From a virus, in the IMG/VR virus record IMGVR_UViG_3300020433_000002, positions 20,506 through 84,505 of that record: a stretch of DNA of 64,000 nt; one strand, written 5' to 3'. Both the position numbers and the translations under genes were made by a program. Below the pieces are notes generated by a model. That model was not told where the DNA came from, made no database searches, and saw only the letters and a list, made by a program, of their open reading frames with translations. Of this stretch, positions 1 to 64,000 are shown one piece after another; position 1 is the first letter of the stretch, and each line of letters opens with the position of its first letter.

Positions 1-2
1 AT

Positions 3-3000
3 AATTGTTATAATGTTGCTATTGGATATCATGCTGGTTGTAAGATAGGAAATAGTTCTTCTCAGGGTGATGATAACGTTTTCTTAGGTAGAGAAGCAGG
101 TGTAAACGTTGATGCAGGTATAGCTAATATCCACATAGGTTACTTTGCAGGATGTCAGAATCAAAGTGGCCATAATAATGTGGCAGTTGGTAAGCAATCA
201 CTTAGATCACTCGCAACAGGCAATAATAACGTAGCACTTGGTAATCAGGCAGGATGTCTGTCTCAGGCTCAAGGCAATACCTTCTTGGGATCTTATGCTG
301 GTAGAAATTTAGTCTCTGGATGTTGTAATATTGTTATTGGTTGTGGAGCTCAAGTTCCACTTCCAAATGAAGATAAGCAATTAGCAATTGGTATTGCTGA
401 TAATAATTGGATCTACGGTAATGCTAACTGGAATGTTGGTATTGGAACAAATGATCCAGATGCTCCTGTTGGTGCTGGAGTTACTGCTAAGTTATCGGTT
501 GGTATTGTATCTGCCTTTGCTTACTATGGTGATGGTTCTAATTTAACTGGTCTTGTTGCTAGTGGACAAGGTATTCAAATTAGAGATAATGATTCTTTGA
601 TTGGTACTGCTGGAACAATAAACTTTTCTACAAACTTATCTGTCTCTGCTATTTCTGGTGCTGCTGTTACTATAACCAGTCAAGGATTATGGACTGCAGA
701 CGTACAAGAAAATTTATTTGCAGGAACTTGTGCAGGATATAATAGAGACGCAGATACCTGTTTCAATATTGGTATAGGTCAAAGTGCAGGTTACGCATTA
801 AATGAAGGTGATGAGAATATCTTTATAGGTAGATGTTCAGGTACAAAAGCAACCGCAGCTAGCAATAATGTTTTCTTAGGATCACTCACTGGTGAATGGG
901 GTTTCATTGGTGAAGATAACGTTTATGCAGGAACTGCTGCTGGTAGATGTAAACAGGGTGGTAGTGAAAACGTTGCACTAGGCCCATTTGCATTACTAGG
1001 TTCTTCAATACCAGGTCAGAACCAAGGTAATAGTAATATTGCTATTGGAATGAGAGCAGGTGCACTAGCACAAAATGGTAGTTGTAATGTTTTGATAGGT
1101 AGAGATGCAGGTATCTGCATAGCCAATGGAAATGAGAACGTTGCAATCGGCCGTTCAGCAATGGGTAGTCAGGCTATTTCCAGTGATCATAATATTGCAA
1201 TTGGTTGTTTGGCTGGTATTAACATTACTAGCGGTAATAATAATATATTCTTGGGAAGACAGTCGGGTGGTCAAAATTCTGGTGGACTTACTCTTACTGG
1301 TTCTTATAACGTAGCACTTGGTCGTGAAGCAGGATGTAACTTACAAGGTAGTACTGATGGTAACGTTTTTGTAGGAGGTTATGCAGGTAAGGTAAACAGC
1401 ACTGGTGATTTTAATATTGCACTTGGTTATAATGCGGGAAGTAATCATAGTACGGGTAATAAAAATATATCAATTGGATGTAACGTACATGTACCTCAGG
1501 ATGCAGATACACAATTAGCAATTGGTATGGGTGCCACTCATTGGCTTACTGGTGATAATCAATTTAACTTAACTCTTGCTGGACTTTCAACTGCAAAAAC
1601 TGATGGAACATTCCAAACTAACCAATTAATGGTAGGTGGTAACGTTGCTTCTGGTATTGCTACCTTTACTGGTTTATCGAATGTTCTGACTATTAATTCT
1701 ACATCATCAAATCCTGCAGCATTATTCCAACAGAGTGGTACTACCAAAGGAAGTATAGAAGCAAGATCTGATGGTATTAGATTACAAACCTCAGCTGATA
1801 ACAGAACAATTATTGCAGCTAATACTAGTGGTGGTACTGCTGGTCTTGTAGAAGTTGAAACTTGGATAAATGGTTCAGGTAATTTAGTTAATAGTTTTGA
1901 AGTTACTGGTTTTGGTACTGTTACTGCTAAACATCAAGATAATGTAAGACTTAGAACTACTCTAGAGGGTATTGAACTTGCTGGTATAGTTACAGGTATT
2001 TCAACTATTAATTCAGGAATCGTAACTTACTATGGTGATGGTTCAAAACTACAAGGTGTTGCAGGTGGTCTTAATGTTCAGGATGAAGGTACTCCATTAG
2101 CAACACAAGCAACCACTCTTAACTTTGAAGGTGCTGGTGTTGTTGCATCTGGTACTGGTGCAACTAAAACTATTACTATTTCTGGTGGTGGTGGAACTGC
2201 TGCTTGGTCTCCTGATGATGATCAAAACTTATATGCTGGTACTAGAGCTGGTAGATGTTTAGATGGTACTAATGCTTGCTACAACGTCATGCTTGGTTGC
2301 AATGCTGGTCAAGCAACTGATTCTGGTGCTGAGAATATATTTGTAGGTAGGGGTGCAGGTTTTGGTAACGAAGGTGGTGATTATAATATTTTCCTAGGCT
2401 CTTATGCAGGTAAATGCAATACTACTGGCTATGGTAACGTATTGTTTGGTAAAGAAGTTGGATTCTGTTTAACTACAGGTATTCATAACTTCTATGCACT
2501 AGAAAGAGCAGGTAGTAACGCTTATCAAGGTTGCGATAACATTGCAATAGGTAGGTGTGCTGGTTATGAAATGATGGCCAATGATAACATTCTCTTAGGC
2601 CGAAATGCTGGTAGAGGACAAGTCTTTGGTAGTCGAAACGTTATCATCGGTATGGATGCTGGTAGATGTGGTGACGCTGGTGATAATAATGTAATGATTG
2701 GTTGCAATGCAGGTCGTTGTAACCAAGGAACAGGTAACGTATTCTTAGGCCATAATACTGGTTCTGCTGTTACTAGTGCTAGTGGTAACGTTGTTATTGG
2801 TTGCAATGTATCACTTGCATCTTCTGTTCAGGATCATCAACTAGCAATTGGTGTTGGTAATACAAACTGGATCACTGGTATTGAGAACTACAACCTCGGT
2901 ATCGGAAGTGATAGACCAAGAACTGCTCTTGATGTTGCTGGAACGGTAGCAACAAGAACGTTCTTCCAGAATGAAGTTGAATTGCGTACTAGTGAAACCT

Positions 3001-3119
3001 TCCCTAAAGAAGGTGGCCCAGTAAATGGAGGTGTATTTGGCCCATACACTATCGGAACTGGTGCTTGTCTTACTATTGGGCCTGGGTCTACATTTACTAT
3101 CATTGGAATACCTGAATAA
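3..3119 (+). CDS. Tail fibre-like protein with Cys/Gly-rich ~14-aa repeats (5'-truncated)
   Basis: Frame is open from position 3 (NCYNVAIGYHAG...), so the real start lies before the window. Dozens of N-x-x-(L/I)G-x-x-AG repeats; GIGT and YYGDGS motifs typical of cyanophage fibres. Confidence 0.75.
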   Translation, partial: NCYNVAIGYHAGCKIGNSSSQGDDNVFLGREAGVNVDAGIANIHIGYFAGCQNQSGHNNVAVGKQSLRSLATGNNNVALGNQAGCLSQAQGNTFLGSYAGRNLVSGCCNIVIGCGAQVPLPNEDKQLAIGIADNNWIYGNANWNVGIGTNDPDAPVGAGVTAKLSVGIVSAFAYYGDGSNLTGLVASGQGIQIRDNDSLIGTAGTINFSTNLSVSAISGAAVTITSQGLWTADVQENLFAGTCAGYNRDADTCFNIGIGQSAGYALNEGDENIFIGRCSGTKATAASNNVFLGSLTGEWGFIGEDNVYAGTAAGRCKQGGSENVALGPFALLGSSIPGQNQGNSNIAIGMRAGALAQNGSCNVLIGRDAGICIANGNENVAIGRSAMGSQAISSDHNIAIGCLAGINITSGNNNIFLGRQSGGQNSGGLTLTGSYNVALGREAGCNLQGSTDGNVFVGGYAGKVNSTGDFNIALGYNAGSNHSTGNKNISIGCNVHVPQDADTQLAIGMGATHWLTGDNQFNLTLAGLSTAKTDGTFQTNQLMVGGNVASGIATFTGLSNVLTINSTSSNPAALFQQSGTTKGSIEARSDGIRLQTSADNRTIIAANTSGGTAGLVEVETWINGSGNLVNSFEVTGFGTVTAKHQDNVRLRTTLEGIELAGIVTGISTINSGIVTYYGDGSKLQGVAGGLNVQDEGTPLATQATTLNFEGAGVVASGTGATKTITISGGGGTAAWSPDDDQNLYAGTRAGRCLDGTNACYNVMLGCNAGQATDSGAENIFVGRGAGFGNEGGDYNIFLGSYAGKCNTTGYGNVLFGKEVGFCLTTGIHNFYALERAGSNAYQGCDNIAIGRCAGYEMMANDNILLGRNAGRGQVFGSRNVIIGMDAGRCGDAGDNNVMIGCNAGRCNQGTGNVFLGHNTGSAVTSASGNVVIGCNVSLASSVQDHQLAIGVGNTNWITGIENYNLGIGSDRPRTALDVAGTVATRTFFQNEVELRTSETFPKEGGPVNGGVFGPYTIGTGACLTIGPGSTFTIIGIPE

Positions 3120-3143
3120 ATAATAAAACAATTGAAATAGATT

Positions 3144-3683
3144 ATGAGTACTTTAGTTCTTAAGGGAGACATCTCTGGGTTCACAAAATTGCAGGCCCAA
3201 GATCAAGCATCATGTAAGATATTGAAATTACCTAATACAGGTAGCTTTAAATGGGAAAGTTACGCAATAGTATTGGATAAAAAAAATTCTGGTACTACTA
3301 GTGGTACTTTCACTAGAGGTTCTTGGGAAACAAGAGATTTGATTACAAAGACAGATATAGATAATATTATATCTCTCTCTAATAATCAATTTACATTAGG
3401 TGCAGGTAGATATTTAATTAAATGGTCAGCACCTGTATATAATGTAGATGGTCATCAAACTAGATTAAGAAACATGAGTGACCTGACTACAGACATTATT
3501 GGTTCTTCAGAATCTGATAACTCAAGATCTTTTGGTGCTGGTGTTGTAACTATTCTTGAAAATAAAACTTTTGAGATACAACACAGATCAGAAACTACTG
3601 TAACTGATAATGGATTTGGTTTTAATTTAGATTTTGGTGAGGATAATATTTTCACCGTGGTTGAAGTATATAAAGAGTCGTGA
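3144..3683 (+). CDS. Hypothetical fibre-associated protein
   Basis: 179-aa beta-rich ORF between structural genes. Confidence 0.55.
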   Translation: MSTLVLKGDISGFTKLQAQDQASCKILKLPNTGSFKWESYAIVLDKKNSGTTSGTFTRGSWETRDLITKTDIDNIISLSNNQFTLGAGRYLIKWSAPVYNVDGHQTRLRNMSDLTTDIIGSSESDNSRSFGAGVVTILENKTFEIQHRSETTVTDNGFGFNLDFGEDNIFTVVEVYKES

Positions 3684-3741
3684 ATGATGCAGTTTCTAAA
3701 ACCAATAAATAGTAAAAACTGGTTAAATCTAACCACTATTG

Positions 3742-3749
3742 TATAAATA
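3742..3749 (+). promoter_or_regulatory. T4-type late promoter TATAAATA
   Basis: Exact gp55 consensus about 20 nt before ATG 3770. Confidence 0.7.
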
Positions 3750-3769
3750 GACAAAGGTATTCAGAGAAT

Positions 3770-4174
3770 ATGGGAGTTCTAAACGCAGATAGAGTTAACG
3801 CTGGTATTTTCAGTGGTGACGGTTCCCTACTGTCTAATGTAACAGCAGTTGGAACTGGACTAGCGGTAGAAAATAGTGGTGTATTAGTTGGAACTGCACT
3901 TACACTTGACTTCAATACAGGTGTTGACGTTCAATTTAGTGGTGGTATTGCTACTATTACTAGTCAGGCAGCAACTTGGCAGGGTAACCAAAGTGGTACG
4001 TTCACCTTAAATTCAGTTGGTATTGGTACAACCAACGCACAATCAGTCGCAGGTGTTGCAAATACGTCACAACTAACTGTGGGTATTGTCTCATGCTATC
4101 AAATTTTTGAAGACTCACAACGTCTTGCAAAAGAAGCAAATGTTATAGTTTATGCTGTAGCACTGGGTGGCTAA
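3770..4174 (+). CDS. Small virion/fibre protein
   Basis: FSGDGSLLSNV...TLDFN...TITSQ and VGIGTT motifs shared with the first fibre ORF. Confidence 0.6.
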   Translation: MGVLNADRVNAGIFSGDGSLLSNVTAVGTGLAVENSGVLVGTALTLDFNTGVDVQFSGGIATITSQAATWQGNQSGTFTLNSVGIGTTNAQSVAGVANTSQLTVGIVSCYQIFEDSQRLAKEANVIVYAVALGG

Positions 4175-4180
4175 TCCATC

Positions 4181-4188
4181 TATAAATA
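4181..4188 (+). promoter_or_regulatory. T4-type late promoter TATAAATA
   Basis: Exact consensus upstream of ATG 4216. Confidence 0.7.
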
Positions 4189-4215
4189 AAACAAGGACAG
4201 GGGTATCTGTAAGAA

Positions 4216-7200
4216 ATGGCAAAACATCTAATTTATAACTATACTTTCACACCAGGCACTAGTCTGAATGGTACGATAGTTGTTGAAGGTAATTATCCTG
4301 TTAGAACTTGGCAGTTAGTTACAAATACAGGAACAGCAGGTGATTATAATCATACTTTCGTAAGAGACGACCTTGCTTCTACTACGGGTGCGATTGATAT
4401 TATAAGTGGAGGTAGCGGAGGTAACCTTACAGTTGCTGAATCAGGTACAAGTTATGATCCTATTTCAGGTATCATGACTGTGACTACAACTACTAGCCAT
4501 GGTCTAGTTAATGGTGATACTATACAATTCCGTCAAGATTCACTTATCTTTACTTGTGAGAAGGACGGAAACAACGCAGAGAAATCATATCCAAGAACAA
4601 CTGACCCTACTTTTGGCCAGAATATAGTAATTACTAAAGTTGATGCTGATACATTTACTTGTTTTGTATCTGATGCGTCAACAGATAACGAAATAATATA
4701 TAACTTCTCTGATAAGACTTTATCTGGATCAACATATTATAATAGTGTACTTGATACAACTACAATGACGTTGCTTGCGGATACATCCGATATGGATTAC
4801 CGTGATGAACTACAGATCTTTGTAGATAAACAACATTCAGAGATAGAATTTTCAGAAACTTTTATTGACCCTGTAAGTAAATTAAGAGTTTCTAATCCAC
4901 AAAACTTAATTGATACCGACTTTGAGTATGGACTACAACCAACAAAGTGGGAGACTATAGAGCTTGTAAATCAGGTTCCATCATTCTATTCTAATTCATC
5001 AGACTACTCTATTGCAGACGTTACTTCTGTTGAAACTTTCCAAGATAGTACAAACGTCACTGTAAATACTATTGCTGATCATGGATTAGTGGTTGGTGCA
5101 CCTATTGATGTTCAAGGTCTTTCTTCTAGAACAGCAGAAGGAAAGTATCTTATAACAGCAGTTCCTTCTGATAACTCATTCGTTTATAGAGCAACAAAAA
5201 AACAAGAAAAAACAGGAAGAATTGATGGTAGTTATACTGTTATTACACCAGGTCAGTTCTATAATGGATCTGAAATTCAATATAACGAAGAGATTGGAAT
5301 TGAAACAGATGGTGCTGAACCATCCACACTAAAATTATTCACCAATTATGTTCATGGATTTGTTGCAGGTTCTAGTTTATACTTTACTAATACTATTGGA
5401 TCTCTAAAATATACAATAGAAGAGACTGCAACTGATATTGCTCCTGATGGTAGACCTTATGTTGATTTCTCAAACACAGCAACTGTAAACTTTAACCCAG
5501 ATATTTCACAGACAGAAACAAGAGTAAAGAGATCTACTTATACTAGGAAATTTAAGACTGGTGATGTTGATACTGCTAATAATGCAATTTCATGGCCAAA
5601 TCATAGATTAAGACAGGGTGATGCTGTTCTTTATTCTCCTCCTGCAGGAGACGCAGCAGTTGGTGGACTACAAAGATTCCAAATTTATTACATTAAAGAT
5701 TCTTCTAATCCAAATGCTGTTACCTTATGTGAAACTACAAACGGACAGTTTAATAATAACGCAGAAATTAATATAACAAGTGCAGGTACCTCTTCTTATG
5801 GATACCATGCCTTGATGTTATGTTATGAAATGGGTAGGGTCTATAGTTATTCTGGATATCAAACTAGAATATACAGTAGAAGATATTACTTTGGTAGTGG
5901 TTCTGGTTGGGATTTAACCAACTACAGCATAGGTTATAATAGCGGTAGATGGGTCGGTATTGGTGGCCAACGTCCTGGTTATATTATGATGATGGATAAG
6001 AAGACATCTACAGAACTTAATTATAACTCATTTAAAGATCCTATTTATTCTACACGTTCTAACTCAAACTTTACCTTCAATAAAGGTGGAACTGTACCTG
6101 ATGGATATGAATTCACAGAAGACTGGCAGAGATGGGATCAATATTCTACTACAGGAGATGGTACTGAGAACCAAGTATATGCTACTTATGGTAGAGCAAT
6201 TGTCTATCAGGCACATGACTATAGAAGTAGTTACAGCAACCAGTATGGTGGAAACTACAGTAGTGGTGGTAGATGGTTCTGGATGTATCTAACAGATGAT
6301 GGTGAAGCAGATTCATTCTTCTTTGCTAACCATGGTTTAGAAGATCAAAGTAGTTTGACTGTTACTGTAGGTTCTGGTGCATCTATTAGGTATAGAACTG
6401 ATGCTGGTACTACTTATAATACAACACCTGAATTTGGATACATTGGTTCTGGAACAACTCATAGTATTACTGTTGTTGGTGATGATAGATTCAAAATTAA
6501 TACTGCATTAAGATTAAGCAGTGCTTCAGGAAGTTACACATTTGCTGGTGAGGGTAATAACCCACTTAAGAACTCTTTCTACATTAATGACTCAAGAATA
6601 ACCAACAGACAAATGGGAACTATTGGTGTTGGTGTTGGTGGTTCTATTCCTACTTCACTATCTGGCCCTGTTGTACCAACTGTTGAAACTATTGATGTTG
6701 TTCATGAATCAGTGAAGGCCAAGATGGATGTTGTTAGAGGTCAAACTGGTGGTGATGCTATCAGAATGCTTTATGATAGTAGTAATAATAATGGATATGC
6801 ACCATTCCAAAGTTGGAATAGTAATGTAGATGGTGGTTATCAGTATGTCTCACACTACAGATATAATATGTACATATATCTGATGAATACTTCTGGATCT
6901 ACAAATAGTTACTACAGTGGAAATTTGAGTAGTAAACCAAAGTTTGGAACTGGTACCAGACAAGATTTATTCTCAACAACAGGTCTTGCTGGTTTGGGAT
7001 TTGATATGATTGAGACACCATATACCAATAATACATATACAAATTACTGGTATAGTATTAAACAATTCCCTGATCTAAGCAATATTGGTTTGACTGTTAA
7101 TGGATTACCTGTTAACAGAGCTAGATGGGACTGGTCTAGTTATTGGAGTTACTGTCAGGGTACTTATGGTCAAGTTAACTCTAACCAAAATGCTAACTAT

Positions 7201-10200
7201 ACCAATTATGATACATCAATTGGTAATGGTTGGAGATATAACTACGTAGCGAAGTACACATATGGTAGTAACTATAATGATTACATCCAGATGGCTTTGG
7301 TTATTGATAATAGCAACTGGCCTGGTTACTATAATAATATTAATGGAAGTCATTACTATACTCCTTGGTATAGTCTACAACCAAGAGATTACTGTTATGG
7401 TGGTCAGAGATATGTTATTGATATGGTATGGCCTCTTAATAGAAACACTACTAACAGTAAGTATGGCCCTTCAGGTAGTACACTTACTCATGCTCAGATA
7501 GCAAACACCATTGCAACAGGTATTGCAGCTAGTATGACCAGTACAGAATTAACTGCTGGTGTAGTTCAATTTGAACAACTCAATTCTGTTAGATTTGCAT
7601 TGAGAGATCCTAACGATACTCAGTATGATATTACCAATCCAGGTATGACTCCATTGGTATTCACTACATTAGAATCAACAGGTGGTGTTGACGGTTTCTA
7701 TGGTATTGATGTTGTTGGTGCTGGTGGTACTCAAATGCAATCCTTCTCCTCAGGATTAATTCCTAAGAGAGAAATTGGATTTACTTCTACTGCAGTTGAG
7801 GAATTGAGTAGTGTAATGTACATTAATCTTCCTAACCATAAGATGCAGAACAACCAAAGGTTTGTCTTTGGTACTGATGGAAGTGGAGTGGTACCAGGAT
7901 TAACTGGTGATTCTACTTACCATGCTCTTGTAAGTGGCCCAGATCACATACAGGTAGCAGATAGTCCAGACGGAGCACCAATTGGTATTGGAACAACAGA
8001 TGCTGGTAACTTTACATTAACGGTTCCATCGGTAGCAGGAATTTCATCTGCTGTTGGTACTGTTGCTATCTCAACTGTTTCCCCAACAATCACTGGAACA
8101 GACACACTATTCAGAAGATTCTTCAAGGCAGGTGACTCCTTTAAGGTTAATGATACAACCATATCACCACCAACATATACAGAATTTATTGTTGACTCGG
8201 TGATTGATGATACTAACTTAACCGTTACAACTCAACCAACATCTGGTATTACAACCACACAATATTATGTTACAACCAAGATTAACACTCGACCAGATGG
8301 TGCTTTCTTACACAGACCATTTGACGGTGGAGTTGAGATTGATGCTGGTACATCACCGAATAGTTCAATTGTAAGACAGACACGTAAGTATTTCCGTTAT
8401 CAGTCAGGTAAAGGTATTCAGTGTTCATTAGCGATTAACTTTAACCCATCCAGAGTAGCAACAGCACTCGTAAGTAGTGGAAACACTGCACTACCTAGTG
8501 AGGTGTACAGATTTAATCTTAATAATAATGAAGGAAACTCTTGGAACGTTTCTGGTGCTGCTAGAGATGGACAAATCTTTGGTGAAAACCCTCCAATCAA
8601 TATCGTTAAAGGAGATTACCTCACCTTTACTGTTAATGCACCAGGCCAACCTCTTTGGATTAAGACTGCTCCAAGCACTGGAGTAGGTAATTCTGTTGCT
8701 GCTGTTGGTAATGGTACTGATTCTGGTACAATTACATTACAGACAGATGGATTAGGTATCGGAACTTACTACTATCAAAGTGAAAACTCTGCTCCTATGG
8801 GTGGACTTATAAACATTGAGGCAGTTGGTTCAGCAACAACAATCGCTAAAGTAACTACCAAATATCCTCATGGTATAACCAGAGTTAACAAAGTAACAAT
8901 TAAAGGATCTGAAGATCAAGCATACAACGGAACTTTCCAAGTTAGAGCATCTACAGACTTTACCTTTAGATACTACATAACTGATGCTACTACAACTAGT
9001 GTTCCAAATGGTATTATTGAATATAATATTGACTCATGGCAAAATAGTAAGGTTCGTTGTGGACTATTTGATTATCAGAACGGAATGTTCTTCGAATTTG
9101 ATGGTGAAACCTTATGGGCAGTAAGAAGATCCTCAGTTCAACAGTTACCTGGTACTGGTGCTGTTACTAAAGGAAGTAACATTATGAATGGTACTGATAC
9201 TAACTTCACAGGTCAACTAGTTGTTGGTGATAAGATTGTAATCAGAGGTCAGAGTCATAGAGTTACTCATATTCCAGATAAGACTACACTTCATATGCAA
9301 CCATCATATCAAGGTGTTGATGCTGCTGATATTATTATCACGAAGACAATTGATGTTAGAATTCAACAAACTGAATGGAATATTGATAAGGCAGATGGTA
9401 CAGGGCCTTCAGGATTCTTATTAGATCTAACTAAGATTCAGATGTGCTACCTTGATTACTCTTGGTACGGTGCTGGTAAGATTAGATTTGGATTTAAAGA
9501 TACCTATGGTCACGTTAAGTACATGCATGAATTCCGTCACAACAACAGACTGGAAGAAGCATACATGAGAACTGGTAACATTGCTGGTAGATATGAGATT
9601 GAGAACGAAGGAATTCCAACTTATGTTCCATCACTGTTCCACTGGGGTACTTCAATCATTATGGATGGTAAGTTTGACGATGATAAAGCGTACTTATTTA
9701 CTGCTCCATCTAAGACACTAGTGTTTACAAACGGTGACTCTAACGCTGTTACTACAAACGGTAACTCTGCTCTAACATATAGAGGTGGTTACTATAGAGA
9801 TTACTATGTAAGAATTCCATTCAACCAAAGTGATCAGGGTAAGTTTAGTTCTGGTGCTGCACTTTATACCGCAGACTTAGCATTGAATGGTACAAATGCA
9901 ACACCTTATCCACACATTATAGATTACACTGACTTTAATGGTGGTAACTTCAACGTTTACATATACGTAGGATCATACTATCGCTGGCAGACACCTGGTA
10001 CATATCCATATGTTGCAAGCGGAACTGCAGTTAACGTTGGTGCTCCTGCATCTGGTGCTGCTGATGATGAACTAGTTAACAAGATTCCACTTGTAAGTAT
10101 CCGTCTTGCACCATCTGTTGATAACAACCTCACAGGTGCCTTAGGAGCAAGAGAAATTGTTAACAGAATGCAATTACAGATGAAGTCTTTGGGTATTACG

Positions 10201-10581
10201 TTGACTCATGACTGTACTGTTGACCTAATCTTGAATGGTGCAAGTAGTAACAGAACATTTAGTGATGTTGCATCTCCATCATTATCAGAACTGGTTCAAC
10301 ACTCTGCTGGTGATAAGATCGTTGGTGGATCAGTCATCTACTCCTTGAGAGCATCTGGTGGTGCTGAAGCAAGTGGTGGTAGAAGACTTCCTGCAACATC
10401 TGACTTCGACCTATCACAGATTACTGACTTAGGTAACTCTATATTAGGTGGAGATGGAACGTATCCAAACGGGCCTGACTTATTAACTATCGCTATTGTA
10501 CCTGTTGATACTGCATCTATTAACGCTGACTCACCATTAGAAGTATCCTCTAGGATATCATGGACAGAATCACAGGCATAG
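4216..10581 (+). CDS. Large virion structural protein (2121 aa)
   Basis: Late promoter; DPVSKLRVSNPQNLIDTDFEYGLQPTKWE and RQTRKYFRYQSGKG motifs recalled from cyanophage structural proteins; repeated HGL beta-domains; Tyr/Asn-rich central region. Confidence 0.75.
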   Translation: MAKHLIYNYTFTPGTSLNGTIVVEGNYPVRTWQLVTNTGTAGDYNHTFVRDDLASTTGAIDIISGGSGGNLTVAESGTSYDPISGIMTVTTTTSHGLVNGDTIQFRQDSLIFTCEKDGNNAEKSYPRTTDPTFGQNIVITKVDADTFTCFVSDASTDNEIIYNFSDKTLSGSTYYNSVLDTTTMTLLADTSDMDYRDELQIFVDKQHSEIEFSETFIDPVSKLRVSNPQNLIDTDFEYGLQPTKWETIELVNQVPSFYSNSSDYSIADVTSVETFQDSTNVTVNTIADHGLVVGAPIDVQGLSSRTAEGKYLITAVPSDNSFVYRATKKQEKTGRIDGSYTVITPGQFYNGSEIQYNEEIGIETDGAEPSTLKLFTNYVHGFVAGSSLYFTNTIGSLKYTIEETATDIAPDGRPYVDFSNTATVNFNPDISQTETRVKRSTYTRKFKTGDVDTANNAISWPNHRLRQGDAVLYSPPAGDAAVGGLQRFQIYYIKDSSNPNAVTLCETTNGQFNNNAEINITSAGTSSYGYHALMLCYEMGRVYSYSGYQTRIYSRRYYFGSGSGWDLTNYSIGYNSGRWVGIGGQRPGYIMMMDKKTSTELNYNSFKDPIYSTRSNSNFTFNKGGTVPDGYEFTEDWQRWDQYSTTGDGTENQVYATYGRAIVYQAHDYRSSYSNQYGGNYSSGGRWFWMYLTDDGEADSFFFANHGLEDQSSLTVTVGSGASIRYRTDAGTTYNTTPEFGYIGSGTTHSITVVGDDRFKINTALRLSSASGSYTFAGEGNNPLKNSFYINDSRITNRQMGTIGVGVGGSIPTSLSGPVVPTVETIDVVHESVKAKMDVVRGQTGGDAIRMLYDSSNNNGYAPFQSWNSNVDGGYQYVSHYRYNMYIYLMNTSGSTNSYYSGNLSSKPKFGTGTRQDLFSTTGLAGLGFDMIETPYTNNTYTNYWYSIKQFPDLSNIGLTVNGLPVNRARWDWSSYWSYCQGTYGQVNSNQNANYTNYDTSIGNGWRYNYVAKYTYGSNYNDYIQMALVIDNSNWPGYYNNINGSHYYTPWYSLQPRDYCYGGQRYVIDMVWPLNRNTTNSKYGPSGSTLTHAQIANTIATGIAASMTSTELTAGVVQFEQLNSVRFALRDPNDTQYDITNPGMTPLVFTTLESTGGVDGFYGIDVVGAGGTQMQSFSSGLIPKREIGFTSTAVEELSSVMYINLPNHKMQNNQRFVFGTDGSGVVPGLTGDSTYHALVSGPDHIQVADSPDGAPIGIGTTDAGNFTLTVPSVAGISSAVGTVAISTVSPTITGTDTLFRRFFKAGDSFKVNDTTISPPTYTEFIVDSVIDDTNLTVTTQPTSGITTTQYYVTTKINTRPDGAFLHRPFDGGVEIDAGTSPNSSIVRQTRKYFRYQSGKGIQCSLAINFNPSRVATALVSSGNTALPSEVYRFNLNNNEGNSWNVSGAARDGQIFGENPPINIVKGDYLTFTVNAPGQPLWIKTAPSTGVGNSVAAVGNGTDSGTITLQTDGLGIGTYYYQSENSAPMGGLINIEAVGSATTIAKVTTKYPHGITRVNKVTIKGSEDQAYNGTFQVRASTDFTFRYYITDATTTSVPNGIIEYNIDSWQNSKVRCGLFDYQNGMFFEFDGETLWAVRRSSVQQLPGTGAVTKGSNIMNGTDTNFTGQLVVGDKIVIRGQSHRVTHIPDKTTLHMQPSYQGVDAADIIITKTIDVRIQQTEWNIDKADGTGPSGFLLDLTKIQMCYLDYSWYGAGKIRFGFKDTYGHVKYMHEFRHNNRLEEAYMRTGNIAGRYEIENEGIPTYVPSLFHWGTSIIMDGKFDDDKAYLFTAPSKTLVFTNGDSNAVTTNGNSALTYRGGYYRDYYVRIPFNQSDQGKFSSGAALYTADLALNGTNATPYPHIIDYTDFNGGNFNVYIYVGSYYRWQTPGTYPYVASGTAVNVGAPASGAADDELVNKIPLVSIRLAPSVDNNLTGALGAREIVNRMQLQMKSLGITLTHDCTVDLILNGASSNRTFSDVASPSLSELVQHSAGDKIVGGSVIYSLRASGGAEASGGRRLPATSDFDLSQITDLGNSILGGDGTYPNGPDLLTIAIVPVDTASINADSPLEVSSRISWTESQA

Positions 10582-10630
10582 TGCTATAATAGTTCTAAGA
10601 GTTATCATGTAAAATTGAATTCTATATTAT

Positions 10631-11518
10631 ATGAATAAAAAATATTATTTTATGGGAGGGCTTCCACGTTCTGGAAGTACCCTCCTTTCTTCTATCTTAA
10701 ATCAGAATCCAAGATTTTACTCAGGCCCATCAAGTCCTGTGCTTAGTGCAATGTTCTCTGCTCATGATAGTTTTATGGGTAATGAACTATATCATGGGTA
10801 TCCAAAACCATATCAGGTCAATGAAATTGTTGGTTCAATTATAGAACATTGGTATAGTGATGTAGATAAACCAGTAATTATTGATAAGAATCGTGCGTGG
10901 ACATCTAATATTTCATACATTGAAGGATACTTGCACATAGAACCGAAGATAATTGTACCAGTAAGAAGAGTTGATGAGATATTAACATCCATACTTGAGA
11001 TGATTCATCGCAATCCTTTTAAAGAAGGACAACCAAGAATTAATTTTGTAGATGAATTTCTAGTAAAAAATAATATTCCTATCAATGATGAGGAACGTTG
11101 TAATCATCTTTTAAATCCTAGTGGTATTGTTTATGAGTCATTAAATGCTATCATGGAAGGGTTTAAGGCTCAAAAACGTGACAAATTTCACTTTATAGAC
11201 TATAATGATTTGGTAAACGATCCACAGAAAGAGTTGGATAGCATCTATGATTTCTTAGGTGAAGAATCATTCGAACATAGTTTTGATAATTTATCTAATG
11301 AATATAGGGAAGATGATCTTAATACATATGGTCTAACTGATATGCATGAAGTTCGTTCAAATATAGTAAAGACTTCTGATCATCCATCCAATATTCTTCC
11401 CCCTTCTATTATTGATCTATATAATAGAAATAGACAGAACTTAGAGTTTTGGACTGAACCTGAGGTTGTTAAAATTAATCCTCCCAAGGCACCTACATCA
11501 TATAATATCTTTTCATAA
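10631..11518 (+). CDS. Sulfotransferase family protein
   Basis: N-terminal PAPS-binding loop GLPRSGSTLLSSIL; IIDKNR motif. Confidence 0.85.
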   Translation: MNKKYYFMGGLPRSGSTLLSSILNQNPRFYSGPSSPVLSAMFSAHDSFMGNELYHGYPKPYQVNEIVGSIIEHWYSDVDKPVIIDKNRAWTSNISYIEGYLHIEPKIIVPVRRVDEILTSILEMIHRNPFKEGQPRINFVDEFLVKNNIPINDEERCNHLLNPSGIVYESLNAIMEGFKAQKRDKFHFIDYNDLVNDPQKELDSIYDFLGEESFEHSFDNLSNEYREDDLNTYGLTDMHEVRSNIVKTSDHPSNILPPSIIDLYNRNRQNLEFWTEPEVVKINPPKAPTSYNIFS

Positions 11519-11520
11519 TT

Positions 11521-12414
11521 ATGGCTAAAAAATATTCTTTGTTCCATGTACAAGGTGGGTTTGGAAAACATATTGCAGCAACCGCAGTAGCAAAATGTAT
11601 AAAAAATAATCATCCAAGTAGAGAATTAATATTAACTGCTGTTTATACAGAAATATATCAGAACCTTCCATTTGTAGATAGAGTATATCAATTAGGAAAC
11701 ACAAGTTACTATTATCAAACTTATGTGGAGGACATGGATTCATTAATCTTTGCTAATGAGCCATACTTTACAACTGATCATGTAAATAAAAAACTACCTT
11801 TGGTACAGACTTGGAGTAAGATGTATGGTCTGAAGTATAAAGGTGAGATGCCTCAGATTACATTCAATCATCTTCAAAAAAAGATTGCTAAAGAATTTTG
11901 GACTGGTAGAGCAAATGGTAAACCTATCATGGTCATACAAACCAATGGTGGTTTATTAAATGAACAAAGACCTTATCTATGGGCTAGAGATATGCCTATA
12001 GCATTAGCACAAAAACTTGTAGATCATTATGAAAAGGATTATCATATCTTCCAGATAACTAAACCAGCTGGTGAAGTATTAGATGGTGTAGAAGTTATTA
12101 AGGATCCTATGAGTAACATGGAACTCGTGAGTGTTCTTTTACAAAGTGAAAAGAGAATACTTATTGATAGTTGTATGCAACATGCTGCAGCCGCATTGAA
12201 GATGCCTTCAGTAGTTCTATGGAATGGTACAAGTCCAAAAGTATTTGGATGGGATATGCATACTAATATACAAGCAAGAAAACCTGCTAAGTTTAAACTA
12301 CCTAATAGTGTGTTCTTTGACTTTGATTTTATTGGTGTTGAAGCAGAGTATCCATACGTTGATGAAGACGAAGAGATCTTTGATTTTGATAAGATTATAG
12401 AGGCAGTTGGTTAG
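11521..12414 (+). CDS. Glycosyltransferase, GT-B fold (GT9/heptosyltransferase-like)
   Basis: N-terminal GGFGKHI and C-terminal IDSCMQHAAAALKMPSVVLW, matching GT9 DSG.MH.AAA...P.V.L. Confidence 0.7.
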   Translation: MAKKYSLFHVQGGFGKHIAATAVAKCIKNNHPSRELILTAVYTEIYQNLPFVDRVYQLGNTSYYYQTYVEDMDSLIFANEPYFTTDHVNKKLPLVQTWSKMYGLKYKGEMPQITFNHLQKKIAKEFWTGRANGKPIMVIQTNGGLLNEQRPYLWARDMPIALAQKLVDHYEKDYHIFQITKPAGEVLDGVEVIKDPMSNMELVSVLLQSEKRILIDSCMQHAAAALKMPSVVLWNGTSPKVFGWDMHTNIQARKPAKFKLPNSVFFDFDFIGVEAEYPYVDEDEEIFDFDKIIEAVG

Positions 12415-14115
12415 ATGAATGTTGTTGGACTTTATGGTGCTATAGGTTGGAACGTTGTACTTTCTAACAATCCTAAGTTAGAAAAGGAAGTAAACAATAG
12501 TTGGACACATGGTGCTAGTGTAACCTTATTTAAGGATGATAACCATATATGTAGTGTAAGTGAGGAAAGACTTAGTAGAGTAAAGTATGATGGTAACTTC
12601 CCCAGAAAGTCTATAGAATATTGTTTGTCTGTTGGTAATTTAGACAAGAAAGATATTGATTTGGTAGTCATTCCTTCTATGGCTAACCAAGAGCTTTATA
12701 AGTATTGGATTAATGGTACTCTTACAAAAAAAGTTAAAAGAAATTTTCCAAATGCAAGAGTGCAGGTAGTATCTCATCACATATGTCATGCAGCATCAAC
12801 AGTATTTTCTTGTGATTATAATGAAGGTGCTTTTGTTACATTAGATAATGCAGGATCAGTTTTGTTTGATACTGTAGGACAAATATTTGCCTGTGAAAAT
12901 CATTCATTAGGTTATTTTAATAAGAGAAAAGGTATATTCAAATATTTTCCTGGTGTTCCTCAGATGAATAACTTTGGAAATTATTATTGGTTGTGGGCAT
13001 ATCATATCTACGTTAATAAAATTGATAAAGATATTAAATTAACTGATCCATATTATAGGGAGACATTCTGCGGTAAGGTAATGGGTCTCTCTGCCTATGG
13101 AAATTTAAAAGACCTACCAAAGGATGGTAGAGTTGCTATGGAAGGTATGCCTCAGGTTGCTATGGAATTTCTACCTCAGGCAGGTAAAATGGGCCCATAT
13201 GAAAAACTAACACCAGAAAATAAGGCACAACTCCTTCAACATAATTTTGAACAAGGTATGTTAACGTACTTTAAATTATTAAAAGAAGAAACATATATTC
13301 AAGATAATCTTTGTCTTGCAGGTGGTGTCTTTCTAAACATCCTTGCTAACTCTGTGCTTCATAAGAATAATATTGCAGATAATATACACATACCACCATT
13401 CCCTGATGATACTGGACTCTCATTTGGAGCAGCATGTTATGGAATATTTAAAAATAAAGGAAAGGTAAACCTACCTCATAACATATCATTATTAGGTAAG
13501 TTTTATACTGATGAAGAGATTGAACAAGCACTTGGAGATACCAAGTATAAGAAGTATGATAACTTTGATGAATTATGTGAGGTAGTATCAGGATATCTTG
13601 CAGACAATAAAATTGTAGGATGGTTTCAGAACAGATCTGAATTTGGGCCTAGAGCACTTGGTTCAAGGTCTATCCTTATGAACCCACAACCAAAGAAGAA
13701 CAAGGACATTGTAAACTCACGCATCAAGCATCGTGAAGAGTGGAGACCCTTTGCAGGTATTATGTTAGAGGATCATCAAGAAGAGTACTTTGAAGATACA
13801 TATCCTAATGATTATATGCTATACTCTTTGACTGTACGGAAACATAAGAGAAAAAATCTTGGTGCTATTACTCATGAGGATGGTTCTTGTAGAATACAGA
13901 CAGTGAATAAGAAACTACATCCACAAGTCACTATTCTTCTAGAAAAATATAAAGAAGAAACAGGGTGTCCTATTCTTCTAAATACATCTTTCAATGATAA
14001 TGGCCAACCAATTGTTGAGACTCCAGAACATGCTGTTGATACTTTTAACAATATTGACTTGGATTACTTATGTATCGGTAACTACATTATAAATAAAAAT
14101 TTCAAGGATACATGA
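12415..14115 (+). CDS. Carbamoyltransferase (NodU/CmcH family)
   Basis: EERLSRVK, HHICHA, GKVMGLSAYG, LAGGVFLN, EFGPRALGSRS, RPFA and LLNTSFN motifs. Confidence 0.92.
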   Translation: MNVVGLYGAIGWNVVLSNNPKLEKEVNNSWTHGASVTLFKDDNHICSVSEERLSRVKYDGNFPRKSIEYCLSVGNLDKKDIDLVVIPSMANQELYKYWINGTLTKKVKRNFPNARVQVVSHHICHAASTVFSCDYNEGAFVTLDNAGSVLFDTVGQIFACENHSLGYFNKRKGIFKYFPGVPQMNNFGNYYWLWAYHIYVNKIDKDIKLTDPYYRETFCGKVMGLSAYGNLKDLPKDGRVAMEGMPQVAMEFLPQAGKMGPYEKLTPENKAQLLQHNFEQGMLTYFKLLKEETYIQDNLCLAGGVFLNILANSVLHKNNIADNIHIPPFPDDTGLSFGAACYGIFKNKGKVNLPHNISLLGKFYTDEEIEQALGDTKYKKYDNFDELCEVVSGYLADNKIVGWFQNRSEFGPRALGSRSILMNPQPKKNKDIVNSRIKHREEWRPFAGIMLEDHQEEYFEDTYPNDYMLYSLTVRKHKRKNLGAITHEDGSCRIQTVNKKLHPQVTILLEKYKEETGCPILLNTSFNDNGQPIVETPEHAVDTFNNIDLDYLCIGNYIINKNFKDT

Positions 14116-14354
14116 ACTTCACAGTTTACACAAAAGACGGTTGCCCATATTGCGACAAGGTAAAAAAAGTTTTAAAGTTGACAGAGAGTAAGTTTGTAGT
14201 GTATAATTTAGGCCAACACTTTGATAAAGATGCATTCTATGAAGAGTTCGGAGAAGGTGCTACTTTCCCTCAAGTTTCTGTTAATGGTAAAAAATTAGGA
14301 GGTTGCGTTGACACAATCAAATTCCTCAAAGAAGAAAAAATCATCCAAACCTAA
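14112..14354 (+). CDS. nrdC: Glutaredoxin
   Basis: CPYC active site, TFPQV, LGG; late promoter TATAAATA at 14088. Confidence 0.92.
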   Translation: MNFTVYTKDGCPYCDKVKKVLKLTESKFVVYNLGQHFDKDAFYEEFGEGATFPQVSVNGKKLGGCVDTIKFLKEEKIIQT

Positions 14355-14394
14355 CATAAATAAAACGAACACTACTAATCGTGGTGTAGAACTC

Positions 14395-14526
14395 ATGCTT
14401 TCGGGAGGTAAAAGAAAGAAGAAACCTTTACATATAATATGGAATAAGATGATCTGTTTATGGAATACAGAAATAGATATCCACTTTGAGTTTTCCTTAT
14501 CGGCAAGGAAAAAAAATAAAAAATAG
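14395..14526 (+). CDS. Small hypothetical protein
   Basis: ATG inside track ORF 14308-14526; start uncertain. Confidence 0.4.
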   Translation: MLSGGKRKKKPLHIIWNKMICLWNTEIDIHFEFSLSARKKNKK

Positions 14527-14535
14527 GAGTGTAAA

Positions 14536-14766
14536 ATGGATTTTACCATAGTAACCTTGACATTAACAACGTTAGTGTCTATACTTGCATTATTAGTTGG
14601 TGGTATGATAGGATGGATGGCGAGACAGCATTCATACGACACTACACCCCAAACAGTGTATGCTCATCCCGAAATGTTTGATGAACATGGTAACCTAACC
14701 CCAGACGAAATTGTAGCTGTACGTTTTGAAAATTATGACCCAATCGACGAAGAAGAAGACGACTAA
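14536..14766 (+). CDS. Cyanophage membrane protein
   Basis: GGAG RBS; N-terminal hydrophobic helix; HPEMFDEHG motif; acidic tail. Confidence 0.7.
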   Translation: MDFTIVTLTLTTLVSILALLVGGMIGWMARQHSYDTTPQTVYAHPEMFDEHGNLTPDEIVAVRFENYDPIDEEEDD

Positions 14767-15331
14767 ACCTAAGAGAACCTTACAGGTTAAAACTCTTCCA
14801 GAATTACCAAGCAATCCTTTTATCTTTGAGATTCTTGATCTAGCATCAAGACAAAGATCTAAGGCCAAAAAGATAGAAGTACTTAGAAAGTATGATCACA
14901 AGGCACTGAGACATGTCTTGATCTGGAACTTTGATGAAGCAATAGTTTCTATACTACCAGAAGGAGAGGTTCCTTACGTAGGATATGATGAGAACGTTTC
15001 TTACAGTGGATCTTTAACCACTAAACTTTCTCATCAGATACGTACCATGCATGAGAAAGGTAACTTCTCTTTAGGTGCAGGTGATCAGCAAGGTCATACT
15101 ACTATTCGAAGAGAGTCTAAACACTTCTATAGATTTGTAAAAGGTGGTGACGATAGATTAAATGCTATCCGTAGAGAGACAATGTTTATTAACATTCTAC
15201 AAGGTCTACATCCATTAGAAGCAGAGATTGTTTGTCTTATAAAGGATAAAAAACTATCTGACTCCTATAATATTACAAGAGAAGTTGTTGCAGCAGCATT
15301 CCCTGATATTGTATGGAGAGATGGTAAATGA
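14735..15331 (+). CDS. Conserved T4-like phage hypothetical protein
   Basis: LPEGEVPY and RRETMFINILQGLHPLEAE motifs; position after nrdC. Confidence 0.7.
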   Translation: MTQSTKKKTTKPKRTLQVKTLPELPSNPFIFEILDLASRQRSKAKKIEVLRKYDHKALRHVLIWNFDEAIVSILPEGEVPYVGYDENVSYSGSLTTKLSHQIRTMHEKGNFSLGAGDQQGHTTIRRESKHFYRFVKGGDDRLNAIRRETMFINILQGLHPLEAEIVCLIKDKKLSDSYNITREVVAAAFPDIVWRDGK

Positions 15332-15654
15332 CGACCACACCTAAAAAGAAATCAATATGGTCTACAGAAGAATTAGAAAAACTATCTGAGGTCTATGGTA
15401 CAAGTATTATTATAGAGAATGGTACAGACGAGGAAGTAAAAACAACTCAAGCACCTAACGATGCATATATTGTTCAGTATGTGTACGAGGATTCGGTTCG
15501 CTATGACCTTACAAGAGGTACTAAGATGGCCGTGTTTGATATGTACTATGATAAAATTAAAAGGGGTTTGAAGTCCATAGACTATGGTAAGGGAACCATT
15601 AAACCTAACCTCTGGGGTTACAAATCACCGCAAGGAAAAAAGAAAAAGAAATGA
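15328..15654 (+). CDS. Hypothetical protein
   Basis: ATGA overlap with the upstream gene. Confidence 0.65.
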   Translation: MTTTPKKKSIWSTEELEKLSEVYGTSIIIENGTDEEVKTTQAPNDAYIVQYVYEDSVRYDLTRGTKMAVFDMYYDKIKRGLKSIDYGKGTIKPNLWGYKSPQGKKKKK

Positions 15655-15821
15655 ATTGTTGGCACTGTAATACTGAACTTATATGGGGATCAGATTTTGA
15701 TGCTGAAGACTATGGATGTGAAGAAGAGTACTCTATTGTAACTAACCTTACATGTCCTAAGTGTGAGTCATTTGTACAAGTATATTATCCTAATGAAGAT
15801 CAAAGACAAGTTTCTAGATAA
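15651..15821 (+). CDS. Small Zn-ribbon-like protein (56 aa, not in ORF track)
   Basis: MNCWHC...LTCPKC with two CxxC pairs; ATGA overlap. Confidence 0.7.
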   Translation: MNCWHCNTELIWGSDFDAEDYGCEEEYSIVTNLTCPKCESFVQVYYPNEDQRQVSR

Positions 15822-16302
15822 ATATACCTTCTATAGAATTAAAAAAACCATATTTAATTATGAAGATACTCCTTGGAGATGCATTAAGGATGTCTCTGGT
15901 TTAGGTAAGGAGAGGGATTGTTATTTTACTCATTCATTATATGAAACTTATATGGATGAGAATTTAAAATTAAATTCATATGCAACACCTTGTAGTCCTC
16001 ACTCTTGGATAGCAGATATATTAAAAGAGGCTATAGGTGCAGAACATTTAATTAGGGTAAAGGTAAATCTATATCCTAGAACAGATATTCTAGTCAGTCA
16101 TAGGCCTCATAAAGATTATAATTTTCCACATAAGGGAGCATTGTTTTCTTTGAATACGTGTGATGGCCATACTAATGTTGATGGTACACCAGTTGACTCT
16201 GTTAAAAATAGAATGCTATTCTTTGACCCTCAAGTCACACATAATAGTACTAACTGTACTGATGAACAGTTTAGATGTAACATCAATATTAATTACCAAT
16301 AA
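15793..16302 (+). CDS. 2OG-Fe(II) oxygenase
   Basis: HKD...H triad, NRMLFFD, C-terminal R-x-N-I-N-I-N. Confidence 0.75.
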   Translation: MKIKDKFLDKYTFYRIKKTIFNYEDTPWRCIKDVSGLGKERDCYFTHSLYETYMDENLKLNSYATPCSPHSWIADILKEAIGAEHLIRVKVNLYPRTDILVSHRPHKDYNFPHKGALFSLNTCDGHTNVDGTPVDSVKNRMLFFDPQVTHNSTNCTDEQFRCNININYQ

Positions 16303-16382
16303 CCTCTGGCCACCAAAATTGACTTTAGCTTTCAAAAATCGGGAGAAAAAAACTCCGCAAAATTTTTGAGCCACAGGATTTT

Positions 16383-16396
16383 GTATCAGATGCTAC
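16383..16396 (+). promoter_or_regulatory. NtcA-binding site GTA-N8-TAC
   Basis: tGTAtcagatgcTAC, 8 nt upstream of a -35 box and before a glutamine-riboswitch-like RNA. Confidence 0.6.
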
Positions 16397-16404
16397 TGTT
16401 CTAC

Positions 16405-16433
16405 TTGCCTATATAATATACATGTGTTAGAAT
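16405..16433 (+). promoter_or_regulatory. Sigma70-type promoter
   Basis: TTGCCT-N17-TAGAAT with extended TG; predicted +1 near 16440, just before the aptamer. Confidence 0.65.
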
Positions 16434-16441
16434 TAACACAA

Positions 16442-16484
16442 CGTTCATCTCCTTCGGGAGACGCAAGTAAGCCGACTCGGAACG
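16442..16484 (+). ncRNA. Glutamine riboswitch-like aptamer 1 (Downstream-peptide/glnA family)
   Basis: P1 CGTTC/GAACG, A, P2 TCTCC-TTCG-GGAGA, then CGCAAGTAAGCCGAC. Confidence 0.75.
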
Positions 16485-16488
16485 GAAT

Positions 16489-16531
16489 CGTTCATCCTCG
16501 CAAGAGGACGCAAAAGCCGACTAAAGGAACG
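16489..16531 (+). ncRNA. Glutamine riboswitch-like aptamer 2 (tandem copy)
   Basis: P1 CGTTC/GAACG; P2 TCCTC-GCAA-GAGGA covaries with copy 1; CGCAAAAGCCGAC. Confidence 0.75.
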
Positions 16532-16563
16532 GGCCTAAAAATCCAACTACTGAGGACAAGCAA

Positions 16564-16707
16564 ATGGCAACAGTTACTTACCGTGGTGTCGAATACGACA
16601 CTGAAGAGTACAACGCAAAAGTTGTTGATGAAGCAGCTAAGCGTGAAAGACACGATTTAATGTATCGTGGTCTCAAGGTTAAAAGCAAGGCATCACCTTG
16701 CAGTTAA
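16564..16707 (+). CDS. DUF4278-like YRG peptide (47 aa, not in ORF track)
   Basis: MATVTYRGVEYDTEEYNAKVVDEAAKRERHDLMYRGLKVKSKASPCS; GAGG RBS; two YRG motifs. Confidence 0.8.
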   Translation: MATVTYRGVEYDTEEYNAKVVDEAAKRERHDLMYRGLKVKSKASPCS

Positions 16708-16713
16708 CATTAG

Positions 16714-16739
16714 GGAGGGGTTGATCCCCTCCTTTTTTT
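16714..16739 (+). terminator. Rho-independent terminator
   Basis: GGAGGGG-ttgat-CCCCTCC followed by a T run. Confidence 0.85.
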
Positions 16740-16770
16740 ATGCTATACTTAGTGAAATGAAATTTTATCT

Positions 16771-16932
16771 ATGGATCGAAGAAAGTTAAAAGACATTGTT
16801 CGTACATTAGAATTAACAGTTGATGCACTTAAAGCAGAGGTCTATTCTGACGTAGATGCTTATTCTACCTCAAATACCTCAAAAAAGATATTGACTGATT
16901 ACGACGAAATTTTTGAGGACGACGACGGATGA
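16771..16932 (+). CDS. Small hypothetical protein (53 aa)
   Basis: MDRRKLK...LKAEVYSD...DYDEIFEDDDG; not in track; TATACT upstream. Confidence 0.65.
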   Translation: MDRRKLKDIVRTLELTVDALKAEVYSDVDAYSTSNTSKKILTDYDEIFEDDDG

Positions 16933-17087
16933 GACAAAAGCAAATTCTTAAGAATTTAAAAGAAGCACTTAAACAAGACTATTTGTACACTTCTGAAGAG
17001 CTTTCATTTATGAAAGAACAACTTGCTGTTCTTGAAAAAGAGACATTAGCTAGAAAAAGAGAAAAACCCGAAGGATTTGGTAAATGA
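16929..17087 (+). CDS. Small hypothetical protein (52 aa)
   Basis: ATGA-coupled at both ends; ends in EGFGK. Confidence 0.65.
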   Translation: MRQKQILKNLKEALKQDYLYTSEELSFMKEQLAVLEKETLARKREKPEGFGK

Positions 17088-17716
17088 ACGTAAAACTTGT
17101 TAGTATCACTCCTGATGCAGAACAAACAATGGCTTATATCGCCAGAGTGAGTAATCCCTCAAATCAGGATAATGAAAAATACTCAGGCTTATTAAAGTAT
17201 TGTATTAAGCATAATCATTGGAGTGTATTTGAACAATCCTCGATGAGCTTGGAGATCGAGACAAGCCGAGCTATCGCTGCTCAAATTTTGAGACATAGGA
17301 GTTTTACGTTCCAAGAGTTCTCACAGAGATATGCAGCAAGCACCGCATTAGGGGATATTCCACTACCAGAACTCAGAAGGCAGGATGAGAAGAATCGTCA
17401 AAATTCTACAAATGACTTGGAACCCGAAAAAATCGAAAAATTCGAAAAACAGATGGAAACCCTGTTTAGTTCTGCAAAGTCACTCTATGAGCAAATGTTG
17501 AGTCAGGGTGTTGCGAAGGAATGTGCAAGAATGGTGTTACCTCTATGTACTCCTACCAGAATCTATATGACTGGAAGTTGTCGTTCATGGGTTCACTATA
17601 TTAATCTGAGATCTGCACACGGTACTCAAAAAGAGCATATGCAGATTGCAGAGGAATGTAGAAAGATCTTTATAGAGCAATTCCCGAACGTATCAGAAGC
17701 CCTAGAATGGGTCTAA
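17084..17716 (+). CDS. thyX: FAD-dependent thymidylate synthase
   Basis: HWSVFE and RHRSFTFQEFSQRY ThyX signature. Confidence 0.96.
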   Translation: MNVKLVSITPDAEQTMAYIARVSNPSNQDNEKYSGLLKYCIKHNHWSVFEQSSMSLEIETSRAIAAQILRHRSFTFQEFSQRYAASTALGDIPLPELRRQDEKNRQNSTNDLEPEKIEKFEKQMETLFSSAKSLYEQMLSQGVAKECARMVLPLCTPTRIYMTGSCRSWVHYINLRSAHGTQKEHMQIAEECRKIFIEQFPNVSEALEWV

Positions 17717-17738
17717 ATAAATTACCCGATAAAATATT

Positions 17739-17987
17739 ATGGCTACATACCCTGTTGTAAATACAAAAACTGGAGATAAGAGAGAAGTCACGATGAGTGT
17801 ACATGACTGGGATCAGTGGTGTACCGATAATCCTGATTGGAGTAGAGATTACTCTGATCCATCAACATGTCCAAGTGCTGCAGAAGTGGGAGACTGGAGA
17901 GATAAACTACGTAAATCAAAGCCTGGCTGGAATGAAGTTTTGGAGAAAGCATCCAAATCGCCAGGTGCCCGTAATTTGAAACTATAA
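17739..17987 (+). CDS. Conserved cyanophage hypothetical protein
   Basis: MATYPV...GWNEVL; sits between thyX and phoH. Confidence 0.7.
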   Translation: MATYPVVNTKTGDKREVTMSVHDWDQWCTDNPDWSRDYSDPSTCPSAAEVGDWRDKLRKSKPGWNEVLEKASKSPGARNLKL

Positions 17988-17988
17988 A

Positions 17989-18747
17989 ATGGCCCGTAAA
18001 AGAAAAACCTCTGGGGATCAACCTATTGGTGTGGGGATGACTGGTAAACAGATGAGGAGGAAAAAACCTCTGAATGCTGATTATTTGATTGATATTCAAC
18101 CTCTTACTGAAAATCAAAAAAGACTATTTGATTCCTATAAAGAAGGAAAACACCTCGTTGCCTATGGAGCAGCTGGGACAGGAAAAACTTTCGTTACTCT
18201 CTTCAATGCTCTAAAGGACGTTTTAAACGATAGGACTCCTTATGAAAGAATCTATATTGTAAGATCATTAGTATCTACAAGAGAGATTGGATTTTTACCA
18301 GGTGATTATGAAGATAAATCAGACATCTATCAAGTGCCTTACAAGCACATGGTAAAGTATATGTTTGAAATGAACTCTGATGCTGATTTTGAGATGCTTT
18401 ATGGAAATCTAAAAGCACAGGATACAATTAAATTCTGGAGTACCTCGTTTTTAAGAGGAACTACACTCGATAATGCTATTGTGATTGTTGATGAATTTCA
18501 AAACCTCAATTTCCATGAACTCGATAGTATTATTACCAGAATAGGAGAAAATAGTAAGATATGTTTCTGTGGGGATGCTAGACAATCTGATTTACTTAAA
18601 ACTAATGAAAGAAACGGTATAGTGGACTTTATGAACATCTTGCGTAAAATGAATTCTTTTGATATAATAGAATTTGGAATTGATGATATCATTCGTTCTG
18701 GACTCGTGAAGGAGTATATTATTGCTAAACTTGAGATGGGTATGTAA
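17989..18747 (+). CDS. phoH: PhoH-like ATPase
   Basis: GAAGTGKT Walker A, IGFLPG, LRGTT, IVDEFQN, GDARQSD. Confidence 0.95.
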   Translation: MARKRKTSGDQPIGVGMTGKQMRRKKPLNADYLIDIQPLTENQKRLFDSYKEGKHLVAYGAAGTGKTFVTLFNALKDVLNDRTPYERIYIVRSLVSTREIGFLPGDYEDKSDIYQVPYKHMVKYMFEMNSDADFEMLYGNLKAQDTIKFWSTSFLRGTTLDNAIVIVDEFQNLNFHELDSIITRIGENSKICFCGDARQSDLLKTNERNGIVDFMNILRKMNSFDIIEFGIDDIIRSGLVKEYIIAKLEMGM

Positions 18748-19436
18748 TGTTTAAACATATTGATTTGAATCTCCCTAAACTTAGTAGGGAGACTATTGAT
18801 GGAGTTCGTTATTACTCAGTACCAGACGAAGATGAGTTACTTAGACTTGTTTCAATTACTTCCGTCACTAGCCACTTTAATAAAGAAATCTTTGTTGATT
18901 GGAGAAAGAGGGTAGGTAATGAAGAGGCAGATCGTATCACGAAAGCGGCTACAACCCGTGGAACTGATATGCACTCACTCACGGAACATTATTTAAAGAA
19001 CGATCAATTACCTCAGGTTCCTCCTATTTCTGATTTTTTATTTAAAATCTCAAAGGGGGAACTCAACAAAATAGATAATATCCACACCCTTGAAGGTGCC
19101 CTATATAGTAAACAACTGGGTATTGCAGGAACCGTTGACTGTATCGCAGAATATGATGGTGAGTTAGCAATAATAGATTTTAAAACATCTAAGAAACCAA
19201 AGCCAAGAGAATGGATAGAACATTATTTTGTCCAAGCGATGGCATACGGTTGTATGTTGTATGAACTAAAAAATATATCAGTTAAAAAATTGGTCATTAT
19301 TATGGCTTGTGAAAATGGAGAATGTGTAGTTTATGAAGAGTACAACAAAGCAAAGTACATCAAACTTCTCGACAAATATATTAGAAAGTTTGTTAGAGAT
19401 AAACTGGAAATCTATGGAACCGAACAAAGAACTTGA
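18747..19436 (+). CDS. PD-(D/E)XK exonuclease
   Basis: SITSV, RGT.MH, AGTVDCIA, IIDFKTS and Q..AY motifs. Confidence 0.88.
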   Translation: MFKHIDLNLPKLSRETIDGVRYYSVPDEDELLRLVSITSVTSHFNKEIFVDWRKRVGNEEADRITKAATTRGTDMHSLTEHYLKNDQLPQVPPISDFLFKISKGELNKIDNIHTLEGALYSKQLGIAGTVDCIAEYDGELAIIDFKTSKKPKPREWIEHYFVQAMAYGCMLYELKNISVKKLVIIMACENGECVVYEEYNKAKYIKLLDKYIRKFVRDKLEIYGTEQRT

Positions 19437-19674
19437 GCAAGTAATGGAGAAGAAGTTTCTTACTCCCGCTAAATTTGCAATGGAAATTGAGTCAATAGTA
19501 TCTAAAGAAGATATGAATTACATTGATGCAATATGTTACTATTGCGAAATCAATGGACTTGAGATAGAATCAGTAACAAAGTTAGTTTCTAAACCACTCA
19601 AAGAGAAATTGAAGTGGGATGCACAAGAACTTAATTTTATGAAAAAAACATCAAGAGCTAAATTACCACTATAA
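19414..19674 (+). CDS. gp33: Late transcription coactivator gp33
   Basis: F..EIE..V...MNYIDAI..YCE...LKEKLK.DA..LNF; ATG 19414. Confidence 0.85.
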   Translation: MEPNKELEQVMEKKFLTPAKFAMEIESIVSKEDMNYIDAICYYCEINGLEIESVTKLVSKPLKEKLKWDAQELNFMKKTSRAKLPL

Positions 19675-20327
19675 TGGCGACTTTAATTAGTAATATGCCC
19701 GCAGAGGAAGTGTGGGTAAGAAAAGAATATCTTACCGACTTCGAATCAGGACATGGTGAATTTACACCAGGTGTCTGGGTATCTGCAAAATCCATTCCTG
19801 GCCGTGCTTTTTATTTTGAGACATACTTACCAGAATATGCAGCAATATTTGATAAACTACCTATCAGTGCTTTTTTAAGTAGACCTCAAACACCTGATCC
19901 AGACATGGATCTACCTAACTTACAGTTCTGGAACTGTATGGATTATGGTGTTACGACTATATGCAAACAGTTTATAGGTTCTATGGATTATGAGTGTTAT
20001 ACTAGAGATTTTGGAACACAGCAAGGAAAATATGTGGTCACATTAGATAATTATCACTGTGATATTGATACTCCTGATTTTAGTACATCAGAAACACCCG
20101 CAGAACATAAGAGTCATAATCTTATAGAATTGAACAATGGACAGTTCGCACTGTATCCTAATAATAGATTGAGAATTTACGACAATTCCTTAACTCCTAA
20201 AAATCCTAAAATGCCTGATTTTAAAGTATCCACAAAATACTTTAGTGTTGAGAGAGGACATATGGAAAGGTATGGAGATACTAACGATTATCATTATGGT
20301 TTAAATGAAGATTCCGAACAAAACTGA
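19674..20327 (+). CDS. Conserved phage hypothetical protein
   Basis: 217-aa ORF with stop/start overlap; no recognised function. Confidence 0.7.
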   Translation: MATLISNMPAEEVWVRKEYLTDFESGHGEFTPGVWVSAKSIPGRAFYFETYLPEYAAIFDKLPISAFLSRPQTPDPDMDLPNLQFWNCMDYGVTTICKQFIGSMDYECYTRDFGTQQGKYVVTLDNYHCDIDTPDFSTSETPAEHKSHNLIELNNGQFALYPNNRLRIYDNSLTPKNPKMPDFKVSTKYFSVERGHMERYGDTNDYHYGLNEDSEQN

Positions 20328-20508
20328 ACTAACACATTTACGTCTTCAAGCAATGCTCAGAGAACATAGTTTCCCTGATCTTAAATATATTGGAGAGAAA
20401 AAAAGTTGGAAATCAGGAGAAATTGAGCACTGGTATAAAATCGGTAATCATGAAGTGCCTGTTGATGCAATTGACTCTTTAGAGGCTGAAGAAGATGAAG
20501 CAGATTGA
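20305..20508 (+). CDS. Hypothetical protein
   Basis: Short overlaps with both neighbours. Confidence 0.55.
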   Translation: MKIPNKTELTHLRLQAMLREHSFPDLKYIGEKKSWKSGEIEHWYKIGNHEVPVDAIDSLEAEEDEAD

Positions 20509-21121
20509 AGTATTGCCTCAGACCATATATGAATTTTATGCTGATCCAAAGATTACAGCATTAGGTGTAGAATTGCTTAAAAAGGAAAAATTAATTCATC
20601 AAGAACATTCTACAACTTATCAGATTTCGGGGATGACTGAAGATGCCCGTCTGAATCTCAGACCTGAGTATGCACCTATTATGAATTGGATACTTGCATG
20701 TTTAGATGAGGTAAAAATATCAAGAAATTTGCAGTGTGATCGTATAGATATTACTCAGTCTTGGGGTGTAGTCACCACATATAATACACACCAACCAAGA
20801 CATTTTCATACCAATTCTTATATAAGTGGTGTTCTTTACTTGACGGATTCACCTACAGGTACTACACTATATCAGAATAGTATATGGGAATTAGAAAATC
20901 ACCCATTAGTAACTGTTAGGAGTATGGATGACTCTCGTGAAATTACTCATAAAGTACGTGCAAAAGCAGGTACTCTAAGTTTATTTCCCTCTAATCTGGA
21001 ACATGAGGTAAAACCAAGTAATGATTTTAATGATAGATATAGTCTAGTAGTCAATACTTTTCCAGCTGGTAGAGTGGGTCATTACAGATCCTTTAGTGGA
21101 ATGGAAATTGAGATTAAATGA
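20495..21121 (+). CDS. Putative 2OG-Fe(II) oxygenase (TIGR02466-like)
   Basis: SW...HFHTNSYISGVLYL...LFPSNLEHEV...R.SL. Confidence 0.8.
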   Translation: MKQIEVLPQTIYEFYADPKITALGVELLKKEKLIHQEHSTTYQISGMTEDARLNLRPEYAPIMNWILACLDEVKISRNLQCDRIDITQSWGVVTTYNTHQPRHFHTNSYISGVLYLTDSPTGTTLYQNSIWELENHPLVTVRSMDDSREITHKVRAKAGTLSLFPSNLEHEVKPSNDFNDRYSLVVNTFPAGRVGHYRSFSGMEIEIK

Positions 21122-21714
21122 AAGTGACACCATTTGAGACTTACCAAACATATCTTTCAATGAAAAGTCATTTTACTAACCCTAAGTATGACTTTATAAA
21201 ATATGGTGGTAAGTCAAGGGCTACAATGTCTGCCTTTAACAAAAGAAAAGACAAATACTGGTTTGAAAAAACATCCAGAAAATACTCTGACGAAGAAGTC
21301 GTAAACTTCCTATTAGCAAACTTTGTAACAACCGATAACCCACAAAACTTATGGATTGGAGAAATTATCAATTCTGGAGAAAGAAACTACGCAGATTGGA
21401 AAAGACGCAAACAGAGTTTGACTTACTTATTCAAAGAACAAGTAGAGAAATTAATATACGAAAACAACTTAGAAGAAGTATTCGATTGCTCGAAGGGCCA
21501 TCCACCATTACTAAAAAAGTATCTGGGTGGAGAAGTAAGTTTAGAAACGCTTACGATACTGGAAAAGGTTTTTTCTTTCGCAAAAAACTTTGATAAAAAA
21601 CTAAAAGATCCAGTGTGGGAATCCGTCAGTTTAAAGATAAAAAAATACATTCCCTTTATAAATATTAATGTATTCCATTATAAAAACGTATTAAGAGACA
21701 TTATCAATGAGTGA
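21118..21714 (+). CDS. gp59: Helicase loader gp59
   Basis: Y..YL.MK.HF...YDFIKYGGK...RKDKYWFEK; upstream of gp32. Confidence 0.85.
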   Translation: MKVTPFETYQTYLSMKSHFTNPKYDFIKYGGKSRATMSAFNKRKDKYWFEKTSRKYSDEEVVNFLLANFVTTDNPQNLWIGEIINSGERNYADWKRRKQSLTYLFKEQVEKLIYENNLEEVFDCSKGHPPLLKKYLGGEVSLETLTILEKVFSFAKNFDKKLKDPVWESVSLKIKKYIPFININVFHYKNVLRDIINE

Positions 21715-22039
21715 ATTTTTCGATTCAGAAATAGTTCGTAAAGAACTAAAAGATATCAATAAACTTCAACAGGAAGTTTATGGTACATTAATGAATTTTA
21801 ATACAATGCCCGATGAGGAAAAGATGGAACACGTTGATAAACTAAGTTCTTTACTTGAAATGCAAAAGGTCATGTACACAAGGTTATCCTTGTCTGATGA
21901 TCCTGCAGCTGAAGAGATGAAAAAGAATTTAGAACAATCACTTACCATTTTGGGTTTCCCAGAAGGTACTGATATACTTACATTATTCCAAGGAATGGAT
22001 AAAACCATTCAAAAAATGAAAAACCATCTTGACGATTAA
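21707..22039 (+). CDS. DUF1825-like cyanobacterial-type protein
   Basis: FFDSEIV...RLSLSDDP.A motif. Confidence 0.7.
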   Translation: MSEFFDSEIVRKELKDINKLQQEVYGTLMNFNTMPDEEKMEHVDKLSSLLEMQKVMYTRLSLSDDPAAEEMKKNLEQSLTILGFPEGTDILTLFQGMDKTIQKMKNHLDD

Positions 22040-22057
22040 GTCAATGTATGGTATAAT
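22029..22057 (+). promoter_or_regulatory. Sigma70-type promoter of gene 32
   Basis: TTGACG-N17-TATAAT. Confidence 0.75.
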
Positions 22058-22098
22058 CTAAACATCCCCCGAATCCAAATTAATCCGAGGTAATCTAA

Positions 22099-23013
22099 AT
22101 GTCATTCGCAGACTTAAAAAAACAATCCAAACTTGGCTCTTTAACTGCAAAGTTAGTTAAAGAAGTTGAGAAAATGAATAACAACGGTGCATCAGGTGAT
22201 GACCGTCTTTGGAAATTAGACGTAGATAAATCAGGTAACGGCTATGCTGTTATAAGATTTCTACCTGCACCAGAAGGTGAGGATCTACCATTCGTAAAAC
22301 TATACTCTCATGCCTTCCAAGGGCCTGGTGGTTGGTATATCGAAAACAGTTTGACTACTCTTGGTCAAAAAGATCCTGTTTCTGAGTACAATACCCAACT
22401 CTGGAACAATGGAACAGATGCAGGTAAAGATACTGCAAGAAAACAGAAACGTAAACTCACTTATATTAGTAACATCTATGTTGTGAAGGATCCTGCTAAT
22501 CCTGAGAACGAAGGTAAAGTATTCTTATTCAAATATGGTAAGAAAATCTTTGATAAACTAACTGCAGCAATGCAACCTGAGTTTGAAGATGAGGAAGCAA
22601 TTGATCCATTTGATTTCTGGCAAGGTGCTAACTTCAAATTGAAGGCTAAGAACGTTGCAGGTTATAGAAACTATGATTCTTCCGAGTTCGCAGCTCAAAG
22701 TCCACTATTAGACGATGATGAAGCGATGGAAGGATTATGGAAGAAGCAAGCATCACTTCAAGAGTTTGTAGGTGCTGATCAATTCAAATCATATGAAGAT
22801 TTGAAGAAACGTCTAGGTTACGTATTAGGTAACAAGACTTCTGCACGTCCTGCATTCGATGAAGACTTAGAAGACTTAAGCGAAGGCCTAAGCAAGGCAG
22901 AACAAGTTGTTGCTGACGCAGTTTCTGCAACTCCTGCACCAGTAAGTGTTGGAGCTCCTGATGAAGAGGAAGATGATACACTATCATACTTTGCGAAACT
23001 CGCATCAGAATAA
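22099..23013 (+). CDS. gp32: Single-stranded DNA-binding protein gp32
   Basis: DDRLWK, GNGYAVIRFLP, GWYIENSLTT, YGKKIFDK, acidic tail. Confidence 0.96.
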   Translation: MSFADLKKQSKLGSLTAKLVKEVEKMNNNGASGDDRLWKLDVDKSGNGYAVIRFLPAPEGEDLPFVKLYSHAFQGPGGWYIENSLTTLGQKDPVSEYNTQLWNNGTDAGKDTARKQKRKLTYISNIYVVKDPANPENEGKVFLFKYGKKIFDKLTAAMQPEFEDEEAIDPFDFWQGANFKLKAKNVAGYRNYDSSEFAAQSPLLDDDEAMEGLWKKQASLQEFVGADQFKSYEDLKKRLGYVLGNKTSARPAFDEDLEDLSEGLSKAEQVVADAVSATPAPVSVGAPDEEEDDTLSYFAKLASE

Positions 23014-23020
23014 ACATAAT

Positions 23021-23046
23021 AAAAGGGGTCTTACGACCCCTTTTTT
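23021..23046. terminator. Bidirectional terminator
   Basis: AAAAGGGGTC-ttac-GACCCCTTTT between convergent gp32 and gp53. Confidence 0.85.
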
Positions 23047-23704
23047 ATTGCACTGTAACTTTAGTATTTTCCGTTCGACTTAACTTATCAGTAACACGAT
23101 TTGAAGATCTTTGTACTACCATTATATCTCTCATATCGTTGAGGAACTGATTAAGATAACGTTTTTTAAGAATATGTATAGAACTCTTCTCTATATTTTT
23201 CTTTAGTTCATATTCAAAATTTGTAACTCCTTGTATTGTATCTACAGAAGCTGGAGTTATGTACTGATTGTAATAGAAATAAGTAACTGAAAAATTACCA
23301 TCAACTCTTTTACCTTTAGGAAGAATTAATCTTCCTTCCCCATCTATAATTTCTTTTGTTTCATAATGACGAATAGCATTTATATCTGCACCATACTTAT
23401 CTACACAGAAATTATATAATTGTTGATTAGTTAGAGGCCAATCATCTCTAACATTTAAAATTCCTGCAGTTAATAAAACAACCCAATCTAATTTATCATC
23501 GCCATATAATTCCTCTGCAATATTATCAGGTCTAGCACCTTCTTGAATTTCATACTTGTCGAAGACAGTAAATACACCTTCTAAATCATCACGTATTTTA
23601 TTCCTTCTAAAAAGGTTCTTAACTACAATGTAACTTTGAGATGATAGACTATCAGATAAAAAATTCTGATATGCTACATCTGGTAACTCTCTAAAATATC
23701 CCAT
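23045..23704 (-). CDS. gp53: Baseplate wedge protein gp53
   Basis: YF..LP, RPD.IA..LYGD..LDWVVLL...DWP, HYET motifs. Confidence 0.85.
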   Translation of the reverse strand: MGYFRELPDVAYQNFLSDSLSSQSYIVVKNLFRRNKIRDDLEGVFTVFDKYEIQEGARPDNIAEELYGDDKLDWVVLLTAGILNVRDDWPLTNQQLYNFCVDKYGADINAIRHYETKEIIDGEGRLILPKGKRVDGNFSVTYFYYNQYITPASVDTIQGVTNFEYELKKNIEKSSIHILKKRYLNQFLNDMRDIMVVQRSSNRVTDKLSRTENTKVTVQ

Positions 23705-24639
23705 TAGAATCCAACTCCGTCTGAAGTATCTTCGTATGCTTTATAATCTTCATTGTAAACTGGTGTAAGTTCTGTAAAACTTAAAGCCATAGTCATAGAA
23801 ACTGGTGCACCATCATTATATGTTGCCCAAGTTCCATCTGCAGTATAGTTAACATTACATGATTTCAATGCACATAATTTAATTCTATTCAAATAATCTG
23901 CTGCTTTTCCAAGATATTGAATTTCAAAAACTTTTGGTGTTTTGATCATAGCAGCACCCGCACCTTCTGGAGCCATATTTCTTTTGAATGCTTTGATTAT
24001 AGTTCTTACAGTTTGTGCTTCTTTCTGAAATCTTGGTGTAAATTTAAAATTAAAACTGAAATTTCTAATAGTTGGCCCTTTGAATAATAATTCCATATTT
24101 GGATTCAATACTTGACCTGATCCTCTTGCTAATACATCAGCAGCACTAACATTACCTCCAACAGCACTAACTGCCTGTGCTGCAAAGTAATCTTTAACTA
24201 AAGGATTATCTTTAAGTTGATTAACTAAATTCTTTATTTCATTACCAGTTCCTTCCATATTTCCACCCATCACATTTCTAGCTGCATTAACACCACCTGC
24301 TTCCAGAAAATTCATATTGCTTTGTCCCCAGTTAGCATTGTTACTATCTTGTAGTTGTGCGGGTACTGGTAGAATAATATTACCCAGTAGATCTGCTTTT
24401 AACCCATTACTATCTCTTGTTATTTGTCCACTTCTTTTATACTTAAAAATAGTAAACTTTAAAAAATCTTGAGTATTATCTACTGTACTATATGGATATC
24501 TTAAACCTGTAGGTAGTTTTTCTGGAGCTGCTGGTTTTGGCTTAGCAGTAATCAGAGATTCATATTCTTTTACAACATCACTCTGTTGTTTATCAGTAAG
24601 TTTCTGATCTGTTGTTGTACTTGTTGTCTCTTCGGGCAT
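23704..24639 (-). CDS. gp48: Baseplate tail-tube cap gp48
   Basis: NPNMELLFKGPT.R.FSF.FKFTPR and L.F.EL motifs; minus-strand TATAAATA at 24661-24668. Confidence 0.82.
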   Translation of the reverse strand: MPEETTSTTTDQKLTDKQQSDVVKEYESLITAKPKPAAPEKLPTGLRYPYSTVDNTQDFLKFTIFKYKRSGQITRDSNGLKADLLGNIILPVPAQLQDSNNANWGQSNMNFLEAGGVNAARNVMGGNMEGTGNEIKNLVNQLKDNPLVKDYFAAQAVSAVGGNVSAADVLARGSGQVLNPNMELLFKGPTIRNFSFNFKFTPRFQKEAQTVRTIIKAFKRNMAPEGAGAAMIKTPKVFEIQYLGKAADYLNRIKLCALKSCNVNYTADGTWATYNDGAPVSMTMALSFTELTPVYNEDYKAYEDTSDGVGF

Positions 24640-24655
24640 AACAATTACAGTTTTA

Positions 24656-25129
24656 TTATCTATTTATACGGATATTCTGAAAAGGTATCTCTTGTGCGTC
24701 TGGAAGTTCCTCAGCAGTGATTAAATATAGTCCACCAGCGATCTCATCCCATGTATATTGTCTCATTTCACCCCAATGAAAGTTAAGTCCTTTGAATCCC
24801 CAACTAAACACATTTGATACTGCAACTAAAGGGTTTTGATCATATTGGATATTTGGTGTTTTGGGTCGATATACAAATGTATAATAGTTCCCTGCTGTTG
24901 GTACTTTACCACTTTCACGTAATGCATTCATTACTTCTAACATCAAATCATCTGCACTTTCAGTACCAGTCATATTATCTAAAACTTCACGCAATCTATT
25001 TAATTTAGCATCAGTAGGTCTTTTTTCTCTTTGATTTGCAGGAACAGGTAAACCTGTATATTGGCCAGGTTTAGTAGGATTTCTAGCATCAATCTCTGCT
25101 TTTATCTCTTCATAACTTTGTTTAGACAT
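24656..25129 (-). CDS. gp2: DNA end-protector gp2-like protein
   Basis: G.YY.F.Y.PKT...YD..PLV...GF.GLNFH; position between gp48 and gp4. Confidence 0.6.
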   Translation of the reverse strand: MSKQSYEEIKAEIDARNPTKPGQYTGLPVPANQREKRPTDAKLNRLREVLDNMTGTESADDLMLEVMNALRESGKVPTAGNYYTFVYRPKTPNIQYDQNPLVAVSNVFSWGFKGLNFHWGEMRQYTWDEIAGGLYLITAEELPDAQEIPFQNIRINR

Positions 25130-25566
25130 TACTTAATACCTAATTCGTCTTCTGTTAATACTTTAAATTCCCACATTCGGTCAGCACAATACTCTCTTGC
25201 TGCTTTCCATTTTGCTTGATTTCTAGCATATTCATAAACTTCGTAGATATACCCTTTTGTTTTCTTTTTTTGAGGTTTAGGTTCTACGCATTGTTTTTTT
25301 GGTTTGACCTCAATTAAATATTTTTTAACATGACCCGTTGATTCTTTAACCTTGATATAGAAATCTGGAAAGTATCTATGAATCCTATTATCAACTGGAG
25401 ATCTGTACGGGAGGAATATCTCTTCACTTCCCCACTCCAAAATGTTTTCGTTTTTATCACAGTAAACCATGAATTTACGTTCCCACAGAGAACGGTAAAT
25501 TATGTTTCGAAAGTTACCTTTGTACTTCAATGGGTTACTTGGCTGATATCTTCCTTTGTAAGACAC
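25129..25566 (-). CDS. gp4: Head completion nuclease gp4
   Basis: YRSLWERKFM.YCD, W.SEE, RYFPDF, EVKP, N.AKW.AA. Confidence 0.92.
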   Translation of the reverse strand: MSYKGRYQPSNPLKYKGNFRNIIYRSLWERKFMVYCDKNENILEWGSEEIFLPYRSPVDNRIHRYFPDFYIKVKESTGHVKKYLIEVKPKKQCVEPKPQKKKTKGYIYEVYEYARNQAKWKAAREYCADRMWEFKVLTEDELGIK

Positions 25567-25598
25567 TAAATAGAAATATAATAATATAACTATATTTA
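25567..25598. promoter_or_regulatory. Back-to-back late promoters
   Basis: TAAATA on plus (25567) and on minus (25593-25598) between divergent late genes. Confidence 0.6.
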
Positions 25599-25600
25599 GA

Positions 25601-26239
25601 GTGGCTGGACTTATTTCAAAATATAAAATGGGTACTCTTACTAGGATGGATCTTAGTAAGGTCTCTTTGAATAACCAATATCAGGTACATATTGCAGGTA
25701 TATCATTCGAATTAAAGAGATATCTTCAACAATATTATGATCTGCCTAATGATTATGCAAATGGTAATAAGGTTGGTATAATGTGTGCTGAAGCTACATT
25801 ACCTACCAGTTCATTTGCTACATCAGAAGTTAAAGATAATTATCAAGGAATCAATCAACAGTTTGCACATACAAGAATATATGTTGATAGTGATTTCTCA
25901 TTCTACGTAGATCAAGATTATAATGTTCTTAAATTTTTTGAGGGATGGATGGATTATGTTGCAGGTGATGATAACTTTAAAGGTATCACCCGTACTGATG
26001 ATAACAATTACTATAGAAGATTAAACTATCCTATGAACAGAGATAACAAGATAGGATACAAGTCTGGATCATTAACAATTACAAAATTTGAAAAGAATCT
26101 AGATCCAAAGAAAAGTATTACTTATGAATATGTAAATGCCTTTCCAAAGTCAATGACTTCAATACCCGTGCAATATGGTGGTGCTGATCTTGTAAAGGTA
26201 AATGTTCAGTTTGCTTACGATAGATATAGAATGAAATAA
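25601..26239 (+). CDS. Tail tube-like protein (gp19/gp54 family)
   Basis: C.EATLP, F.FYVD..Y..LKFFE.W, NAFP...V.FAY. Confidence 0.7.
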   Translation: MAGLISKYKMGTLTRMDLSKVSLNNQYQVHIAGISFELKRYLQQYYDLPNDYANGNKVGIMCAEATLPTSSFATSEVKDNYQGINQQFAHTRIYVDSDFSFYVDQDYNVLKFFEGWMDYVAGDDNFKGITRTDDNNYYRRLNYPMNRDNKIGYKSGSLTITKFEKNLDPKKSITYEYVNAFPKSMTSIPVQYGGADLVKVNVQFAYDRYRMK

Positions 26240-26286
26240 AAAGTCGGTGAAACCCGTATATATAATATATAATGATTTGATTTATT

Positions 26287-27009
26287 ATGCCCTTACCAAA
26301 AATTAATACCCCCGTCTATGAATTGGTATTACCTTCTAGTGGAAGAAAAGTTAAATATAGACCATTCTTAGTTAGAGAAGAAAAGATTTTAATTATGGCC
26401 TTGGAATCTGAAAATCAAAAGCAGATTTCTGAAGCAGTTAAAACAGTAATAGGACAGTGTGTTCAAACACGAGGTATCAAGGTCGAAAAAATGGCGACGT
26501 TTGATATCGAATATCTATTTTTAAATGTTCGTGCAAAATCTGTTGGTGAATCTGTTGAGGTCAATGTAACCTGTCCTGATGATGGAGAAACACAGGTTGT
26601 AATGGAAATCGACATTGATGCTATCAAAGTTCAAAAGAATCCAGACCATAGTGATATTATTAAATTAGATGATAATTTATCAGTTAAAATGGCTTATCCA
26701 TCTATGACTCAATTTATTGAGACTAATTTTGAACTGGATACTGAGAAAGCTCAAGTAGATCAATCTCTTGAAGTTATTATGAAATGCATTGATCAAGTAT
26801 ATACTGCAGAGGAATCTTGGGATGCTTCTGACTGTACTAAAAAAGAATTGAAGGAATTTGTTGAGTCTATGAACTCTAAACAGTTTAAGGACATTGAAAA
26901 ATTCTTTGATACAATGCCTAAACTACAACATAAAGTTGAGGTATTTAATCCAAAGACTAAAGTAAAAAGTGAAGTGATGTTGGAGGGTCTAGCAAGTTTT
27001 TTCGCTTAG
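26287..27009 (+). CDS. gp26: Baseplate hub subunit gp26 (tail-assembly-chaperone-like)
   Basis: MPLPK..P.YEL.LPS, YRPFLVREEKIL, FDIEYLFL..RAKSVGE, ends GLASFF. Confidence 0.88.
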   Translation: MPLPKINTPVYELVLPSSGRKVKYRPFLVREEKILIMALESENQKQISEAVKTVIGQCVQTRGIKVEKMATFDIEYLFLNVRAKSVGESVEVNVTCPDDGETQVVMEIDIDAIKVQKNPDHSDIIKLDDNLSVKMAYPSMTQFIETNFELDTEKAQVDQSLEVIMKCIDQVYTAEESWDASDCTKKELKEFVESMNSKQFKDIEKFFDTMPKLQHKVEVFNPKTKVKSEVMLEGLASFFA

Positions 27010-27032
27010 CTCTAGCTCATGAGAGTCTAGAG
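26982..27032 (+). other. Putative -1 programmed ribosomal frameshift signal
   Basis: SD-like GGAGGG (26982-87), slippery T-TTT-TTC (26997-27003), 6-nt spacer, hairpin 27010-27032. Confidence 0.7.
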
Positions 27033-27188
27033 AATTACTATCGGACTAATTTTGCCCTCATGCAACACCATAAATATAGCTTAACAGAGTTAGAAAACAT
27101 GATTCCTTGGGAAAGAGAGATTTATGTTTCACTTCTCCAGCAATATATTGAAGAAGAAAATCTAAAAGCACAACAACGACGTGGCTAA
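26997..27188 (+). CDS. gp51: gp51-like baseplate hub assembly protein, in the -1 frame of gp26 (first ATG at 27060)
   Basis: ...HESLENYYRTNFALMQHHKYSLTELENMIPWEREIY...; not in ORF track. Confidence 0.8.
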   Translation, partial: FFRLALAHESLENYYRTNFALMQHHKYSLTELENMIPWEREIYVSLLQQYIEEENLKAQQRRG

Positions 27189-28749
27189 AGTAGCAAAAGC
27201 AAAACCTAAAATTAAAGCATCAAAAGTAACTGCTCTTGGTGGGAAAGGTGCTGCTCCAATCAAAAGAAGAGGAAGACCAAAGAAGTTACAGACACTCGCA
27301 GAGGTAAAGGCTGCGATAGATGCAAAAAACCCAACGTTTGTGAGTCCTATTACAGGAGGTAAATTACCAGGCACAGGGCCTAAGATAGATCCAAGTAAAC
27401 TTGTACCTGATACTGTTGATGATGAATTAAGACAGAAAGTTGAAAATAATTCCATAAAAATCACTAAACTTAAGAATATACTTAAATTAAGAAGAGAGAA
27501 TGATCCTACTGATGAGATAGCAGAGGTATCTTTAATACTTCAAGATATTGGTAATGCATTGAGTCAAGATTTTGCAAATAGAATTACGCAAGAGAAAGAT
27601 GCGATAGCAACTTTAAGAGGAACAGCAGACAGAAAGAAAAGAACGGGTGCAGAAGCAGGAATAGAAGCTGTTAAGAAGATCGGTGGTACAATAGGTAAGG
27701 CATTTGATACAGTAACTGCACCAGCAAAGAATATACTTGATAAAGTTATAAATTTCTTTGCGGCCATAGCGGGAGGATTTATTGCAGATAAAGCAATAAC
27801 ATGGTTAGCCAATAATAATGAAGCAATTACAAGTTTCTTTAAATTCTTAGAGAATCATGGTCAGAAACTTCTAATTGGATTAGGAGCCATTGTTGGTGGT
27901 GTTCTTGTTATGAAAATTTTCAAGAAAGTTAAAGCACTTGTTAAGTTTGTTAATAGTGTCTTTAAAGGATTGAATAGGGCTAGACGACTGGCTAGAGTCT
28001 TCTTAAAACGAACGCTCCCAAAAATGCTTAAAAATGCTAAGACATTAATTAAGAATGGTGTGTCTGCAATTAAGAATTTTGCTAAGAATCTACCTGGTGC
28101 AAAAGGTTTATTTAAACTAGGAAAAAATATAATAAAAGGTGGAAAGAATTTAATAAAAGGTGGAAAGACTCTATTAAAGAGTGGTGGTAAATTACTGAAG
28201 AGTGGTGGAAAAAGTTTACTTAAAAATTTAGGTAAGGCAGGAGGTAAGTCACTCCTTAAAAAGATCCCTATTGTTGGACTAGGTTTAGGTGCTGCATTTG
28301 CTGTAGGTAGATTAATGTCTAAACCACCAGATTGGAAAGGTGCTTTAGGTGAAATGGCTTCTGGTGCTGCTTCTATGATTCCTGGTGTTGGAACTGGTCT
28401 TTCACTTGCTATTGATGCTGGTATGATGGTGAGAGATAATAAGTTGAGTAAGGATGAGAAGAATCTAAAAGATGCTATGGGTGATTATGAAAAAACAGCA
28501 GAAGCAATCGCAGGTAAAGAACAACAACTTAACTTCAACAAAAATGTTAGTCCTACAGGAGATCTTACAGATCCTAATGCGGATGGTGTGACTACAGTTC
28601 TAGACCCCATAACAATTTCTCAACAAGCACAACAAAAACAGGCTGACTTTTTGGGTGGTGAGTTTGATAGTGTACCTCTTATTGGTGCAGAGGATATGAG
28701 TAACTATTATATTCTTCAAACTAAAGAAAAACTAGGGATATACGTATAA
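27181..28749 (+). CDS. Tape-measure-like / baseplate hub-associated protein
   Basis: Helical Ala/Gly/Lys-rich sequence, hydrophobic segments, KKIPIVGLG motif; follows gp26/51. Confidence 0.55.
   Translation: MAKVAKAKPKIKASKVTALGGKGAAPIKRRGRPKKLQTLAEVKAAIDAKNPTFVSPITGGKLPGTGPKIDPSKLVPDTVDDELRQKVENNSIKITKLKNILKLRRENDPTDEIAEVSLILQDIGNALSQDFANRITQEKDAIATLRGTADRKKRTGAEAGIEAVKKIGGTIGKAFDTVTAPAKNILDKVINFFAAIAGGFIADKAITWLANNNEAITSFFKFLENHGQKLLIGLGAIVGGVLVMKIFKKVKALVKFVNSVFKGLNRARRLARVFLKRTLPKMLKNAKTLIKNGVSAIKNFAKNLPGAKGLFKLGKNIIKGGKNLIKGGKTLLKSGGKLLKSGGKSLLKNLGKAGGKSLLKKIPIVGLGLGAAFAVGRLMSKPPDWKGALGEMASGAASMIPGVGTGLSLAIDAGMMVRDNKLSKDEKNLKDAMGDYEKTAEAIAGKEQQLNFNKNVSPTGDLTDPNADGVTTVLDPITISQQAQQKQADFLGGEFDSVPLIGAEDMSNYYILQTKEKLGIYV
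28120..28224 (+). repeat. Degenerate 21-nt (7-aa) tandem repeat
   Basis: GKNIIKG-GKNLIKG-GKTLLKS-GGKLLKS-GGKSLLK. Confidence 0.7.
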
Positions 28750-29787
28750 ATGAGCCAGAAACAAGAAGTAAAAAAACTGAAGATAACTGCTGTTAATCTT
28801 AGGAGTGTACTAACAGATAAGACTAAAGAACTTGGAAAGTTAGGTGATAAGAAGAAAATTCTTGTCCGTAAGCAAAGATTACAGGCAGAGAGGGCCGCTG
28901 CTGAGAAAAAAATTGAACAAGCGGGAGGTAATAAAGGCCCTGTAGCAAGTGTACTTGGTAATGTTGGTGGAATGGTAATGAGTATCAAAGATAGAGTAAT
29001 GAATTTCTTTGGATATCTTTTAATGGGATTTGTTGTTCAGAAATTACCACAGATTATTTCTTTCTTAACATCAGCATATGATAAAATAGCACCATTCGTA
29101 AAGGTTGTATGGAAGGTTATAAGTTCGATTGCATCAGCACTGGTAAAATTTGGTGGTTGGGTTTCTCAACTGTGGAAACCTAGTGAGGCAGAATCTAACG
29201 TAGCTCAGTTAGAAACTGTAAAGAAAGATATGGAAGGTGAAGTTGATAAAATAGAAGAACCTAAAGAAGAAGAAGATGGTGGTGGTGAAGAGACTAAAGA
29301 AGGTGAAGAGGATGCTACTCCTATAGATTTCTCTCAAGTGGATAAGTTTGAGAAAGGTGGTGGTGAAGGTTTAGGTCAGACTGCGGATAAACAAGAAGGT
29401 GAAGATGAAGCATTGATAAATGCAACAGGTACTACCGATACAGAAGCACAAGGAGAAGGAGAACAGGTAGAAAATCCATTAGAAAACTTAATTGCAATAG
29501 ATCCTGAGAAAATTGCGAAGACTGGAGCTGATGGTGAAAAGAAAGAGGATGTAACAAAAGAAGATGATAAGGTAGAGAAAGTTATAGATGCTAATGTTAA
29601 TAATATATTGAACAAAGTTCATAAAGTTACTGGTGACTTAAAGATGCAAAATGGTGGAAATAATCTCAATACCGTAATTATTCCTGTAGAAGTTCTTGCA
29701 ACTACTGATGCTAATGGTGATACACCTAAAAATCGGACTGAGGTAAGACCAGAACCAGAAGTCTCTAATCATAGGGTGATAGATTAA
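28750..29787 (+). CDS. Hypothetical tail-associated protein
   Basis: Basic N-terminus, hydrophobic middle, acidic C-terminal half. Confidence 0.6.
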   Translation: MSQKQEVKKLKITAVNLRSVLTDKTKELGKLGDKKKILVRKQRLQAERAAAEKKIEQAGGNKGPVASVLGNVGGMVMSIKDRVMNFFGYLLMGFVVQKLPQIISFLTSAYDKIAPFVKVVWKVISSIASALVKFGGWVSQLWKPSEAESNVAQLETVKKDMEGEVDKIEEPKEEEDGGGEETKEGEEDATPIDFSQVDKFEKGGGEGLGQTADKQEGEDEALINATGTTDTEAQGEGEQVENPLENLIAIDPEKIAKTGADGEKKEDVTKEDDKVEKVIDANVNNILNKVHKVTGDLKMQNGGNNLNTVIIPVEVLATTDANGDTPKNRTEVRPEPEVSNHRVID

Positions 29788-31214
29788 TGGCAGTACAATC
29801 CTCAAAATACGAAGTATTTAAAATTAAATCTTCCAATGGTGAAAGAGAAGTAGATCTTATAGATGGCCCTTATGCGGGTGGAACTAGAATTGTTAACATA
29901 TATTATTATGAAAATGTATTATCACCACATATAACTGGAGTCATCACTCTTGTTAGTACTGGAGATGCAGTTTCTAAAGAAGGAGATGAATCAACAACAG
30001 GTTCTTTATATGAATATCTTCCACTTGAAGCTGGTTGCGAAATTTTTATGAGAATTAAAACTGAAATTGGTGAGGGTATAGATTTTGCTGTTAAGGATGA
30101 TCCTCATAGGATATTATATGTTAATGAGGTTCAAATATTAAGTAAACAGGCAAATAGTGAAACTATTCAAATAAGATTCTGTTCTAGAATTGGAGTATTA
30201 AATGCTGTTAAAAAGGTTACAGCATGTTATAAAGGTAATATATCAGAATCTGTTGCATCAATATGCAAAGATGTTTTAACATTACCTCCAGATAGGATAT
30301 TAGTTTCAGAATCTAGCAACACTTATACCTTTGCTGGAATGACTAAAAGACCATTTGATTTAATTGCTATGCTTGCAAAACAAACAATACCAATGAATAC
30401 TGCTAATCCTGGTTATTTTGCGTATGAAACAAAAAGTGGATTTAAGTATGTATCAGTAGATAGTTTAATTAATACAGAACCAGATGATCAAACTCATCAT
30501 TATTTTTATAACTCACAAAATAAAGATGTTCATCAGAAAGATGATGATAGTAATAATTTTAAAGTATCTGCATTAGTTGTAGGTAGAGATCAAAATCTTA
30601 CCAGTCAAATTAGATCTGGTATCTATGCAAGTAAAAATATATTCTTTAATCCAGCGACCTATCAGTTTACTGAAATTGATATTAATGTTGTTGATGGTAA
30701 ATTAATAGATGATGAGAAATTTAGTTCTTTAGGTAATAAACCAACAGTCGCTAAAATTCTTGATGAAGAATTTGAAGGAGGAACAAGATTTCATAGAGTA
30801 TCAACTGCTGTAATGAATATTGGTGGAGCAGATACCAGTGTAGATGCTAATAATAGTCCTGAGTTATATTATGCTGCTGGTGCTGCAAGATACAATATAT
30901 TATTCTCTCAAAACTATTCTATTGTTGTTCCGTGTAATACTGACTTAGAGGCAGGAGATACAGTTAAACTTGAAGTTGAGGTTATAAGTAGTAATAAGGA
31001 TCAAGGCCCTGATCAAAAGACAAGTGGTAATTATATAATACAATCACTATGTCATTTCTTTGAGGCTGAAAAATCTGTTACTTCTATGAAATTAATAAGA
31101 GACTCTTATGGAATGCATTTCTCTAAAGGTGAAACACCTAAACCTGCAATGAAAAAAGTAGCTATTAAAAATAAGAGGGGTAGAACTACTGGTTACAAAT
31201 ATGTGGAGGTTTAA
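29787..31214 (+). CDS. Baseplate hub / tail protein (gp27-like)
   Basis: YYENVLSP, Y..YET..GF...SVD.L, VP.NTDL.AGD, SG.YII..LCH; precedes gp5-like genes. Confidence 0.6.
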   Translation: MAVQSSKYEVFKIKSSNGEREVDLIDGPYAGGTRIVNIYYYENVLSPHITGVITLVSTGDAVSKEGDESTTGSLYEYLPLEAGCEIFMRIKTEIGEGIDFAVKDDPHRILYVNEVQILSKQANSETIQIRFCSRIGVLNAVKKVTACYKGNISESVASICKDVLTLPPDRILVSESSNTYTFAGMTKRPFDLIAMLAKQTIPMNTANPGYFAYETKSGFKYVSVDSLINTEPDDQTHHYFYNSQNKDVHQKDDDSNNFKVSALVVGRDQNLTSQIRSGIYASKNIFFNPATYQFTEIDINVVDGKLIDDEKFSSLGNKPTVAKILDEEFEGGTRFHRVSTAVMNIGGADTSVDANNSPELYYAAGAARYNILFSQNYSIVVPCNTDLEAGDTVKLEVEVISSNKDQGPDQKTSGNYIIQSLCHFFEAEKSVTSMKLIRDSYGMHFSKGETPKPAMKKVAIKNKRGRTTGYKYVEV

Positions 31215-31216
31215 TC

Positions 31217-31864
31217 ATGCCTGATCAGGATACCTATGGATCTGGTACTAATGAATTTCTTGGTATCATTCTTCCATTAGAATCACAAAAAGAACAACAA
31301 AATGGCGACGAAGGTGTCGGTTACAGATATAGAGTTGCTGTAATGGGAAGTCATCCTAGTGATGAAACTGTAAAAGATACTGATATCATTTACGCAATGG
31401 TAGCTCTTGGAGTATCTGATGGAACGGGTGCAGGAGGTAAGAAAAAAACACCTGCAATATCACAAGGTGATGTTGTTATGGGTAAATTCATGGATGGTGA
31501 TAGGAAACAAAATCCTGTTATCACAAATGTTTTAGGTAGAACCAAAGGTGTTAAATATGGAACGGGAAGGTTTGATATTAAAACGGGATATGTTGGTAAT
31601 AATACAGATGGTAACTTACTTGATCAATCTGAATTTAGTGAGACTGTACCAATATGTACACCTTCTGCTAGAGTGGATAACAGTACAGATAAGAGAGAAA
31701 CTAAAGATGAAGATTTGGCCAAATCTGGATTAGGTGGAGGTAATGAAGTTGGTGCATTAAAACCACCAGAAGATCCAAAACCACAGAGAAGAGATTTTGG
31801 AGGTGGTCGTGGTGGAGCGGCTTCGTATAATAGAGCTTTACGAAACTGGAAAGCACGTCAGTAA
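31217..31864 (+). CDS. gp5-like N-terminal OB-fold spike protein
   Basis: RYRVAVMGSHP and GDVVMGKFMDG..KQNPVI..VLG. Confidence 0.65.
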   Translation: MPDQDTYGSGTNEFLGIILPLESQKEQQNGDEGVGYRYRVAVMGSHPSDETVKDTDIIYAMVALGVSDGTGAGGKKKTPAISQGDVVMGKFMDGDRKQNPVITNVLGRTKGVKYGTGRFDIKTGYVGNNTDGNLLDQSEFSETVPICTPSARVDNSTDKRETKDEDLAKSGLGGGNEVGALKPPEDPKPQRRDFGGGRGGAASYNRALRNWKARQ

Positions 31865-31882
31865 CAGTAGATAAATAAAGTC

Positions 31883-33607
31883 ATGAGCAAAACACCAGCA
31901 CCAGCAAAATTAGATGATTTAAGTATTCAAACCGTAAAGGATTTGATAGAGGCTAATCCTGCTGATCCAAAATTACAAAATATAATAAGTCAGTATAAAA
32001 ATAATTATCCTTCAACTTTTGAAGGTGTAATTCCCAAACCTTTAGGTTCACTTACTAAAGAAGCACAGGAAAAAAGGCAAGCTTTTATTAGAGCATTACA
32101 AGAGTGTACTAAATCTGATAGTAATGTTGTTGGAGTTACTGTTACACAAGCAGATCCTTGTAAGGATACTGCTATGAGTGAAGTTAGTAATTCTTTAAAT
32201 AATTTCTTCAATAAGGTTCAGGCAAGTGGAAATCAAGTATTAAATATGCCTCAAGAAATTAGAAATGTATCAGATTTAGTTGCCCGTAGTATGACTAGTG
32301 TAACTAATAAAATGACGGGTGAATTAAATAATAAGATGGAATCGGAGTTTAAGGCAGGGTTGGGTAAAGTTCATGATTCAGTTATGGCCTTAGTACCAAC
32401 TACTTTACCTAAACCTGCAGCAGTCGCAATAATTAAAGGAATACAAGGAGGGATGTTAAGTCCTATGCAAAGTGCATTTGATGGTGCAACTTGTGGTATG
32501 CAGAGTATTACAGATGCTATGCAAGGTGTTGTTAGTGATTTGGTAACAGCAGCAGCAAAAAATATAACTAATGCACCAGCATGTGCAGTTCAGGAATTGA
32601 TGAGTGCGGTCACTAGTAAAACTACTGATATGATGGATTCAGTTGCTGGCCCAATAATGGCACCTATTGAAAAGACATTAGGTTTTGCATTTAATACCAA
32701 ACAATTCCTAACAAGTGGTGTTGATATGTTATCAAAGGCTGAGGGTTTATTATCTTGTGGTGAAAAAATGGATTGTCCTCCTAGCACCAATTATGTAACA
32801 GGTAAAGGTGATAGACCAAGCCCTTCAGATTCTACTCAGAATGAAGACTTTAGAAAAATGTTCTCAGGAACAGCAGTCACAGCAGCAGCAAGTGATAAAT
32901 TAACAGCATTTGAAAAAGAGTATGGATCTTGGGATATTTTTGGAGGTAAGTCACCAGCATCCGATATTGGCCCATGTGGAGATCCAGCTGAGCAGATCTG
33001 TGGAGGCCCAACTGTTAGCATCTTTGGTGGTGGAGGACAAGGTGGAGCAGGTAGAGTTATACTTGGAAAATTCATTAATAGGTTAGATACTAATGATATG
33101 TTTGCTTCAGTACAAAGAACTGCAAGTATTATTGGAGTAGAAGTTACAAATCCTGGTGCAAGATATATCAGTGAACCTATAGTAACTTTTGATGATCAAT
33201 GTCAGAAAGGAGAAGGTGCTTATGGTAAAGCAACTATTGATTATAATCCAAAATCTCCAACTTATGGTCAGATTACTAGTATCACTATGACTACTATTGG
33301 TAGTAAATATCCTGCCGAAACTGAAGATGATGCTTTTGTGACTGGAGTTCTAATTGACGCACCTGGCTCAGGTTATGAGGATGCTACTTTAGATAATTTT
33401 GAAGTAGTAATTACAGATGGTAAAGTTACTGGTGTTAATGTTGTGAATCAAATTGCATATCGTGATTTTCCAGATATGAAAATTAAAAGTGAAACAGGAT
33501 CTGGTGCTAGACTAAGACCTATAATGTCTAATACTCGACCTCAAGGAAAAGTTCTTGAGATTATTGATTGTGTTGGTAAATCATACACTAGTGGGGAGGT
33601 TAATTAA
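31883..33607 (+). CDS. Baseplate spike-associated protein (central part of cyanophage gp5-like locus)
   Basis: Helical Cys-containing N-terminal half; GGGGQGGAG, V.NPG..Y...P and G.GA repeats; IDCV end. Confidence 0.55.
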   Translation: MSKTPAPAKLDDLSIQTVKDLIEANPADPKLQNIISQYKNNYPSTFEGVIPKPLGSLTKEAQEKRQAFIRALQECTKSDSNVVGVTVTQADPCKDTAMSEVSNSLNNFFNKVQASGNQVLNMPQEIRNVSDLVARSMTSVTNKMTGELNNKMESEFKAGLGKVHDSVMALVPTTLPKPAAVAIIKGIQGGMLSPMQSAFDGATCGMQSITDAMQGVVSDLVTAAAKNITNAPACAVQELMSAVTSKTTDMMDSVAGPIMAPIEKTLGFAFNTKQFLTSGVDMLSKAEGLLSCGEKMDCPPSTNYVTGKGDRPSPSDSTQNEDFRKMFSGTAVTAAASDKLTAFEKEYGSWDIFGGKSPASDIGPCGDPAEQICGGPTVSIFGGGGQGGAGRVILGKFINRLDTNDMFASVQRTASIIGVEVTNPGARYISEPIVTFDDQCQKGEGAYGKATIDYNPKSPTYGQITSITMTTIGSKYPAETEDDAFVTGVLIDAPGSGYEDATLDNFEVVITDGKVTGVNVVNQIAYRDFPDMKIKSETGSGARLRPIMSNTRPQGKVLEIIDCVGKSYTSGEVN

Positions 33608-33609
33608 TT

Positions 33610-34173
33610 ATGTCTAATCAATCAGGATATCATGCAACAGTTCAGGACATGTGGAGTCCTTTATGTTACCTAGAAACACGTAACCCTAATGAAAGTAAAT
33701 GTGGTGCAGAATCTGCAGCATTAAAATTTACTAATGAAGCAGGGTGTAGATTTGTGATAGCACATCATGAAGGCCCTATAACCAGATTAGAAACAGAGCA
33801 AACATTTCAAATAGATGCTAATAGTAGTGGTGCTAATGATACTACTGGTATTCAGATGACTGCTCACAATGGAAATGTTAGTATTACTTCATCAAAGAAC
33901 TCTATAGGAATAAAGGCTGCACATACAATTACACTAGAGGCAGACAGTATTATCATTAAAGCTAAGAGAAAATTAGCATTAGGTGGTACAGAATCAAATT
34001 ATTGTAGACATATCCAAATTGAAGGAATGAAAATTGATGTTCCTAGTCGTTTTAATGGATCTTTGGGTAGGATATTGAAGAAATCATGGAAAATGAATGT
34101 TGCTATGGCTCCAAAAGTATTAGTTGGTGCTATAGCAGAAAAAGTATTTAATAGTTCACCAAACGGAATATAA
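33610..34173 (+). CDS. Spike beta-helix-like protein
   Basis: Repeated (I/V)-x-(I/L)-x-A pattern. Confidence 0.5.
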   Translation: MSNQSGYHATVQDMWSPLCYLETRNPNESKCGAESAALKFTNEAGCRFVIAHHEGPITRLETEQTFQIDANSSGANDTTGIQMTAHNGNVSITSSKNSIGIKAAHTITLEADSIIIKAKRKLALGGTESNYCRHIQIEGMKIDVPSRFNGSLGRILKKSWKMNVAMAPKVLVGAIAEKVFNSSPNGI

Positions 34174-34177
34174 GAAG

Positions 34178-34945
34178 ATGGCTGAAGAACCAAACACTAA
34201 TTTTTTTGCTGATGAGATTTTTGTTGATAAAATTACTGCTACTGAATCAATAGAAGCAAACAAAGTTGTAATCTCAGGTGAATTAGATGCAGGTACTATT
34301 ACGGGAGATGGTTCTAAATTAACGGGTGTAACTAATGGATTCACCTTCCCCGACGTAGATGGGAACTCTGGTGATGTTCTACAGACAAATGGGAATAAGG
34401 CACTCTCATTCGCAACTGCAGCTTCATGGACAGTTCATAAAACATATACTGGTAATAATTCTCATTTTGAGGCAACAGATTTAAACAATCCACAAGTAGT
34501 TAAACTTGTTTTTAATGAGATTAGGTACTCACTAGGTGGTAGAAATCATATGTATATTGGTTTTGGGCCTAGTTATCAGACTTCAGGATATTATGATATA
34601 GGTTATAATGTTGAGGCTGGCGGTTCAGTAACTCGTTTCAAACGAATTGATCAATTTAATTGGTATCCTATGGATTATAATTTCATCAATACTAATGCTT
34701 TGTATAGTGGTGAGATAGTCATAAGCAGAGTATCAACTGGTAATGATGTACAACCATATTATTACACCTATCGTTCTTGCATGGAGGCTGGTACTGGTTG
34801 GTCTGGATGGAGTGGTGCTGATCTTTATGAAATATCTGCTAGAGGTCATAATAATGATTTTACATATCCGTTGAACAAAGTAAAACTAGAGAATGGAAAT
34901 GGTGGTGAATATACTGGCAATCTTACAATTTTATCACAACGATAG
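34178..34945 (+). CDS. Short fibre-like protein
   Basis: GDGSKLTGV and FP..DG..G.VL.TNG...LSF motifs. Confidence 0.6.
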   Translation: MAEEPNTNFFADEIFVDKITATESIEANKVVISGELDAGTITGDGSKLTGVTNGFTFPDVDGNSGDVLQTNGNKALSFATAASWTVHKTYTGNNSHFEATDLNNPQVVKLVFNEIRYSLGGRNHMYIGFGPSYQTSGYYDIGYNVEAGGSVTRFKRIDQFNWYPMDYNFINTNALYSGEIVISRVSTGNDVQPYYYTYRSCMEAGTGWSGWSGADLYEISARGHNNDFTYPLNKVKLENGNGGEYTGNLTILSQR

Positions 34946-34971
34946 ACAAACCAGCATATATATGGTATAAT
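34943..34971 (+). promoter_or_regulatory. Sigma70-type promoter
   Basis: TAGACA-N17-TATAAT with TG extension. Confidence 0.6.
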
Positions 34972-34991
34972 ATTCTATATGTTCTGAGTTT

Positions 34992-35195
34992 ATGATGGAA
35001 GGTCAATTAGTAAAGGAGACTATTATAGATCTTTGTAATAGATCCTTTCTTATAATTTCCGACAATGGTTATGAAAAAAAGATTAGGTGTGAAACACCCG
35101 ATCAGTTTTTAGATGTGATGGAAGTAGTGAATGATTTATTAGAACCTGAGAGAATAAAGTACGCGAGTCTTGCCATTTATGAAAAAGACAAATGA
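34992..35195 (+). CDS. Hypothetical protein
   Basis: Follows the promoter; I.C.T.DQF..V motif. Confidence 0.65.
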   Translation: MMEGQLVKETIIDLCNRSFLIISDNGYEKKIRCETPDQFLDVMEVVNDLLEPERIKYASLAIYEKDK

Positions 35196-35325
35196 ACCAA
35201 AGATTAAACTTAATTTTGAAAGTTGCTACAACTATAACAAATTAAAGGATGAAGGTTTAATTGACGAACAACACGATATTGATGAAATAGTTCGCATACA
35301 TACTACACATGATGACGGGCCATGA
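35179..35325 (+). CDS. Small hypothetical protein (48 aa)
   Basis: MKKTNEPK...DDGP fills the gap between neighbours; not in track. Confidence 0.4.
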   Translation: MKKTNEPKIKLNFESCYNYNKLKDEGLIDEQHDIDEIVRIHTTHDDGP

Positions 35326-35328
35326 ATA

Positions 35329-35649
35329 ATGGTAAATACATTTGTGATAGAAACCACTTACTGTTGGTACAGTGAGGAACTTGAAGGTACGATTGAAAGA
35401 ATCGTTTTGATGTATTTCATTAACGGTATTCCTTTTACCTATGATGAACTGGAAGATTTGGATCGAACAGAAGAAGATCTTCCAATGATTACAACTATTG
35501 CTGATTATGAAAGACGATATACAACTGATGAATTGTACAAATATTATGCATATTTAATGTATGAGGAAATGCATCCAATGGTATTTCCGATAGAATTAGA
35601 AAACCCAGAAGATCTTCCTCCCGATTTCGTGGAAGAAGAGGAGTTCTAG
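35329..35649 (+). CDS. Acidic hypothetical protein
   Basis: MYFINGIPFTYDEL; YLMYEEMHP. Confidence 0.65.
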   Translation: MVNTFVIETTYCWYSEELEGTIERIVLMYFINGIPFTYDELEDLDRTEEDLPMITTIADYERRYTTDELYKYYAYLMYEEMHPMVFPIELENPEDLPPDFVEEEEF

Positions 35650-35699
35650 GGTGACTAAATAACTTATAGTAATAATTTTAGTAGTCATAAGGAAAACTC

Positions 35700-38600
35700 A
35701 TGCCTCTGAATAAATTAGATAATTTCATAAAGAACACTGAAGGCCGTATTCTTTATGTGAGTCCAAGCGATTTAGACTCAACCGATAGTATTAGTAATGA
35801 AGGTAATTCTCTTGCTAGACCATTTAAGACCGTTCAAAGAGCACTGCTAGAAGCGGCTAGATTTTCTTATGTTAAAGGAAGAAGTAATGATGAGATAGCT
35901 AAAACCACTATAGTATTATATCCTGGTGAGCATATTATTGATAACAGGCCAGGTTATAGAATTTTTAATGAAAATGGAGTTGCTAAAGTTCAACCAGCTG
36001 GTGGTGGAACAGTATCTAATGCATTAACAACTTTAGATTTAAACCTAACAAGTAATTTTGATTTAACACAAGCAGATAATATACTCTACAAATTTAATAG
36101 TGTTTATGGTGGTATTATTCTACCTAGAGGAACATCTATTGTTGGTATGGATCTTAGAAAAACTAGGATAAGACCTAAGTATGTTCCAAACCCAACTGAT
36201 CCAAATGTAGCTCATTCAGCAATCTTCAGAATGACTGGTACTTGCTATTTCTGGCAGTTCAGTTTATTTGATGGAGATGATTTAGGATTAGTATATACAG
36301 ACCCAGCTAACTTTGCAAAAACAGCAAGTCCAATATTCTCACACCATAAATTATCATGTTTTGAATATGCTGATGGTATCAATTTTGTAACTCTTGGTAA
36401 TACCACATATGATATTACAGACCTTGATATGTATTACGCTAAGATAGGTAATGCATATAATGTAGGTTCTGGAAGAGAAATTGAAAGTACTCAGAAATAT
36501 CCAGCAGATCCTCTTGCTTTCTGGCCACGAAGACCAGAATTTGAAATTGTTGGTGCTTTTGCTGCTGATCCTATCACATTAACAAGTATTAGAGCTGGAG
36601 ACGAAGCAGGTGTAACTAACGTAGTTACTGCAAAAACCTCTAGAGCTCATGGATATAATGTAGGTACACCAATTAAAGTCAGGGGTGTTACTCCAACAAA
36701 CTATAATATATCTGCTACAGTTACCAGTGTAAGTAATAGTGATGATACGGTATTTACATATACATTACCGAATCCACCACTTACTCTGATTCCAGGTAAT
36801 ACTTCAGCAGCAACAGTAACAGTTGAAACTGATACTGTACTAGGTGCATCACCATATGTGTTTAACTTATCAATGCGTTCAGTCTATGGTATGAACGGTA
36901 TGAACATTGATGGTTCAAAGGCCACAGGATTCAAATCTATAGTTGTTGCTCAGTTTACGGGAATATCACTACAGAAAGATGATAGAGCATTTGTAAAATA
37001 TAATCCAGTTGCAAGAACCTATGATGGTATTTCATTAGCATCGGTAGTTGATGGAGCAGCACTGGCAGCTGAATCATCTGCAACTGCAACAGGGGAAGCA
37101 TATCATTTAGATTCTTCTGCAATTTATAGAAAGGGATGGGAAACTGCTCATATTAAACTTACTAATGATGCTGTTGCTCAGGTTGTTTCTGTTTTCGCTA
37201 TTGGATTTGCAAATCATTTCCTTACAGAGAGTGGTGCTGACCAATCAATTACAAACTCCAACTCAAACTTTGGACAATTATCTCTTGTTTCTGATGGATT
37301 TAAGAAAAATGCATTTGAGAAAGATAATAAAGCATTCATTACTTCTATCATTCCTCCAAGAAAAATAGAAACAACCAGTAAGGATCTTGACTGGTTAGCT
37401 ATTGATAAGGCCAAAACACTTGCTGTTGGTGATAATGCTAAGTTATTCCTAGATGGATATACAAGTGCTGATATTTTACCACCCGTTAATACTCAAGGTT
37501 TTAAAGTAGGTGCGAAGGTAGGAGATGTTCTATTTCTACTTGTAGGTGGTAGTGAAAGATCTGCACAAATTTTAATGCCTGATGGTAGTAGTTCTGTAAA
37601 AGAATATAGAGTAAGCAGTGTTGATGAATTACTTGATAGTTTTACTATTGGTACTAATACACTAGATACTGGTGAGAAAGTTGTTATTACCAGTGATGAT
37701 GGTGATTTACCAGAGAACATAACAAATACTGAACTCTATTTTGCTATTAGAGCTGGTAGTAATGATATTAAATTAGCAGCATCCGAGACAGATGCTATTG
37801 CTGGAAAGGCAATTGATATTGCTGGTGGTACTAATCTTAGAATTTTCTCAAGAGTATCTGATAAAGTTTCTGGAGATTTAGGTCACCCAGTGCAATTTGA
37901 TGCTACTGAAGGTCAGTGGTATATTAATACTAATAATAGTAGTGGTTCTGGTGGAATATATGCTGCTTTAAGCACTGTGGGACTAATCCCAGAAGATGTT
38001 ACTACTGCTACGTTTATCAAGAGAATTGATGATACAAGAAGTTTAGATGAAAAAGTTTATAAGATAAGGGTTGTAATACCTAAGGAACTACAAAATGCTA
38101 AGAATCCAGAAAATGGATTCGTAATACAGGAATCAAGTAGTACAGGTGCTAGATCTGACGCAGACTTTACCTTTAATAATACTCTAACAACGAGTGATTA
38201 TGAATTTGATAAGAATCCAAGATTTATTGCTACATGTAATTCTTCATCTACAACTGGTATCTGTTCTATTAGATCAGAGTTACCTCATAATGTAACTGAG
38301 GGTGATACTATTATTGTTAAAAATGTAACTGATAGTGTTAATACCACTGGTGTTGCTAATACAGGATATAATGGAACATATAAAGTATTGACTGTGCATA
38401 ATTCCATGGAATTTGCATATCAACCCACTACTTTACATGGTCTTAAGTCTACGAACGATACATCACAAAGAGATCTAACATTACCTAGATTTGAAAAGAA
38501 TAATCTACAGACAAACCTTTATATCTACAGAGCTCTAAAGATCTCAAATTATGTTCAAGATAAGCAAGATGGAGTATATCACATCTATGCACTATCATCA

Positions 38601-41339
38601 GATCATACAATTGATACTGAGTTTCTTGACTATAGATACAGTCAAAACGTATCTGACTTATATCCACAGTTAGATAGAGATAATCCAGACGATAACCCTA
38701 AAGCATCAAAATCTTATGCTTTAAGATCTCCTATTGGTGATGTTTCTACTAATGATCTTAAAAAGAGTTTGACCAGAGAAAGTACAGACTCCTTTATTAA
38801 AGCATTGGGTATAGGTATTACTTTATCAAATGCTCCAACTGGTGCAAACCCAACACTAACCTTTAGTAGAAGACATGGATATGCAGGTATTGTAACTGGA
38901 TCTATAACTAATCAAGGTAATAGTTATGCTGATGGTGAATATTTCAACATAAAATTATTAAATTCCTCAATAAGTGGCCCTTGGAGAGGTGCTACTGCTA
39001 GAGTAAGTATTGCTTCTAGTCAAATTACCAGTGTAGATATTCAATCAAAAGGTGCTGGATATGCTGCTGGTGATTTATATTTTGATCCAACATTTATTGG
39101 TGGTGATGGAACTGCTAGATATTCAATTACAAATGCAGGTATTACATCTGCTGTTGGAAACGTAGCACAGTTTACTGGTATTGGTGTAACTCAAGACCAG
39201 TACTTTAGAATAACTAGTGTTCCTAACGACACTCAGATTGCTATTGCTAAGACAGTTGGTGGCCCTGAGTTACAGGCAGGTCAATATGTATTTAATACTG
39301 GTAGAGCAGTAGAAATTGATAGTAGTAGTTTTGATGTTACAACTGGAATAACAACATTCAATTGTGTAAACAGTCATGGTTTGGCTGCAGGTAATAGTTT
39401 CACAATAGTTGATACAAATGAACACAATTTAGGCTCATATGTTGTTAACTCTGCTGTAGGTGTTACTACATTCAATGCAGTGACTGGAACTAGTGTAGGA
39501 GCTCCTGTATTTGCATATAAGTATGGTCTTAACTCTAACGAAAAACTTTCAGATAAATCTAATGAGAACCTAAGTGCACGTGCAGTACCTATCTTAGATA
39601 GTGAAAGTGCAACTACTATTGATTCAATTCCATCAAGTGGTATTACTACAGTTGCAGTAACAGGTGTTGATAATATAATTAGTAGATTCCCATATGGTTC
39701 TTACATTCAAATCAATAGTGAGATAATGAGAGTTGCTTCCAAGACTATTGTTGGAAGTGATCAACTTCAAGTTATTAGAGGTGTATTTGCAACAGGTATC
39801 CAAACACACACTGCTGGTTCTGTAATTAAGAAGATTAAACCAATACCTGTTGAATTTAGAAGACCATCTATTCTTAGAGCATCTGGTCATACATTTGAAT
39901 ATCTTGGTTACGGGCCAGGAAACTACTCAACTGCACTTCCACAGGTTCAAGACAGAACTCTTACTGAGAAGGAAGAATTCTTAGTTCAGTCACAGGAAAA
40001 ATCTGGTGGTGTTGTTGTTTACACTGGTATGAACAACAAAGGTGACTTCTATATTGGAAACCAGAAGAAATCATCTGCTACTGGTGAGGAGACAACATTC
40101 GATACTCCAATTCCAACTGTAACTGGTGAAACACCTGCAAGATTAAGTGCTGTATTTGATGAAGTAACTGTTAAAGAAAGAATAGTTGTTGAAGGTGGTG
40201 ACTCTGGAGACATTCTATCTTCCTTTGATGGCCCAACTACATTCAATAAGAGTGTTAAGATCAACAACCCTCTAAAAGTAACAGGTCAAACTCAATTAGT
40301 TAGCCCTGTTGATTCAACCAGTAAAGAATCAGGTTCTCTTATAGTTACTGGTGGTGTTGGTATTGGTAGTAATCTCTTTGTTGCTGGTGAAAATGTTGCA
40401 ATCTCAACTACAACTGGTGCAATTATTGTAGAGAAAGGTGGTGTTGGTATTGCTAAGAGCATACATGTTGGTGAAGGTGGTTTCTATGGTGGTGAGGTTC
40501 ATGCTACTAAATTTGTAGGTGATGGAACTCTACTAACTGGTGTTGAAATGCCTGGTGGTTCAATAGGTACTGTATTCTATGATGGTAATTTGATTGGTTT
40601 CGGTGCAAGTACTGGAACTCCTGATATGCGGATTGGTCATGATGGAGCAAATTCTATAATTAAAGAGGAAGGTACAGGAAATCTATTCTTACAAAGTGAT
40701 GGTAATGTAAAAATTACAAACGTTGGTGCAAGTCCAAGTAAGGTTTCTATTGATTGTAATACCGATGGAGCTGTACAAATAAACCATAACAACTCAATAC
40801 GATTTAAGACTTACTCAGGTGGTGTTGAGATTGGTGATCAAACTTCTAATGGAAACATACGTGCTCGTGGTGATATTACTGCATACTATTCCTCTGACGC
40901 ATCATTAAAAGATAATGTTCGTACTATTCATGATCCTCTTGAGAAAGTAATGCAAATTTCTGGTAATACATTTACTTGGAAAGAAAATGATGCTGGTCAT
41001 GAAGGTGAGGATACTGGTGTAATTGCACAAGAAATTGAAGCACTTGGATTACCAGGAATTGTTATTACCAGAGAAAATGGTAAGAAAGCAGTTCGTTATG
41101 AAAAATTAGTTCCACTTCTTATTGAAGCAATTAAGGAACTTAGCACAAAACTTGAAGTGCTTGCTGCTACACCAGACATTATGGCTGCTGTAGGAATGCT
41201 TAATGATATCACACAAGATAGAAATAAGATGATGGAAGAGAGATTGGAAAGGCAAAACCAATCTAAAAAGGATACTGGAAATCCTAATCAAGGCCCTGTC
41301 GGATGGTCGGAACCAATTCCACCCAAAGACGGAATATAA
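35700..41339 (+). CDS. Long tail fibre / virion protein with C-terminal S74-type intramolecular chaperone
   Basis: TAAATA at 35656; N-terminal MPL.KL.NFIKN.EGRILYV; C-terminal SSD..LK.N...GVIAQEIE...VRYEKLVPLLIEAIKEL. Confidence 0.82.
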   Translation: MPLNKLDNFIKNTEGRILYVSPSDLDSTDSISNEGNSLARPFKTVQRALLEAARFSYVKGRSNDEIAKTTIVLYPGEHIIDNRPGYRIFNENGVAKVQPAGGGTVSNALTTLDLNLTSNFDLTQADNILYKFNSVYGGIILPRGTSIVGMDLRKTRIRPKYVPNPTDPNVAHSAIFRMTGTCYFWQFSLFDGDDLGLVYTDPANFAKTASPIFSHHKLSCFEYADGINFVTLGNTTYDITDLDMYYAKIGNAYNVGSGREIESTQKYPADPLAFWPRRPEFEIVGAFAADPITLTSIRAGDEAGVTNVVTAKTSRAHGYNVGTPIKVRGVTPTNYNISATVTSVSNSDDTVFTYTLPNPPLTLIPGNTSAATVTVETDTVLGASPYVFNLSMRSVYGMNGMNIDGSKATGFKSIVVAQFTGISLQKDDRAFVKYNPVARTYDGISLASVVDGAALAAESSATATGEAYHLDSSAIYRKGWETAHIKLTNDAVAQVVSVFAIGFANHFLTESGADQSITNSNSNFGQLSLVSDGFKKNAFEKDNKAFITSIIPPRKIETTSKDLDWLAIDKAKTLAVGDNAKLFLDGYTSADILPPVNTQGFKVGAKVGDVLFLLVGGSERSAQILMPDGSSSVKEYRVSSVDELLDSFTIGTNTLDTGEKVVITSDDGDLPENITNTELYFAIRAGSNDIKLAASETDAIAGKAIDIAGGTNLRIFSRVSDKVSGDLGHPVQFDATEGQWYINTNNSSGSGGIYAALSTVGLIPEDVTTATFIKRIDDTRSLDEKVYKIRVVIPKELQNAKNPENGFVIQESSSTGARSDADFTFNNTLTTSDYEFDKNPRFIATCNSSSTTGICSIRSELPHNVTEGDTIIVKNVTDSVNTTGVANTGYNGTYKVLTVHNSMEFAYQPTTLHGLKSTNDTSQRDLTLPRFEKNNLQTNLYIYRALKISNYVQDKQDGVYHIYALSSDHTIDTEFLDYRYSQNVSDLYPQLDRDNPDDNPKASKSYALRSPIGDVSTNDLKKSLTRESTDSFIKALGIGITLSNAPTGANPTLTFSRRHGYAGIVTGSITNQGNSYADGEYFNIKLLNSSISGPWRGATARVSIASSQITSVDIQSKGAGYAAGDLYFDPTFIGGDGTARYSITNAGITSAVGNVAQFTGIGVTQDQYFRITSVPNDTQIAIAKTVGGPELQAGQYVFNTGRAVEIDSSSFDVTTGITTFNCVNSHGLAAGNSFTIVDTNEHNLGSYVVNSAVGVTTFNAVTGTSVGAPVFAYKYGLNSNEKLSDKSNENLSARAVPILDSESATTIDSIPSSGITTVAVTGVDNIISRFPYGSYIQINSEIMRVASKTIVGSDQLQVIRGVFATGIQTHTAGSVIKKIKPIPVEFRRPSILRASGHTFEYLGYGPGNYSTALPQVQDRTLTEKEEFLVQSQEKSGGVVVYTGMNNKGDFYIGNQKKSSATGEETTFDTPIPTVTGETPARLSAVFDEVTVKERIVVEGGDSGDILSSFDGPTTFNKSVKINNPLKVTGQTQLVSPVDSTSKESGSLIVTGGVGIGSNLFVAGENVAISTTTGAIIVEKGGVGIAKSIHVGEGGFYGGEVHATKFVGDGTLLTGVEMPGGSIGTVFYDGNLIGFGASTGTPDMRIGHDGANSIIKEEGTGNLFLQSDGNVKITNVGASPSKVSIDCNTDGAVQINHNNSIRFKTYSGGVEIGDQTSNGNIRARGDITAYYSSDASLKDNVRTIHDPLEKVMQISGNTFTWKENDAGHEGEDTGVIAQEIEALGLPGIVITRENGKKAVRYEKLVPLLIEAIKELSTKLEVLAATPDIMAAVGMLNDITQDRNKMMEERLERQNQSKKDTGNPNQGPVGWSEPIPPKDGI

Positions 41340-41361
41340 ATAACAATAAAATCTAGGCTCA

Positions 41362-43356
41362 ATGGCAAATTATAATAAGTCATTTAATTTCAGAAATGGT
41401 GTACAGGTTGATAGTGATAACTTCATAGTCAACGCTAGTGGCTTGGTTGGAATTGGAACGTCAATTCCAATACGATTCCTAGATGTCCACGGAACCTCTG
41501 CTCTGCGTGGTCAGACAGACGTTACTGGAATAACAAGTACTAGTGCTTTACGTGTTGCGGGAATCGCTACATTCCATGGTGATGTTGGTATAGGAACCAC
41601 AAATCCTACAGGTAATGCGTTAATGGGGAACACCAATGTACTTAATGTTGGTGTTGTAACTGCTAATTATTTCTATGGTAGTGGTTTGTATATGGATGAT
41701 ATTGTCGGTTTCACAACCGATGGTTGGATTGTTCATCAAGCTAAAAATACTGTTGGTACAAGAACTGGTATTGCTACACACTTAAAGGTTGGTATTGGAA
41801 CAACTGAAGCAGATAATGCTTATGATTTAATGATTGGACAGAATCCAACAACTGCTGGTCTAGAAGGTATTGGATTTATAGGAGAGACAGGAGATAGTTC
41901 AGGTTTTGGTAATCAAATAATAATGAGTGGCCAAATAAAGGCAAACTCTTTTGTTGGTATTGGTACTGAATTAACACAATTAAATGCAAGTTATCTTGCA
42001 AGTGGTACGATTAGTAATAATAGACTTCCAGTAATAGATAACACTAAGTTTCCTGATCCAACTATTCTTAATAGTGGTAATGGTACATTACGGGCTAAAT
42101 TTGTAAACTTAGATGCGTCAGTAGGTGTTGTAACCGCAGGTATATTCACAGGTACATCTTCTAAATTCTATGGTCAGCATATTGGTGATGTAACTGGTAA
42201 TGCCGATACTGCAACTACATTGAATAGTAATTCAAATGTAAAAACTTCTGGAACATTAGATGCAAGAACACAAGTTGGTGCAGCATTAAGTGTTTCTGAA
42301 TCAATAGGTCTTTGTACATCATCCCCTAATGGTGAATTACATATATGTGGGGTTGATACAACTGGTGCAGCTACTATACAAGTAACAAGCCCTGAGCAAG
42401 CATCTCAATTAATCTTAGGATTAAATGCTAATGCACAGGATAATAACAATGGAATCCTTCAGTATGGTAATAGAAGTGCAGGGTTACCATATAGTCAGCC
42501 AGGTTCACTAGATCTTATTAACTATAGTAATGGTACTCATCAGGGTAATGTTAACTTCTACTGTGATGGTGGTGGTGTTGGAGTTAATACAGGAAGTTTC
42601 TACTGGCATGGTGATGGTTCTACTAGATTAGCGGCTCTTACTTATGAAGGTAATTTTGGTATAGGAGTTACAAATCCACAACTGAAGCTAGAAGTCAATG
42701 GTATAGGTACATTTGTAAGTAGTGCATTTGTTGGTTATGATCTTCAAGTTTCTAATGATTTGAGGGTTATGAGTGGTGTTGCAACTGCTCCTGCATTTAT
42801 AGGAAACTTCTATGGTGCGGATTCAACAAGTGTCGTTGACATTACATCTATTGGTTGTACAAACTTAAATGTAGCTGGTGTTACTACTATTAGTTACATA
42901 AGTTTAGGTATTGGTGGTACTATCCTTATTGGTGACCAAATGCAATTATATGGTGATGCTGCTTCACAGGGGAATTTAATTATCTCTGATGGTAGTGGAG
43001 AAGGTGGTAATATGAGTTGGTTTGATGATAGTGGTTATCTTGGTATCAAAACTGATACTAATTATTCAGATGCTTCAGGGCCAGGTTCTATTGGACTTGC
43101 TTGTGATCGAGGTGCAATATTCCGTACATTTATTGGTGTTGGTCGAACTAGCCCAACAGCTGGTGTTGACTTCTCAACTGCTAGTGACGACATCACAAGA
43201 AGATTCATGGTGTTACCAAAACTTACTACTACCCAAAGAAATAACTTAGCTGGTGCAGCAGTCACTGATGGTGCCTTGATTTATAATATCACTACAGATC
43301 ATTTGCAGTTTTATAATGGATCTTCTTGGAGAGAAATAACTGATACATCCGCATAA
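41362..43356 (+). CDS. Tail fibre protein
   Basis: TATAAATA at 41335; multiple VGIGT repeats; C-terminal P.LTTTQRN.L...GALIYN.T...LQFYNG..W. Confidence 0.75.
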   Translation: MANYNKSFNFRNGVQVDSDNFIVNASGLVGIGTSIPIRFLDVHGTSALRGQTDVTGITSTSALRVAGIATFHGDVGIGTTNPTGNALMGNTNVLNVGVVTANYFYGSGLYMDDIVGFTTDGWIVHQAKNTVGTRTGIATHLKVGIGTTEADNAYDLMIGQNPTTAGLEGIGFIGETGDSSGFGNQIIMSGQIKANSFVGIGTELTQLNASYLASGTISNNRLPVIDNTKFPDPTILNSGNGTLRAKFVNLDASVGVVTAGIFTGTSSKFYGQHIGDVTGNADTATTLNSNSNVKTSGTLDARTQVGAALSVSESIGLCTSSPNGELHICGVDTTGAATIQVTSPEQASQLILGLNANAQDNNNGILQYGNRSAGLPYSQPGSLDLINYSNGTHQGNVNFYCDGGGVGVNTGSFYWHGDGSTRLAALTYEGNFGIGVTNPQLKLEVNGIGTFVSSAFVGYDLQVSNDLRVMSGVATAPAFIGNFYGADSTSVVDITSIGCTNLNVAGVTTISYISLGIGGTILIGDQMQLYGDAASQGNLIISDGSGEGGNMSWFDDSGYLGIKTDTNYSDASGPGSIGLACDRGAIFRTFIGVGRTSPTAGVDFSTASDDITRRFMVLPKLTTTQRNNLAGAAVTDGALIYNITTDHLQFYNGSSWREITDTSA

Positions 43357-43359
43357 ACT

Positions 43360-44382
43360 ATGGTATTACAAAGTTCTGGAGCAATCTCCTACAGCGACAT
43401 CAAAAATGAGTTTGGTGAACCAACCAATAAAAATCTTGGTGCATATAGAGTTTCACAAACTATTGGTGGATTATCTAATAGACCTCTAGACACTGGTATT
43501 CCTAAAAGTGGTGCTATATCATTTAGTGATTTTTATGGTAAGAAATTAAATATAGTAGTTAATTTCTGGAGTGGTGGTACTGTTACTAGACAACAGGCTC
43601 AAACTCAATACAATAATAATAATGTAACAGTTATTGGTGGTTTTAAAGGTAAACCTGCTGTTAACAGTACTGGATGGCAAGGTGGTAAGAAGATTATTAT
43701 TCATGTAAATAAATTAATTGGATCAGTTGTACATAATACTCAGAATAGTAGATGTGCCTTAAGAACTGGATCATGGATTGCCAATACGGATTTAGTTATT
43801 GATGTTGGTGGAGAAGGAAGAATATGGGGTGCAGGTGGTAAAGGTGGTGATGGCCGAACTAATCAAGGAACTGGTGAAAGTGGAAAAACAGGAACCAGTG
43901 CATTGGGTATTCAATATGGTGGTGGAGTAACTATAAATGTAGCAGCTGGTGGACAAATTCATCGTGGATTTGGCGGTGGAGGAGGAGGTGGCGGTGGTCA
44001 CCAATCTGATAAAGGATCACGTCGATACGCTAGTGGTGGCGGTGGCGGTGGAGGTCAAGGATATCCTGGCGGCCCACATGGAGATAGAGGAAATGGTGGT
44101 GCATTAGGTGGTAATGGTACTGATGGAAGTATATCTGCTGCTGGTAATGGTGGTGGTGGAAGTAATAATGGTGGTGAGGCTGAAGGAGGAGCTGGTGGAG
44201 AAGGAGGCTGGACAGGAGATCCCTCTGCTGACGCAGGTGGTGGTGGAGAGGATAGTAGCGGTGGAGCAGGTGGCGGTAATGGTGCTGCTATCAGAAGAAC
44301 ATCTGGAATTAGTCTAGGATCTATAACTATAAACAACTCTGGAAATATTGATGGTGCAACAAATCAAACAGGAGTTTCATAA
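43360..44382 (+). CDS. Glycine-rich adhesin-like protein (gp38-like)
   Basis: N-terminal SGAIS.SD repeats; G.I.G.GG.GG and poly-Gly motifs; follows the fibres. Confidence 0.6.
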   Translation: MVLQSSGAISYSDIKNEFGEPTNKNLGAYRVSQTIGGLSNRPLDTGIPKSGAISFSDFYGKKLNIVVNFWSGGTVTRQQAQTQYNNNNVTVIGGFKGKPAVNSTGWQGGKKIIIHVNKLIGSVVHNTQNSRCALRTGSWIANTDLVIDVGGEGRIWGAGGKGGDGRTNQGTGESGKTGTSALGIQYGGGVTINVAAGGQIHRGFGGGGGGGGGHQSDKGSRRYASGGGGGGGQGYPGGPHGDRGNGGALGGNGTDGSISAAGNGGGGSNNGGEAEGGAGGEGGWTGDPSADAGGGGEDSSGGAGGGNGAAIRRTSGISLGSITINNSGNIDGATNQTGVS

Positions 44383-44383
44383 C

Positions 44384-44412
44384 TTGCATTTCTACGAGAC
44401 TTGATATATAAT
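44384..44412 (+). promoter_or_regulatory. Sigma70-type promoter
   Basis: TTGCAT-N17-TATAAT heading the oxygenase island. Confidence 0.7.
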
Positions 44413-44433
44413 AGAAATAACTGAATATTTTTC

Positions 44434-45018
44434 ATGACCACTGAAAGTGAATTAATTAGAAGATATACAGGTATCTTCTCAAAAGAGAGATGCAGAAAAA
44501 TAATGAGACACTTAGATTATTTGGAGAATAATAATCTATTGTTTTATGATAAAAGAAATCTTCATATGGAAGACCATATGACTCTCAATGCAACTTTGGA
44601 TTATGAGATAGATTTGACTGCAACTACGAGAGTAGCAGAAGAAATACTCCCACTTCTTAAAAAACCAGTTGATGATTACTTAGAGACTGTTAGTATTCTC
44701 CGTTCAAGTAGATTCTTGTGCTATGATTGTAAGATAAAGAAAATCCCTCAAGGTGGAGGATTTCATAACTGGCATTTTGAAAATGGTGTTATAGGTGCGA
44801 CACCAAGAACTTTTGTGATACAATTATATCTTAATGATGACTTTGAGGGTGGCGAGACAGAATTTTTATATCAGAACAGAAGAGAACAAGCAGTACAGGG
44901 TGATGTTCTAATTTTCCCTGCAGGATTTACACATACACATAGGGGTAATCCACCAATAGGAGGAACAAAATATCTTGCTACAACATGGGCTATTATTCAA
45001 CCACCTGATGAACATTAA
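44434..45018 (+). CDS. 2OG-Fe(II) oxygenase (prolyl-4-hydroxylase-like)
   Basis: WHFE, LYLNDDFEGGETEF, IFPAGFTHTHRG, KY. Confidence 0.88.
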   Translation: MTTESELIRRYTGIFSKERCRKIMRHLDYLENNNLLFYDKRNLHMEDHMTLNATLDYEIDLTATTRVAEEILPLLKKPVDDYLETVSILRSSRFLCYDCKIKKIPQGGGFHNWHFENGVIGATPRTFVIQLYLNDDFEGGETEFLYQNRREQAVQGDVLIFPAGFTHTHRGNPPIGGTKYLATTWAIIQPPDEH

Positions 45019-45716
45019 TGGCTCAAGTTTTTAATGTATTTCCAACTACGATAGTTGTTGATGTAATGCAAGGACACAACAAATACGTCGAGGATTTTGA
45101 AAAAGTATATCATAAGTATGATTATGAACCTCAGATCCATAAAAATGGGTACGTTTATAATACTACTACCAGTGAAAACTTTGGGAATCCTTTATTACAT
45201 TTGGATGAGGAACTAGAGGATTGCTTTGGTGAGATTGCTTACAATGTGCAAAAATATATCTATGAGGTACTAGAGTATAAAAAGATATTTAATATTGTTA
45301 TTACTAAGAGTTGGTTATCTAGGTCTAGAAAATCTGAAGATGAAATTGTCTGGCATGATCATTCTGCAAGTCAAATATCCTTTGTATATTATTTAAAGAC
45401 ACCACCAAATTCACACGTATTGAAGTTTCTTACTCCTGATAATACTAATAGTGTGTTTAGAGGTAATAATACCAGTGAGTTTAAACATGGTATTGAAAAT
45501 TTTAATTTAGTAAATTCTTCTACATTCTTTATAGAACCAGTAGCGGGAAGTTTAATTATGTTTCCAAGCAGAGTAAAACATTGCACACACTCAATAGATG
45601 ATAATTTTGAGGGTGAAAGATTGGCTATTGTTGGTGATGTTACATTAGTATATAATCCTGATATTTTAGATTATTCTCAGGGATATATACATCCTAGATA
45701 CTGGAAGGTTTATTAG
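45018..45716 (+). CDS. Putative 2OG-Fe(II) oxygenase (TIGR02466-like)
   Basis: SW...HDH..S.ISFVYYL...MFPS.V.H...R. Confidence 0.8.
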   Translation: MAQVFNVFPTTIVVDVMQGHNKYVEDFEKVYHKYDYEPQIHKNGYVYNTTTSENFGNPLLHLDEELEDCFGEIAYNVQKYIYEVLEYKKIFNIVITKSWLSRSRKSEDEIVWHDHSASQISFVYYLKTPPNSHVLKFLTPDNTNSVFRGNNTSEFKHGIENFNLVNSSTFFIEPVAGSLIMFPSRVKHCTHSIDDNFEGERLAIVGDVTLVYNPDILDYSQGYIHPRYWKVY

Positions 45717-46333
45717 TGTTTGAATTAAATGAAGAACTAAAAGTATGCAACTGCCAATCCAAAAGACCTATCTTTATAATAGATAATTTCTACGAGAATC
45801 CAGAAGAAGTTGAGGATTATCTTTTTAATAGAAATCCCCCACTATGGAAAATAAATGAAGAAGGAACCAATAATGGTGTGTATTTTGAAGATAGAAGATT
45901 CTTTGAGTATGATGAGAGACTACGAGAGGTATATGAGTATTTGAGTGAGTTGTGCGGACAGAAATTTTTTAGTTGTGATGTGAATACTAATATGACTCGT
46001 TTTACTAAAGATAGTTTTAATGACTACGAGAATTGTGTTTGGTGGCCACACTCTGATACTGGATATAATGGTATAGTATATTTTAGTGATGAGTGTGGTA
46101 CTTGTTTGTACGAAGACTTAGGTGTAGATGGTGATACTGTCGAACATCGTGAGCCTTGGAGACCGAAGGAAAACTATAAAGTATTAGAAACACTTGGTGC
46201 AAGGTATAATCGTATGGTATTATTTGATGGTATAATTCCACATGGAATGAATATATGTAATGATACATATTTTGGTAAGGAATATCGTAAGAACCAAGTA
46301 TTTTTCTTTGATAAAGATGAAGTCAATTTTTAA
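45716..46333 (+). CDS. DUF6445-like 2OG-Fe(II) oxygenase
   Basis: IIDNFYENP, PHSD, YNRMVLFDG..PHG, R.NQVFF. Confidence 0.72.
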   Translation: MFELNEELKVCNCQSKRPIFIIDNFYENPEEVEDYLFNRNPPLWKINEEGTNNGVYFEDRRFFEYDERLREVYEYLSELCGQKFFSCDVNTNMTRFTKDSFNDYENCVWWPHSDTGYNGIVYFSDECGTCLYEDLGVDGDTVEHREPWRPKENYKVLETLGARYNRMVLFDGIIPHGMNICNDTYFGKEYRKNQVFFFDKDEVNF

Positions 46334-46670
46334 AATATCAGAATATTTTCCAGAAACTAATCAGATTACTATTAGATTCTGTAGATTACACGCACCTAAG
46401 AATATTGATGAGTACAGACCTGTTAGTCTTGATCTGAATGATGATGCACTAGATTTGTATGATATAGAAACATTTACTCAAAGTATTATGAGAAAGGCTG
46501 GAGAGAAATGGATTGAAAGACATGAAGATTCTGAAGAGTTATTGTTTGAGAATATACCAGAGACTCCTAAAGGTAGGTTTAATATAGAGGATTTAATAGG
46601 TAAAGTTATATCATGTGAGACTTATAAACAAAGTAGAGAACCAATTAAGATGAGGAAAATTGAATTATGA
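46317..46670 (+). CDS. Hypothetical protein
   Basis: ATG 46317 within the track ORF; coupled to neighbours. Confidence 0.6.
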   Translation: MKSIFKISEYFPETNQITIRFCRLHAPKNIDEYRPVSLDLNDDALDLYDIETFTQSIMRKAGEKWIERHEDSEELLFENIPETPKGRFNIEDLIGKVISCETYKQSREPIKMRKIEL

Positions 46671-47155
46671 CTATCCCTAGATACAAACATTTTTTTAAGA
46701 AGTTAGATAAGTTCTCAGTATGTGCATTGAAGGCCGATCCTACATGGATTGGTGTGGAGCAAGCACCTGATAGTTTTGGTACATATCATTATGTGGTACA
46801 TGGTAGTGCAAGGATTGGAGTACCATTTAAGGAAGAATATTTTGAGGTAAAGAGTAAAGAGTTCTTCTCTATGCAACATCTACTAGATCAACCAGTAATG
46901 ATGGAAACTTATGATGATTTTTATATGATTGGATTTAATGCTATAAACAGGAAAGAAGTATGGGATGGTAAATTAGTAAAAGAACCAACACTACAGGTAT
47001 CAAAAGAATCACATCTAATTTGTTTTGATGGTAACCCTATTGTAAATGGGAAACAACTAGAAAGATTTGATTATGCTGATCTATCTCCTGATAAAACTTA
47101 CGAGATTAATCTGAATGATGGTGCTTTAGGAGTATTTACGGAGTGTAGTGTTTAA
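46667..47155 (+). CDS. Hypothetical beta-rich (possibly cupin-like) protein
   Basis: YHYVVHGSARIG; ATGA overlap. Confidence 0.55.
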   Translation: MTIPRYKHFFKKLDKFSVCALKADPTWIGVEQAPDSFGTYHYVVHGSARIGVPFKEEYFEVKSKEFFSMQHLLDQPVMMETYDDFYMIGFNAINRKEVWDGKLVKEPTLQVSKESHLICFDGNPIVNGKQLERFDYADLSPDKTYEINLNDGALGVFTECSV

Positions 47156-48332
47156 ACTTCTCAAAGTATATTCCTAGTTGAGCCCATAGAGCATCAGGAT
47201 ATAAGTTATTATATTTGTTAGGGTATTTCTTATAATTCTTCCATAAAGATTCATCCACATCAAACTTACTATAATACTTCCAGAAAGGTGTATCATCTCT
47301 ATCACTTAGCATATAATGATGTAATAAGTAATCTGAATTTTGTTTTTGTACCTTTAACATTGTTTTGTTATATGCCTCTGGTTTTGATCCTTTCAATATA
47401 CATTTAACTAATAAAGTAATACTATAAACCACCATATATAATCCATTTGCTTCCAATGGATCAACAAATCCTTGACCTAATCCTATAGTAACCACGTTAT
47501 CTTTCCATGGCCTTTTTAATACATTAGGTTTCCATTTAATATTTCTTGGTTGTATATTATTATATCGTTTTCTATTCTTAGTCCACCCTTTAAAATCATC
47601 AAGAGCTTCATCATCAGAGATATACTTATCAGAATAAACATAACCTGATCCAGTACGATTTTGTAGATCAATTATAAACTGCCATCCACATTCTCTTGCT
47701 ACTGTTTGTGTATATGGATTGATCTCTCCCTTTAATTCAAATGGACATACCCATGCACTATTAACTAAATGGTGATCCCATATCTCTTCAGTTCTATCAG
47801 TCGTAAATTTTCTAGCAAAACCACTAGCATCAACGTAGAGGTCATATCCTTTAGGTAATTCATCTAATGTATCAATAATATGAGTTACGTCTTTACAATA
47901 GTCTTTAACAACAGAATTGGCTAGGTTTGCATCTAAATGATATGCAACCGATCTCCACCCATCTTTATCATATAATTCTATGTGACTATTTTTATCTTTA
48001 ACACCAGACTTATATTCTTGATACCATTTATCAAAACGACCTTTAGGATCATCCTGCCAAAACGTCATGAGAAATGGATCCTTACCAACACCATCCCACT
48101 CATATTTCATGTTCCCATACTTATGGACAGCATTACATCCATTCATCCACTCTTTCTCTGGAATACCTAGTTCTTCAAAGAAGGCTCCTATTTGTGGAAG
48201 AGAAGATTCCCCAACACCACTTGTAGGTATCTCATCACTTTCGATTAATGTTATCTCAGCATCAAGAAATCTCTGCATATATGATGCACACCACCAACCA
48301 GAAGTTCCACCACCTATAATACAAATTTTCAT
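47136..48332 (-). CDS. Flavin-dependent (tryptophan-halogenase-like) enzyme, short form
   Basis: IIGGGTSGW, GVGES..P, putative catalytic Lys (HKYG), DASGF, GWQFII, GFVDPLEANG. Confidence 0.82.
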   Translation of the reverse strand: MKICIIGGGTSGWWCASYMQRFLDAEITLIESDEIPTSGVGESSLPQIGAFFEELGIPEKEWMNGCNAVHKYGNMKYEWDGVGKDPFLMTFWQDDPKGRFDKWYQEYKSGVKDKNSHIELYDKDGWRSVAYHLDANLANSVVKDYCKDVTHIIDTLDELPKGYDLYVDASGFARKFTTDRTEEIWDHHLVNSAWVCPFELKGEINPYTQTVARECGWQFIIDLQNRTGSGYVYSDKYISDDEALDDFKGWTKNRKRYNNIQPRNIKWKPNVLKRPWKDNVVTIGLGQGFVDPLEANGLYMVVYSITLLVKCILKGSKPEAYNKTMLKVQKQNSDYLLHHYMLSDRDDTPFWKYYSKFDVDESLWKNYKKYPNKYNNLYPDALWAQLGIYFEKFKHYTP

Positions 48333-48916
48333 TAATGAGTCCTACAATTTGGTAATAGGTCAGTCACAACCCTAAAGTTACTAGGATTGATGTACACACC
48401 CATGAGTATATGGTATATATCATTTACAAAAGCAAAGGATCCATGTTGTTTCTTTGTATTTAAAAGATATGGTTTCCCTGCCTTAAATGGTGCTAGTTGT
48501 TTATCATATATGAAGGCCCACTCATGTAATTCAGTCTTATTTAATGGTATGAAGATTCTCATTTGTTGTGTTGTTTTATAAGCATCCCTATGTGGTCTAA
48601 AGAAAGTACCTGCATCCATTTTAACTGCATGACATTTTGCTAGACTATTCCACTTATCAAAAAATTGTACTAGGGACGGACATGACTTTAAATTATTATT
48701 ATATTCTCCCTCTTTCTTATCTTTTACTCTAAGATCAAGAGTATCTGATCCAGTTAAAGATAATCCCATAGGAGCAGAGACACTTGGCCCTGTGACCCAG
48801 TTGTTGTTACTAGATAGTTGTGTTATAATATTATCGACATCAAAATCCCAGTCAAGTTCGACAATATCACCATAACTATTCAGTAGAGTTAGGAGTGTTG
48901 CCTGTGTATCGTTCAT
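48332..48916 (-). CDS. Asp/Asn beta-hydroxylase-like 2OG-Fe(II) oxygenase
   Basis: F.PHRD, RIFIPL, LNT...HG. Confidence 0.7.
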   Translation of the reverse strand: MNDTQATLLTLLNSYGDIVELDWDFDVDNIITQLSSNNNWVTGPSVSAPMGLSLTGSDTLDLRVKDKKEGEYNNNLKSCPSLVQFFDKWNSLAKCHAVKMDAGTFFRPHRDAYKTTQQMRIFIPLNKTELHEWAFIYDKQLAPFKAGKPYLLNTKKQHGSFAFVNDIYHILMGVYINPSNFRVVTDLLPNCRTH

Positions 48917-49166
48917 TTCTTGGGAGTTCACGTAGTTGATCCATTTTTCTTATATGTTCTATTCTCATAATCTCATGGTATAATCGGATTACATCTTTGG
49001 GAGCATCTGCTTTCCATATAAATGGTAGTAACCCATGAACAAGACTCTTAAATGAGATTGCAATTAACCTACGAGAATTACCTATAGAGTGTTTAAGATG
49101 ATACCAGTAAGTCCATCCAGTTTCTACTTCTAAGTGATATTTGGATTCCTTAAAAATATTTCTCAT
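48876..49166 (-). CDS. DUF6356-like small protein
   Basis: HL...G.TYWYHL...SLVHGLLPF; ATG at 49166. Confidence 0.6.
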   Translation of the reverse strand: MRNIFKESKYHLEVETGWTYWYHLKHSIGNSRRLIAISFKSLVHGLLPFIWKADAPKDVIRLYHEIMRIEHIRKMDQLRELPRNERYTGNTPNSTE

Positions 49167-49195
49167 ACTATTAATTATATCATATCTATCTAGTA

Positions 49196-49855
49196 ATGCA
49201 AAACCTACACTGCGATGCCTATACCGATCCTTTTCCACATATAGTTCTTCATGATTTCTATGATGATGAAGAGTTGGAGTTGATATGGGAAGAATTAAAA
49301 TTCTATACAAAACCAGGAAAATTAGTAACTCCTGATAAGTATGGTGGGATAGTAGGTAAGACTGATTCCAAGGCTTTAATGTTAGATGACGTATATCCAG
49401 AAGCATATAGAAATCTATCAAATATATTAGAAGTTAATAGAAAGGTATTTACATCTGGAGTATTGGATGTATTTGCTCAATGCCATGATTGTTGTAGCAT
49501 TGCACCTGAGGTTAATAAGGATAATACTAAGGTACGATATTATCATGATGGTGAAGGATATGAGGCTCATAAAGATAAGTCAGTTCAGTTTCTAGCATTT
49601 AGTTATTTCTATAAAGAACCTAAGAAGTTTACAGGTGGTGAATTGTATTTTCCTGACTATATCGACATGGATGCCTTGACGTGCGAGAATAATATGACTA
49701 TAATATTTCCTGGTTGGGTAAAACATGGAGTAAGGACAGTAACTATTGAAAATTCAGATTATTATGATGGCTTCGGTAGATACGCTATTACGAGTTTTAT
49801 GAGTTGTATAGATAAAGAAAAAAGAAATTTTCAAGGATTAAACAAGAAAGATTAA
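49196..49855 (+). CDS. 2OG-Fe(II) oxygenase
   Basis: Y.AHKD, KKFTGGELYF, IFPGWVKHGV, GRY.IT. Confidence 0.88.
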   Translation: MQNLHCDAYTDPFPHIVLHDFYDDEELELIWEELKFYTKPGKLVTPDKYGGIVGKTDSKALMLDDVYPEAYRNLSNILEVNRKVFTSGVLDVFAQCHDCCSIAPEVNKDNTKVRYYHDGEGYEAHKDKSVQFLAFSYFYKEPKKFTGGELYFPDYIDMDALTCENNMTIIFPGWVKHGVRTVTIENSDYYDGFGRYAITSFMSCIDKEKRNFQGLNKKD

Positions 49856-49857
49856 TT

Positions 49858-50430
49858 ATGCAAGATATACTTATAGGTGATAACTTTTTCTCTCATCCCG
49901 AGCTAATCCGTGAATTAGCACTTAGTTATAATGATTACAGACACTCAGAAGACCCAGAATATGAGTGTGGATGGAAAGGATGGAGAACTCCAGCCCCAAA
50001 GGCAATCAATGAGGGTATATATGATGTAATGACGAAGGCATACAAGATTGATGAGAAGGATTATGTATGTACACCATACTTCCATATTGCCTACGAGGAA
50101 ACTAAGTTAACTTGTGATTTTCCTAATTTTAAATGGCACGTAGATCAGAGTGAGTTTGCAGGGTTGGTATATTTACATCCAGAGCCTCCCAAGAAAACTG
50201 GAACCTGTCTGCTAAATGGTACAGAAAATGAAATAGTCACAGTTGATAATGTATTCAACAGAATCGTTGCATATCCCTCTTACTATTATCATGCACCCGA
50301 AGACTTGTTCGGAACTATGAAGGATAAGGAGAGCGGCCGCATGACTCTCACATTTTTTATATGGGCGAATGATAATCCACATAAACAACACGCAATAAAC
50401 TGGATGAGACTTATGGAGACTGAAAAGTGA
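49858..50430 (+). CDS. DUF6445-like 2OG-Fe(II) oxygenase
   Basis: DNFF..P, W.G.RT, HVD, AGLVYL.P, FNR...YP..YYH, R.TLTFF. Confidence 0.72.
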   Translation: MQDILIGDNFFSHPELIRELALSYNDYRHSEDPEYECGWKGWRTPAPKAINEGIYDVMTKAYKIDEKDYVCTPYFHIAYEETKLTCDFPNFKWHVDQSEFAGLVYLHPEPPKKTGTCLLNGTENEIVTVDNVFNRIVAYPSYYYHAPEDLFGTMKDKESGRMTLTFFIWANDNPHKQHAINWMRLMETEK

Positions 50431-50489
50431 GAAAATCATACATACCTTTGTATGGTTTGTACGGGAAGCTCTAACGTCATAACGGGAAA

Positions 50490-50543
50490 CCAGTTACAAA
50501 AGCGTCACATACCCTCGACCAGAGGGTTTTTTTGTGTTATAAT
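50490..50543 (+). promoter_or_regulatory. Dyad-hairpin-TATAAT promoter cassette, copy A
   Basis: CCAGTTacaaAAGCGTCACA, hairpin ACCCTC/GAGGGT + T run, TATAAT at 50538. Confidence 0.65.
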
Positions 50544-50565
50544 AAGTGCATATTATGAGAGTTTG

Positions 50566-51753
50566 ATGCAATTACGACCACACCAACAAGATGCCCTCGA
50601 CGCTATGCAACAGCATGAGAAGGGTCAAATCATTGTACCTACAGGTGGCGGTAAGACTATCTGTATGATACATGATGCTATGAGAGAGTTCTCAAAGGAT
50701 CATCAACAGACCATAGTGGTCGTTGCACCTCGTATTCTACTAGCAAATCAGTTGAGTGCAGAGTTCCTAGAGTTCATTACAGATCCCACAGTGGATGTGA
50801 TGCACGTGCATAGTGGAGAGACACATCATTTCAGCACTACTAAGGTAGATGAGATTCGTGAGTTCAACTTCCACAATGCTAACAATGGTAGAAATCAGTT
50901 AATATTCACAACATATCATTCTTTACGTAGAGTGGTTGAAAGCAACATCACGATTGATACAGTCTATTTTGATGAAGCACACAACAGCACACAGAGAAAC
51001 TTCTTCGTGCCTACACAGGAACTCGCAACAAGTATATTCACACGTGCCTATTTCTTTACTGCAACCCCTAAGCACAGTCTCACACCTGCTAGAGCTGGTA
51101 TGAATGACTCTAAGGTATATGGAGAGGTAATCTGCAATGTACCTGCTCCAAAGTTAGTCAGAGAGGGTTACATACTACCACCAAAGGTGGAGATATATCA
51201 GTCTAGAATCTTGAAAAAAGATGAGTTGGTTGCTGATCGTGATTGTGAACAGATGATAGGTGCTATTGATAACCTTAAAAAGAGTAAGGTATTGATATGT
51301 GCGAAATCAACCGCACAGATTATCAATCTACTCTATCACACACCATTCACTCAGCAACTTGCATGGGCGAATTACTCATGGATGACTATAACATCTAAAA
51401 CAGGTGCTATAATAGACGGAGAGAAGGTCGATAGAGAGACTTTCTTTGATACTCTTAATGAGTGGGGAAGAGATCCTGAGAAAAAATTTGTTGTGTTACA
51501 TCATAGCATATTATCTGAAGGTATCAACGTAAATGGTCTTGAAGCGGTCTTGTTTATGAGATCTATGGATTACATAGGTATCTCTCAAACAATAGGTCGT
51601 GTGATCCGTAAGGGCGATGCAGACAAAGTGTTTGGTCTTGTATGCGTACCAGTTTATTCAAATGTAGGTATCTCTACTGCACGTAAGGTACAGAATGTTG
51701 TTGATACAATATTCAACAAAGGAGAGCCTGCTATTTCAACAGTAAGAAAATGA
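50566..51753 (+). CDS. Superfamily 2 DEAH helicase (ResIII-like)
   Basis: LRPHQ, PTGGGKT, DEAH, TATP, LSEGIN, QTIGRVIR; real start probably ATG 50566. Confidence 0.9.
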   Translation: MQLRPHQQDALDAMQQHEKGQIIVPTGGGKTICMIHDAMREFSKDHQQTIVVVAPRILLANQLSAEFLEFITDPTVDVMHVHSGETHHFSTTKVDEIREFNFHNANNGRNQLIFTTYHSLRRVVESNITIDTVYFDEAHNSTQRNFFVPTQELATSIFTRAYFFTATPKHSLTPARAGMNDSKVYGEVICNVPAPKLVREGYILPPKVEIYQSRILKKDELVADRDCEQMIGAIDNLKKSKVLICAKSTAQIINLLYHTPFTQQLAWANYSWMTITSKTGAIIDGEKVDRETFFDTLNEWGRDPEKKFVVLHHSILSEGINVNGLEAVLFMRSMDYIGISQTIGRVIRKGDADKVFGLVCVPVYSNVGISTARKVQNVVDTIFNKGEPAISTVRK

Positions 51754-52199
51754 CTTCATCTATAGTATTAGTTACAGGTGGTTTTGATCCATTACATAGT
51801 GGACATATTGCCTACTTCAAATCAGCAAAAGCAATCGCACCATTGAGTCCACTCGCTGTAGGACTCAATTCTGATCAATGGTTATCGGACAAGAAAGGTA
51901 AACCATTTATGCCTTTGAAGGAGAGAATAGCAATCGTCAGAGAATTAAAGATGGTTGATGTTGTTATTGAGTATGATGATAGCGACAAGACAAGTAATTG
52001 TGCGATAGAGCAACTATTAGAAATATATGATAAGGTTGTCTTTGCAAATGGTGGAGACAGGCACAATGAAAATGTACCAGAGTATGAGAAGTTCAAGAAC
52101 AATGATAATGTGATCTTCCGATGGGCTGTTGGTGGTCTGCACAAGATGAACAGTAGTTCATGGATACTCAGGGAGTGGGATGAGAAAGATGACAAGTGA
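51750..52199 (+). CDS. Cytidylyl/nucleotidyltransferase (HIGH family)
   Basis: TGGFDPLHSGH, GLNSD, FANGGDR, SSS. Confidence 0.88.
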   Translation: MTSSIVLVTGGFDPLHSGHIAYFKSAKAIAPLSPLAVGLNSDQWLSDKKGKPFMPLKERIAIVRELKMVDVVIEYDDSDKTSNCAIEQLLEIYDKVVFANGGDRHNENVPEYEKFKNNDNVIFRWAVGGLHKMNSSSWILREWDEKDDK

Positions 52200-52287
52200 A
52201 TTATTATTAAAAATATACATGAAAGCAAGGAGACAACCACTTGCTAAACCAGTAAGAACACATTATAATGTGGCTACATATGGATAA
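52189..52287 (+). CDS. Small hypothetical peptide (32 aa)
   Basis: MTSELLLKIYM...NVATYG fills the gap; not in track. Confidence 0.4.
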   Translation: MTSELLLKIYMKARRQPLAKPVRTHYNVATYG

Positions 52288-52292
52288 ACATT

Positions 52293-52439
52293 ATGAACGA
52301 CCTTGATTTTTCTCGCATTGCTAATGCTCTTGAAAGAATTGCAAATGCTTTAGAACATATCAACATTGAGAATATAGAGCATAATCATGTTGAGACTGAT
52401 GTACCAGTAGAAGTAAATACTCATGCTAAAACTTGGTAA
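52293..52439 (+). CDS. Small protein with RIANALE heptad repeat (48 aa)
   Basis: MNDLDFSRIANALERIANALEH...; TAATG overlap with the next gene. Confidence 0.6.
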   Translation: MNDLDFSRIANALERIANALEHINIENIEHNHVETDVPVEVNTHAKTW

Positions 52440-52939
52440 TGAATATTTTTGTAACCGACCCTGATCCCATATTATCTGCACAGGTGCTACCTGATAAGCA
52501 TATCGTCAAGATGCCTTTAGAAACTTGTCAAATGCTTTCTATTGTTGCATCTAAAGAGTGGGGTCATGACTTTGGTAAGTTACCAAAGAAAGGTGGTGGT
52601 TTCTACAAAACAGAGAAAGGTGCATTTCGTAATCATCCCTGTACTATATGGGCTCAGACCTATTACAGTTGGTTGATTACACATGGTCTTGCTCTATGTT
52701 CAGAGTACACATACAGATATGAAAAGATTCATACTTGTGAATATACTATACAATATGCTGATGACTTATTCCCTGAGAGTCCACCACCCACAGAATTTGT
52801 ACGTGCCATGTTTGATGAGTTTAAGTATGATGAGTCTATTGATACTATTACTGCCTATAAAAGATATATCAATGCTAAGCCATGGGTTAAGGACAACTAT
52901 CTTAGAAAACCTGAGAGAAAACCTGATTGGATAACATGA
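52439..52939 (+). CDS. Pyrimidine-dimer DNA glycosylase family (DenV-like)
   Basis: MNIF, DKHIVKMPLE.CQML, NHPC.IW, LC.EY..RY.K.H. Confidence 0.78.
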   Translation: MNIFVTDPDPILSAQVLPDKHIVKMPLETCQMLSIVASKEWGHDFGKLPKKGGGFYKTEKGAFRNHPCTIWAQTYYSWLITHGLALCSEYTYRYEKIHTCEYTIQYADDLFPESPPPTEFVRAMFDEFKYDESIDTITAYKRYINAKPWVKDNYLRKPERKPDWIT

Positions 52940-53781
52940 GAGATTTAATATTGTTTGGAGACTGTAGAGATACACTCACACAATTTGATGAGAAGGCAAG
53001 ATGTTGTGTTACATCCCCACCTTACTATGGACTCAGGAACTATGGTGATGAGGAGAATCAGATCGGACATGAACAAACACCAGAGGAATATGTTGATGAA
53101 ATGGTCAAGGTATTCAGATTGGTTCGAGAGTGTCTAACTGATGATGGTACTGTATGGTTAAACATAGGGGATAGTTATTATAACTATAGACCTGGTAAAG
53201 GTCAAGCACTTTCTAAACAAACACTAGCAAAGAATGATCAAGACCTACCTAGTAAATGTGCAAGGAGAGGTAATAAACTAGATGGATTGAAAGAGAAGGA
53301 TATGATTGGTATTCCTTGGCTTCTTGCGTTTGCCCTGAGGGCTGATGGTTGGTACTTAAGACAAGATATTATCTGGAATAAACCTAATCCAATGCCAGAA
53401 AGTGTGAGAGATAGATGTACTAAATCACATGAATACATATTCTTATTAAGTAAGAATCAGAACTATTACTTTGATGTAGATGCTATCAAAGAACCTACAA
53501 GAAGGAAGAGATCAGTATGGGATATAACTAAGAAACCATACAAAGATGCCCATTTTGCTGTATTTCCACCTGATTTGATTGAACCCTGTATCAAGGCTGG
53601 TAGTGAGAGAGGAGATATAATACTAGATCCATTTATGGGATCAGGAACTACTGCTATGGTATCCAAAGAGTTAGGAAGAGATTACATAGGTTGCGAATTA
53701 CATGAAGAGTATGGTAAACTAATACAAGATAGACTACAACCATACCATAATCCCTTAGAGAAGTTTTATGAAAAAAGTTGA
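52936..53781 (+). CDS. DNA methyltransferase, beta class (SPPY, probably N4-cytosine)
   Basis: TSPPYY precedes HFAVFP and LDPFMGSGTT. Confidence 0.9.
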   Translation: MRDLILFGDCRDTLTQFDEKARCCVTSPPYYGLRNYGDEENQIGHEQTPEEYVDEMVKVFRLVRECLTDDGTVWLNIGDSYYNYRPGKGQALSKQTLAKNDQDLPSKCARRGNKLDGLKEKDMIGIPWLLAFALRADGWYLRQDIIWNKPNPMPESVRDRCTKSHEYIFLLSKNQNYYFDVDAIKEPTRRKRSVWDITKKPYKDAHFAVFPPDLIEPCIKAGSERGDIILDPFMGSGTTAMVSKELGRDYIGCELHEEYGKLIQDRLQPYHNPLEKFYEKS

Positions 53782-54250
53782 GAGACATAAGTATGATGGC
53801 GATACAATCATAGCCACTAGAACACTTGAGTTCGACCCATATCCTTATGAGTACATACAGGATGTAATGAAAAAGATTGAGTGTTACCTTACACCTGAGT
53901 TATTATCACACAAGAAATTGAAATATCCAGAGGATGTTATCAAATACAGATTTTATGGACATTGTTATCATTCATCACAGGCACTATTCTTCATGATGGA
54001 CACAGATAAGTTGAAACCTTATAGTGGAGTTGATTGGAGAGAAGAAAAGCATTGGTGGTTACAGGATGGAGATACAATATATGATGTAACTGTTGACCAG
54101 TATAAGTGTAGAAACAAAGTACCACCCTATGATGTTGGTAAAGAGAGTAAATGGTACGGATGGAAACAACGACCACAACAACTAACACTCGATCTCATGA
54201 CCAAAGTATTAGGTAAGAGATTGGCTCTTGACGATACTGTTAAACTATGA
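53768..54250 (+). CDS. Hypothetical protein
   Basis: GHCY..S and HWWL....IYD.T..Q suggest a Cys-His-Asp triad. Confidence 0.6.
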   Translation: MKKVERHKYDGDTIIATRTLEFDPYPYEYIQDVMKKIECYLTPELLSHKKLKYPEDVIKYRFYGHCYHSSQALFFMMDTDKLKPYSGVDWREEKHWWLQDGDTIYDVTVDQYKCRNKVPPYDVGKESKWYGWKQRPQQLTLDLMTKVLGKRLALDDTVKL

Positions 54251-55221
54251 TATCCTATGGAGGTACAAAAGAATCGTATATGAAACCTATTGATATGACG
54301 AAAGGAAACCATAGAGTTCCCTTTGATGTATTAGGGTTCGATCCATTTTCTCAGGAACCATCTTCATTCCTTATGGAGATCACACCTGATATGGCTGCGT
54401 ACATTCTAAAACACCATAACAACGATAACAGAAAACTTATTAAATCACAAGTTAATAAGATCGTATCGAGCATAATCAAGGATGATTGGATCTTTGATGG
54501 TCAACCAATTACTTTCAATGTTGAGGGTAACTTGACCGAAGGACAACACAGACTTCATGCTATTGTTATTACAGGAGTAACTGCTAAATGCAATATTGCT
54601 CTTGGTGTAGTCACAGGTGCATTTACAAAATGTACCCCAGCTAAACCACGTAAAGCAGAAGATGAAATTCAGAGGAAGGACAAAACTGCTACTGCGAGTG
54701 AAACAAGTACCTTGCGTCAAGTCCTAATACGTAGGAGAGGTGATAAACTAACAATCCAAAATGCTATCGAAAAATGGGTATTTTGGAAACCATTTGTTAG
54801 AACTGGTAGAAAGTCAATAGATACTTTCTTTGACGAAGTTGAGAAATTCAATGCTTGGGAAAGAACATTTGGTGCGTGGGCCACACTCATGGCCACTCTC
54901 AAAAAGGAGGAGGTTGTATCTAACTTCCTATCCTTACTAGAATCAGAGATCAAGGATGATACTTCACCTTGCTGTTTGACTAGAGAATTTATACAATTCT
55001 TTGAGAAAGAGTCTGTTTACATGAGTAATGCAGGGAGAACTGAATTAGTTTACCAGTTACTATGTGTGGCGAGTGATAGAATGATGAAGGAGCCATCTGG
55101 AAACATACAATTAAATGTTTCTATGGATAAGATGAACCACGATATGTTAAGTAAGAGAGGAACCTATCGCAAGTTCCTTGATAATCCTGATAATATAATA
55201 CTAGCAGGGAAGCTTCCATAA
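54247..55221 (+). CDS. ParB/DGQHR-like domain protein
   Basis: NR.L, W.FDGQPI.F, L.EGQHRL.A. Confidence 0.65.
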   Translation: MISYGGTKESYMKPIDMTKGNHRVPFDVLGFDPFSQEPSSFLMEITPDMAAYILKHHNNDNRKLIKSQVNKIVSSIIKDDWIFDGQPITFNVEGNLTEGQHRLHAIVITGVTAKCNIALGVVTGAFTKCTPAKPRKAEDEIQRKDKTATASETSTLRQVLIRRRGDKLTIQNAIEKWVFWKPFVRTGRKSIDTFFDEVEKFNAWERTFGAWATLMATLKKEEVVSNFLSLLESEIKDDTSPCCLTREFIQFFEKESVYMSNAGRTELVYQLLCVASDRMMKEPSGNIQLNVSMDKMNHDMLSKRGTYRKFLDNPDNIILAGKLP

Positions 55222-55265
55222 CTGGCACACTAGGGGTTGTAACGACCCCTTTTTTATTATATACT
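55221..55265 (+). promoter_or_regulatory. Promoter cassette copy B with terminator-like hairpin
   Basis: ACTGGCACA, GGGGT/ACCCC + T run, TATACT at 55260. Confidence 0.6.
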
Positions 55266-55290
55266 ATAAGAGTAATTAAAGGAGCATTAA

Positions 55291-55431
55291 ATGAGGTGTG
55301 AAGTTAAACTATACGTTGCAGGTAAGGTATTTACTGAAGACGTTCATGCTGTTGACTATGCTGAAGCAAGGCAAGTTGCATTAGCAAGAAATCCTAACGC
55401 AAGAGTAATTGGTGTAAATGCGAAGTTCTAA
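55291..55431 (+). CDS. Small cyanophage protein (46 aa)
   Basis: GGAG RBS; MRCEVKLYVAGKVF.E.V.A.DY.EAR..ALARNP.A; not in track. Confidence 0.7.
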   Translation: MRCEVKLYVAGKVFTEDVHAVDYAEARQVALARNPNARVIGVNAKF

Positions 55432-55618
55432 CTATCAAACCTTTTATAAGGATGCGATAAAGAATAAGCAAGGATATGTAACTAAAGACGGGATGTGGGC
55501 AGCTATCCCGTCTAATGGTAAGAAGTTTGCTATTGTTCACAATGGAGAAGTAGTACACTTCTCAAGGAACTACGATAGTGCAATCAACTACATAAAGAGA
55601 GAATTAAAAAGGAAATGA
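55418..55618 (+). CDS. Hypothetical protein
   Basis: GYVTKDGMWAAIP. Confidence 0.6.
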   Translation: MRSSNYQTFYKDAIKNKQGYVTKDGMWAAIPSNGKKFAIVHNGEVVHFSRNYDSAINYIKRELKRK

Positions 55619-55806
55619 AAGATCAAAGATCAGTAGATAAAAAAGAGTCACCCGACGTAAAATATCAGAGAGCATTAGATCTTTTTACAGAGTCAGTTAT
55701 GAAGCCTGATACTGATTTGCGTGGTTGTGCACATAATCAAGGTTGTTATGATCAGTTGATGGAGATACGAGAGAAAGTTCTTATATATCTTCAAAATCAA
55801 CGATAA
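55615..55806 (+). CDS. Hypothetical protein
   Basis: LF.ESV.KPD..LR.CAHNQ.CY..LM. Confidence 0.65.
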   Translation: MKDQRSVDKKESPDVKYQRALDLFTESVMKPDTDLRGCAHNQGCYDQLMEIREKVLIYLQNQR

Positions 55807-55839
55807 GTATTTGTGCGTAGGCATAAATTTTTGTAAAAA

Positions 55840-55876
55840 TGTATCATGAAATACAGACATAATTTGTCTATATAAT
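55840..55876 (+). promoter_or_regulatory. NtcA site TGTA-N8-TACA at the -35 position of a TATAAT promoter
   Basis: TGTATCATGAAATACA at 55840-55855; TATAAT at 55871. Confidence 0.62.
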
Positions 55877-55950
55877 AATGAAGAGTTAGGGTAAAGAAGA
55901 TGCACTAAACTTCTTTGTTATGACTATTCATTTACTGAGGTTCAATCATC

Positions 55951-56100
55951 ATGCACAACTTAATTTCCTTTAATCAGTTAGGTGGAGACTACGAAGATCC
56001 CCATAACGATTTAATCAAAGAATACTACGAGTGTCTGATTGAATGTGATCAAGAACATCATGTATGTAAACGTATTTGTAAGGAGGTTTTAATTAACTAA
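55951..56100 (+). CDS. Small Cys4 peptide (49 aa, not in track)
   Basis: MHNLISFNQL...YYECLIECDQEHHVCKRICKEVLIN; GAGG RBS. Confidence 0.72.
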   Translation: MHNLISFNQLGGDYEDPHNDLIKEYYECLIECDQEHHVCKRICKEVLIN

Positions 56101-56181
56101 CACGTAAACATTACATAGGTTAAAGGCAAAATGGAAAAGTATTTACATCCACCTTAAAGCAAACATTCATTCACTCAACCC

Positions 56182-56222
56182 TTGACTTCTGAAGTCAGGG
56201 GTTTTATAATAGCATATAAATA
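56182..56222 (+). promoter_or_regulatory. Sigma70 promoter inside a hairpin, followed by a late promoter
   Basis: TTGACT-N17-TATAAT within AACCCTTGACTTC/GAAGTCAGGGGTT; TATAAATA at 56215. Confidence 0.65.
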
Positions 56223-56250
56223 GGCTTTCATGCAATTCGCCTATGGTACA

Positions 56251-56400
56251 ATGAATGATAAACAAGCCGCAAAAAGACTCATTAAAATAGCAAAAAAACA
56301 TCCTAAATTGTATAATAAAAGGGATGTATGGTATGCTAAAATGATTAAAAAACTAATAAAGAAAAATGACTCAGGACTCACTAAAGATAAACCAGAATAA
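56251..56400 (+). CDS. Small basic protein (49 aa)
   Basis: MNDKQAAKRLIK.AKKHP..Y...DV.YAK; not in track. Confidence 0.55.
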   Translation: MNDKQAAKRLIKIAKKHPKLYNKRDVWYAKMIKKLIKKNDSGLTKDKPE

Positions 56401-56524
56401 GGATGGTTCATTTGCTGTTGAGTGGGATAAAAACGATCCTAACTGGAAATTTATGAACAACTTGACTTCTAAGGAAATTCAAGATATTATACAAAAAGCA
56501 ATGAAAGAAGATGGCCTTATCTGA
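56366..56524 (+). CDS. Small hypothetical protein (52 aa)
   Basis: DSLKI.QN.DGSF..EWD..DP.W; not in track. Confidence 0.6.
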   Translation: MTQDSLKINQNKDGSFAVEWDKNDPNWKFMNNLTSKEIQDIIQKAMKEDGLI

Positions 56525-56732
56525 TACAGTAAAATCATCCTTAAAGGATGCACAAGATGATTTAAGAGAAGCACTTGCCTGTGCAGCTAGAACTGAAAAA
56601 CCATTTGTGAGTAAGCACATAGCAGCCTTACTTGCTGATATAGAAAACCTTATGGATGCTAGTGACGTGATTGATAGCATCGAGAGTCGAAAACTTGGAG
56701 ATAGTGGATTCTTTGGTACATTTCATGATTAA
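56511..56732 (+). CDS. Hypothetical protein
   Basis: MALS..V..SL..A...LR.ALA.AAR.E.P. Confidence 0.65.
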   Translation: MALSDTVKSSLKDAQDDLREALACAARTEKPFVSKHIAALLADIENLMDASDVIDSIESRKLGDSGFFGTFHD

Positions 56733-56808
56733 ATTATAAAGACAATCTTAAAATTATAAATCATTTATATAACCTATGTTATAATACCAACACATACACC
56801 GAGAAAAA

Positions 56809-57024
56809 ATGATCAATTTAGACGAAAGATACCACGATTACCTTATAAATGGTAAATTAGTAAGGGTTGATGGGATCAGCGAAAAATTGATCGGATATGG
56901 TTGGCATTGTGATGGAAACGAAATAAAAGGGTACTATCTTACTACAGAAAATCATAAATTATATTATAATATGGATCAAGTCTTTCAGTATAGGACACCA
57001 CTCAAGGAGAAATTAAATGTCTAA
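56809..57024 (+). CDS. Hypothetical protein
   Basis: TATAAT upstream; coupled to the CP12 gene. Confidence 0.6.
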   Translation: MINLDERYHDYLINGKLVRVDGISEKLIGYGWHCDGNEIKGYYLTTENHKLYYNMDQVFQYRTPLKEKLNV

Positions 57025-57283
57025 AATCAAACACGATTTAAGTCACGAATCTTACATTGACCCAGAGGACAACAAAGAGCATATTAATCATGGTATGTTA
57101 GAATATTCAGTAGAGGAACTAGAAAATGTTCATGCCGATTACGAAGACTATCACAAAAATGATGTCGTTGATCCTAATGATGGTAAGATTAATGACTGGC
57201 ACACAAGACATGAGGATAAGCATTTAGAAATATATTGCGACAACCATCCTGACGCATTTGAATGTAGAGTATATGACGATTGA
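57017..57283 (+). CDS. cp12: CP12-domain protein (Calvin cycle inhibitor-like)
   Basis: C-terminal LEIYCDNHPDAFECRVYDD matches the CP12 C-terminal C-x8-C-R-x-Y-D-D motif. Confidence 0.85.
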   Translation: MSKIKHDLSHESYIDPEDNKEHINHGMLEYSVEELENVHADYEDYHKNDVVDPNDGKINDWHTRHEDKHLEIYCDNHPDAFECRVYDD

Positions 57284-57299
57284 TTGATATGATTTTGTT

Positions 57300-58823
57300 A
57301 TGGAAAATGTAAGGAACATCACTATAGTTGGTGGTGGTACGGCTGGTTGGATGACTGCTACATGGTTAGTCAGAAGAGCAGCCGCTTTTCATCATTCTCA
57401 TGTAACTTTAATTGATAAGGAAGTACCTGAGAGAATAGGAGTAGGAGAAGCAAATCTTTTAAACTTCAATAAGTTTATGCAATATTGTGGTTTTAATGAT
57501 CCTACTGAGTGGATGGAGGAAGTGGATGCTACTTATAAGGGTGGTATCATATATCCTAATTGGGGTAAAGATGGTAAGACAATCTATCATCCATTTGGTC
57601 AGTTTCACTTTAGTACTACTGCACCTGATGGAACAGAATTTACAATACCATTTGGTGATGTTTTACAAACAAATACTGATATAGATTATCCGTCATCATT
57701 AACTTTCTTTCCGTCTTTAATTAAGAATAAAGTAGAGATAGATGATCTAGCAGGGTATTCTGAGCAATTAGATTGTGGTAAGTATGTTGAGTTCTTGATA
57801 AGACATATTAAGGGGTCAGATGGATTTACATACATTAATTCTACTGTTGAAAATATAAATTGGGATGGAGATAGTATAGCATCACTAGACTTGGCTGATG
57901 GTACTAACAATAAAGCAGATATATTCATTGACTGTACTGGATTTAAGAGACTGTTATCAGATAAAAGAGAGATCATTGATTATAGTGATAGATTATTTGT
58001 AAATACTGCTGTTGCTACTAGAGTACAGTATGTTGATAGAGAGAAGGAGTTACATCCATACACTACTGCTACTGCTACTGATCATGGATGGATATGGGAA
58101 ACACCATTAACTACTAGAATAGGATCAGGGTTAATATTTAATAGAAATATTACTGATATTGAGGATGCTAAGGAATATTTTGTTAAGCATTGGGATGATA
58201 GAATTAAGAAGGAAGATGTAAGAGCCATAAATTGGGATCCTAATAGAATTAAAGAGTTTTGGAAGGGTAATGTAATAAACATAGGTTTATCTGGTGGATT
58301 CATTGAACCACTAGAAAGTACAGGAATTGGATTTATTATTAATGGAATAGAACTACTAGAAGATTGTTTGATAGGTGGGTGTTATGATTACATGGACATG
58401 AACCAATATAATTTAAAGATGGTAAATGACTATGAAAGTGCTGTTGATTTTATTAGTATGCACTATGACTTCTCACATATTCAGAGTCCATTTTGGGATT
58501 ATGTAAGAAAGACTTTTAAGAAATCTGGATTCCAGAAAATGATGGAGAGTTCTATTAGAAACCCTGATTATCCAACATATAAAGTATTGAGACATGGATT
58601 TTTTGGTGGTCATAACTGGTCAATCTGGTTACATCAATTAATGGATGATGTTCCAAGTAAGACATACTTTGATAATAGAAAATGGCGAGGAGAATTAGTT
58701 GCAAGACTACATGATATGAAAAGGAGAGCAAGTAAAGCCTTACCACACCTTGAAGCACTAGAATATAAACCAACACTTGAGGAGAGAATGGTAGGTACTA
58801 AACCAAGATGGATGGACATTTAA
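57300..58823 (+). CDS. Flavin-dependent halogenase (PrnA-like)
   Basis: IVGGGTAGW, IGVGEA, ATYKGGI (catalytic Lys position), IDCTGF, GWIWETP, GFIEPLESTG. Confidence 0.9.
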   Translation: MENVRNITIVGGGTAGWMTATWLVRRAAAFHHSHVTLIDKEVPERIGVGEANLLNFNKFMQYCGFNDPTEWMEEVDATYKGGIIYPNWGKDGKTIYHPFGQFHFSTTAPDGTEFTIPFGDVLQTNTDIDYPSSLTFFPSLIKNKVEIDDLAGYSEQLDCGKYVEFLIRHIKGSDGFTYINSTVENINWDGDSIASLDLADGTNNKADIFIDCTGFKRLLSDKREIIDYSDRLFVNTAVATRVQYVDREKELHPYTTATATDHGWIWETPLTTRIGSGLIFNRNITDIEDAKEYFVKHWDDRIKKEDVRAINWDPNRIKEFWKGNVINIGLSGGFIEPLESTGIGFIINGIELLEDCLIGGCYDYMDMNQYNLKMVNDYESAVDFISMHYDFSHIQSPFWDYVRKTFKKSGFQKMMESSIRNPDYPTYKVLRHGFFGGHNWSIWLHQLMDDVPSKTYFDNRKWRGELVARLHDMKRRASKALPHLEALEYKPTLEERMVGTKPRWMDI

Positions 58824-58862
58824 AATAATATCTGTTATAATACAATTAAACACCATACCACT

Positions 58863-59834
58863 ATGATCGAGATAAAGCAACAGCCTGCTGAGAAAATAAA
58901 GGATATAGAGCAAGATTTTGATTTAGTTTACATGGATCCACCTTTCGGATTACAACGTGACTTCACTATGGTCGAGAAGGATGGAGAGAAGAAGGGATTT
59001 TCTGATAAATGGGATTCATTTGATGATTATATTATATGGTATGCTAATATTGTACACTCAGCATGGTATAAGTTAAAAAAGAACGGATGGATGTATTTAC
59101 ATAATAATTTTATTGGTAATGCTCTATTATTATCTAAAGTAATACCTGAGATACGTGATAGTTTCTATACAAATATATCATGGAAGAGATCAGGGCCGAA
59201 GAATAATATAAAGAATGGATGGGGTAATATTGTAGATTCTATCATGGTTCTTAAGAAAGGCAACCCATATTTTGAGGTTGAATATGGATCACTAGATCCA
59301 GTATATGAAGCAAATAGTTTCAAGAATAAGGATGAAGTTGGTTACTATGCACTAGCAAAAGTTACAGGAGAGAAGAGTAGGCCGTGTGCTAAGTATGAGT
59401 ATAAAGGTTATAATCCTGAGTATGGATTTAGAATAGCACAAGAGAAACTCAAAGCACTTGATGATCAGAACTTACTACATTATGGTAAGAATATGTTATA
59501 CAAAAAGATATACTCTCATGAGTCTAAGGGAGTTCCAGTTCAGAATTTCTGGGATGATGTGTATTTTATATCGAGGAGTGAGAAGAACAAGAGAAAGTAT
59601 CCTACTCAAAAACCAATAAAATTATTAGAGAGAATAATCAAATCAAGTTGCCCTGAGAAGGGATGGGTATTGGATCCTTTTTGTGGATCAGGAACAACTG
59701 CTATTGCATCATTCAATCTAAATAGAAATTGTATCACAACTGACGTGAATCCTGACGCAATTAAGATGACTGATGTGGCACTAAAAGAACTGGCACAAGA
59801 GAAGTTGAATCCTTTAGTTGACGTGTTATATTAA
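58863..59834 (+). CDS. DNA methyltransferase, beta class (DPPF, probably N6-adenine)
   Basis: YMDPPF, YPTQKP..LLERII, LDPFCGSGTT. Confidence 0.9.
   Translation: MIEIKQQPAEKIKDIEQDFDLVYMDPPFGLQRDFTMVEKDGEKKGFSDKWDSFDDYIIWYANIVHSAWYKLKKNGWMYLHNNFIGNALLLSKVIPEIRDSFYTNISWKRSGPKNNIKNGWGNIVDSIMVLKKGNPYFEVEYGSLDPVYEANSFKNKDEVGYYALAKVTGEKSRPCAKYEYKGYNPEYGFRIAQEKLKALDDQNLLHYGKNMLYKKIYSHESKGVPVQNFWDDVYFISRSEKNKRKYPTQKPIKLLERIIKSSCPEKGWVLDPFCGSGTTAIASFNLNRNCITTDVNPDAIKMTDVALKELAQEKLNPLVDVLY
59777..59832 (+). promoter_or_regulatory. Promoter cassette copy C (inside the MTase 3' end)
   Basis: GGCACTaaaagAACTGGCACA-N29-TATATT. Confidence 0.55.
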
Positions 59835-59926
59835 TAGTAGGGAAACAAAAGGGCAACCCTCGACAGAACATTCCTTATGGATCTAGTTCAACCGAGAACC
59901 CTTTTTGTTTCTCGCACCCTATTATT
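59833..59926 (+). ncRNA. Candidate structured 5' leader RNA
   Basis: Nested helices: AATAGTAGGG/CCCTATTATT, GAAACAAAAGGG/CCCTTTTTGTTTC, CTCG/CGAG, GAAC/GTTC, TCC/GGA. Confidence 0.5.
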
Positions 59927-59936
59927 GGAGCATTAA

Positions 59937-60392
59937 ATGTCAACCAGATCAAGAATCGGAATTTTACAAGATGACTTATCAGTTAAGTCTGTTTATCATC
60001 ATTGGGATGGATACCCTGAGTGGTTAGGAGTAACTCTTGAGCAACAGTACAATACAAGAGAGAAAGTTGCTGAGTTGATTGATGGTGGTAATATGAGTTC
60101 ATGTTGGTCAGATAATAAATTTGATGTTGAAACAAAAGAGTTCATTAAAATTGATGACCCAAAACCTAGTTACTATGGTGGGGATGATGAGAGGCCACAT
60201 CACAATAAATCAATCGAGGACTTTCTACAGGATGCAAATATGTCTGAAGAGTTTCTTTATCTCTTTACCAATAATGAGTTTGGTTGGAGTGCATGGTCAG
60301 TAACACCTAAGTATGATAAAGAATGGAATGTTCTTGATACTGATACTACCAGAGTTGAGATCCCTGCATGGGATGTAGCAGACGATAGTTAA
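59937..60392 (+). CDS. Conserved phage hypothetical protein
   Basis: MSTRSRIG...VYHHWDGYP.WLG; GGAG RBS. Confidence 0.75.
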   Translation: MSTRSRIGILQDDLSVKSVYHHWDGYPEWLGVTLEQQYNTREKVAELIDGGNMSSCWSDNKFDVETKEFIKIDDPKPSYYGGDDERPHHNKSIEDFLQDANMSEEFLYLFTNNEFGWSAWSVTPKYDKEWNVLDTDTTRVEIPAWDVADDS

Positions 60393-60436
60393 ACTGTCAC
60401 ATCCGATATTGTATCATGATGTAAAACTGCTATAAT
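60381..60436 (+). promoter_or_regulatory. Promoter cassette copy D
   Basis: GACgatAGTTAAACTGTCACA-N29-TATAAT. Confidence 0.65.
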
Positions 60437-60606
60437 AAATGTGTAAGGCAAGGATCTATGGTTGTCTCTGTTCAGCAGAGAAATTACGTCCTGTAAGTCC
60501 TTTAGGGGTGTACTGTGGTAGTTCTAGAGAAATTACTTAATGAGTGGTTCAAATCATTTGCGTACCAAACCACCGCCCTTTTTTTGTAAACCTGACTATT
60601 TTTCTA

Positions 60607-60720
60607 ATGTCTAAAACTTTCGCTGAGTTCCTACTTGATAACGCATCTACAGGTAATGAGATTCTCTCAGTTCTCGATGATATTGTAGAGGTAACTGAAA
60701 CAGGAGGAACCGATCTATAG
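60607..60720 (+). CDS. Small peptide (37 aa)
   Basis: MSKTFAEFLLDNASTGNEILSVLDDIV...; not in track. Confidence 0.5.
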   Translation: MSKTFAEFLLDNASTGNEILSVLDDIVEVTETGGTDL

Positions 60721-60776
60721 GCCAATTAAATAAGTGGAACACGACCCCTACACAGGGGTCTTTTTTCCTCTATAAT
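60721..60776 (+). promoter_or_regulatory. Promoter cassette copy E with terminator-like hairpin
   Basis: GCCAATTaaatAAGTGGAACA, GACCCCT/AGGGGTC + T run, TATAAT at 60771. Confidence 0.65.
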
Positions 60777-60806
60777 AAGTACATAACAAACACAAAGAGT
60801 AACTCA

Positions 60807-61319
60807 ATGACTACTTCAATTCACAGTTTTATCAAGGACAAGAAAAAGCCAGACTATAGAGATACACTAACTACAACCAGACTATTTGTTAAAGACTACA
60901 CAACTCAGTATGCAGATGCAATTACTGAGAATTACAAGAGAAATCACATAAGACAATTAAAATACAACTCATTACGTTATAGTAATGGTGGAGACAAATC
61001 TTTATCTGACTACGCTAATCAACAACTCAAAGAGATTGAAGATGGAACTGCTAAACTAATGAGATTCAAGATTTATGAAGGTAGGAAATACTATAAGATA
61101 GTTCAGCAAGACTATGATACTTTTCAAAATAGGAATGAGTATCGTGATGGTTCAGTTCATTGTTTTGTTGATAAGAAAACAGGGGATGTTTACAAGGCTG
61201 CATCATGGAATAAACCTGCAAAGCACGTTAGATATACATTCCAAGATTCTAAGCAATTAAAATTTTTACTTGACCCTAACAATGTGGGTTGGGCTGGTGG
61301 TTACCTTTACATGAGATAG
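60807..61319 (+). CDS. Conserved early hypothetical protein
   Basis: GRKYYKI...GSVHCFVDKKTGDVYKAASW.KPAK.VRY...W.GGYLY. Confidence 0.75.
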   Translation: MTTSIHSFIKDKKKPDYRDTLTTTRLFVKDYTTQYADAITENYKRNHIRQLKYNSLRYSNGGDKSLSDYANQQLKEIEDGTAKLMRFKIYEGRKYYKIVQQDYDTFQNRNEYRDGSVHCFVDKKTGDVYKAASWNKPAKHVRYTFQDSKQLKFLLDPNNVGWAGGYLYMR

Positions 61320-61323
61320 TATT

Positions 61324-61524
61324 ATGAAAAAATTCATTATTGAAGAAAGTTTCGTATCTTATGCAGATATTGAAATCTATGCAGAGAACAAAGACGAAGC
61401 ACTTGCAAAGTATCACAGAGGAGATTATCCGATGGATAATTATTCCATATCAGACTACAAAGAGGACTACACACTTCTTGCAATTACCGCAGAAGGAGAA
61501 AATCAACCATTGGAGACATTTTAA
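61324..61524 (+). CDS. Small acidic hypothetical protein
   Basis: EIYAENKDEALAK pattern. Confidence 0.6.
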   Translation: MKKFIIEESFVSYADIEIYAENKDEALAKYHRGDYPMDNYSISDYKEDYTLLAITAEGENQPLETF

Positions 61525-61682
61525 TGGAATTAAACAATGAACAGTTAGAGTTCCTTAAGTTTATTGTACAGGACTTTGAGTACAATGATGATAATGAAAG
61601 GAATATGATTGAGCAGATAGAGAATAAAATCTATCAAGCACAAGAGAATCAAGCACTTAAACTACTTACAGGATTAACCTAA
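61524..61682 (+). CDS. Small hypothetical protein
   Basis: MELNNEQLEFLKFIVQDF...; TAATG-coupled; not in track. Confidence 0.55.
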   Translation: MELNNEQLEFLKFIVQDFEYNDDNERNMIEQIENKIYQAQENQALKLLTGLT

Positions 61683-61827
61683 TGCAACACATTTTTATGC
61701 TAACACCTGACCAGATTACAGTAGTCAGGAGAAGTCTAAAGGCATCACTCAAGTATGCTGACTCAGAATATATCGAAGAAGTGGATAAGATTTTAAAAGT
61801 ATTCAGAAATTTTTCAGATTAATTATT

Positions 61828-62073
61828 ATGAAACACACAATAGAACTTGACGATCTTGAACTTACAGCACTCATGACTCACTTACAGGGTCAAAGTGAGA
61901 TTATGGTTGATTCACGATTAAATTGTAGTAATCCAAATGAAGTACCAGATAGAGAAGAGGTGCTATTAAACTTAGTATATGCAAAGACATTCCAATTGGC
62001 TTGGGATGCTGACCAGAACCCTAACACAGATTACAACATAATCGAAAATCAAGACAGAATATACAAATACTAG
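61828..62073 (+). CDS. Hypothetical protein
   Basis: ORF track; part of the early gene run. Confidence 0.6.
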   Translation: MKHTIELDDLELTALMTHLQGQSEIMVDSRLNCSNPNEVPDREEVLLNLVYAKTFQLAWDADQNPNTDYNIIENQDRIYKY

Positions 62074-62129
62074 GACACTTTAATTAGTGTCACATCATCC
62101 CTACCATTTCACTTGGTAGGGGTTATAAT
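62074..62129 (+). promoter_or_regulatory. Promoter cassette copy F
   Basis: GACACTttaattAGTGTCACA dyad, CCCTACCA/TGGTAGGG hairpin, TATAAT at 62124. Confidence 0.7.
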
Positions 62130-62152
62130 TAATATATCTACAGAGTTATTAC

Positions 62153-62437
62153 ATGGCTGCAACACTTACACCTGACCAACTCACAGAACTTAAGAAAGAG
62201 TTTATTGAGTTTAAACTCAATGAAATGTCATATGAAGATATGGCTTGCTACATTCGTGATATATGGATGATGGATGGTGCATTGAATGACCCATACGAAC
62301 TTAAGTTTGAGATTGATTCTTATGATGATTTCTTGTATGAGATCTTAGTTCCCTATGTTAAGGATGAAGAGGGAAGTTATGAAACTATGCAAGAGTTCAT
62401 ACATGATAGACACGCAAACGATTGGATTGACTCATGA
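62153..62437 (+). CDS. Small acidic hypothetical protein
   Basis: LT.DQ..EL...FIE....MS..D; resembles ORF 63433. Confidence 0.65.
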   Translation: MAATLTPDQLTELKKEFIEFKLNEMSYEDMACYIRDIWMMDGALNDPYELKFEIDSYDDFLYEILVPYVKDEEGSYETMQEFIHDRHANDWIDS

Positions 62438-62628
62438 ACGAATTACTACTACCACCTGATACACCTCTAATGAAAGAAGAGGGATTATGGGAACTATGCA
62501 CAGATAGAGCATATCAAATGATGGCCAACCGAAGAGATCTTGATGAAGATGTATATTATGATCAAATCAAGTACTGGACAGTTAAAATCTATCAAGCAAA
62601 CTTACATTTACAGGACACAATCTCATGA
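62434..62628 (+). CDS. Hypothetical protein
   Basis: ATGA-coupled. Confidence 0.55.
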   Translation: MNELLLPPDTPLMKEEGLWELCTDRAYQMMANRRDLDEDVYYDQIKYWTVKIYQANLHLQDTIS

Positions 62629-62831
62629 GCATACCAACAGCAAAAGACAATTATACTGATAAAATCAAAGAATACCTCTCAGAGGAAATAGCTGAAGCAA
62701 ACGAAATAATTGCAGAATATACATCTGACCAAAGACCTAAGAGTGATGATGGTTCTGACGATTTTATTGAAGGCAATCGTAATTTAGCACAAAGACTACT
62801 ACTAAAAATTGAAGAATGGGAGAAAATCTAA
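62625..62831 (+). CDS. Hypothetical protein
   Basis: ATGA-coupled. Confidence 0.55.
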   Translation: MSIPTAKDNYTDKIKEYLSEEIAEANEIIAEYTSDQRPKSDDGSDDFIEGNRNLAQRLLLKIEEWEKI

Positions 62832-63058
62832 TGACTTATCAAAAACCAAAACAACTGCATGAGTTCTACGTTACACGTAAATGCACCAAAATGGAATACT
62901 TTACTGTTAGAGCAGAAAGTATGGAAGAGGCCAAGTATGAAGCAGAGAACGGATGGGATTATTATGATTTTAATTGGGAAGAATTTGACTATGAGACTGT
63001 AGACATTATAGAACAAGAAATACCAGAACAACAACTTACATTATCAGGAGTACTCTAA
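62831..63058 (+). CDS. Small acidic hypothetical protein
   Basis: TVRAESMEEAK pattern as in ORF 61324; TAATG-coupled. Confidence 0.55.
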   Translation: MTYQKPKQLHEFYVTRKCTKMEYFTVRAESMEEAKYEAENGWDYYDFNWEEFDYETVDIIEQEIPEQQLTLSGVL

Positions 63059-63258
63059 TGACTAACAACATACAAGAAAGTGTAGAATTAATGGGTGAAT
63101 ACTACGTTGAGAGATTCAAGACCCTATTAGAGGGAGAAATGTTGAATTTACAGATAAAAAGACATAGGGATGCACAAAGTATTATGAGTGAATACCTATG
63201 TGGTGGAGTAGAGGATGATGACTACCAATGGTTATACTTACAAAAGATAGAGGCTTAA
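63058..63258 (+). CDS. Hypothetical protein
   Basis: TAATG-coupled. Confidence 0.55.
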   Translation: MTNNIQESVELMGEYYVERFKTLLEGEMLNLQIKRHRDAQSIMSEYLCGGVEDDDYQWLYLQKIEA

Positions 63259-63432
63259 ACTAATGGGTAAATTAAAAGAGAGAGAAGCCAAGTTGTATAA
63301 ATGTTGTTGTGACCTTATGGAAGAGGACAATAACAACATATATGATATAATGGATGTAATCTTTAACAATCTAACCATATCACAATTAGATGAGATTGAA
63401 GATACACTTGTAAAATTTTACGGATTAATCAA

Positions 63433-63723
63433 ATGACTAAACTAACTCAGCAACAACGTGATGACCTTATCACTCAGTATATTGAAATTGTAGTAGATAG
63501 TATGAGTGTAGATGAACTTGTGAATTTAGGTATGAATAAATTACAGGAAGAGTTCAATTCTTATGACTTAGATGAACTAAAGAGTAAGATAGGTCAGTAT
63601 GACCCTGAGTTGTTTGATGAGTTAGTTGATAATGTACTGTATATTGATTCAAAACGCAAGCCCTTTGAACCAGTTGAAGAAGTGGCCACTGTACACAGAC
63701 GTACGGACTTAGATCGTTTATAA
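63433..63723 (+). CDS. Small acidic hypothetical protein
   Basis: LTQQQRDDLITQYIEIVVDSMSVDEL; 3' end runs into cassette G. Confidence 0.6.
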   Translation: MTKLTQQQRDDLITQYIEIVVDSMSVDELVNLGMNKLQEEFNSYDLDELKSKIGQYDPELFDELVDNVLYIDSKRKPFEPVEEVATVHRRTDLDRL

Positions 63724-63724
63724 T
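63669..63724 (+). promoter_or_regulatory. Promoter cassette copy G
   Basis: ACCAGTTgaagAAGTGGCCAC-N29-TATAAT-aagtacat. Confidence 0.65.
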
Positions 63725-63749
63725 AAGTACATACACAAAGAGGTCATTC

Positions 63750-64000
63750 ATGAACGGATTAGGCAAATCAAACACCGAACTTAACGATATGCTCACTAAC
63801 TTTGTTGAGTATGTAGATTCATTCTATGGTCAGAATGATCCACTCTATCCTATGATGTCTCAAGAGACTAAACAACCTCTTACAAAGTATGATATTTACA
63901 GGGCAACACAAAACTATCTTGCCATGTGTAGTGATGAGAATGAAAAACTTTGCACATGGGGTGATGGTGACTCTCTTGATAGAGAAAGAGTAAGAGACAT
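63750..64000 (+). CDS. Hypothetical protein (3'-truncated)
   Basis: GAGG RBS; MNGLGKSN...FVEYVDSFYG..DPLYP...WGDGDSLDRERVRD, open to the window end. Confidence 0.6.
   Translation, partial: MNGLGKSNTELNDMLTNFVEYVDSFYGQNDPLYPMMSQETKQPLTKYDIYRATQNYLAMCSDENEKLCTWGDGDSLDRERVRD

What the first reader, a model, noticed from the sequence alone, without database searches (positions are those of the whole stretch)
1..64000. Apparent avoidance of GGWCC, visible as forced Gly-Pro codon choice
Seen: Gly is mostly GGT/GGA here, yet each of about 30 Gly-Pro pairs I checked uses GGC-CCN or GGG-CCN (e.g. 981, 3015, 6664, 13644, 22321, 27376, 39261, 59193). I found no GGTCC or GGACC by eye, although tens would be expected in 64 kb. 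GGCC is common; CCGG and GCGC also look scarce but were not counted. Inference: strong selection against an AvaII-type GGWCC nuclease, either host restriction or a phage nuclease that degrades host DNA and spares its own. Tolerance of GGCC may reflect protection by a methyltransferase such as the SPPY enzyme at 52936.
Basis: partly seen in the sequence, partly recalled or inferred. Interest (0 to 1): 0.72.

Follow-up and report, generated by a model that had tools for sequence, protein, structure and literature searches.

The report
GGWCC restriction-site purge in a cyanophage
This uncultured ocean virus of cyanobacteria has silently recoded its genes so that no GGWCC site is left, a clean but classic sign of escape from a DNA-cutting enzyme, and the enzyme responsible is still not pinned down.

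Summary
The window holds 0 GGTCC, 0 GGACC, 0 CCGG, 0 GCGC and 86 GGCC. The whole 84.5-kb contig gives the same zeros. Synonymous codon shuffles expect 38.5±3.4 GGWCC in the window. All 32 Gly-Pro pairs in the window use the rare GGC or GGG codon, although 91% of Gly codons are GGT/GGA.

The contig is a T4-like cyanomyovirus (CP12, phoH, thyX, gp32, baseplate genes). A 152-kb relative that differs at 9.2% of bases has 1 GGWCC against 58 expected. No site was gained between the two genomes, against about 34 expected, so selection is still acting.

Nine other cyanomyoviruses do the reverse: 595 of 596 Gly-Pro pairs use GGT/GGA, and GGCC is depleted. Gly-Pro must create either GGWCC or GGCC, and this lineage chose GGCC.

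The SPPY methyltransferase does not explain the GGCC tolerance, because its orthologues sit in phages that deplete GGCC.

The most likely agent is a host AvaII/SinI-type restriction enzyme. Support is thin: one SinI-type system in 401 host-family genomes. No phage-borne SinI-like nuclease was found.

This scan has already noted the same purge on other cyanophage DNA. It is a new member of a known kind.

The parts
1..64000 (.). Window-wide absence of GGWCC (also of CCGG and GCGC), with a GGCC excess
   Evidence: Exact counts are. Codon shuffle gives GGWCC 0 against 38.5+/-3.4, CCGG 0 against 38.6, GCGC 0 against 19.1 and GGCC 82 against 27.4 in window CDS. The 32 Gly-Pro pairs, all GGC/GGG-CCN, start at 981, 3015, 3039, 3078, 6664, 7465, 7936, 9403, 10471, 10724, 13192, 13645, 22321, 24078(-), 27376, 28936, 29865, 31005, 32648, 32969, 33005, 33772, 34565, 38976, 39261, 39912, 40230, 41292, 43078, 44071, 48790(-) and 59193.
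981..986 (+). Example Gly-Pro pair recoded as GGC-CCA
13645..13650 (+).
59193..59198 (+). Example Gly-Pro pair GGG-CCG, inside the second methyltransferase gene
52927..53781 (+). Methyltransferase 1: PF01555, motif TSPPYYGL, probably N4-cytosine type. It is the orthologue of the gene annotated 'dam' or 'cytosine methyltransferase' in cultured cyanomyoviruses.
   Evidence: Pfam E = 1.6e-55. Translation. It is 65.5% identical to the P-SSM2 gene and 74.4% to the S-SSM5 gene, and similar to those of P-HM1, P-SSM4 and others. Those phages deplete GGCC, so it is not a good candidate for a GGCC protector.
58863..59834 (+). Methyltransferase 2: PF01555, motif MDPPFGL, probably N6-adenine type. It is specific to this lineage.
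   Evidence: Pfam E = 1.6e-36. Translation. The best phage match is under 30% identity, in Streptomyces phages. Only weak SAM-motif matches were found in 5 cultured cyanomyoviruses. It is present in the 152-kb relative G403, where the region aligns at 85%. GGCC holds no adenine, so an N6-adenine enzyme could not protect it; this last step is inference from the motif.
57017..57283 (+). CP12 auxiliary metabolic gene, a marker that the host is a cyanobacterium
   Evidence: Pfam PF02672, E = 3.1e-08. Translation.

Best explanation
The window is part of an uncultured T4-like cyanomyovirus. Its lineage is under continuing selection to carry no GGWCC, the recognition site of AvaII/SinI-type Type II restriction endonucleases.

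Each GGWCC that arises exposes the unmodified incoming genome to a double-strand cut, so such variants are lost. Because Gly-Pro is always GGN-CCN, the only way to keep the dipeptide without the site is to use the rare codons GGC or GGG, and that creates GGCC instead. The lineage therefore trades GGWCC for GGCC. Most other cyanomyoviruses make the opposite trade.

Shown here:
- the total absence of the site;
- removal by synonymous choices in all three reading frames;
- conservation of the purge across relatives;
- no site gained during 9% sequence divergence.

Inferred:
- that the agent is a site-specific endonuclease;
- that it is encoded by the hosts, marine picocyanobacteria, probably strain-variable R-M cassettes such as the SinI-type one found in one Prochlorococcus-like genome.

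CCGG, GCGC, ATCGAT and, in part, AGCT, TGWCA and others are purged in parallel, presumably by other enzymes.
For: (1) The purge is real and codon-aware. GGWCC is 0 against 48.6+/-3.6 in the contig and 0 against 38.5+/-3.4 in the window. All 41 of 41 Gly-Pro pairs use GGC/GGG although 91% of Gly codons are GGT/GGA. In the other two frames 0 sites are seen against 10.2 expected.

(2) The trait belongs to the lineage. Five IMG/VR relatives (75-92% aa identity, 73.9 kb) have 0 against 27 expected. Ten loci with a 90-99% identical methyltransferase 1 all have 0. The 152-kb contig G403 has 1 against 58.

(3) Selection is ongoing. G000 and G403 align over 75,473 columns with 6,947 mismatches. There are 2,405 one-step opportunities to create GGWCC and 0 gains. 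The median gain rate over all 5-mers is 0.0143 per opportunity, which gives about 34 expected.

(4) The effect is not a general codon-pair or translation effect. Nine other cyanomyoviruses with the same codon bias use GGT/GGA in 595 of 596 Gly-Pro pairs. They carry GGWCC at 0.6-1.5 of expectation and deplete GGCC to 0.2-0.5.

(5) The host is a cyanobacterium: CP12 is present, with phoH, thyX and T4-type core genes. All similar phage records are Prochlorococcus or Synechococcus phages or marine viruses.

(6) A cognate system exists on the host side. One of 401 genomes of the family holding Prochlorococcus SS51 (G066, 1.4 Mb) carries an RE_SinI-family REase of 211 aa (138 bits) next to a C5 cytosine methyltransferase, beside guaA. 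The cassette has 30.8% GC against 39.9% in the 20-kb stretch around it. The flanks are 75% identical in nucleotides to Prochlorococcus MIT 1012. That genome is itself depleted in GGWCC (38 against 81), while three Prochlorococcus genomes without the system are not (52/53, 56/52, 55/53).

(7) C5 methyltransferases, the usual partners of GGWCC-, CCGG-, GCGC-, GGCC- and AGCT-type systems (that pairing is recalled), occur in 45 of 401 of these genomes. Some have REase-like neighbours, namely EcoO109I-like, BglI-like and IceA-like proteins.
Against: - The cognate REase family is rare where it should matter. RE_SinI was found in 1 of 401 family genomes and 0 of 285 genomes of the genus of Prochlorococcus SS51. 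Only 14 relatives of the G066 enzyme were found in the 5.8-billion-protein collection, by a word-limited search. The phage lineage, by contrast, is common: its methyltransferase is seen on many contigs.
- The REase families for two other words depleted in these phages were not found at all. RE_HpaII (CCGG) was 0 of 401 and RE_HaeIII (GGCC) was 0 of 401. So either the agents belong to families I did not test, or they are not host REases.
- The host of this lineage is unknown.
- The genomes searched are one per species and are often incomplete, and R-M cassettes vary between strains, so rarity there is weak evidence either way.
- 5 of 5 Nostoc/Anabaena genomes also lacked RE_SinI. The only positive control for that search is G066 itself.
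Confidence: 0.6

Rival explanations
1. The selecting nuclease is phage-borne. Either this lineage carries a GGWCC-specific nuclease that shreds host DNA (which has about 52-56 sites per 100 kb) and spares its own site-free genome, or co-infecting rival phages carry such a nuclease and the purge is a product of conflict between phages.
For: - Host genomes keep GGWCC, CCGG and GCGC at near-expected frequency, so they would be good substrates.
- Host REases matching the depleted words are rare or undetected: RE_SinI 1/401, RE_HpaII 0/401, RE_HaeIII 0/401.
- Earlier unchecked notes of this scan describe a mini AvaII/SinI-type nuclease cassette in a marine T4-like phage, and a cyanophage purged of its own nuclease's site. 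These are leads only.
- This contig is 41% complete and G403 is 73% complete by CheckV, so a gene could lie in the missing part.
Against: - No RE_SinI match was found in G000, G403 or four other cyanophage contigs.
- There was no hit better than E = 1.6 in a local six-frame hmmsearch of 1.71 Mb of cyanophage DNA with a SinI-family profile, while the positive control scored 288 bits.
- tblastn of the G066 enzyme against 50,697 phage records hit no cyanophage, and the scan of IMG/VR found no relative.
- About 53 window ORFs were scanned against Pfam and/or PHROGs. The only nuclease-type hits were core T4-type genes: a PD-(D/E)XK exonuclease, a gp4/TnsA-like protein and denV-like proteins.
Confidence: 0.15
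2. GGCC is tolerated because a phage methyltransferase (the SPPY enzyme, or the second one) methylates GGCC. On this view the lineage can afford GGCC while others cannot.
For: - Methyltransferase 1 has an SPPY motif, typical of N4-cytosine enzymes (motif seen; the rule is recalled).
- An m4C GGCC methyltransferase is known in Synechocystis (M.Ssp6803II; recalled, not checked here).
- Methyltransferase 1 of this lineage lacks an insertion of about 30 aa that most orthologues have (alignment spans), so its specificity could differ.
- GGCC is enriched about two-fold even outside Gly-Pro pairs.
Against: - Orthologues at 64-74% identity occur in P-SSM2, S-SSM5, P-HM1, P-SSM4, P-TIM68, P-RSM4 and AG-345-L05. 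All of these deplete GGCC: 4/10, 9/36, 6/20, 6/14, 3/16, 10/19 and 12/23.
- S-SSM5 has the colinear short form of the enzyme and still depletes GGCC.
- Methyltransferase 2 has a DPPF motif, which points to an N6-adenine enzyme (rule recalled), and GGCC has no adenine.
- No specificity could be derived from solved relatives.
Confidence: 0.1
3. There is no selection by a nuclease. The pattern would then come from mutation bias (for example deamination at methylated sites), from codon-pair or translational preference at Gly-Pro, or from an assembly or library artefact.
For: Gly-Pro dipeptides are about half as frequent as composition predicts (41 against 87), so something acts on this pair in general. 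The same holds for most of the other cyanomyoviruses examined and for Pro-Gly.
Against: - The change that removes the site is W to S at the third position of the Gly codon, not the C to T that deamination would give.
- The purge also holds in the two other reading frames, 0 against 10.2.
- Relatives with the same codon usage choose the opposite codons in 595 of 596 pairs.
- Contigs from several independent metagenomes agree.
- No site was gained against about 34 expected over 9% divergence.
Confidence: 0.02

Closest known systems
Restriction-site (short palindrome) avoidance in virulent dsDNA phages. Survey: Rusinov et al. 2018, PMC6286503. Earlier work by Sharp 1986 and Rocha et al. 2001 is recalled and was not read here.
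   Same: A Type II recognition palindrome is missing far beyond chance, it is removed without changing the proteins, and several sites are purged at once.
   Different: Completeness: 0 of about 49 expected. There is a visible forced codon choice at every Gly-Pro pair. The choice between GGWCC and GGCC is a mirror image between sister lineages. A term search of the Rusinov paper found no occurrence of cyanophage, Prochlorococcus, Synechococcus, GGWCC or codon. I saw only that search result and the title.
AvaII / SinI-type Type IIP R-M systems (G^GWCC; Pfam RE_SinI PF09570 with an m5C methyltransferase)
   Same: The purged word is exactly their site. One such cassette (REase plus C5 methyltransferase) lies in a Prochlorococcus-like genome that is itself depleted in GGWCC.
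   Different: The phage carries no such enzyme. The link between this phage lineage and hosts bearing the cassette is not shown. The family is rare in the genomes searched: 1/401 and 0/285.
GATC-free Staphylococcus phage K and similar single-site purges
   Same: Total loss of one host restriction site across a large lytic phage genome.
   Different: There the host enzyme (Sau3AI) is known and common. Here the host enzymes are rare or unidentified, and at least four words are at zero.
T4 host-DNA degradation, with self/non-self set by hydroxymethylcytosine (recalled)
   Same: It offers a logic by which a phage nuclease could cut host DNA but not phage DNA. This is the model behind the rival explanation.
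   Different: No modified-base pathway and no candidate nuclease were found here. Discrimination would have to rest on site absence, which is not shown.
The same purge in other marine T4-like phage windows of this scan (notes e1-5327483, e1-6070791, e1-5782392, e1-5337794)
   Same: GGWCC is purged through rare Gly codons before Pro. In e1-5327483 CCGG, GCGC and ATCGAT are also at zero.
   Different: These are other genomes, and the notes are unchecked. Added here: the GGWCC/GGCC mirror, the gain-rate test, the host-side SinI cassette, and negative searches for HpaII- and HaeIII-type enzymes.

Membership tests
Restriction-site avoidance in lytic phages | Site count far below expectation under both composition-aware and codon-aware nulls | tested here: met
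   GGWCC is 0 against 25.8 (Markov, window), 0 against 38.5+/-3.4 (codon shuffle, window) and 0 against 48.6+/-3.6 (contig). It is the most depleted 5-mer.
Restriction-site avoidance in lytic phages | Removal by synonymous choices, with proteins unchanged | tested here: met
   41 of 41 Gly-Pro pairs use GGC/GGG. Sites in the other two frames are avoided through the codons for Thr, Ser, Asp and Val, 0 against 10.2 expected.
Restriction-site avoidance in lytic phages | Avoidance is shared by relatives and maintained by selection | tested here: met
   Relatives show 0/27 and 1/58. There were 0 gains against about 34 expected over 6,947 substitutions.
Restriction-site avoidance in lytic phages | A cognate restriction enzyme is present in the host(s) | tested here: inconclusive
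   RE_SinI plus C5 methyltransferase was found in 1 of 401 genomes of the host family and 0 of 285 of one Prochlorococcus genus. The actual host of this lineage is unknown.
AvaII/SinI-type R-M as the agent | The enzyme cleaves GGWCC, and phage DNA with sites is restricted | not testable with these tools
   Indirect evidence only: the genome with the cassette is depleted in GGWCC (38/81), and three genomes without it are not.
Phage-encoded self-sparing nuclease | A nuclease gene of the matching specificity is present in the phage genome | tested here: not met
   No RE_SinI match in G000 (41% complete), G403 (73% complete) or four other contigs. None in 1.71 Mb by local hmmsearch. Only the SinI family was tested, and the genomes are incomplete.
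Methyltransferase protection of GGCC | Presence of the methyltransferase goes with tolerance of GGCC across phages | tested here: not met
   Seven phages with an orthologue of methyltransferase 1 deplete GGCC to 0.2-0.5 of expectation.
Methyltransferase protection of GGCC | The enzyme methylates GGCC | not testable with these tools
   Solved relatives give no specificity. A methylome is needed.

The most novel reading that the evidence does not exclude
Marine cyanomyoviruses have no hypermodified bases. They might tell self from host by what their DNA lacks. On this reading the zero-count words (GGWCC here, CCGG and GCGC in many Prochlorococcus phages) are targets of phage-borne, possibly mobile, site-specific nucleases. 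These would degrade host or rival-phage DNA, and each lineage's set of purged words would record the nucleases circulating in its co-infection network rather than host R-M systems. This would explain why matching host enzymes are so rare (1/401, 0/401 and 0/401).
Probability: 0.12. Interest if true: 0.75.

Novelty: new member of a known kind. Interest (0 to 1): 0.35.

Why it matters
As restriction-site avoidance the finding is ordinary. Three points give it some value.

First, it is an unusually clean natural experiment. Gly-Pro forces a choice between GGWCC and GGCC, and sister lineages of cyanomyoviruses make opposite choices. Purged-word sets can therefore serve as heritable markers of which nucleases a lineage meets, and they can trace mosaic regions.

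Second, the purge is under measurable present-day selection in one of the ocean's abundant phage groups. Yet matching restriction enzymes are rare or undetected in Prochlorococcus-family genomes. This sharpens an open question: what imposes such strong restriction pressure on phages of a host thought to be poor in defences?

Third, it gives a concrete host-side candidate to test, the SinI-type cassette beside guaA in G066.

Tried and rejected
- **Mutation bias, codon-pair preference and artefact** were rejected (see rivals).
- **SPPY methyltransferase as GGCC protector** was rejected on comparative grounds.
- **Methyltransferase specificity from solved structures:** only generic beta-class relatives were found (CcrM, MboIIA, DpnA, RsrI, PvuII and N4-cytosine enzymes), with no target information.
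- **Candidate nucleases next to the methyltransferases:**
  - ORFs 53768-54250 and 54247-55221 have no Pfam hit, only PHROGs of unknown function, and Atlas neighbours that are viral hypotheticals.
  - ORF 59937-60392 belongs to a family of 2,599 representatives. A profile built from 52 of them (51 chosen from the 150 listed, for length and coverage, plus the query) matched nothing meaningful in PDB sequences or Pfam.
- **A degenerate KGWCM site** as a single explanation for both GGWCC and TGWCA was rejected. GGWCA/TGWCC are at 0.79 of control phages, against 0.01 and 0.21.
- **EcoO109I-like REase in G273** as a GGWCC agent: that genome is not depleted (97/107), so nothing can be said.
- **Literature.** Searches were: 'cyanophage' + 'restriction site avoidance' (0 papers); 'cyanophage' + 'GGWCC' (2 papers, both on dZ DNA); 'Prochlorococcus' + 'restriction-modification' + 'palindrome' + 'avoidance' (4 papers, none on phages judging by title and abstract start); 'cyanophage' + 'AvaII' (5); 'cyanophage' + 'restriction sites' + 'underrepresented' (3); and the four-term search. 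I read passages of PMC12801897 only; it mentions methylases as counter-defence and says nothing on site avoidance. I found no printed report of GGWCC avoidance in marine cyanophages in these searches. Subscription-journal papers, for example older work on Anabaena phages and AvaI/AvaII sites that I recall only vaguely, are not in the library.

Full report
**What the window is.** The 64-kb window is bases 20506-84505 of a single 84,505-bp viral contig, which CheckV rates 41% complete. Pfam and PHROGs give these T4-type genes:
- gp59 loader, gp32 and gp53;
- baseplate and tail-tube proteins, and a gp5-like hub;
- a UvsW-like helicase, a PD-(D/E)XK exonuclease and denV-like genes;
- thyX, phoH and several 2OG-Fe(II) oxygenases;
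- two tryptophan halogenases and the cyanophage auxiliary gene CP12.

The only similar phage records are Prochlorococcus or Synechococcus phages and marine single-cell 'viruses', and they are distant: the hub protein is 33% identical to AG-345-L05, 30% to S-SKS1 and 26% to P-SSM2. It is therefore an uncultured lineage of T4-like cyanomyovirus with 35.6% GC.

**The observation.** Exact counts give GGTCC 0, GGACC 0, CCGG 0, GCGC 0 and GGCC 86 in the window. The whole contig shows the same zeros, with GGCC 118.

Three nulls were used for GGWCC:
- Maximal-order Markov expects 25.8 in the window, and base composition expects 41.3.
- Shuffling synonymous codons among 72 crude ORF genes of the window expects 38.5±3.4, with a minimum of 28 in 300 shuffles.
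- For the contig (87 genes, 93% coding) the shuffle gives 48.6±3.6.

In an unbiased scan of all 4- to 6-mers against the codon-shuffle null, GGWCC is the most depleted 5-mer (z = -12.9) and GGCC is the most enriched 4-mer (114 against 36.9).

Gly codons in the contig are GGT 1389, GGA 741, GGC 100 and GGG 100, yet all 41 Gly-Pro pairs (32 of them in the window) use GGC or GGG. All eight coordinates cited are such pairs, one of them off by one base.

The purge also holds in the two other reading frames. After a codon ending in GG, neither ACC nor TCC is ever used. Between a codon ending in G and one starting with C, neither GAC nor GTC is used. Together this is 0 against 10.2 expected.

**It is a lineage trait under present selection.**
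- Five IMG/VR relatives (75-92% aa identity in the hub protein; 73.9 kb in all) have 0 GGWCC against 27 expected by Markov, 0 CCGG and 0 GCGC, with GGCC 112 against 30.
- Ten further loci whose methyltransferase 1 is 90-99% identical all have 0.
- A colinear 152-kb contig, G403 (73% complete, HSPs at 81-93% nucleotide identity), has 1 GGWCC, at base 163, against 58 expected. It has GGCC 216/75, CCGG 0/54 and GCGC 0/26.

The contig (G000) and G403 align over 75,473 columns with 6,947 mismatches. Counting both directions, 2,405 five-mers are one substitution away from GGWCC, and none became GGWCC. The median conversion rate over all 5-mer classes is 0.0143, which would give about 34 gains. The site is therefore being removed as fast as mutation makes it.

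**The mirror image in other cyanomyoviruses.** I counted the same words in 50-100 kb of AG-345-L05, S-SKS1, P-SSM2, S-SSM5, P-HM1, P-SSM4, P-TIM68 and P-RSM4, and in the 124.9-kb contig G405. Observed/expected counts (maximal-order Markov):

| Phage | GGWCC | GGCC |
|---|---|---|
| AG-345-L05 | 60/56 | 12/23 |
| S-SKS1 | 25/36 | 6/28 |
| P-SSM2 | 211/144 | 4/10 |
| S-SSM5 | 86/69 | 9/36 |
| P-HM1 | 30/48 | 6/20 |
| P-SSM4 | 45/45 | 6/14 |
| P-TIM68 | 39/47 | 3/16 |
| P-RSM4 | 62/60 | 10/19 |
| G405 | 68/75 | 6/22 |

In all nine, GGWCC is near or above expectation and GGCC is depleted. At Gly-Pro pairs they use GGT/GGA in 595 of 596 cases.

Gly-Pro is always GGN-CCN, so it must create either GGWCC or GGSCC, and the latter contains GGCC. 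A phage can avoid only one of the two words unless it gives up the dipeptide. This lineage avoids GGWCC and pays with GGCC; most relatives do the reverse. Of the 114 GGCC in CDS, 41 are such pairs. The remaining 73, against about 33 expected, are a further excess of about two-fold. It is explained only in part, by avoidance of neighbouring words such as TGGCA.

Among the 80 IMG/VR loci around methyltransferase 1, other lineages also lack GGWCC, and a few lack both words.

**The methyltransferases.** Methyltransferase 1 (52927-53781; motif TSPPYYGL) is the orthologue of the gene annotated 'dam' or 'cytosine methyltransferase' in many Prochlorococcus-infecting cyanomyoviruses and a few Synechococcus phages, at 64-74% identity. 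Those phages deplete GGCC, so its presence does not go with GGCC tolerance. S-SSM5 has the same short form of the enzyme and still shows 9 against 36.

Methyltransferase 2 (58863-59834; motif MDPPFGL) is specific to this lineage. It has no orthologue in cultured cyanophages. Its motif suggests an adenine enzyme, which could not act on GGCC. The motif rules are recalled knowledge, not tested here. Solved relatives give no target information.

**Who does the cutting?** I reached host genomes through psbA of P-HM1, which matched Prochlorococcus genomes at up to 100% amino-acid identity.

| Pfam family (site) | Genomes searched | With a match |
|---|---|---|
| RE_SinI PF09570 (GGWCC) | 401, family of Prochlorococcus SS51 | 1 |
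| RE_SinI PF09570 | 285, genus of SS51 | 0 |
| RE_SinI PF09570 | 5 Nostoc/Anabaena | 0 |
| RE_HpaII PF09561 (CCGG) | 401, same family | 0 |
| RE_HaeIII PF09556 (GGCC) | 401, same family | 0 |
| C5 DNA methylase PF00145 | 401, same family | 45 |

The single RE_SinI hit is in G066, a 1.4-Mb assembly. There a 211-aa REase (138 bits) sits next to a 390-aa C5 cytosine methyltransferase, beside guaA. The cassette has 30.8% GC against 39.9% for the 20-kb stretch around it. The flanks are most similar, at 75% nucleotide identity, to Prochlorococcus MIT 1012. G066 is depleted in GGWCC (38 against 81 in 120 kb). SS51, MIT 9302 and MIT 1012 are not (52/53, 56/52, 55/53). That is the usual mark of a resident, active GGWCC system.

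C5 methyltransferases occur in many of the small, Prochlorococcus-sized genomes. Some have REase-like neighbours: EcoO109I-like, BglI-like and IceA-like proteins, and a vsr / methyltransferase / HATPase_c_3 operon. The genome with the EcoO109I-like enzyme (G273) is not depleted in GGWCC, at 97/107.

Host restriction by a SinI/AvaII-type enzyme is thus possible and has one concrete example. Its rarity means the agent is not established.

**The phage-borne alternative.** Earlier notes of this scan (unchecked) describe a mini AvaII/SinI nuclease cassette in a marine T4-like phage, and phages purged of their own nuclease's site. I tested this lead:
- RE_SinI is absent from the contig, from G403 and from four other cyanophage contigs.
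- tblastn of the G066 enzyme against 50,697 phage records hit only a Streptococcus phage and a gut phage contig.
- The IMG/VR scan found no relative.

Only the SinI family was tested and the genomes are incomplete, so I keep this rival at about 0.15.

**Comparison with what is known, and verdict.** This is restriction-site avoidance, a known strategy of lytic phages (survey: PMC6286503). I searched that paper for terms only, and it does not mention cyanophages, GGWCC or codons. My six literature searches found no report of GGWCC avoidance in marine cyanophages. The scan itself has already noted the same purge on other cyanophage DNA.

I file the finding as a new member of a known kind. Its interest is moderate to low. 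Two things raise it slightly: the clean GGWCC/GGCC trade-off, and the unresolved mismatch between very strong selection on the phage and the scarcity of matching host enzymes. Confidence is about 0.6 that the purge is selection against a GGWCC-specific endonuclease encoded by hosts.

Noticed in passing
window 1-64000 and the whole contig; G403: TGWCA (TGACA/TGTCA) is depleted about five-fold in this lineage only. Counts are 22 against 115 by codon shuffle in the contig and 68 against 189 by Markov in G403. Cultured cyanomyoviruses are normal. The depletion does not depend on flanking bases, and among all NGWCN words only GGWCC (0.01) and TGWCA (0.21) are depleted. I recall no restriction enzyme with this site.
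   Followed up: partly
window 1-64000 and the whole contig: Other purged words in the contig, against the codon shuffle: CCGG 0/54, GCGC 0/27, ATCGAT 0/19.6, GTATAC 2/21, GAATTC 7/29, AGCT 101/286, TCGA 72/152 and TGGCA/TGCCA 44/104. TGGCCA is enriched, 28 against 8.5. CCGG is 0 (1 in AG-345-L05) in the cyanomyoviruses sampled that carry an orthologue of methyltransferase 1. It is normal (58/49) in S-SKS1, which was not among the hits.
   Followed up: partly
L194, L197, L198 (IMG/VR loci around methyltransferase 1 orthologues): These contigs lack both GGWCC (0/10, 0/8, 0/9) and GGCC (0/3, 0/4, 0/4). They encode no Gly-Pro dipeptide at all, against 7.5, 6.8 and 7.2 expected. A purge of GGNCC may therefore have reached the protein level.
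   Followed up: partly
G405 (IMG/VR contig of 124,934 bp), bases about 33,190-55,470: A 22.3-kb island has no GGWCC (0/12) and almost no AGCT (2/36), in a genome that otherwise has 67/62 and 103/278. The chance of such a gap is about 4e-4. It looks like a mosaic segment from a lineage with a different purge set.
   Followed up: partly
L117 / L118 (G066:C1:104000-123999): A SinI-family REase (211 aa) plus a C5 methyltransferase (390 aa) is inserted beside guaA in a Prochlorococcus-like genome. The cassette has low GC (30.8% against 39.9%). The host genome is depleted in GGWCC, 38/81.
   Followed up: yes
L234, L235 (G192, G278), and several ORFs of about 690 aa at a similar chromosomal position in other genomes: Small Prochlorococcus-sized genomes carry a vsr / C5 methyltransferase / HATPase_c_3 gene row at about 350-375 kb. 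At least eight others have a C5-methylase ORF of 680-704 aa at a similar coordinate. This looks like a conserved island of defence-type genes.
   Followed up: no
window 59937-60392 (+): A 151-aa ORF lies just after the lineage-specific methyltransferase 2. It belongs to a large family (2,599 representatives at E<=1e-3) with invariant Y20, D24, G31 and L47. It has no Pfam or PDB sequence match.
   Followed up: partly
window 15763-16302 (+) and 52433-52939 (+): There are two denV-like genes. One matches only PHROG 274 (DNA endonuclease V). The other matches Pfam Pyr_excise and overlaps the start of methyltransferase 1.
   Followed up: no
window 47136-48332 (-) and 57300-58823 (+): There are two tryptophan-halogenase genes on opposite strands, with several 2OG-Fe(II) oxygenases and a cytidylyltransferase nearby.
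   Followed up: no
L009 (P-SSM2, bases 1-50000): There are 212 Gly-Pro dipeptides against 97 expected, and 211 of them are coded GGT/GGA-CCN. This makes GGWCC over-represented there, 211/144. The cause is probably repeat-rich fibre proteins.
   Followed up: no
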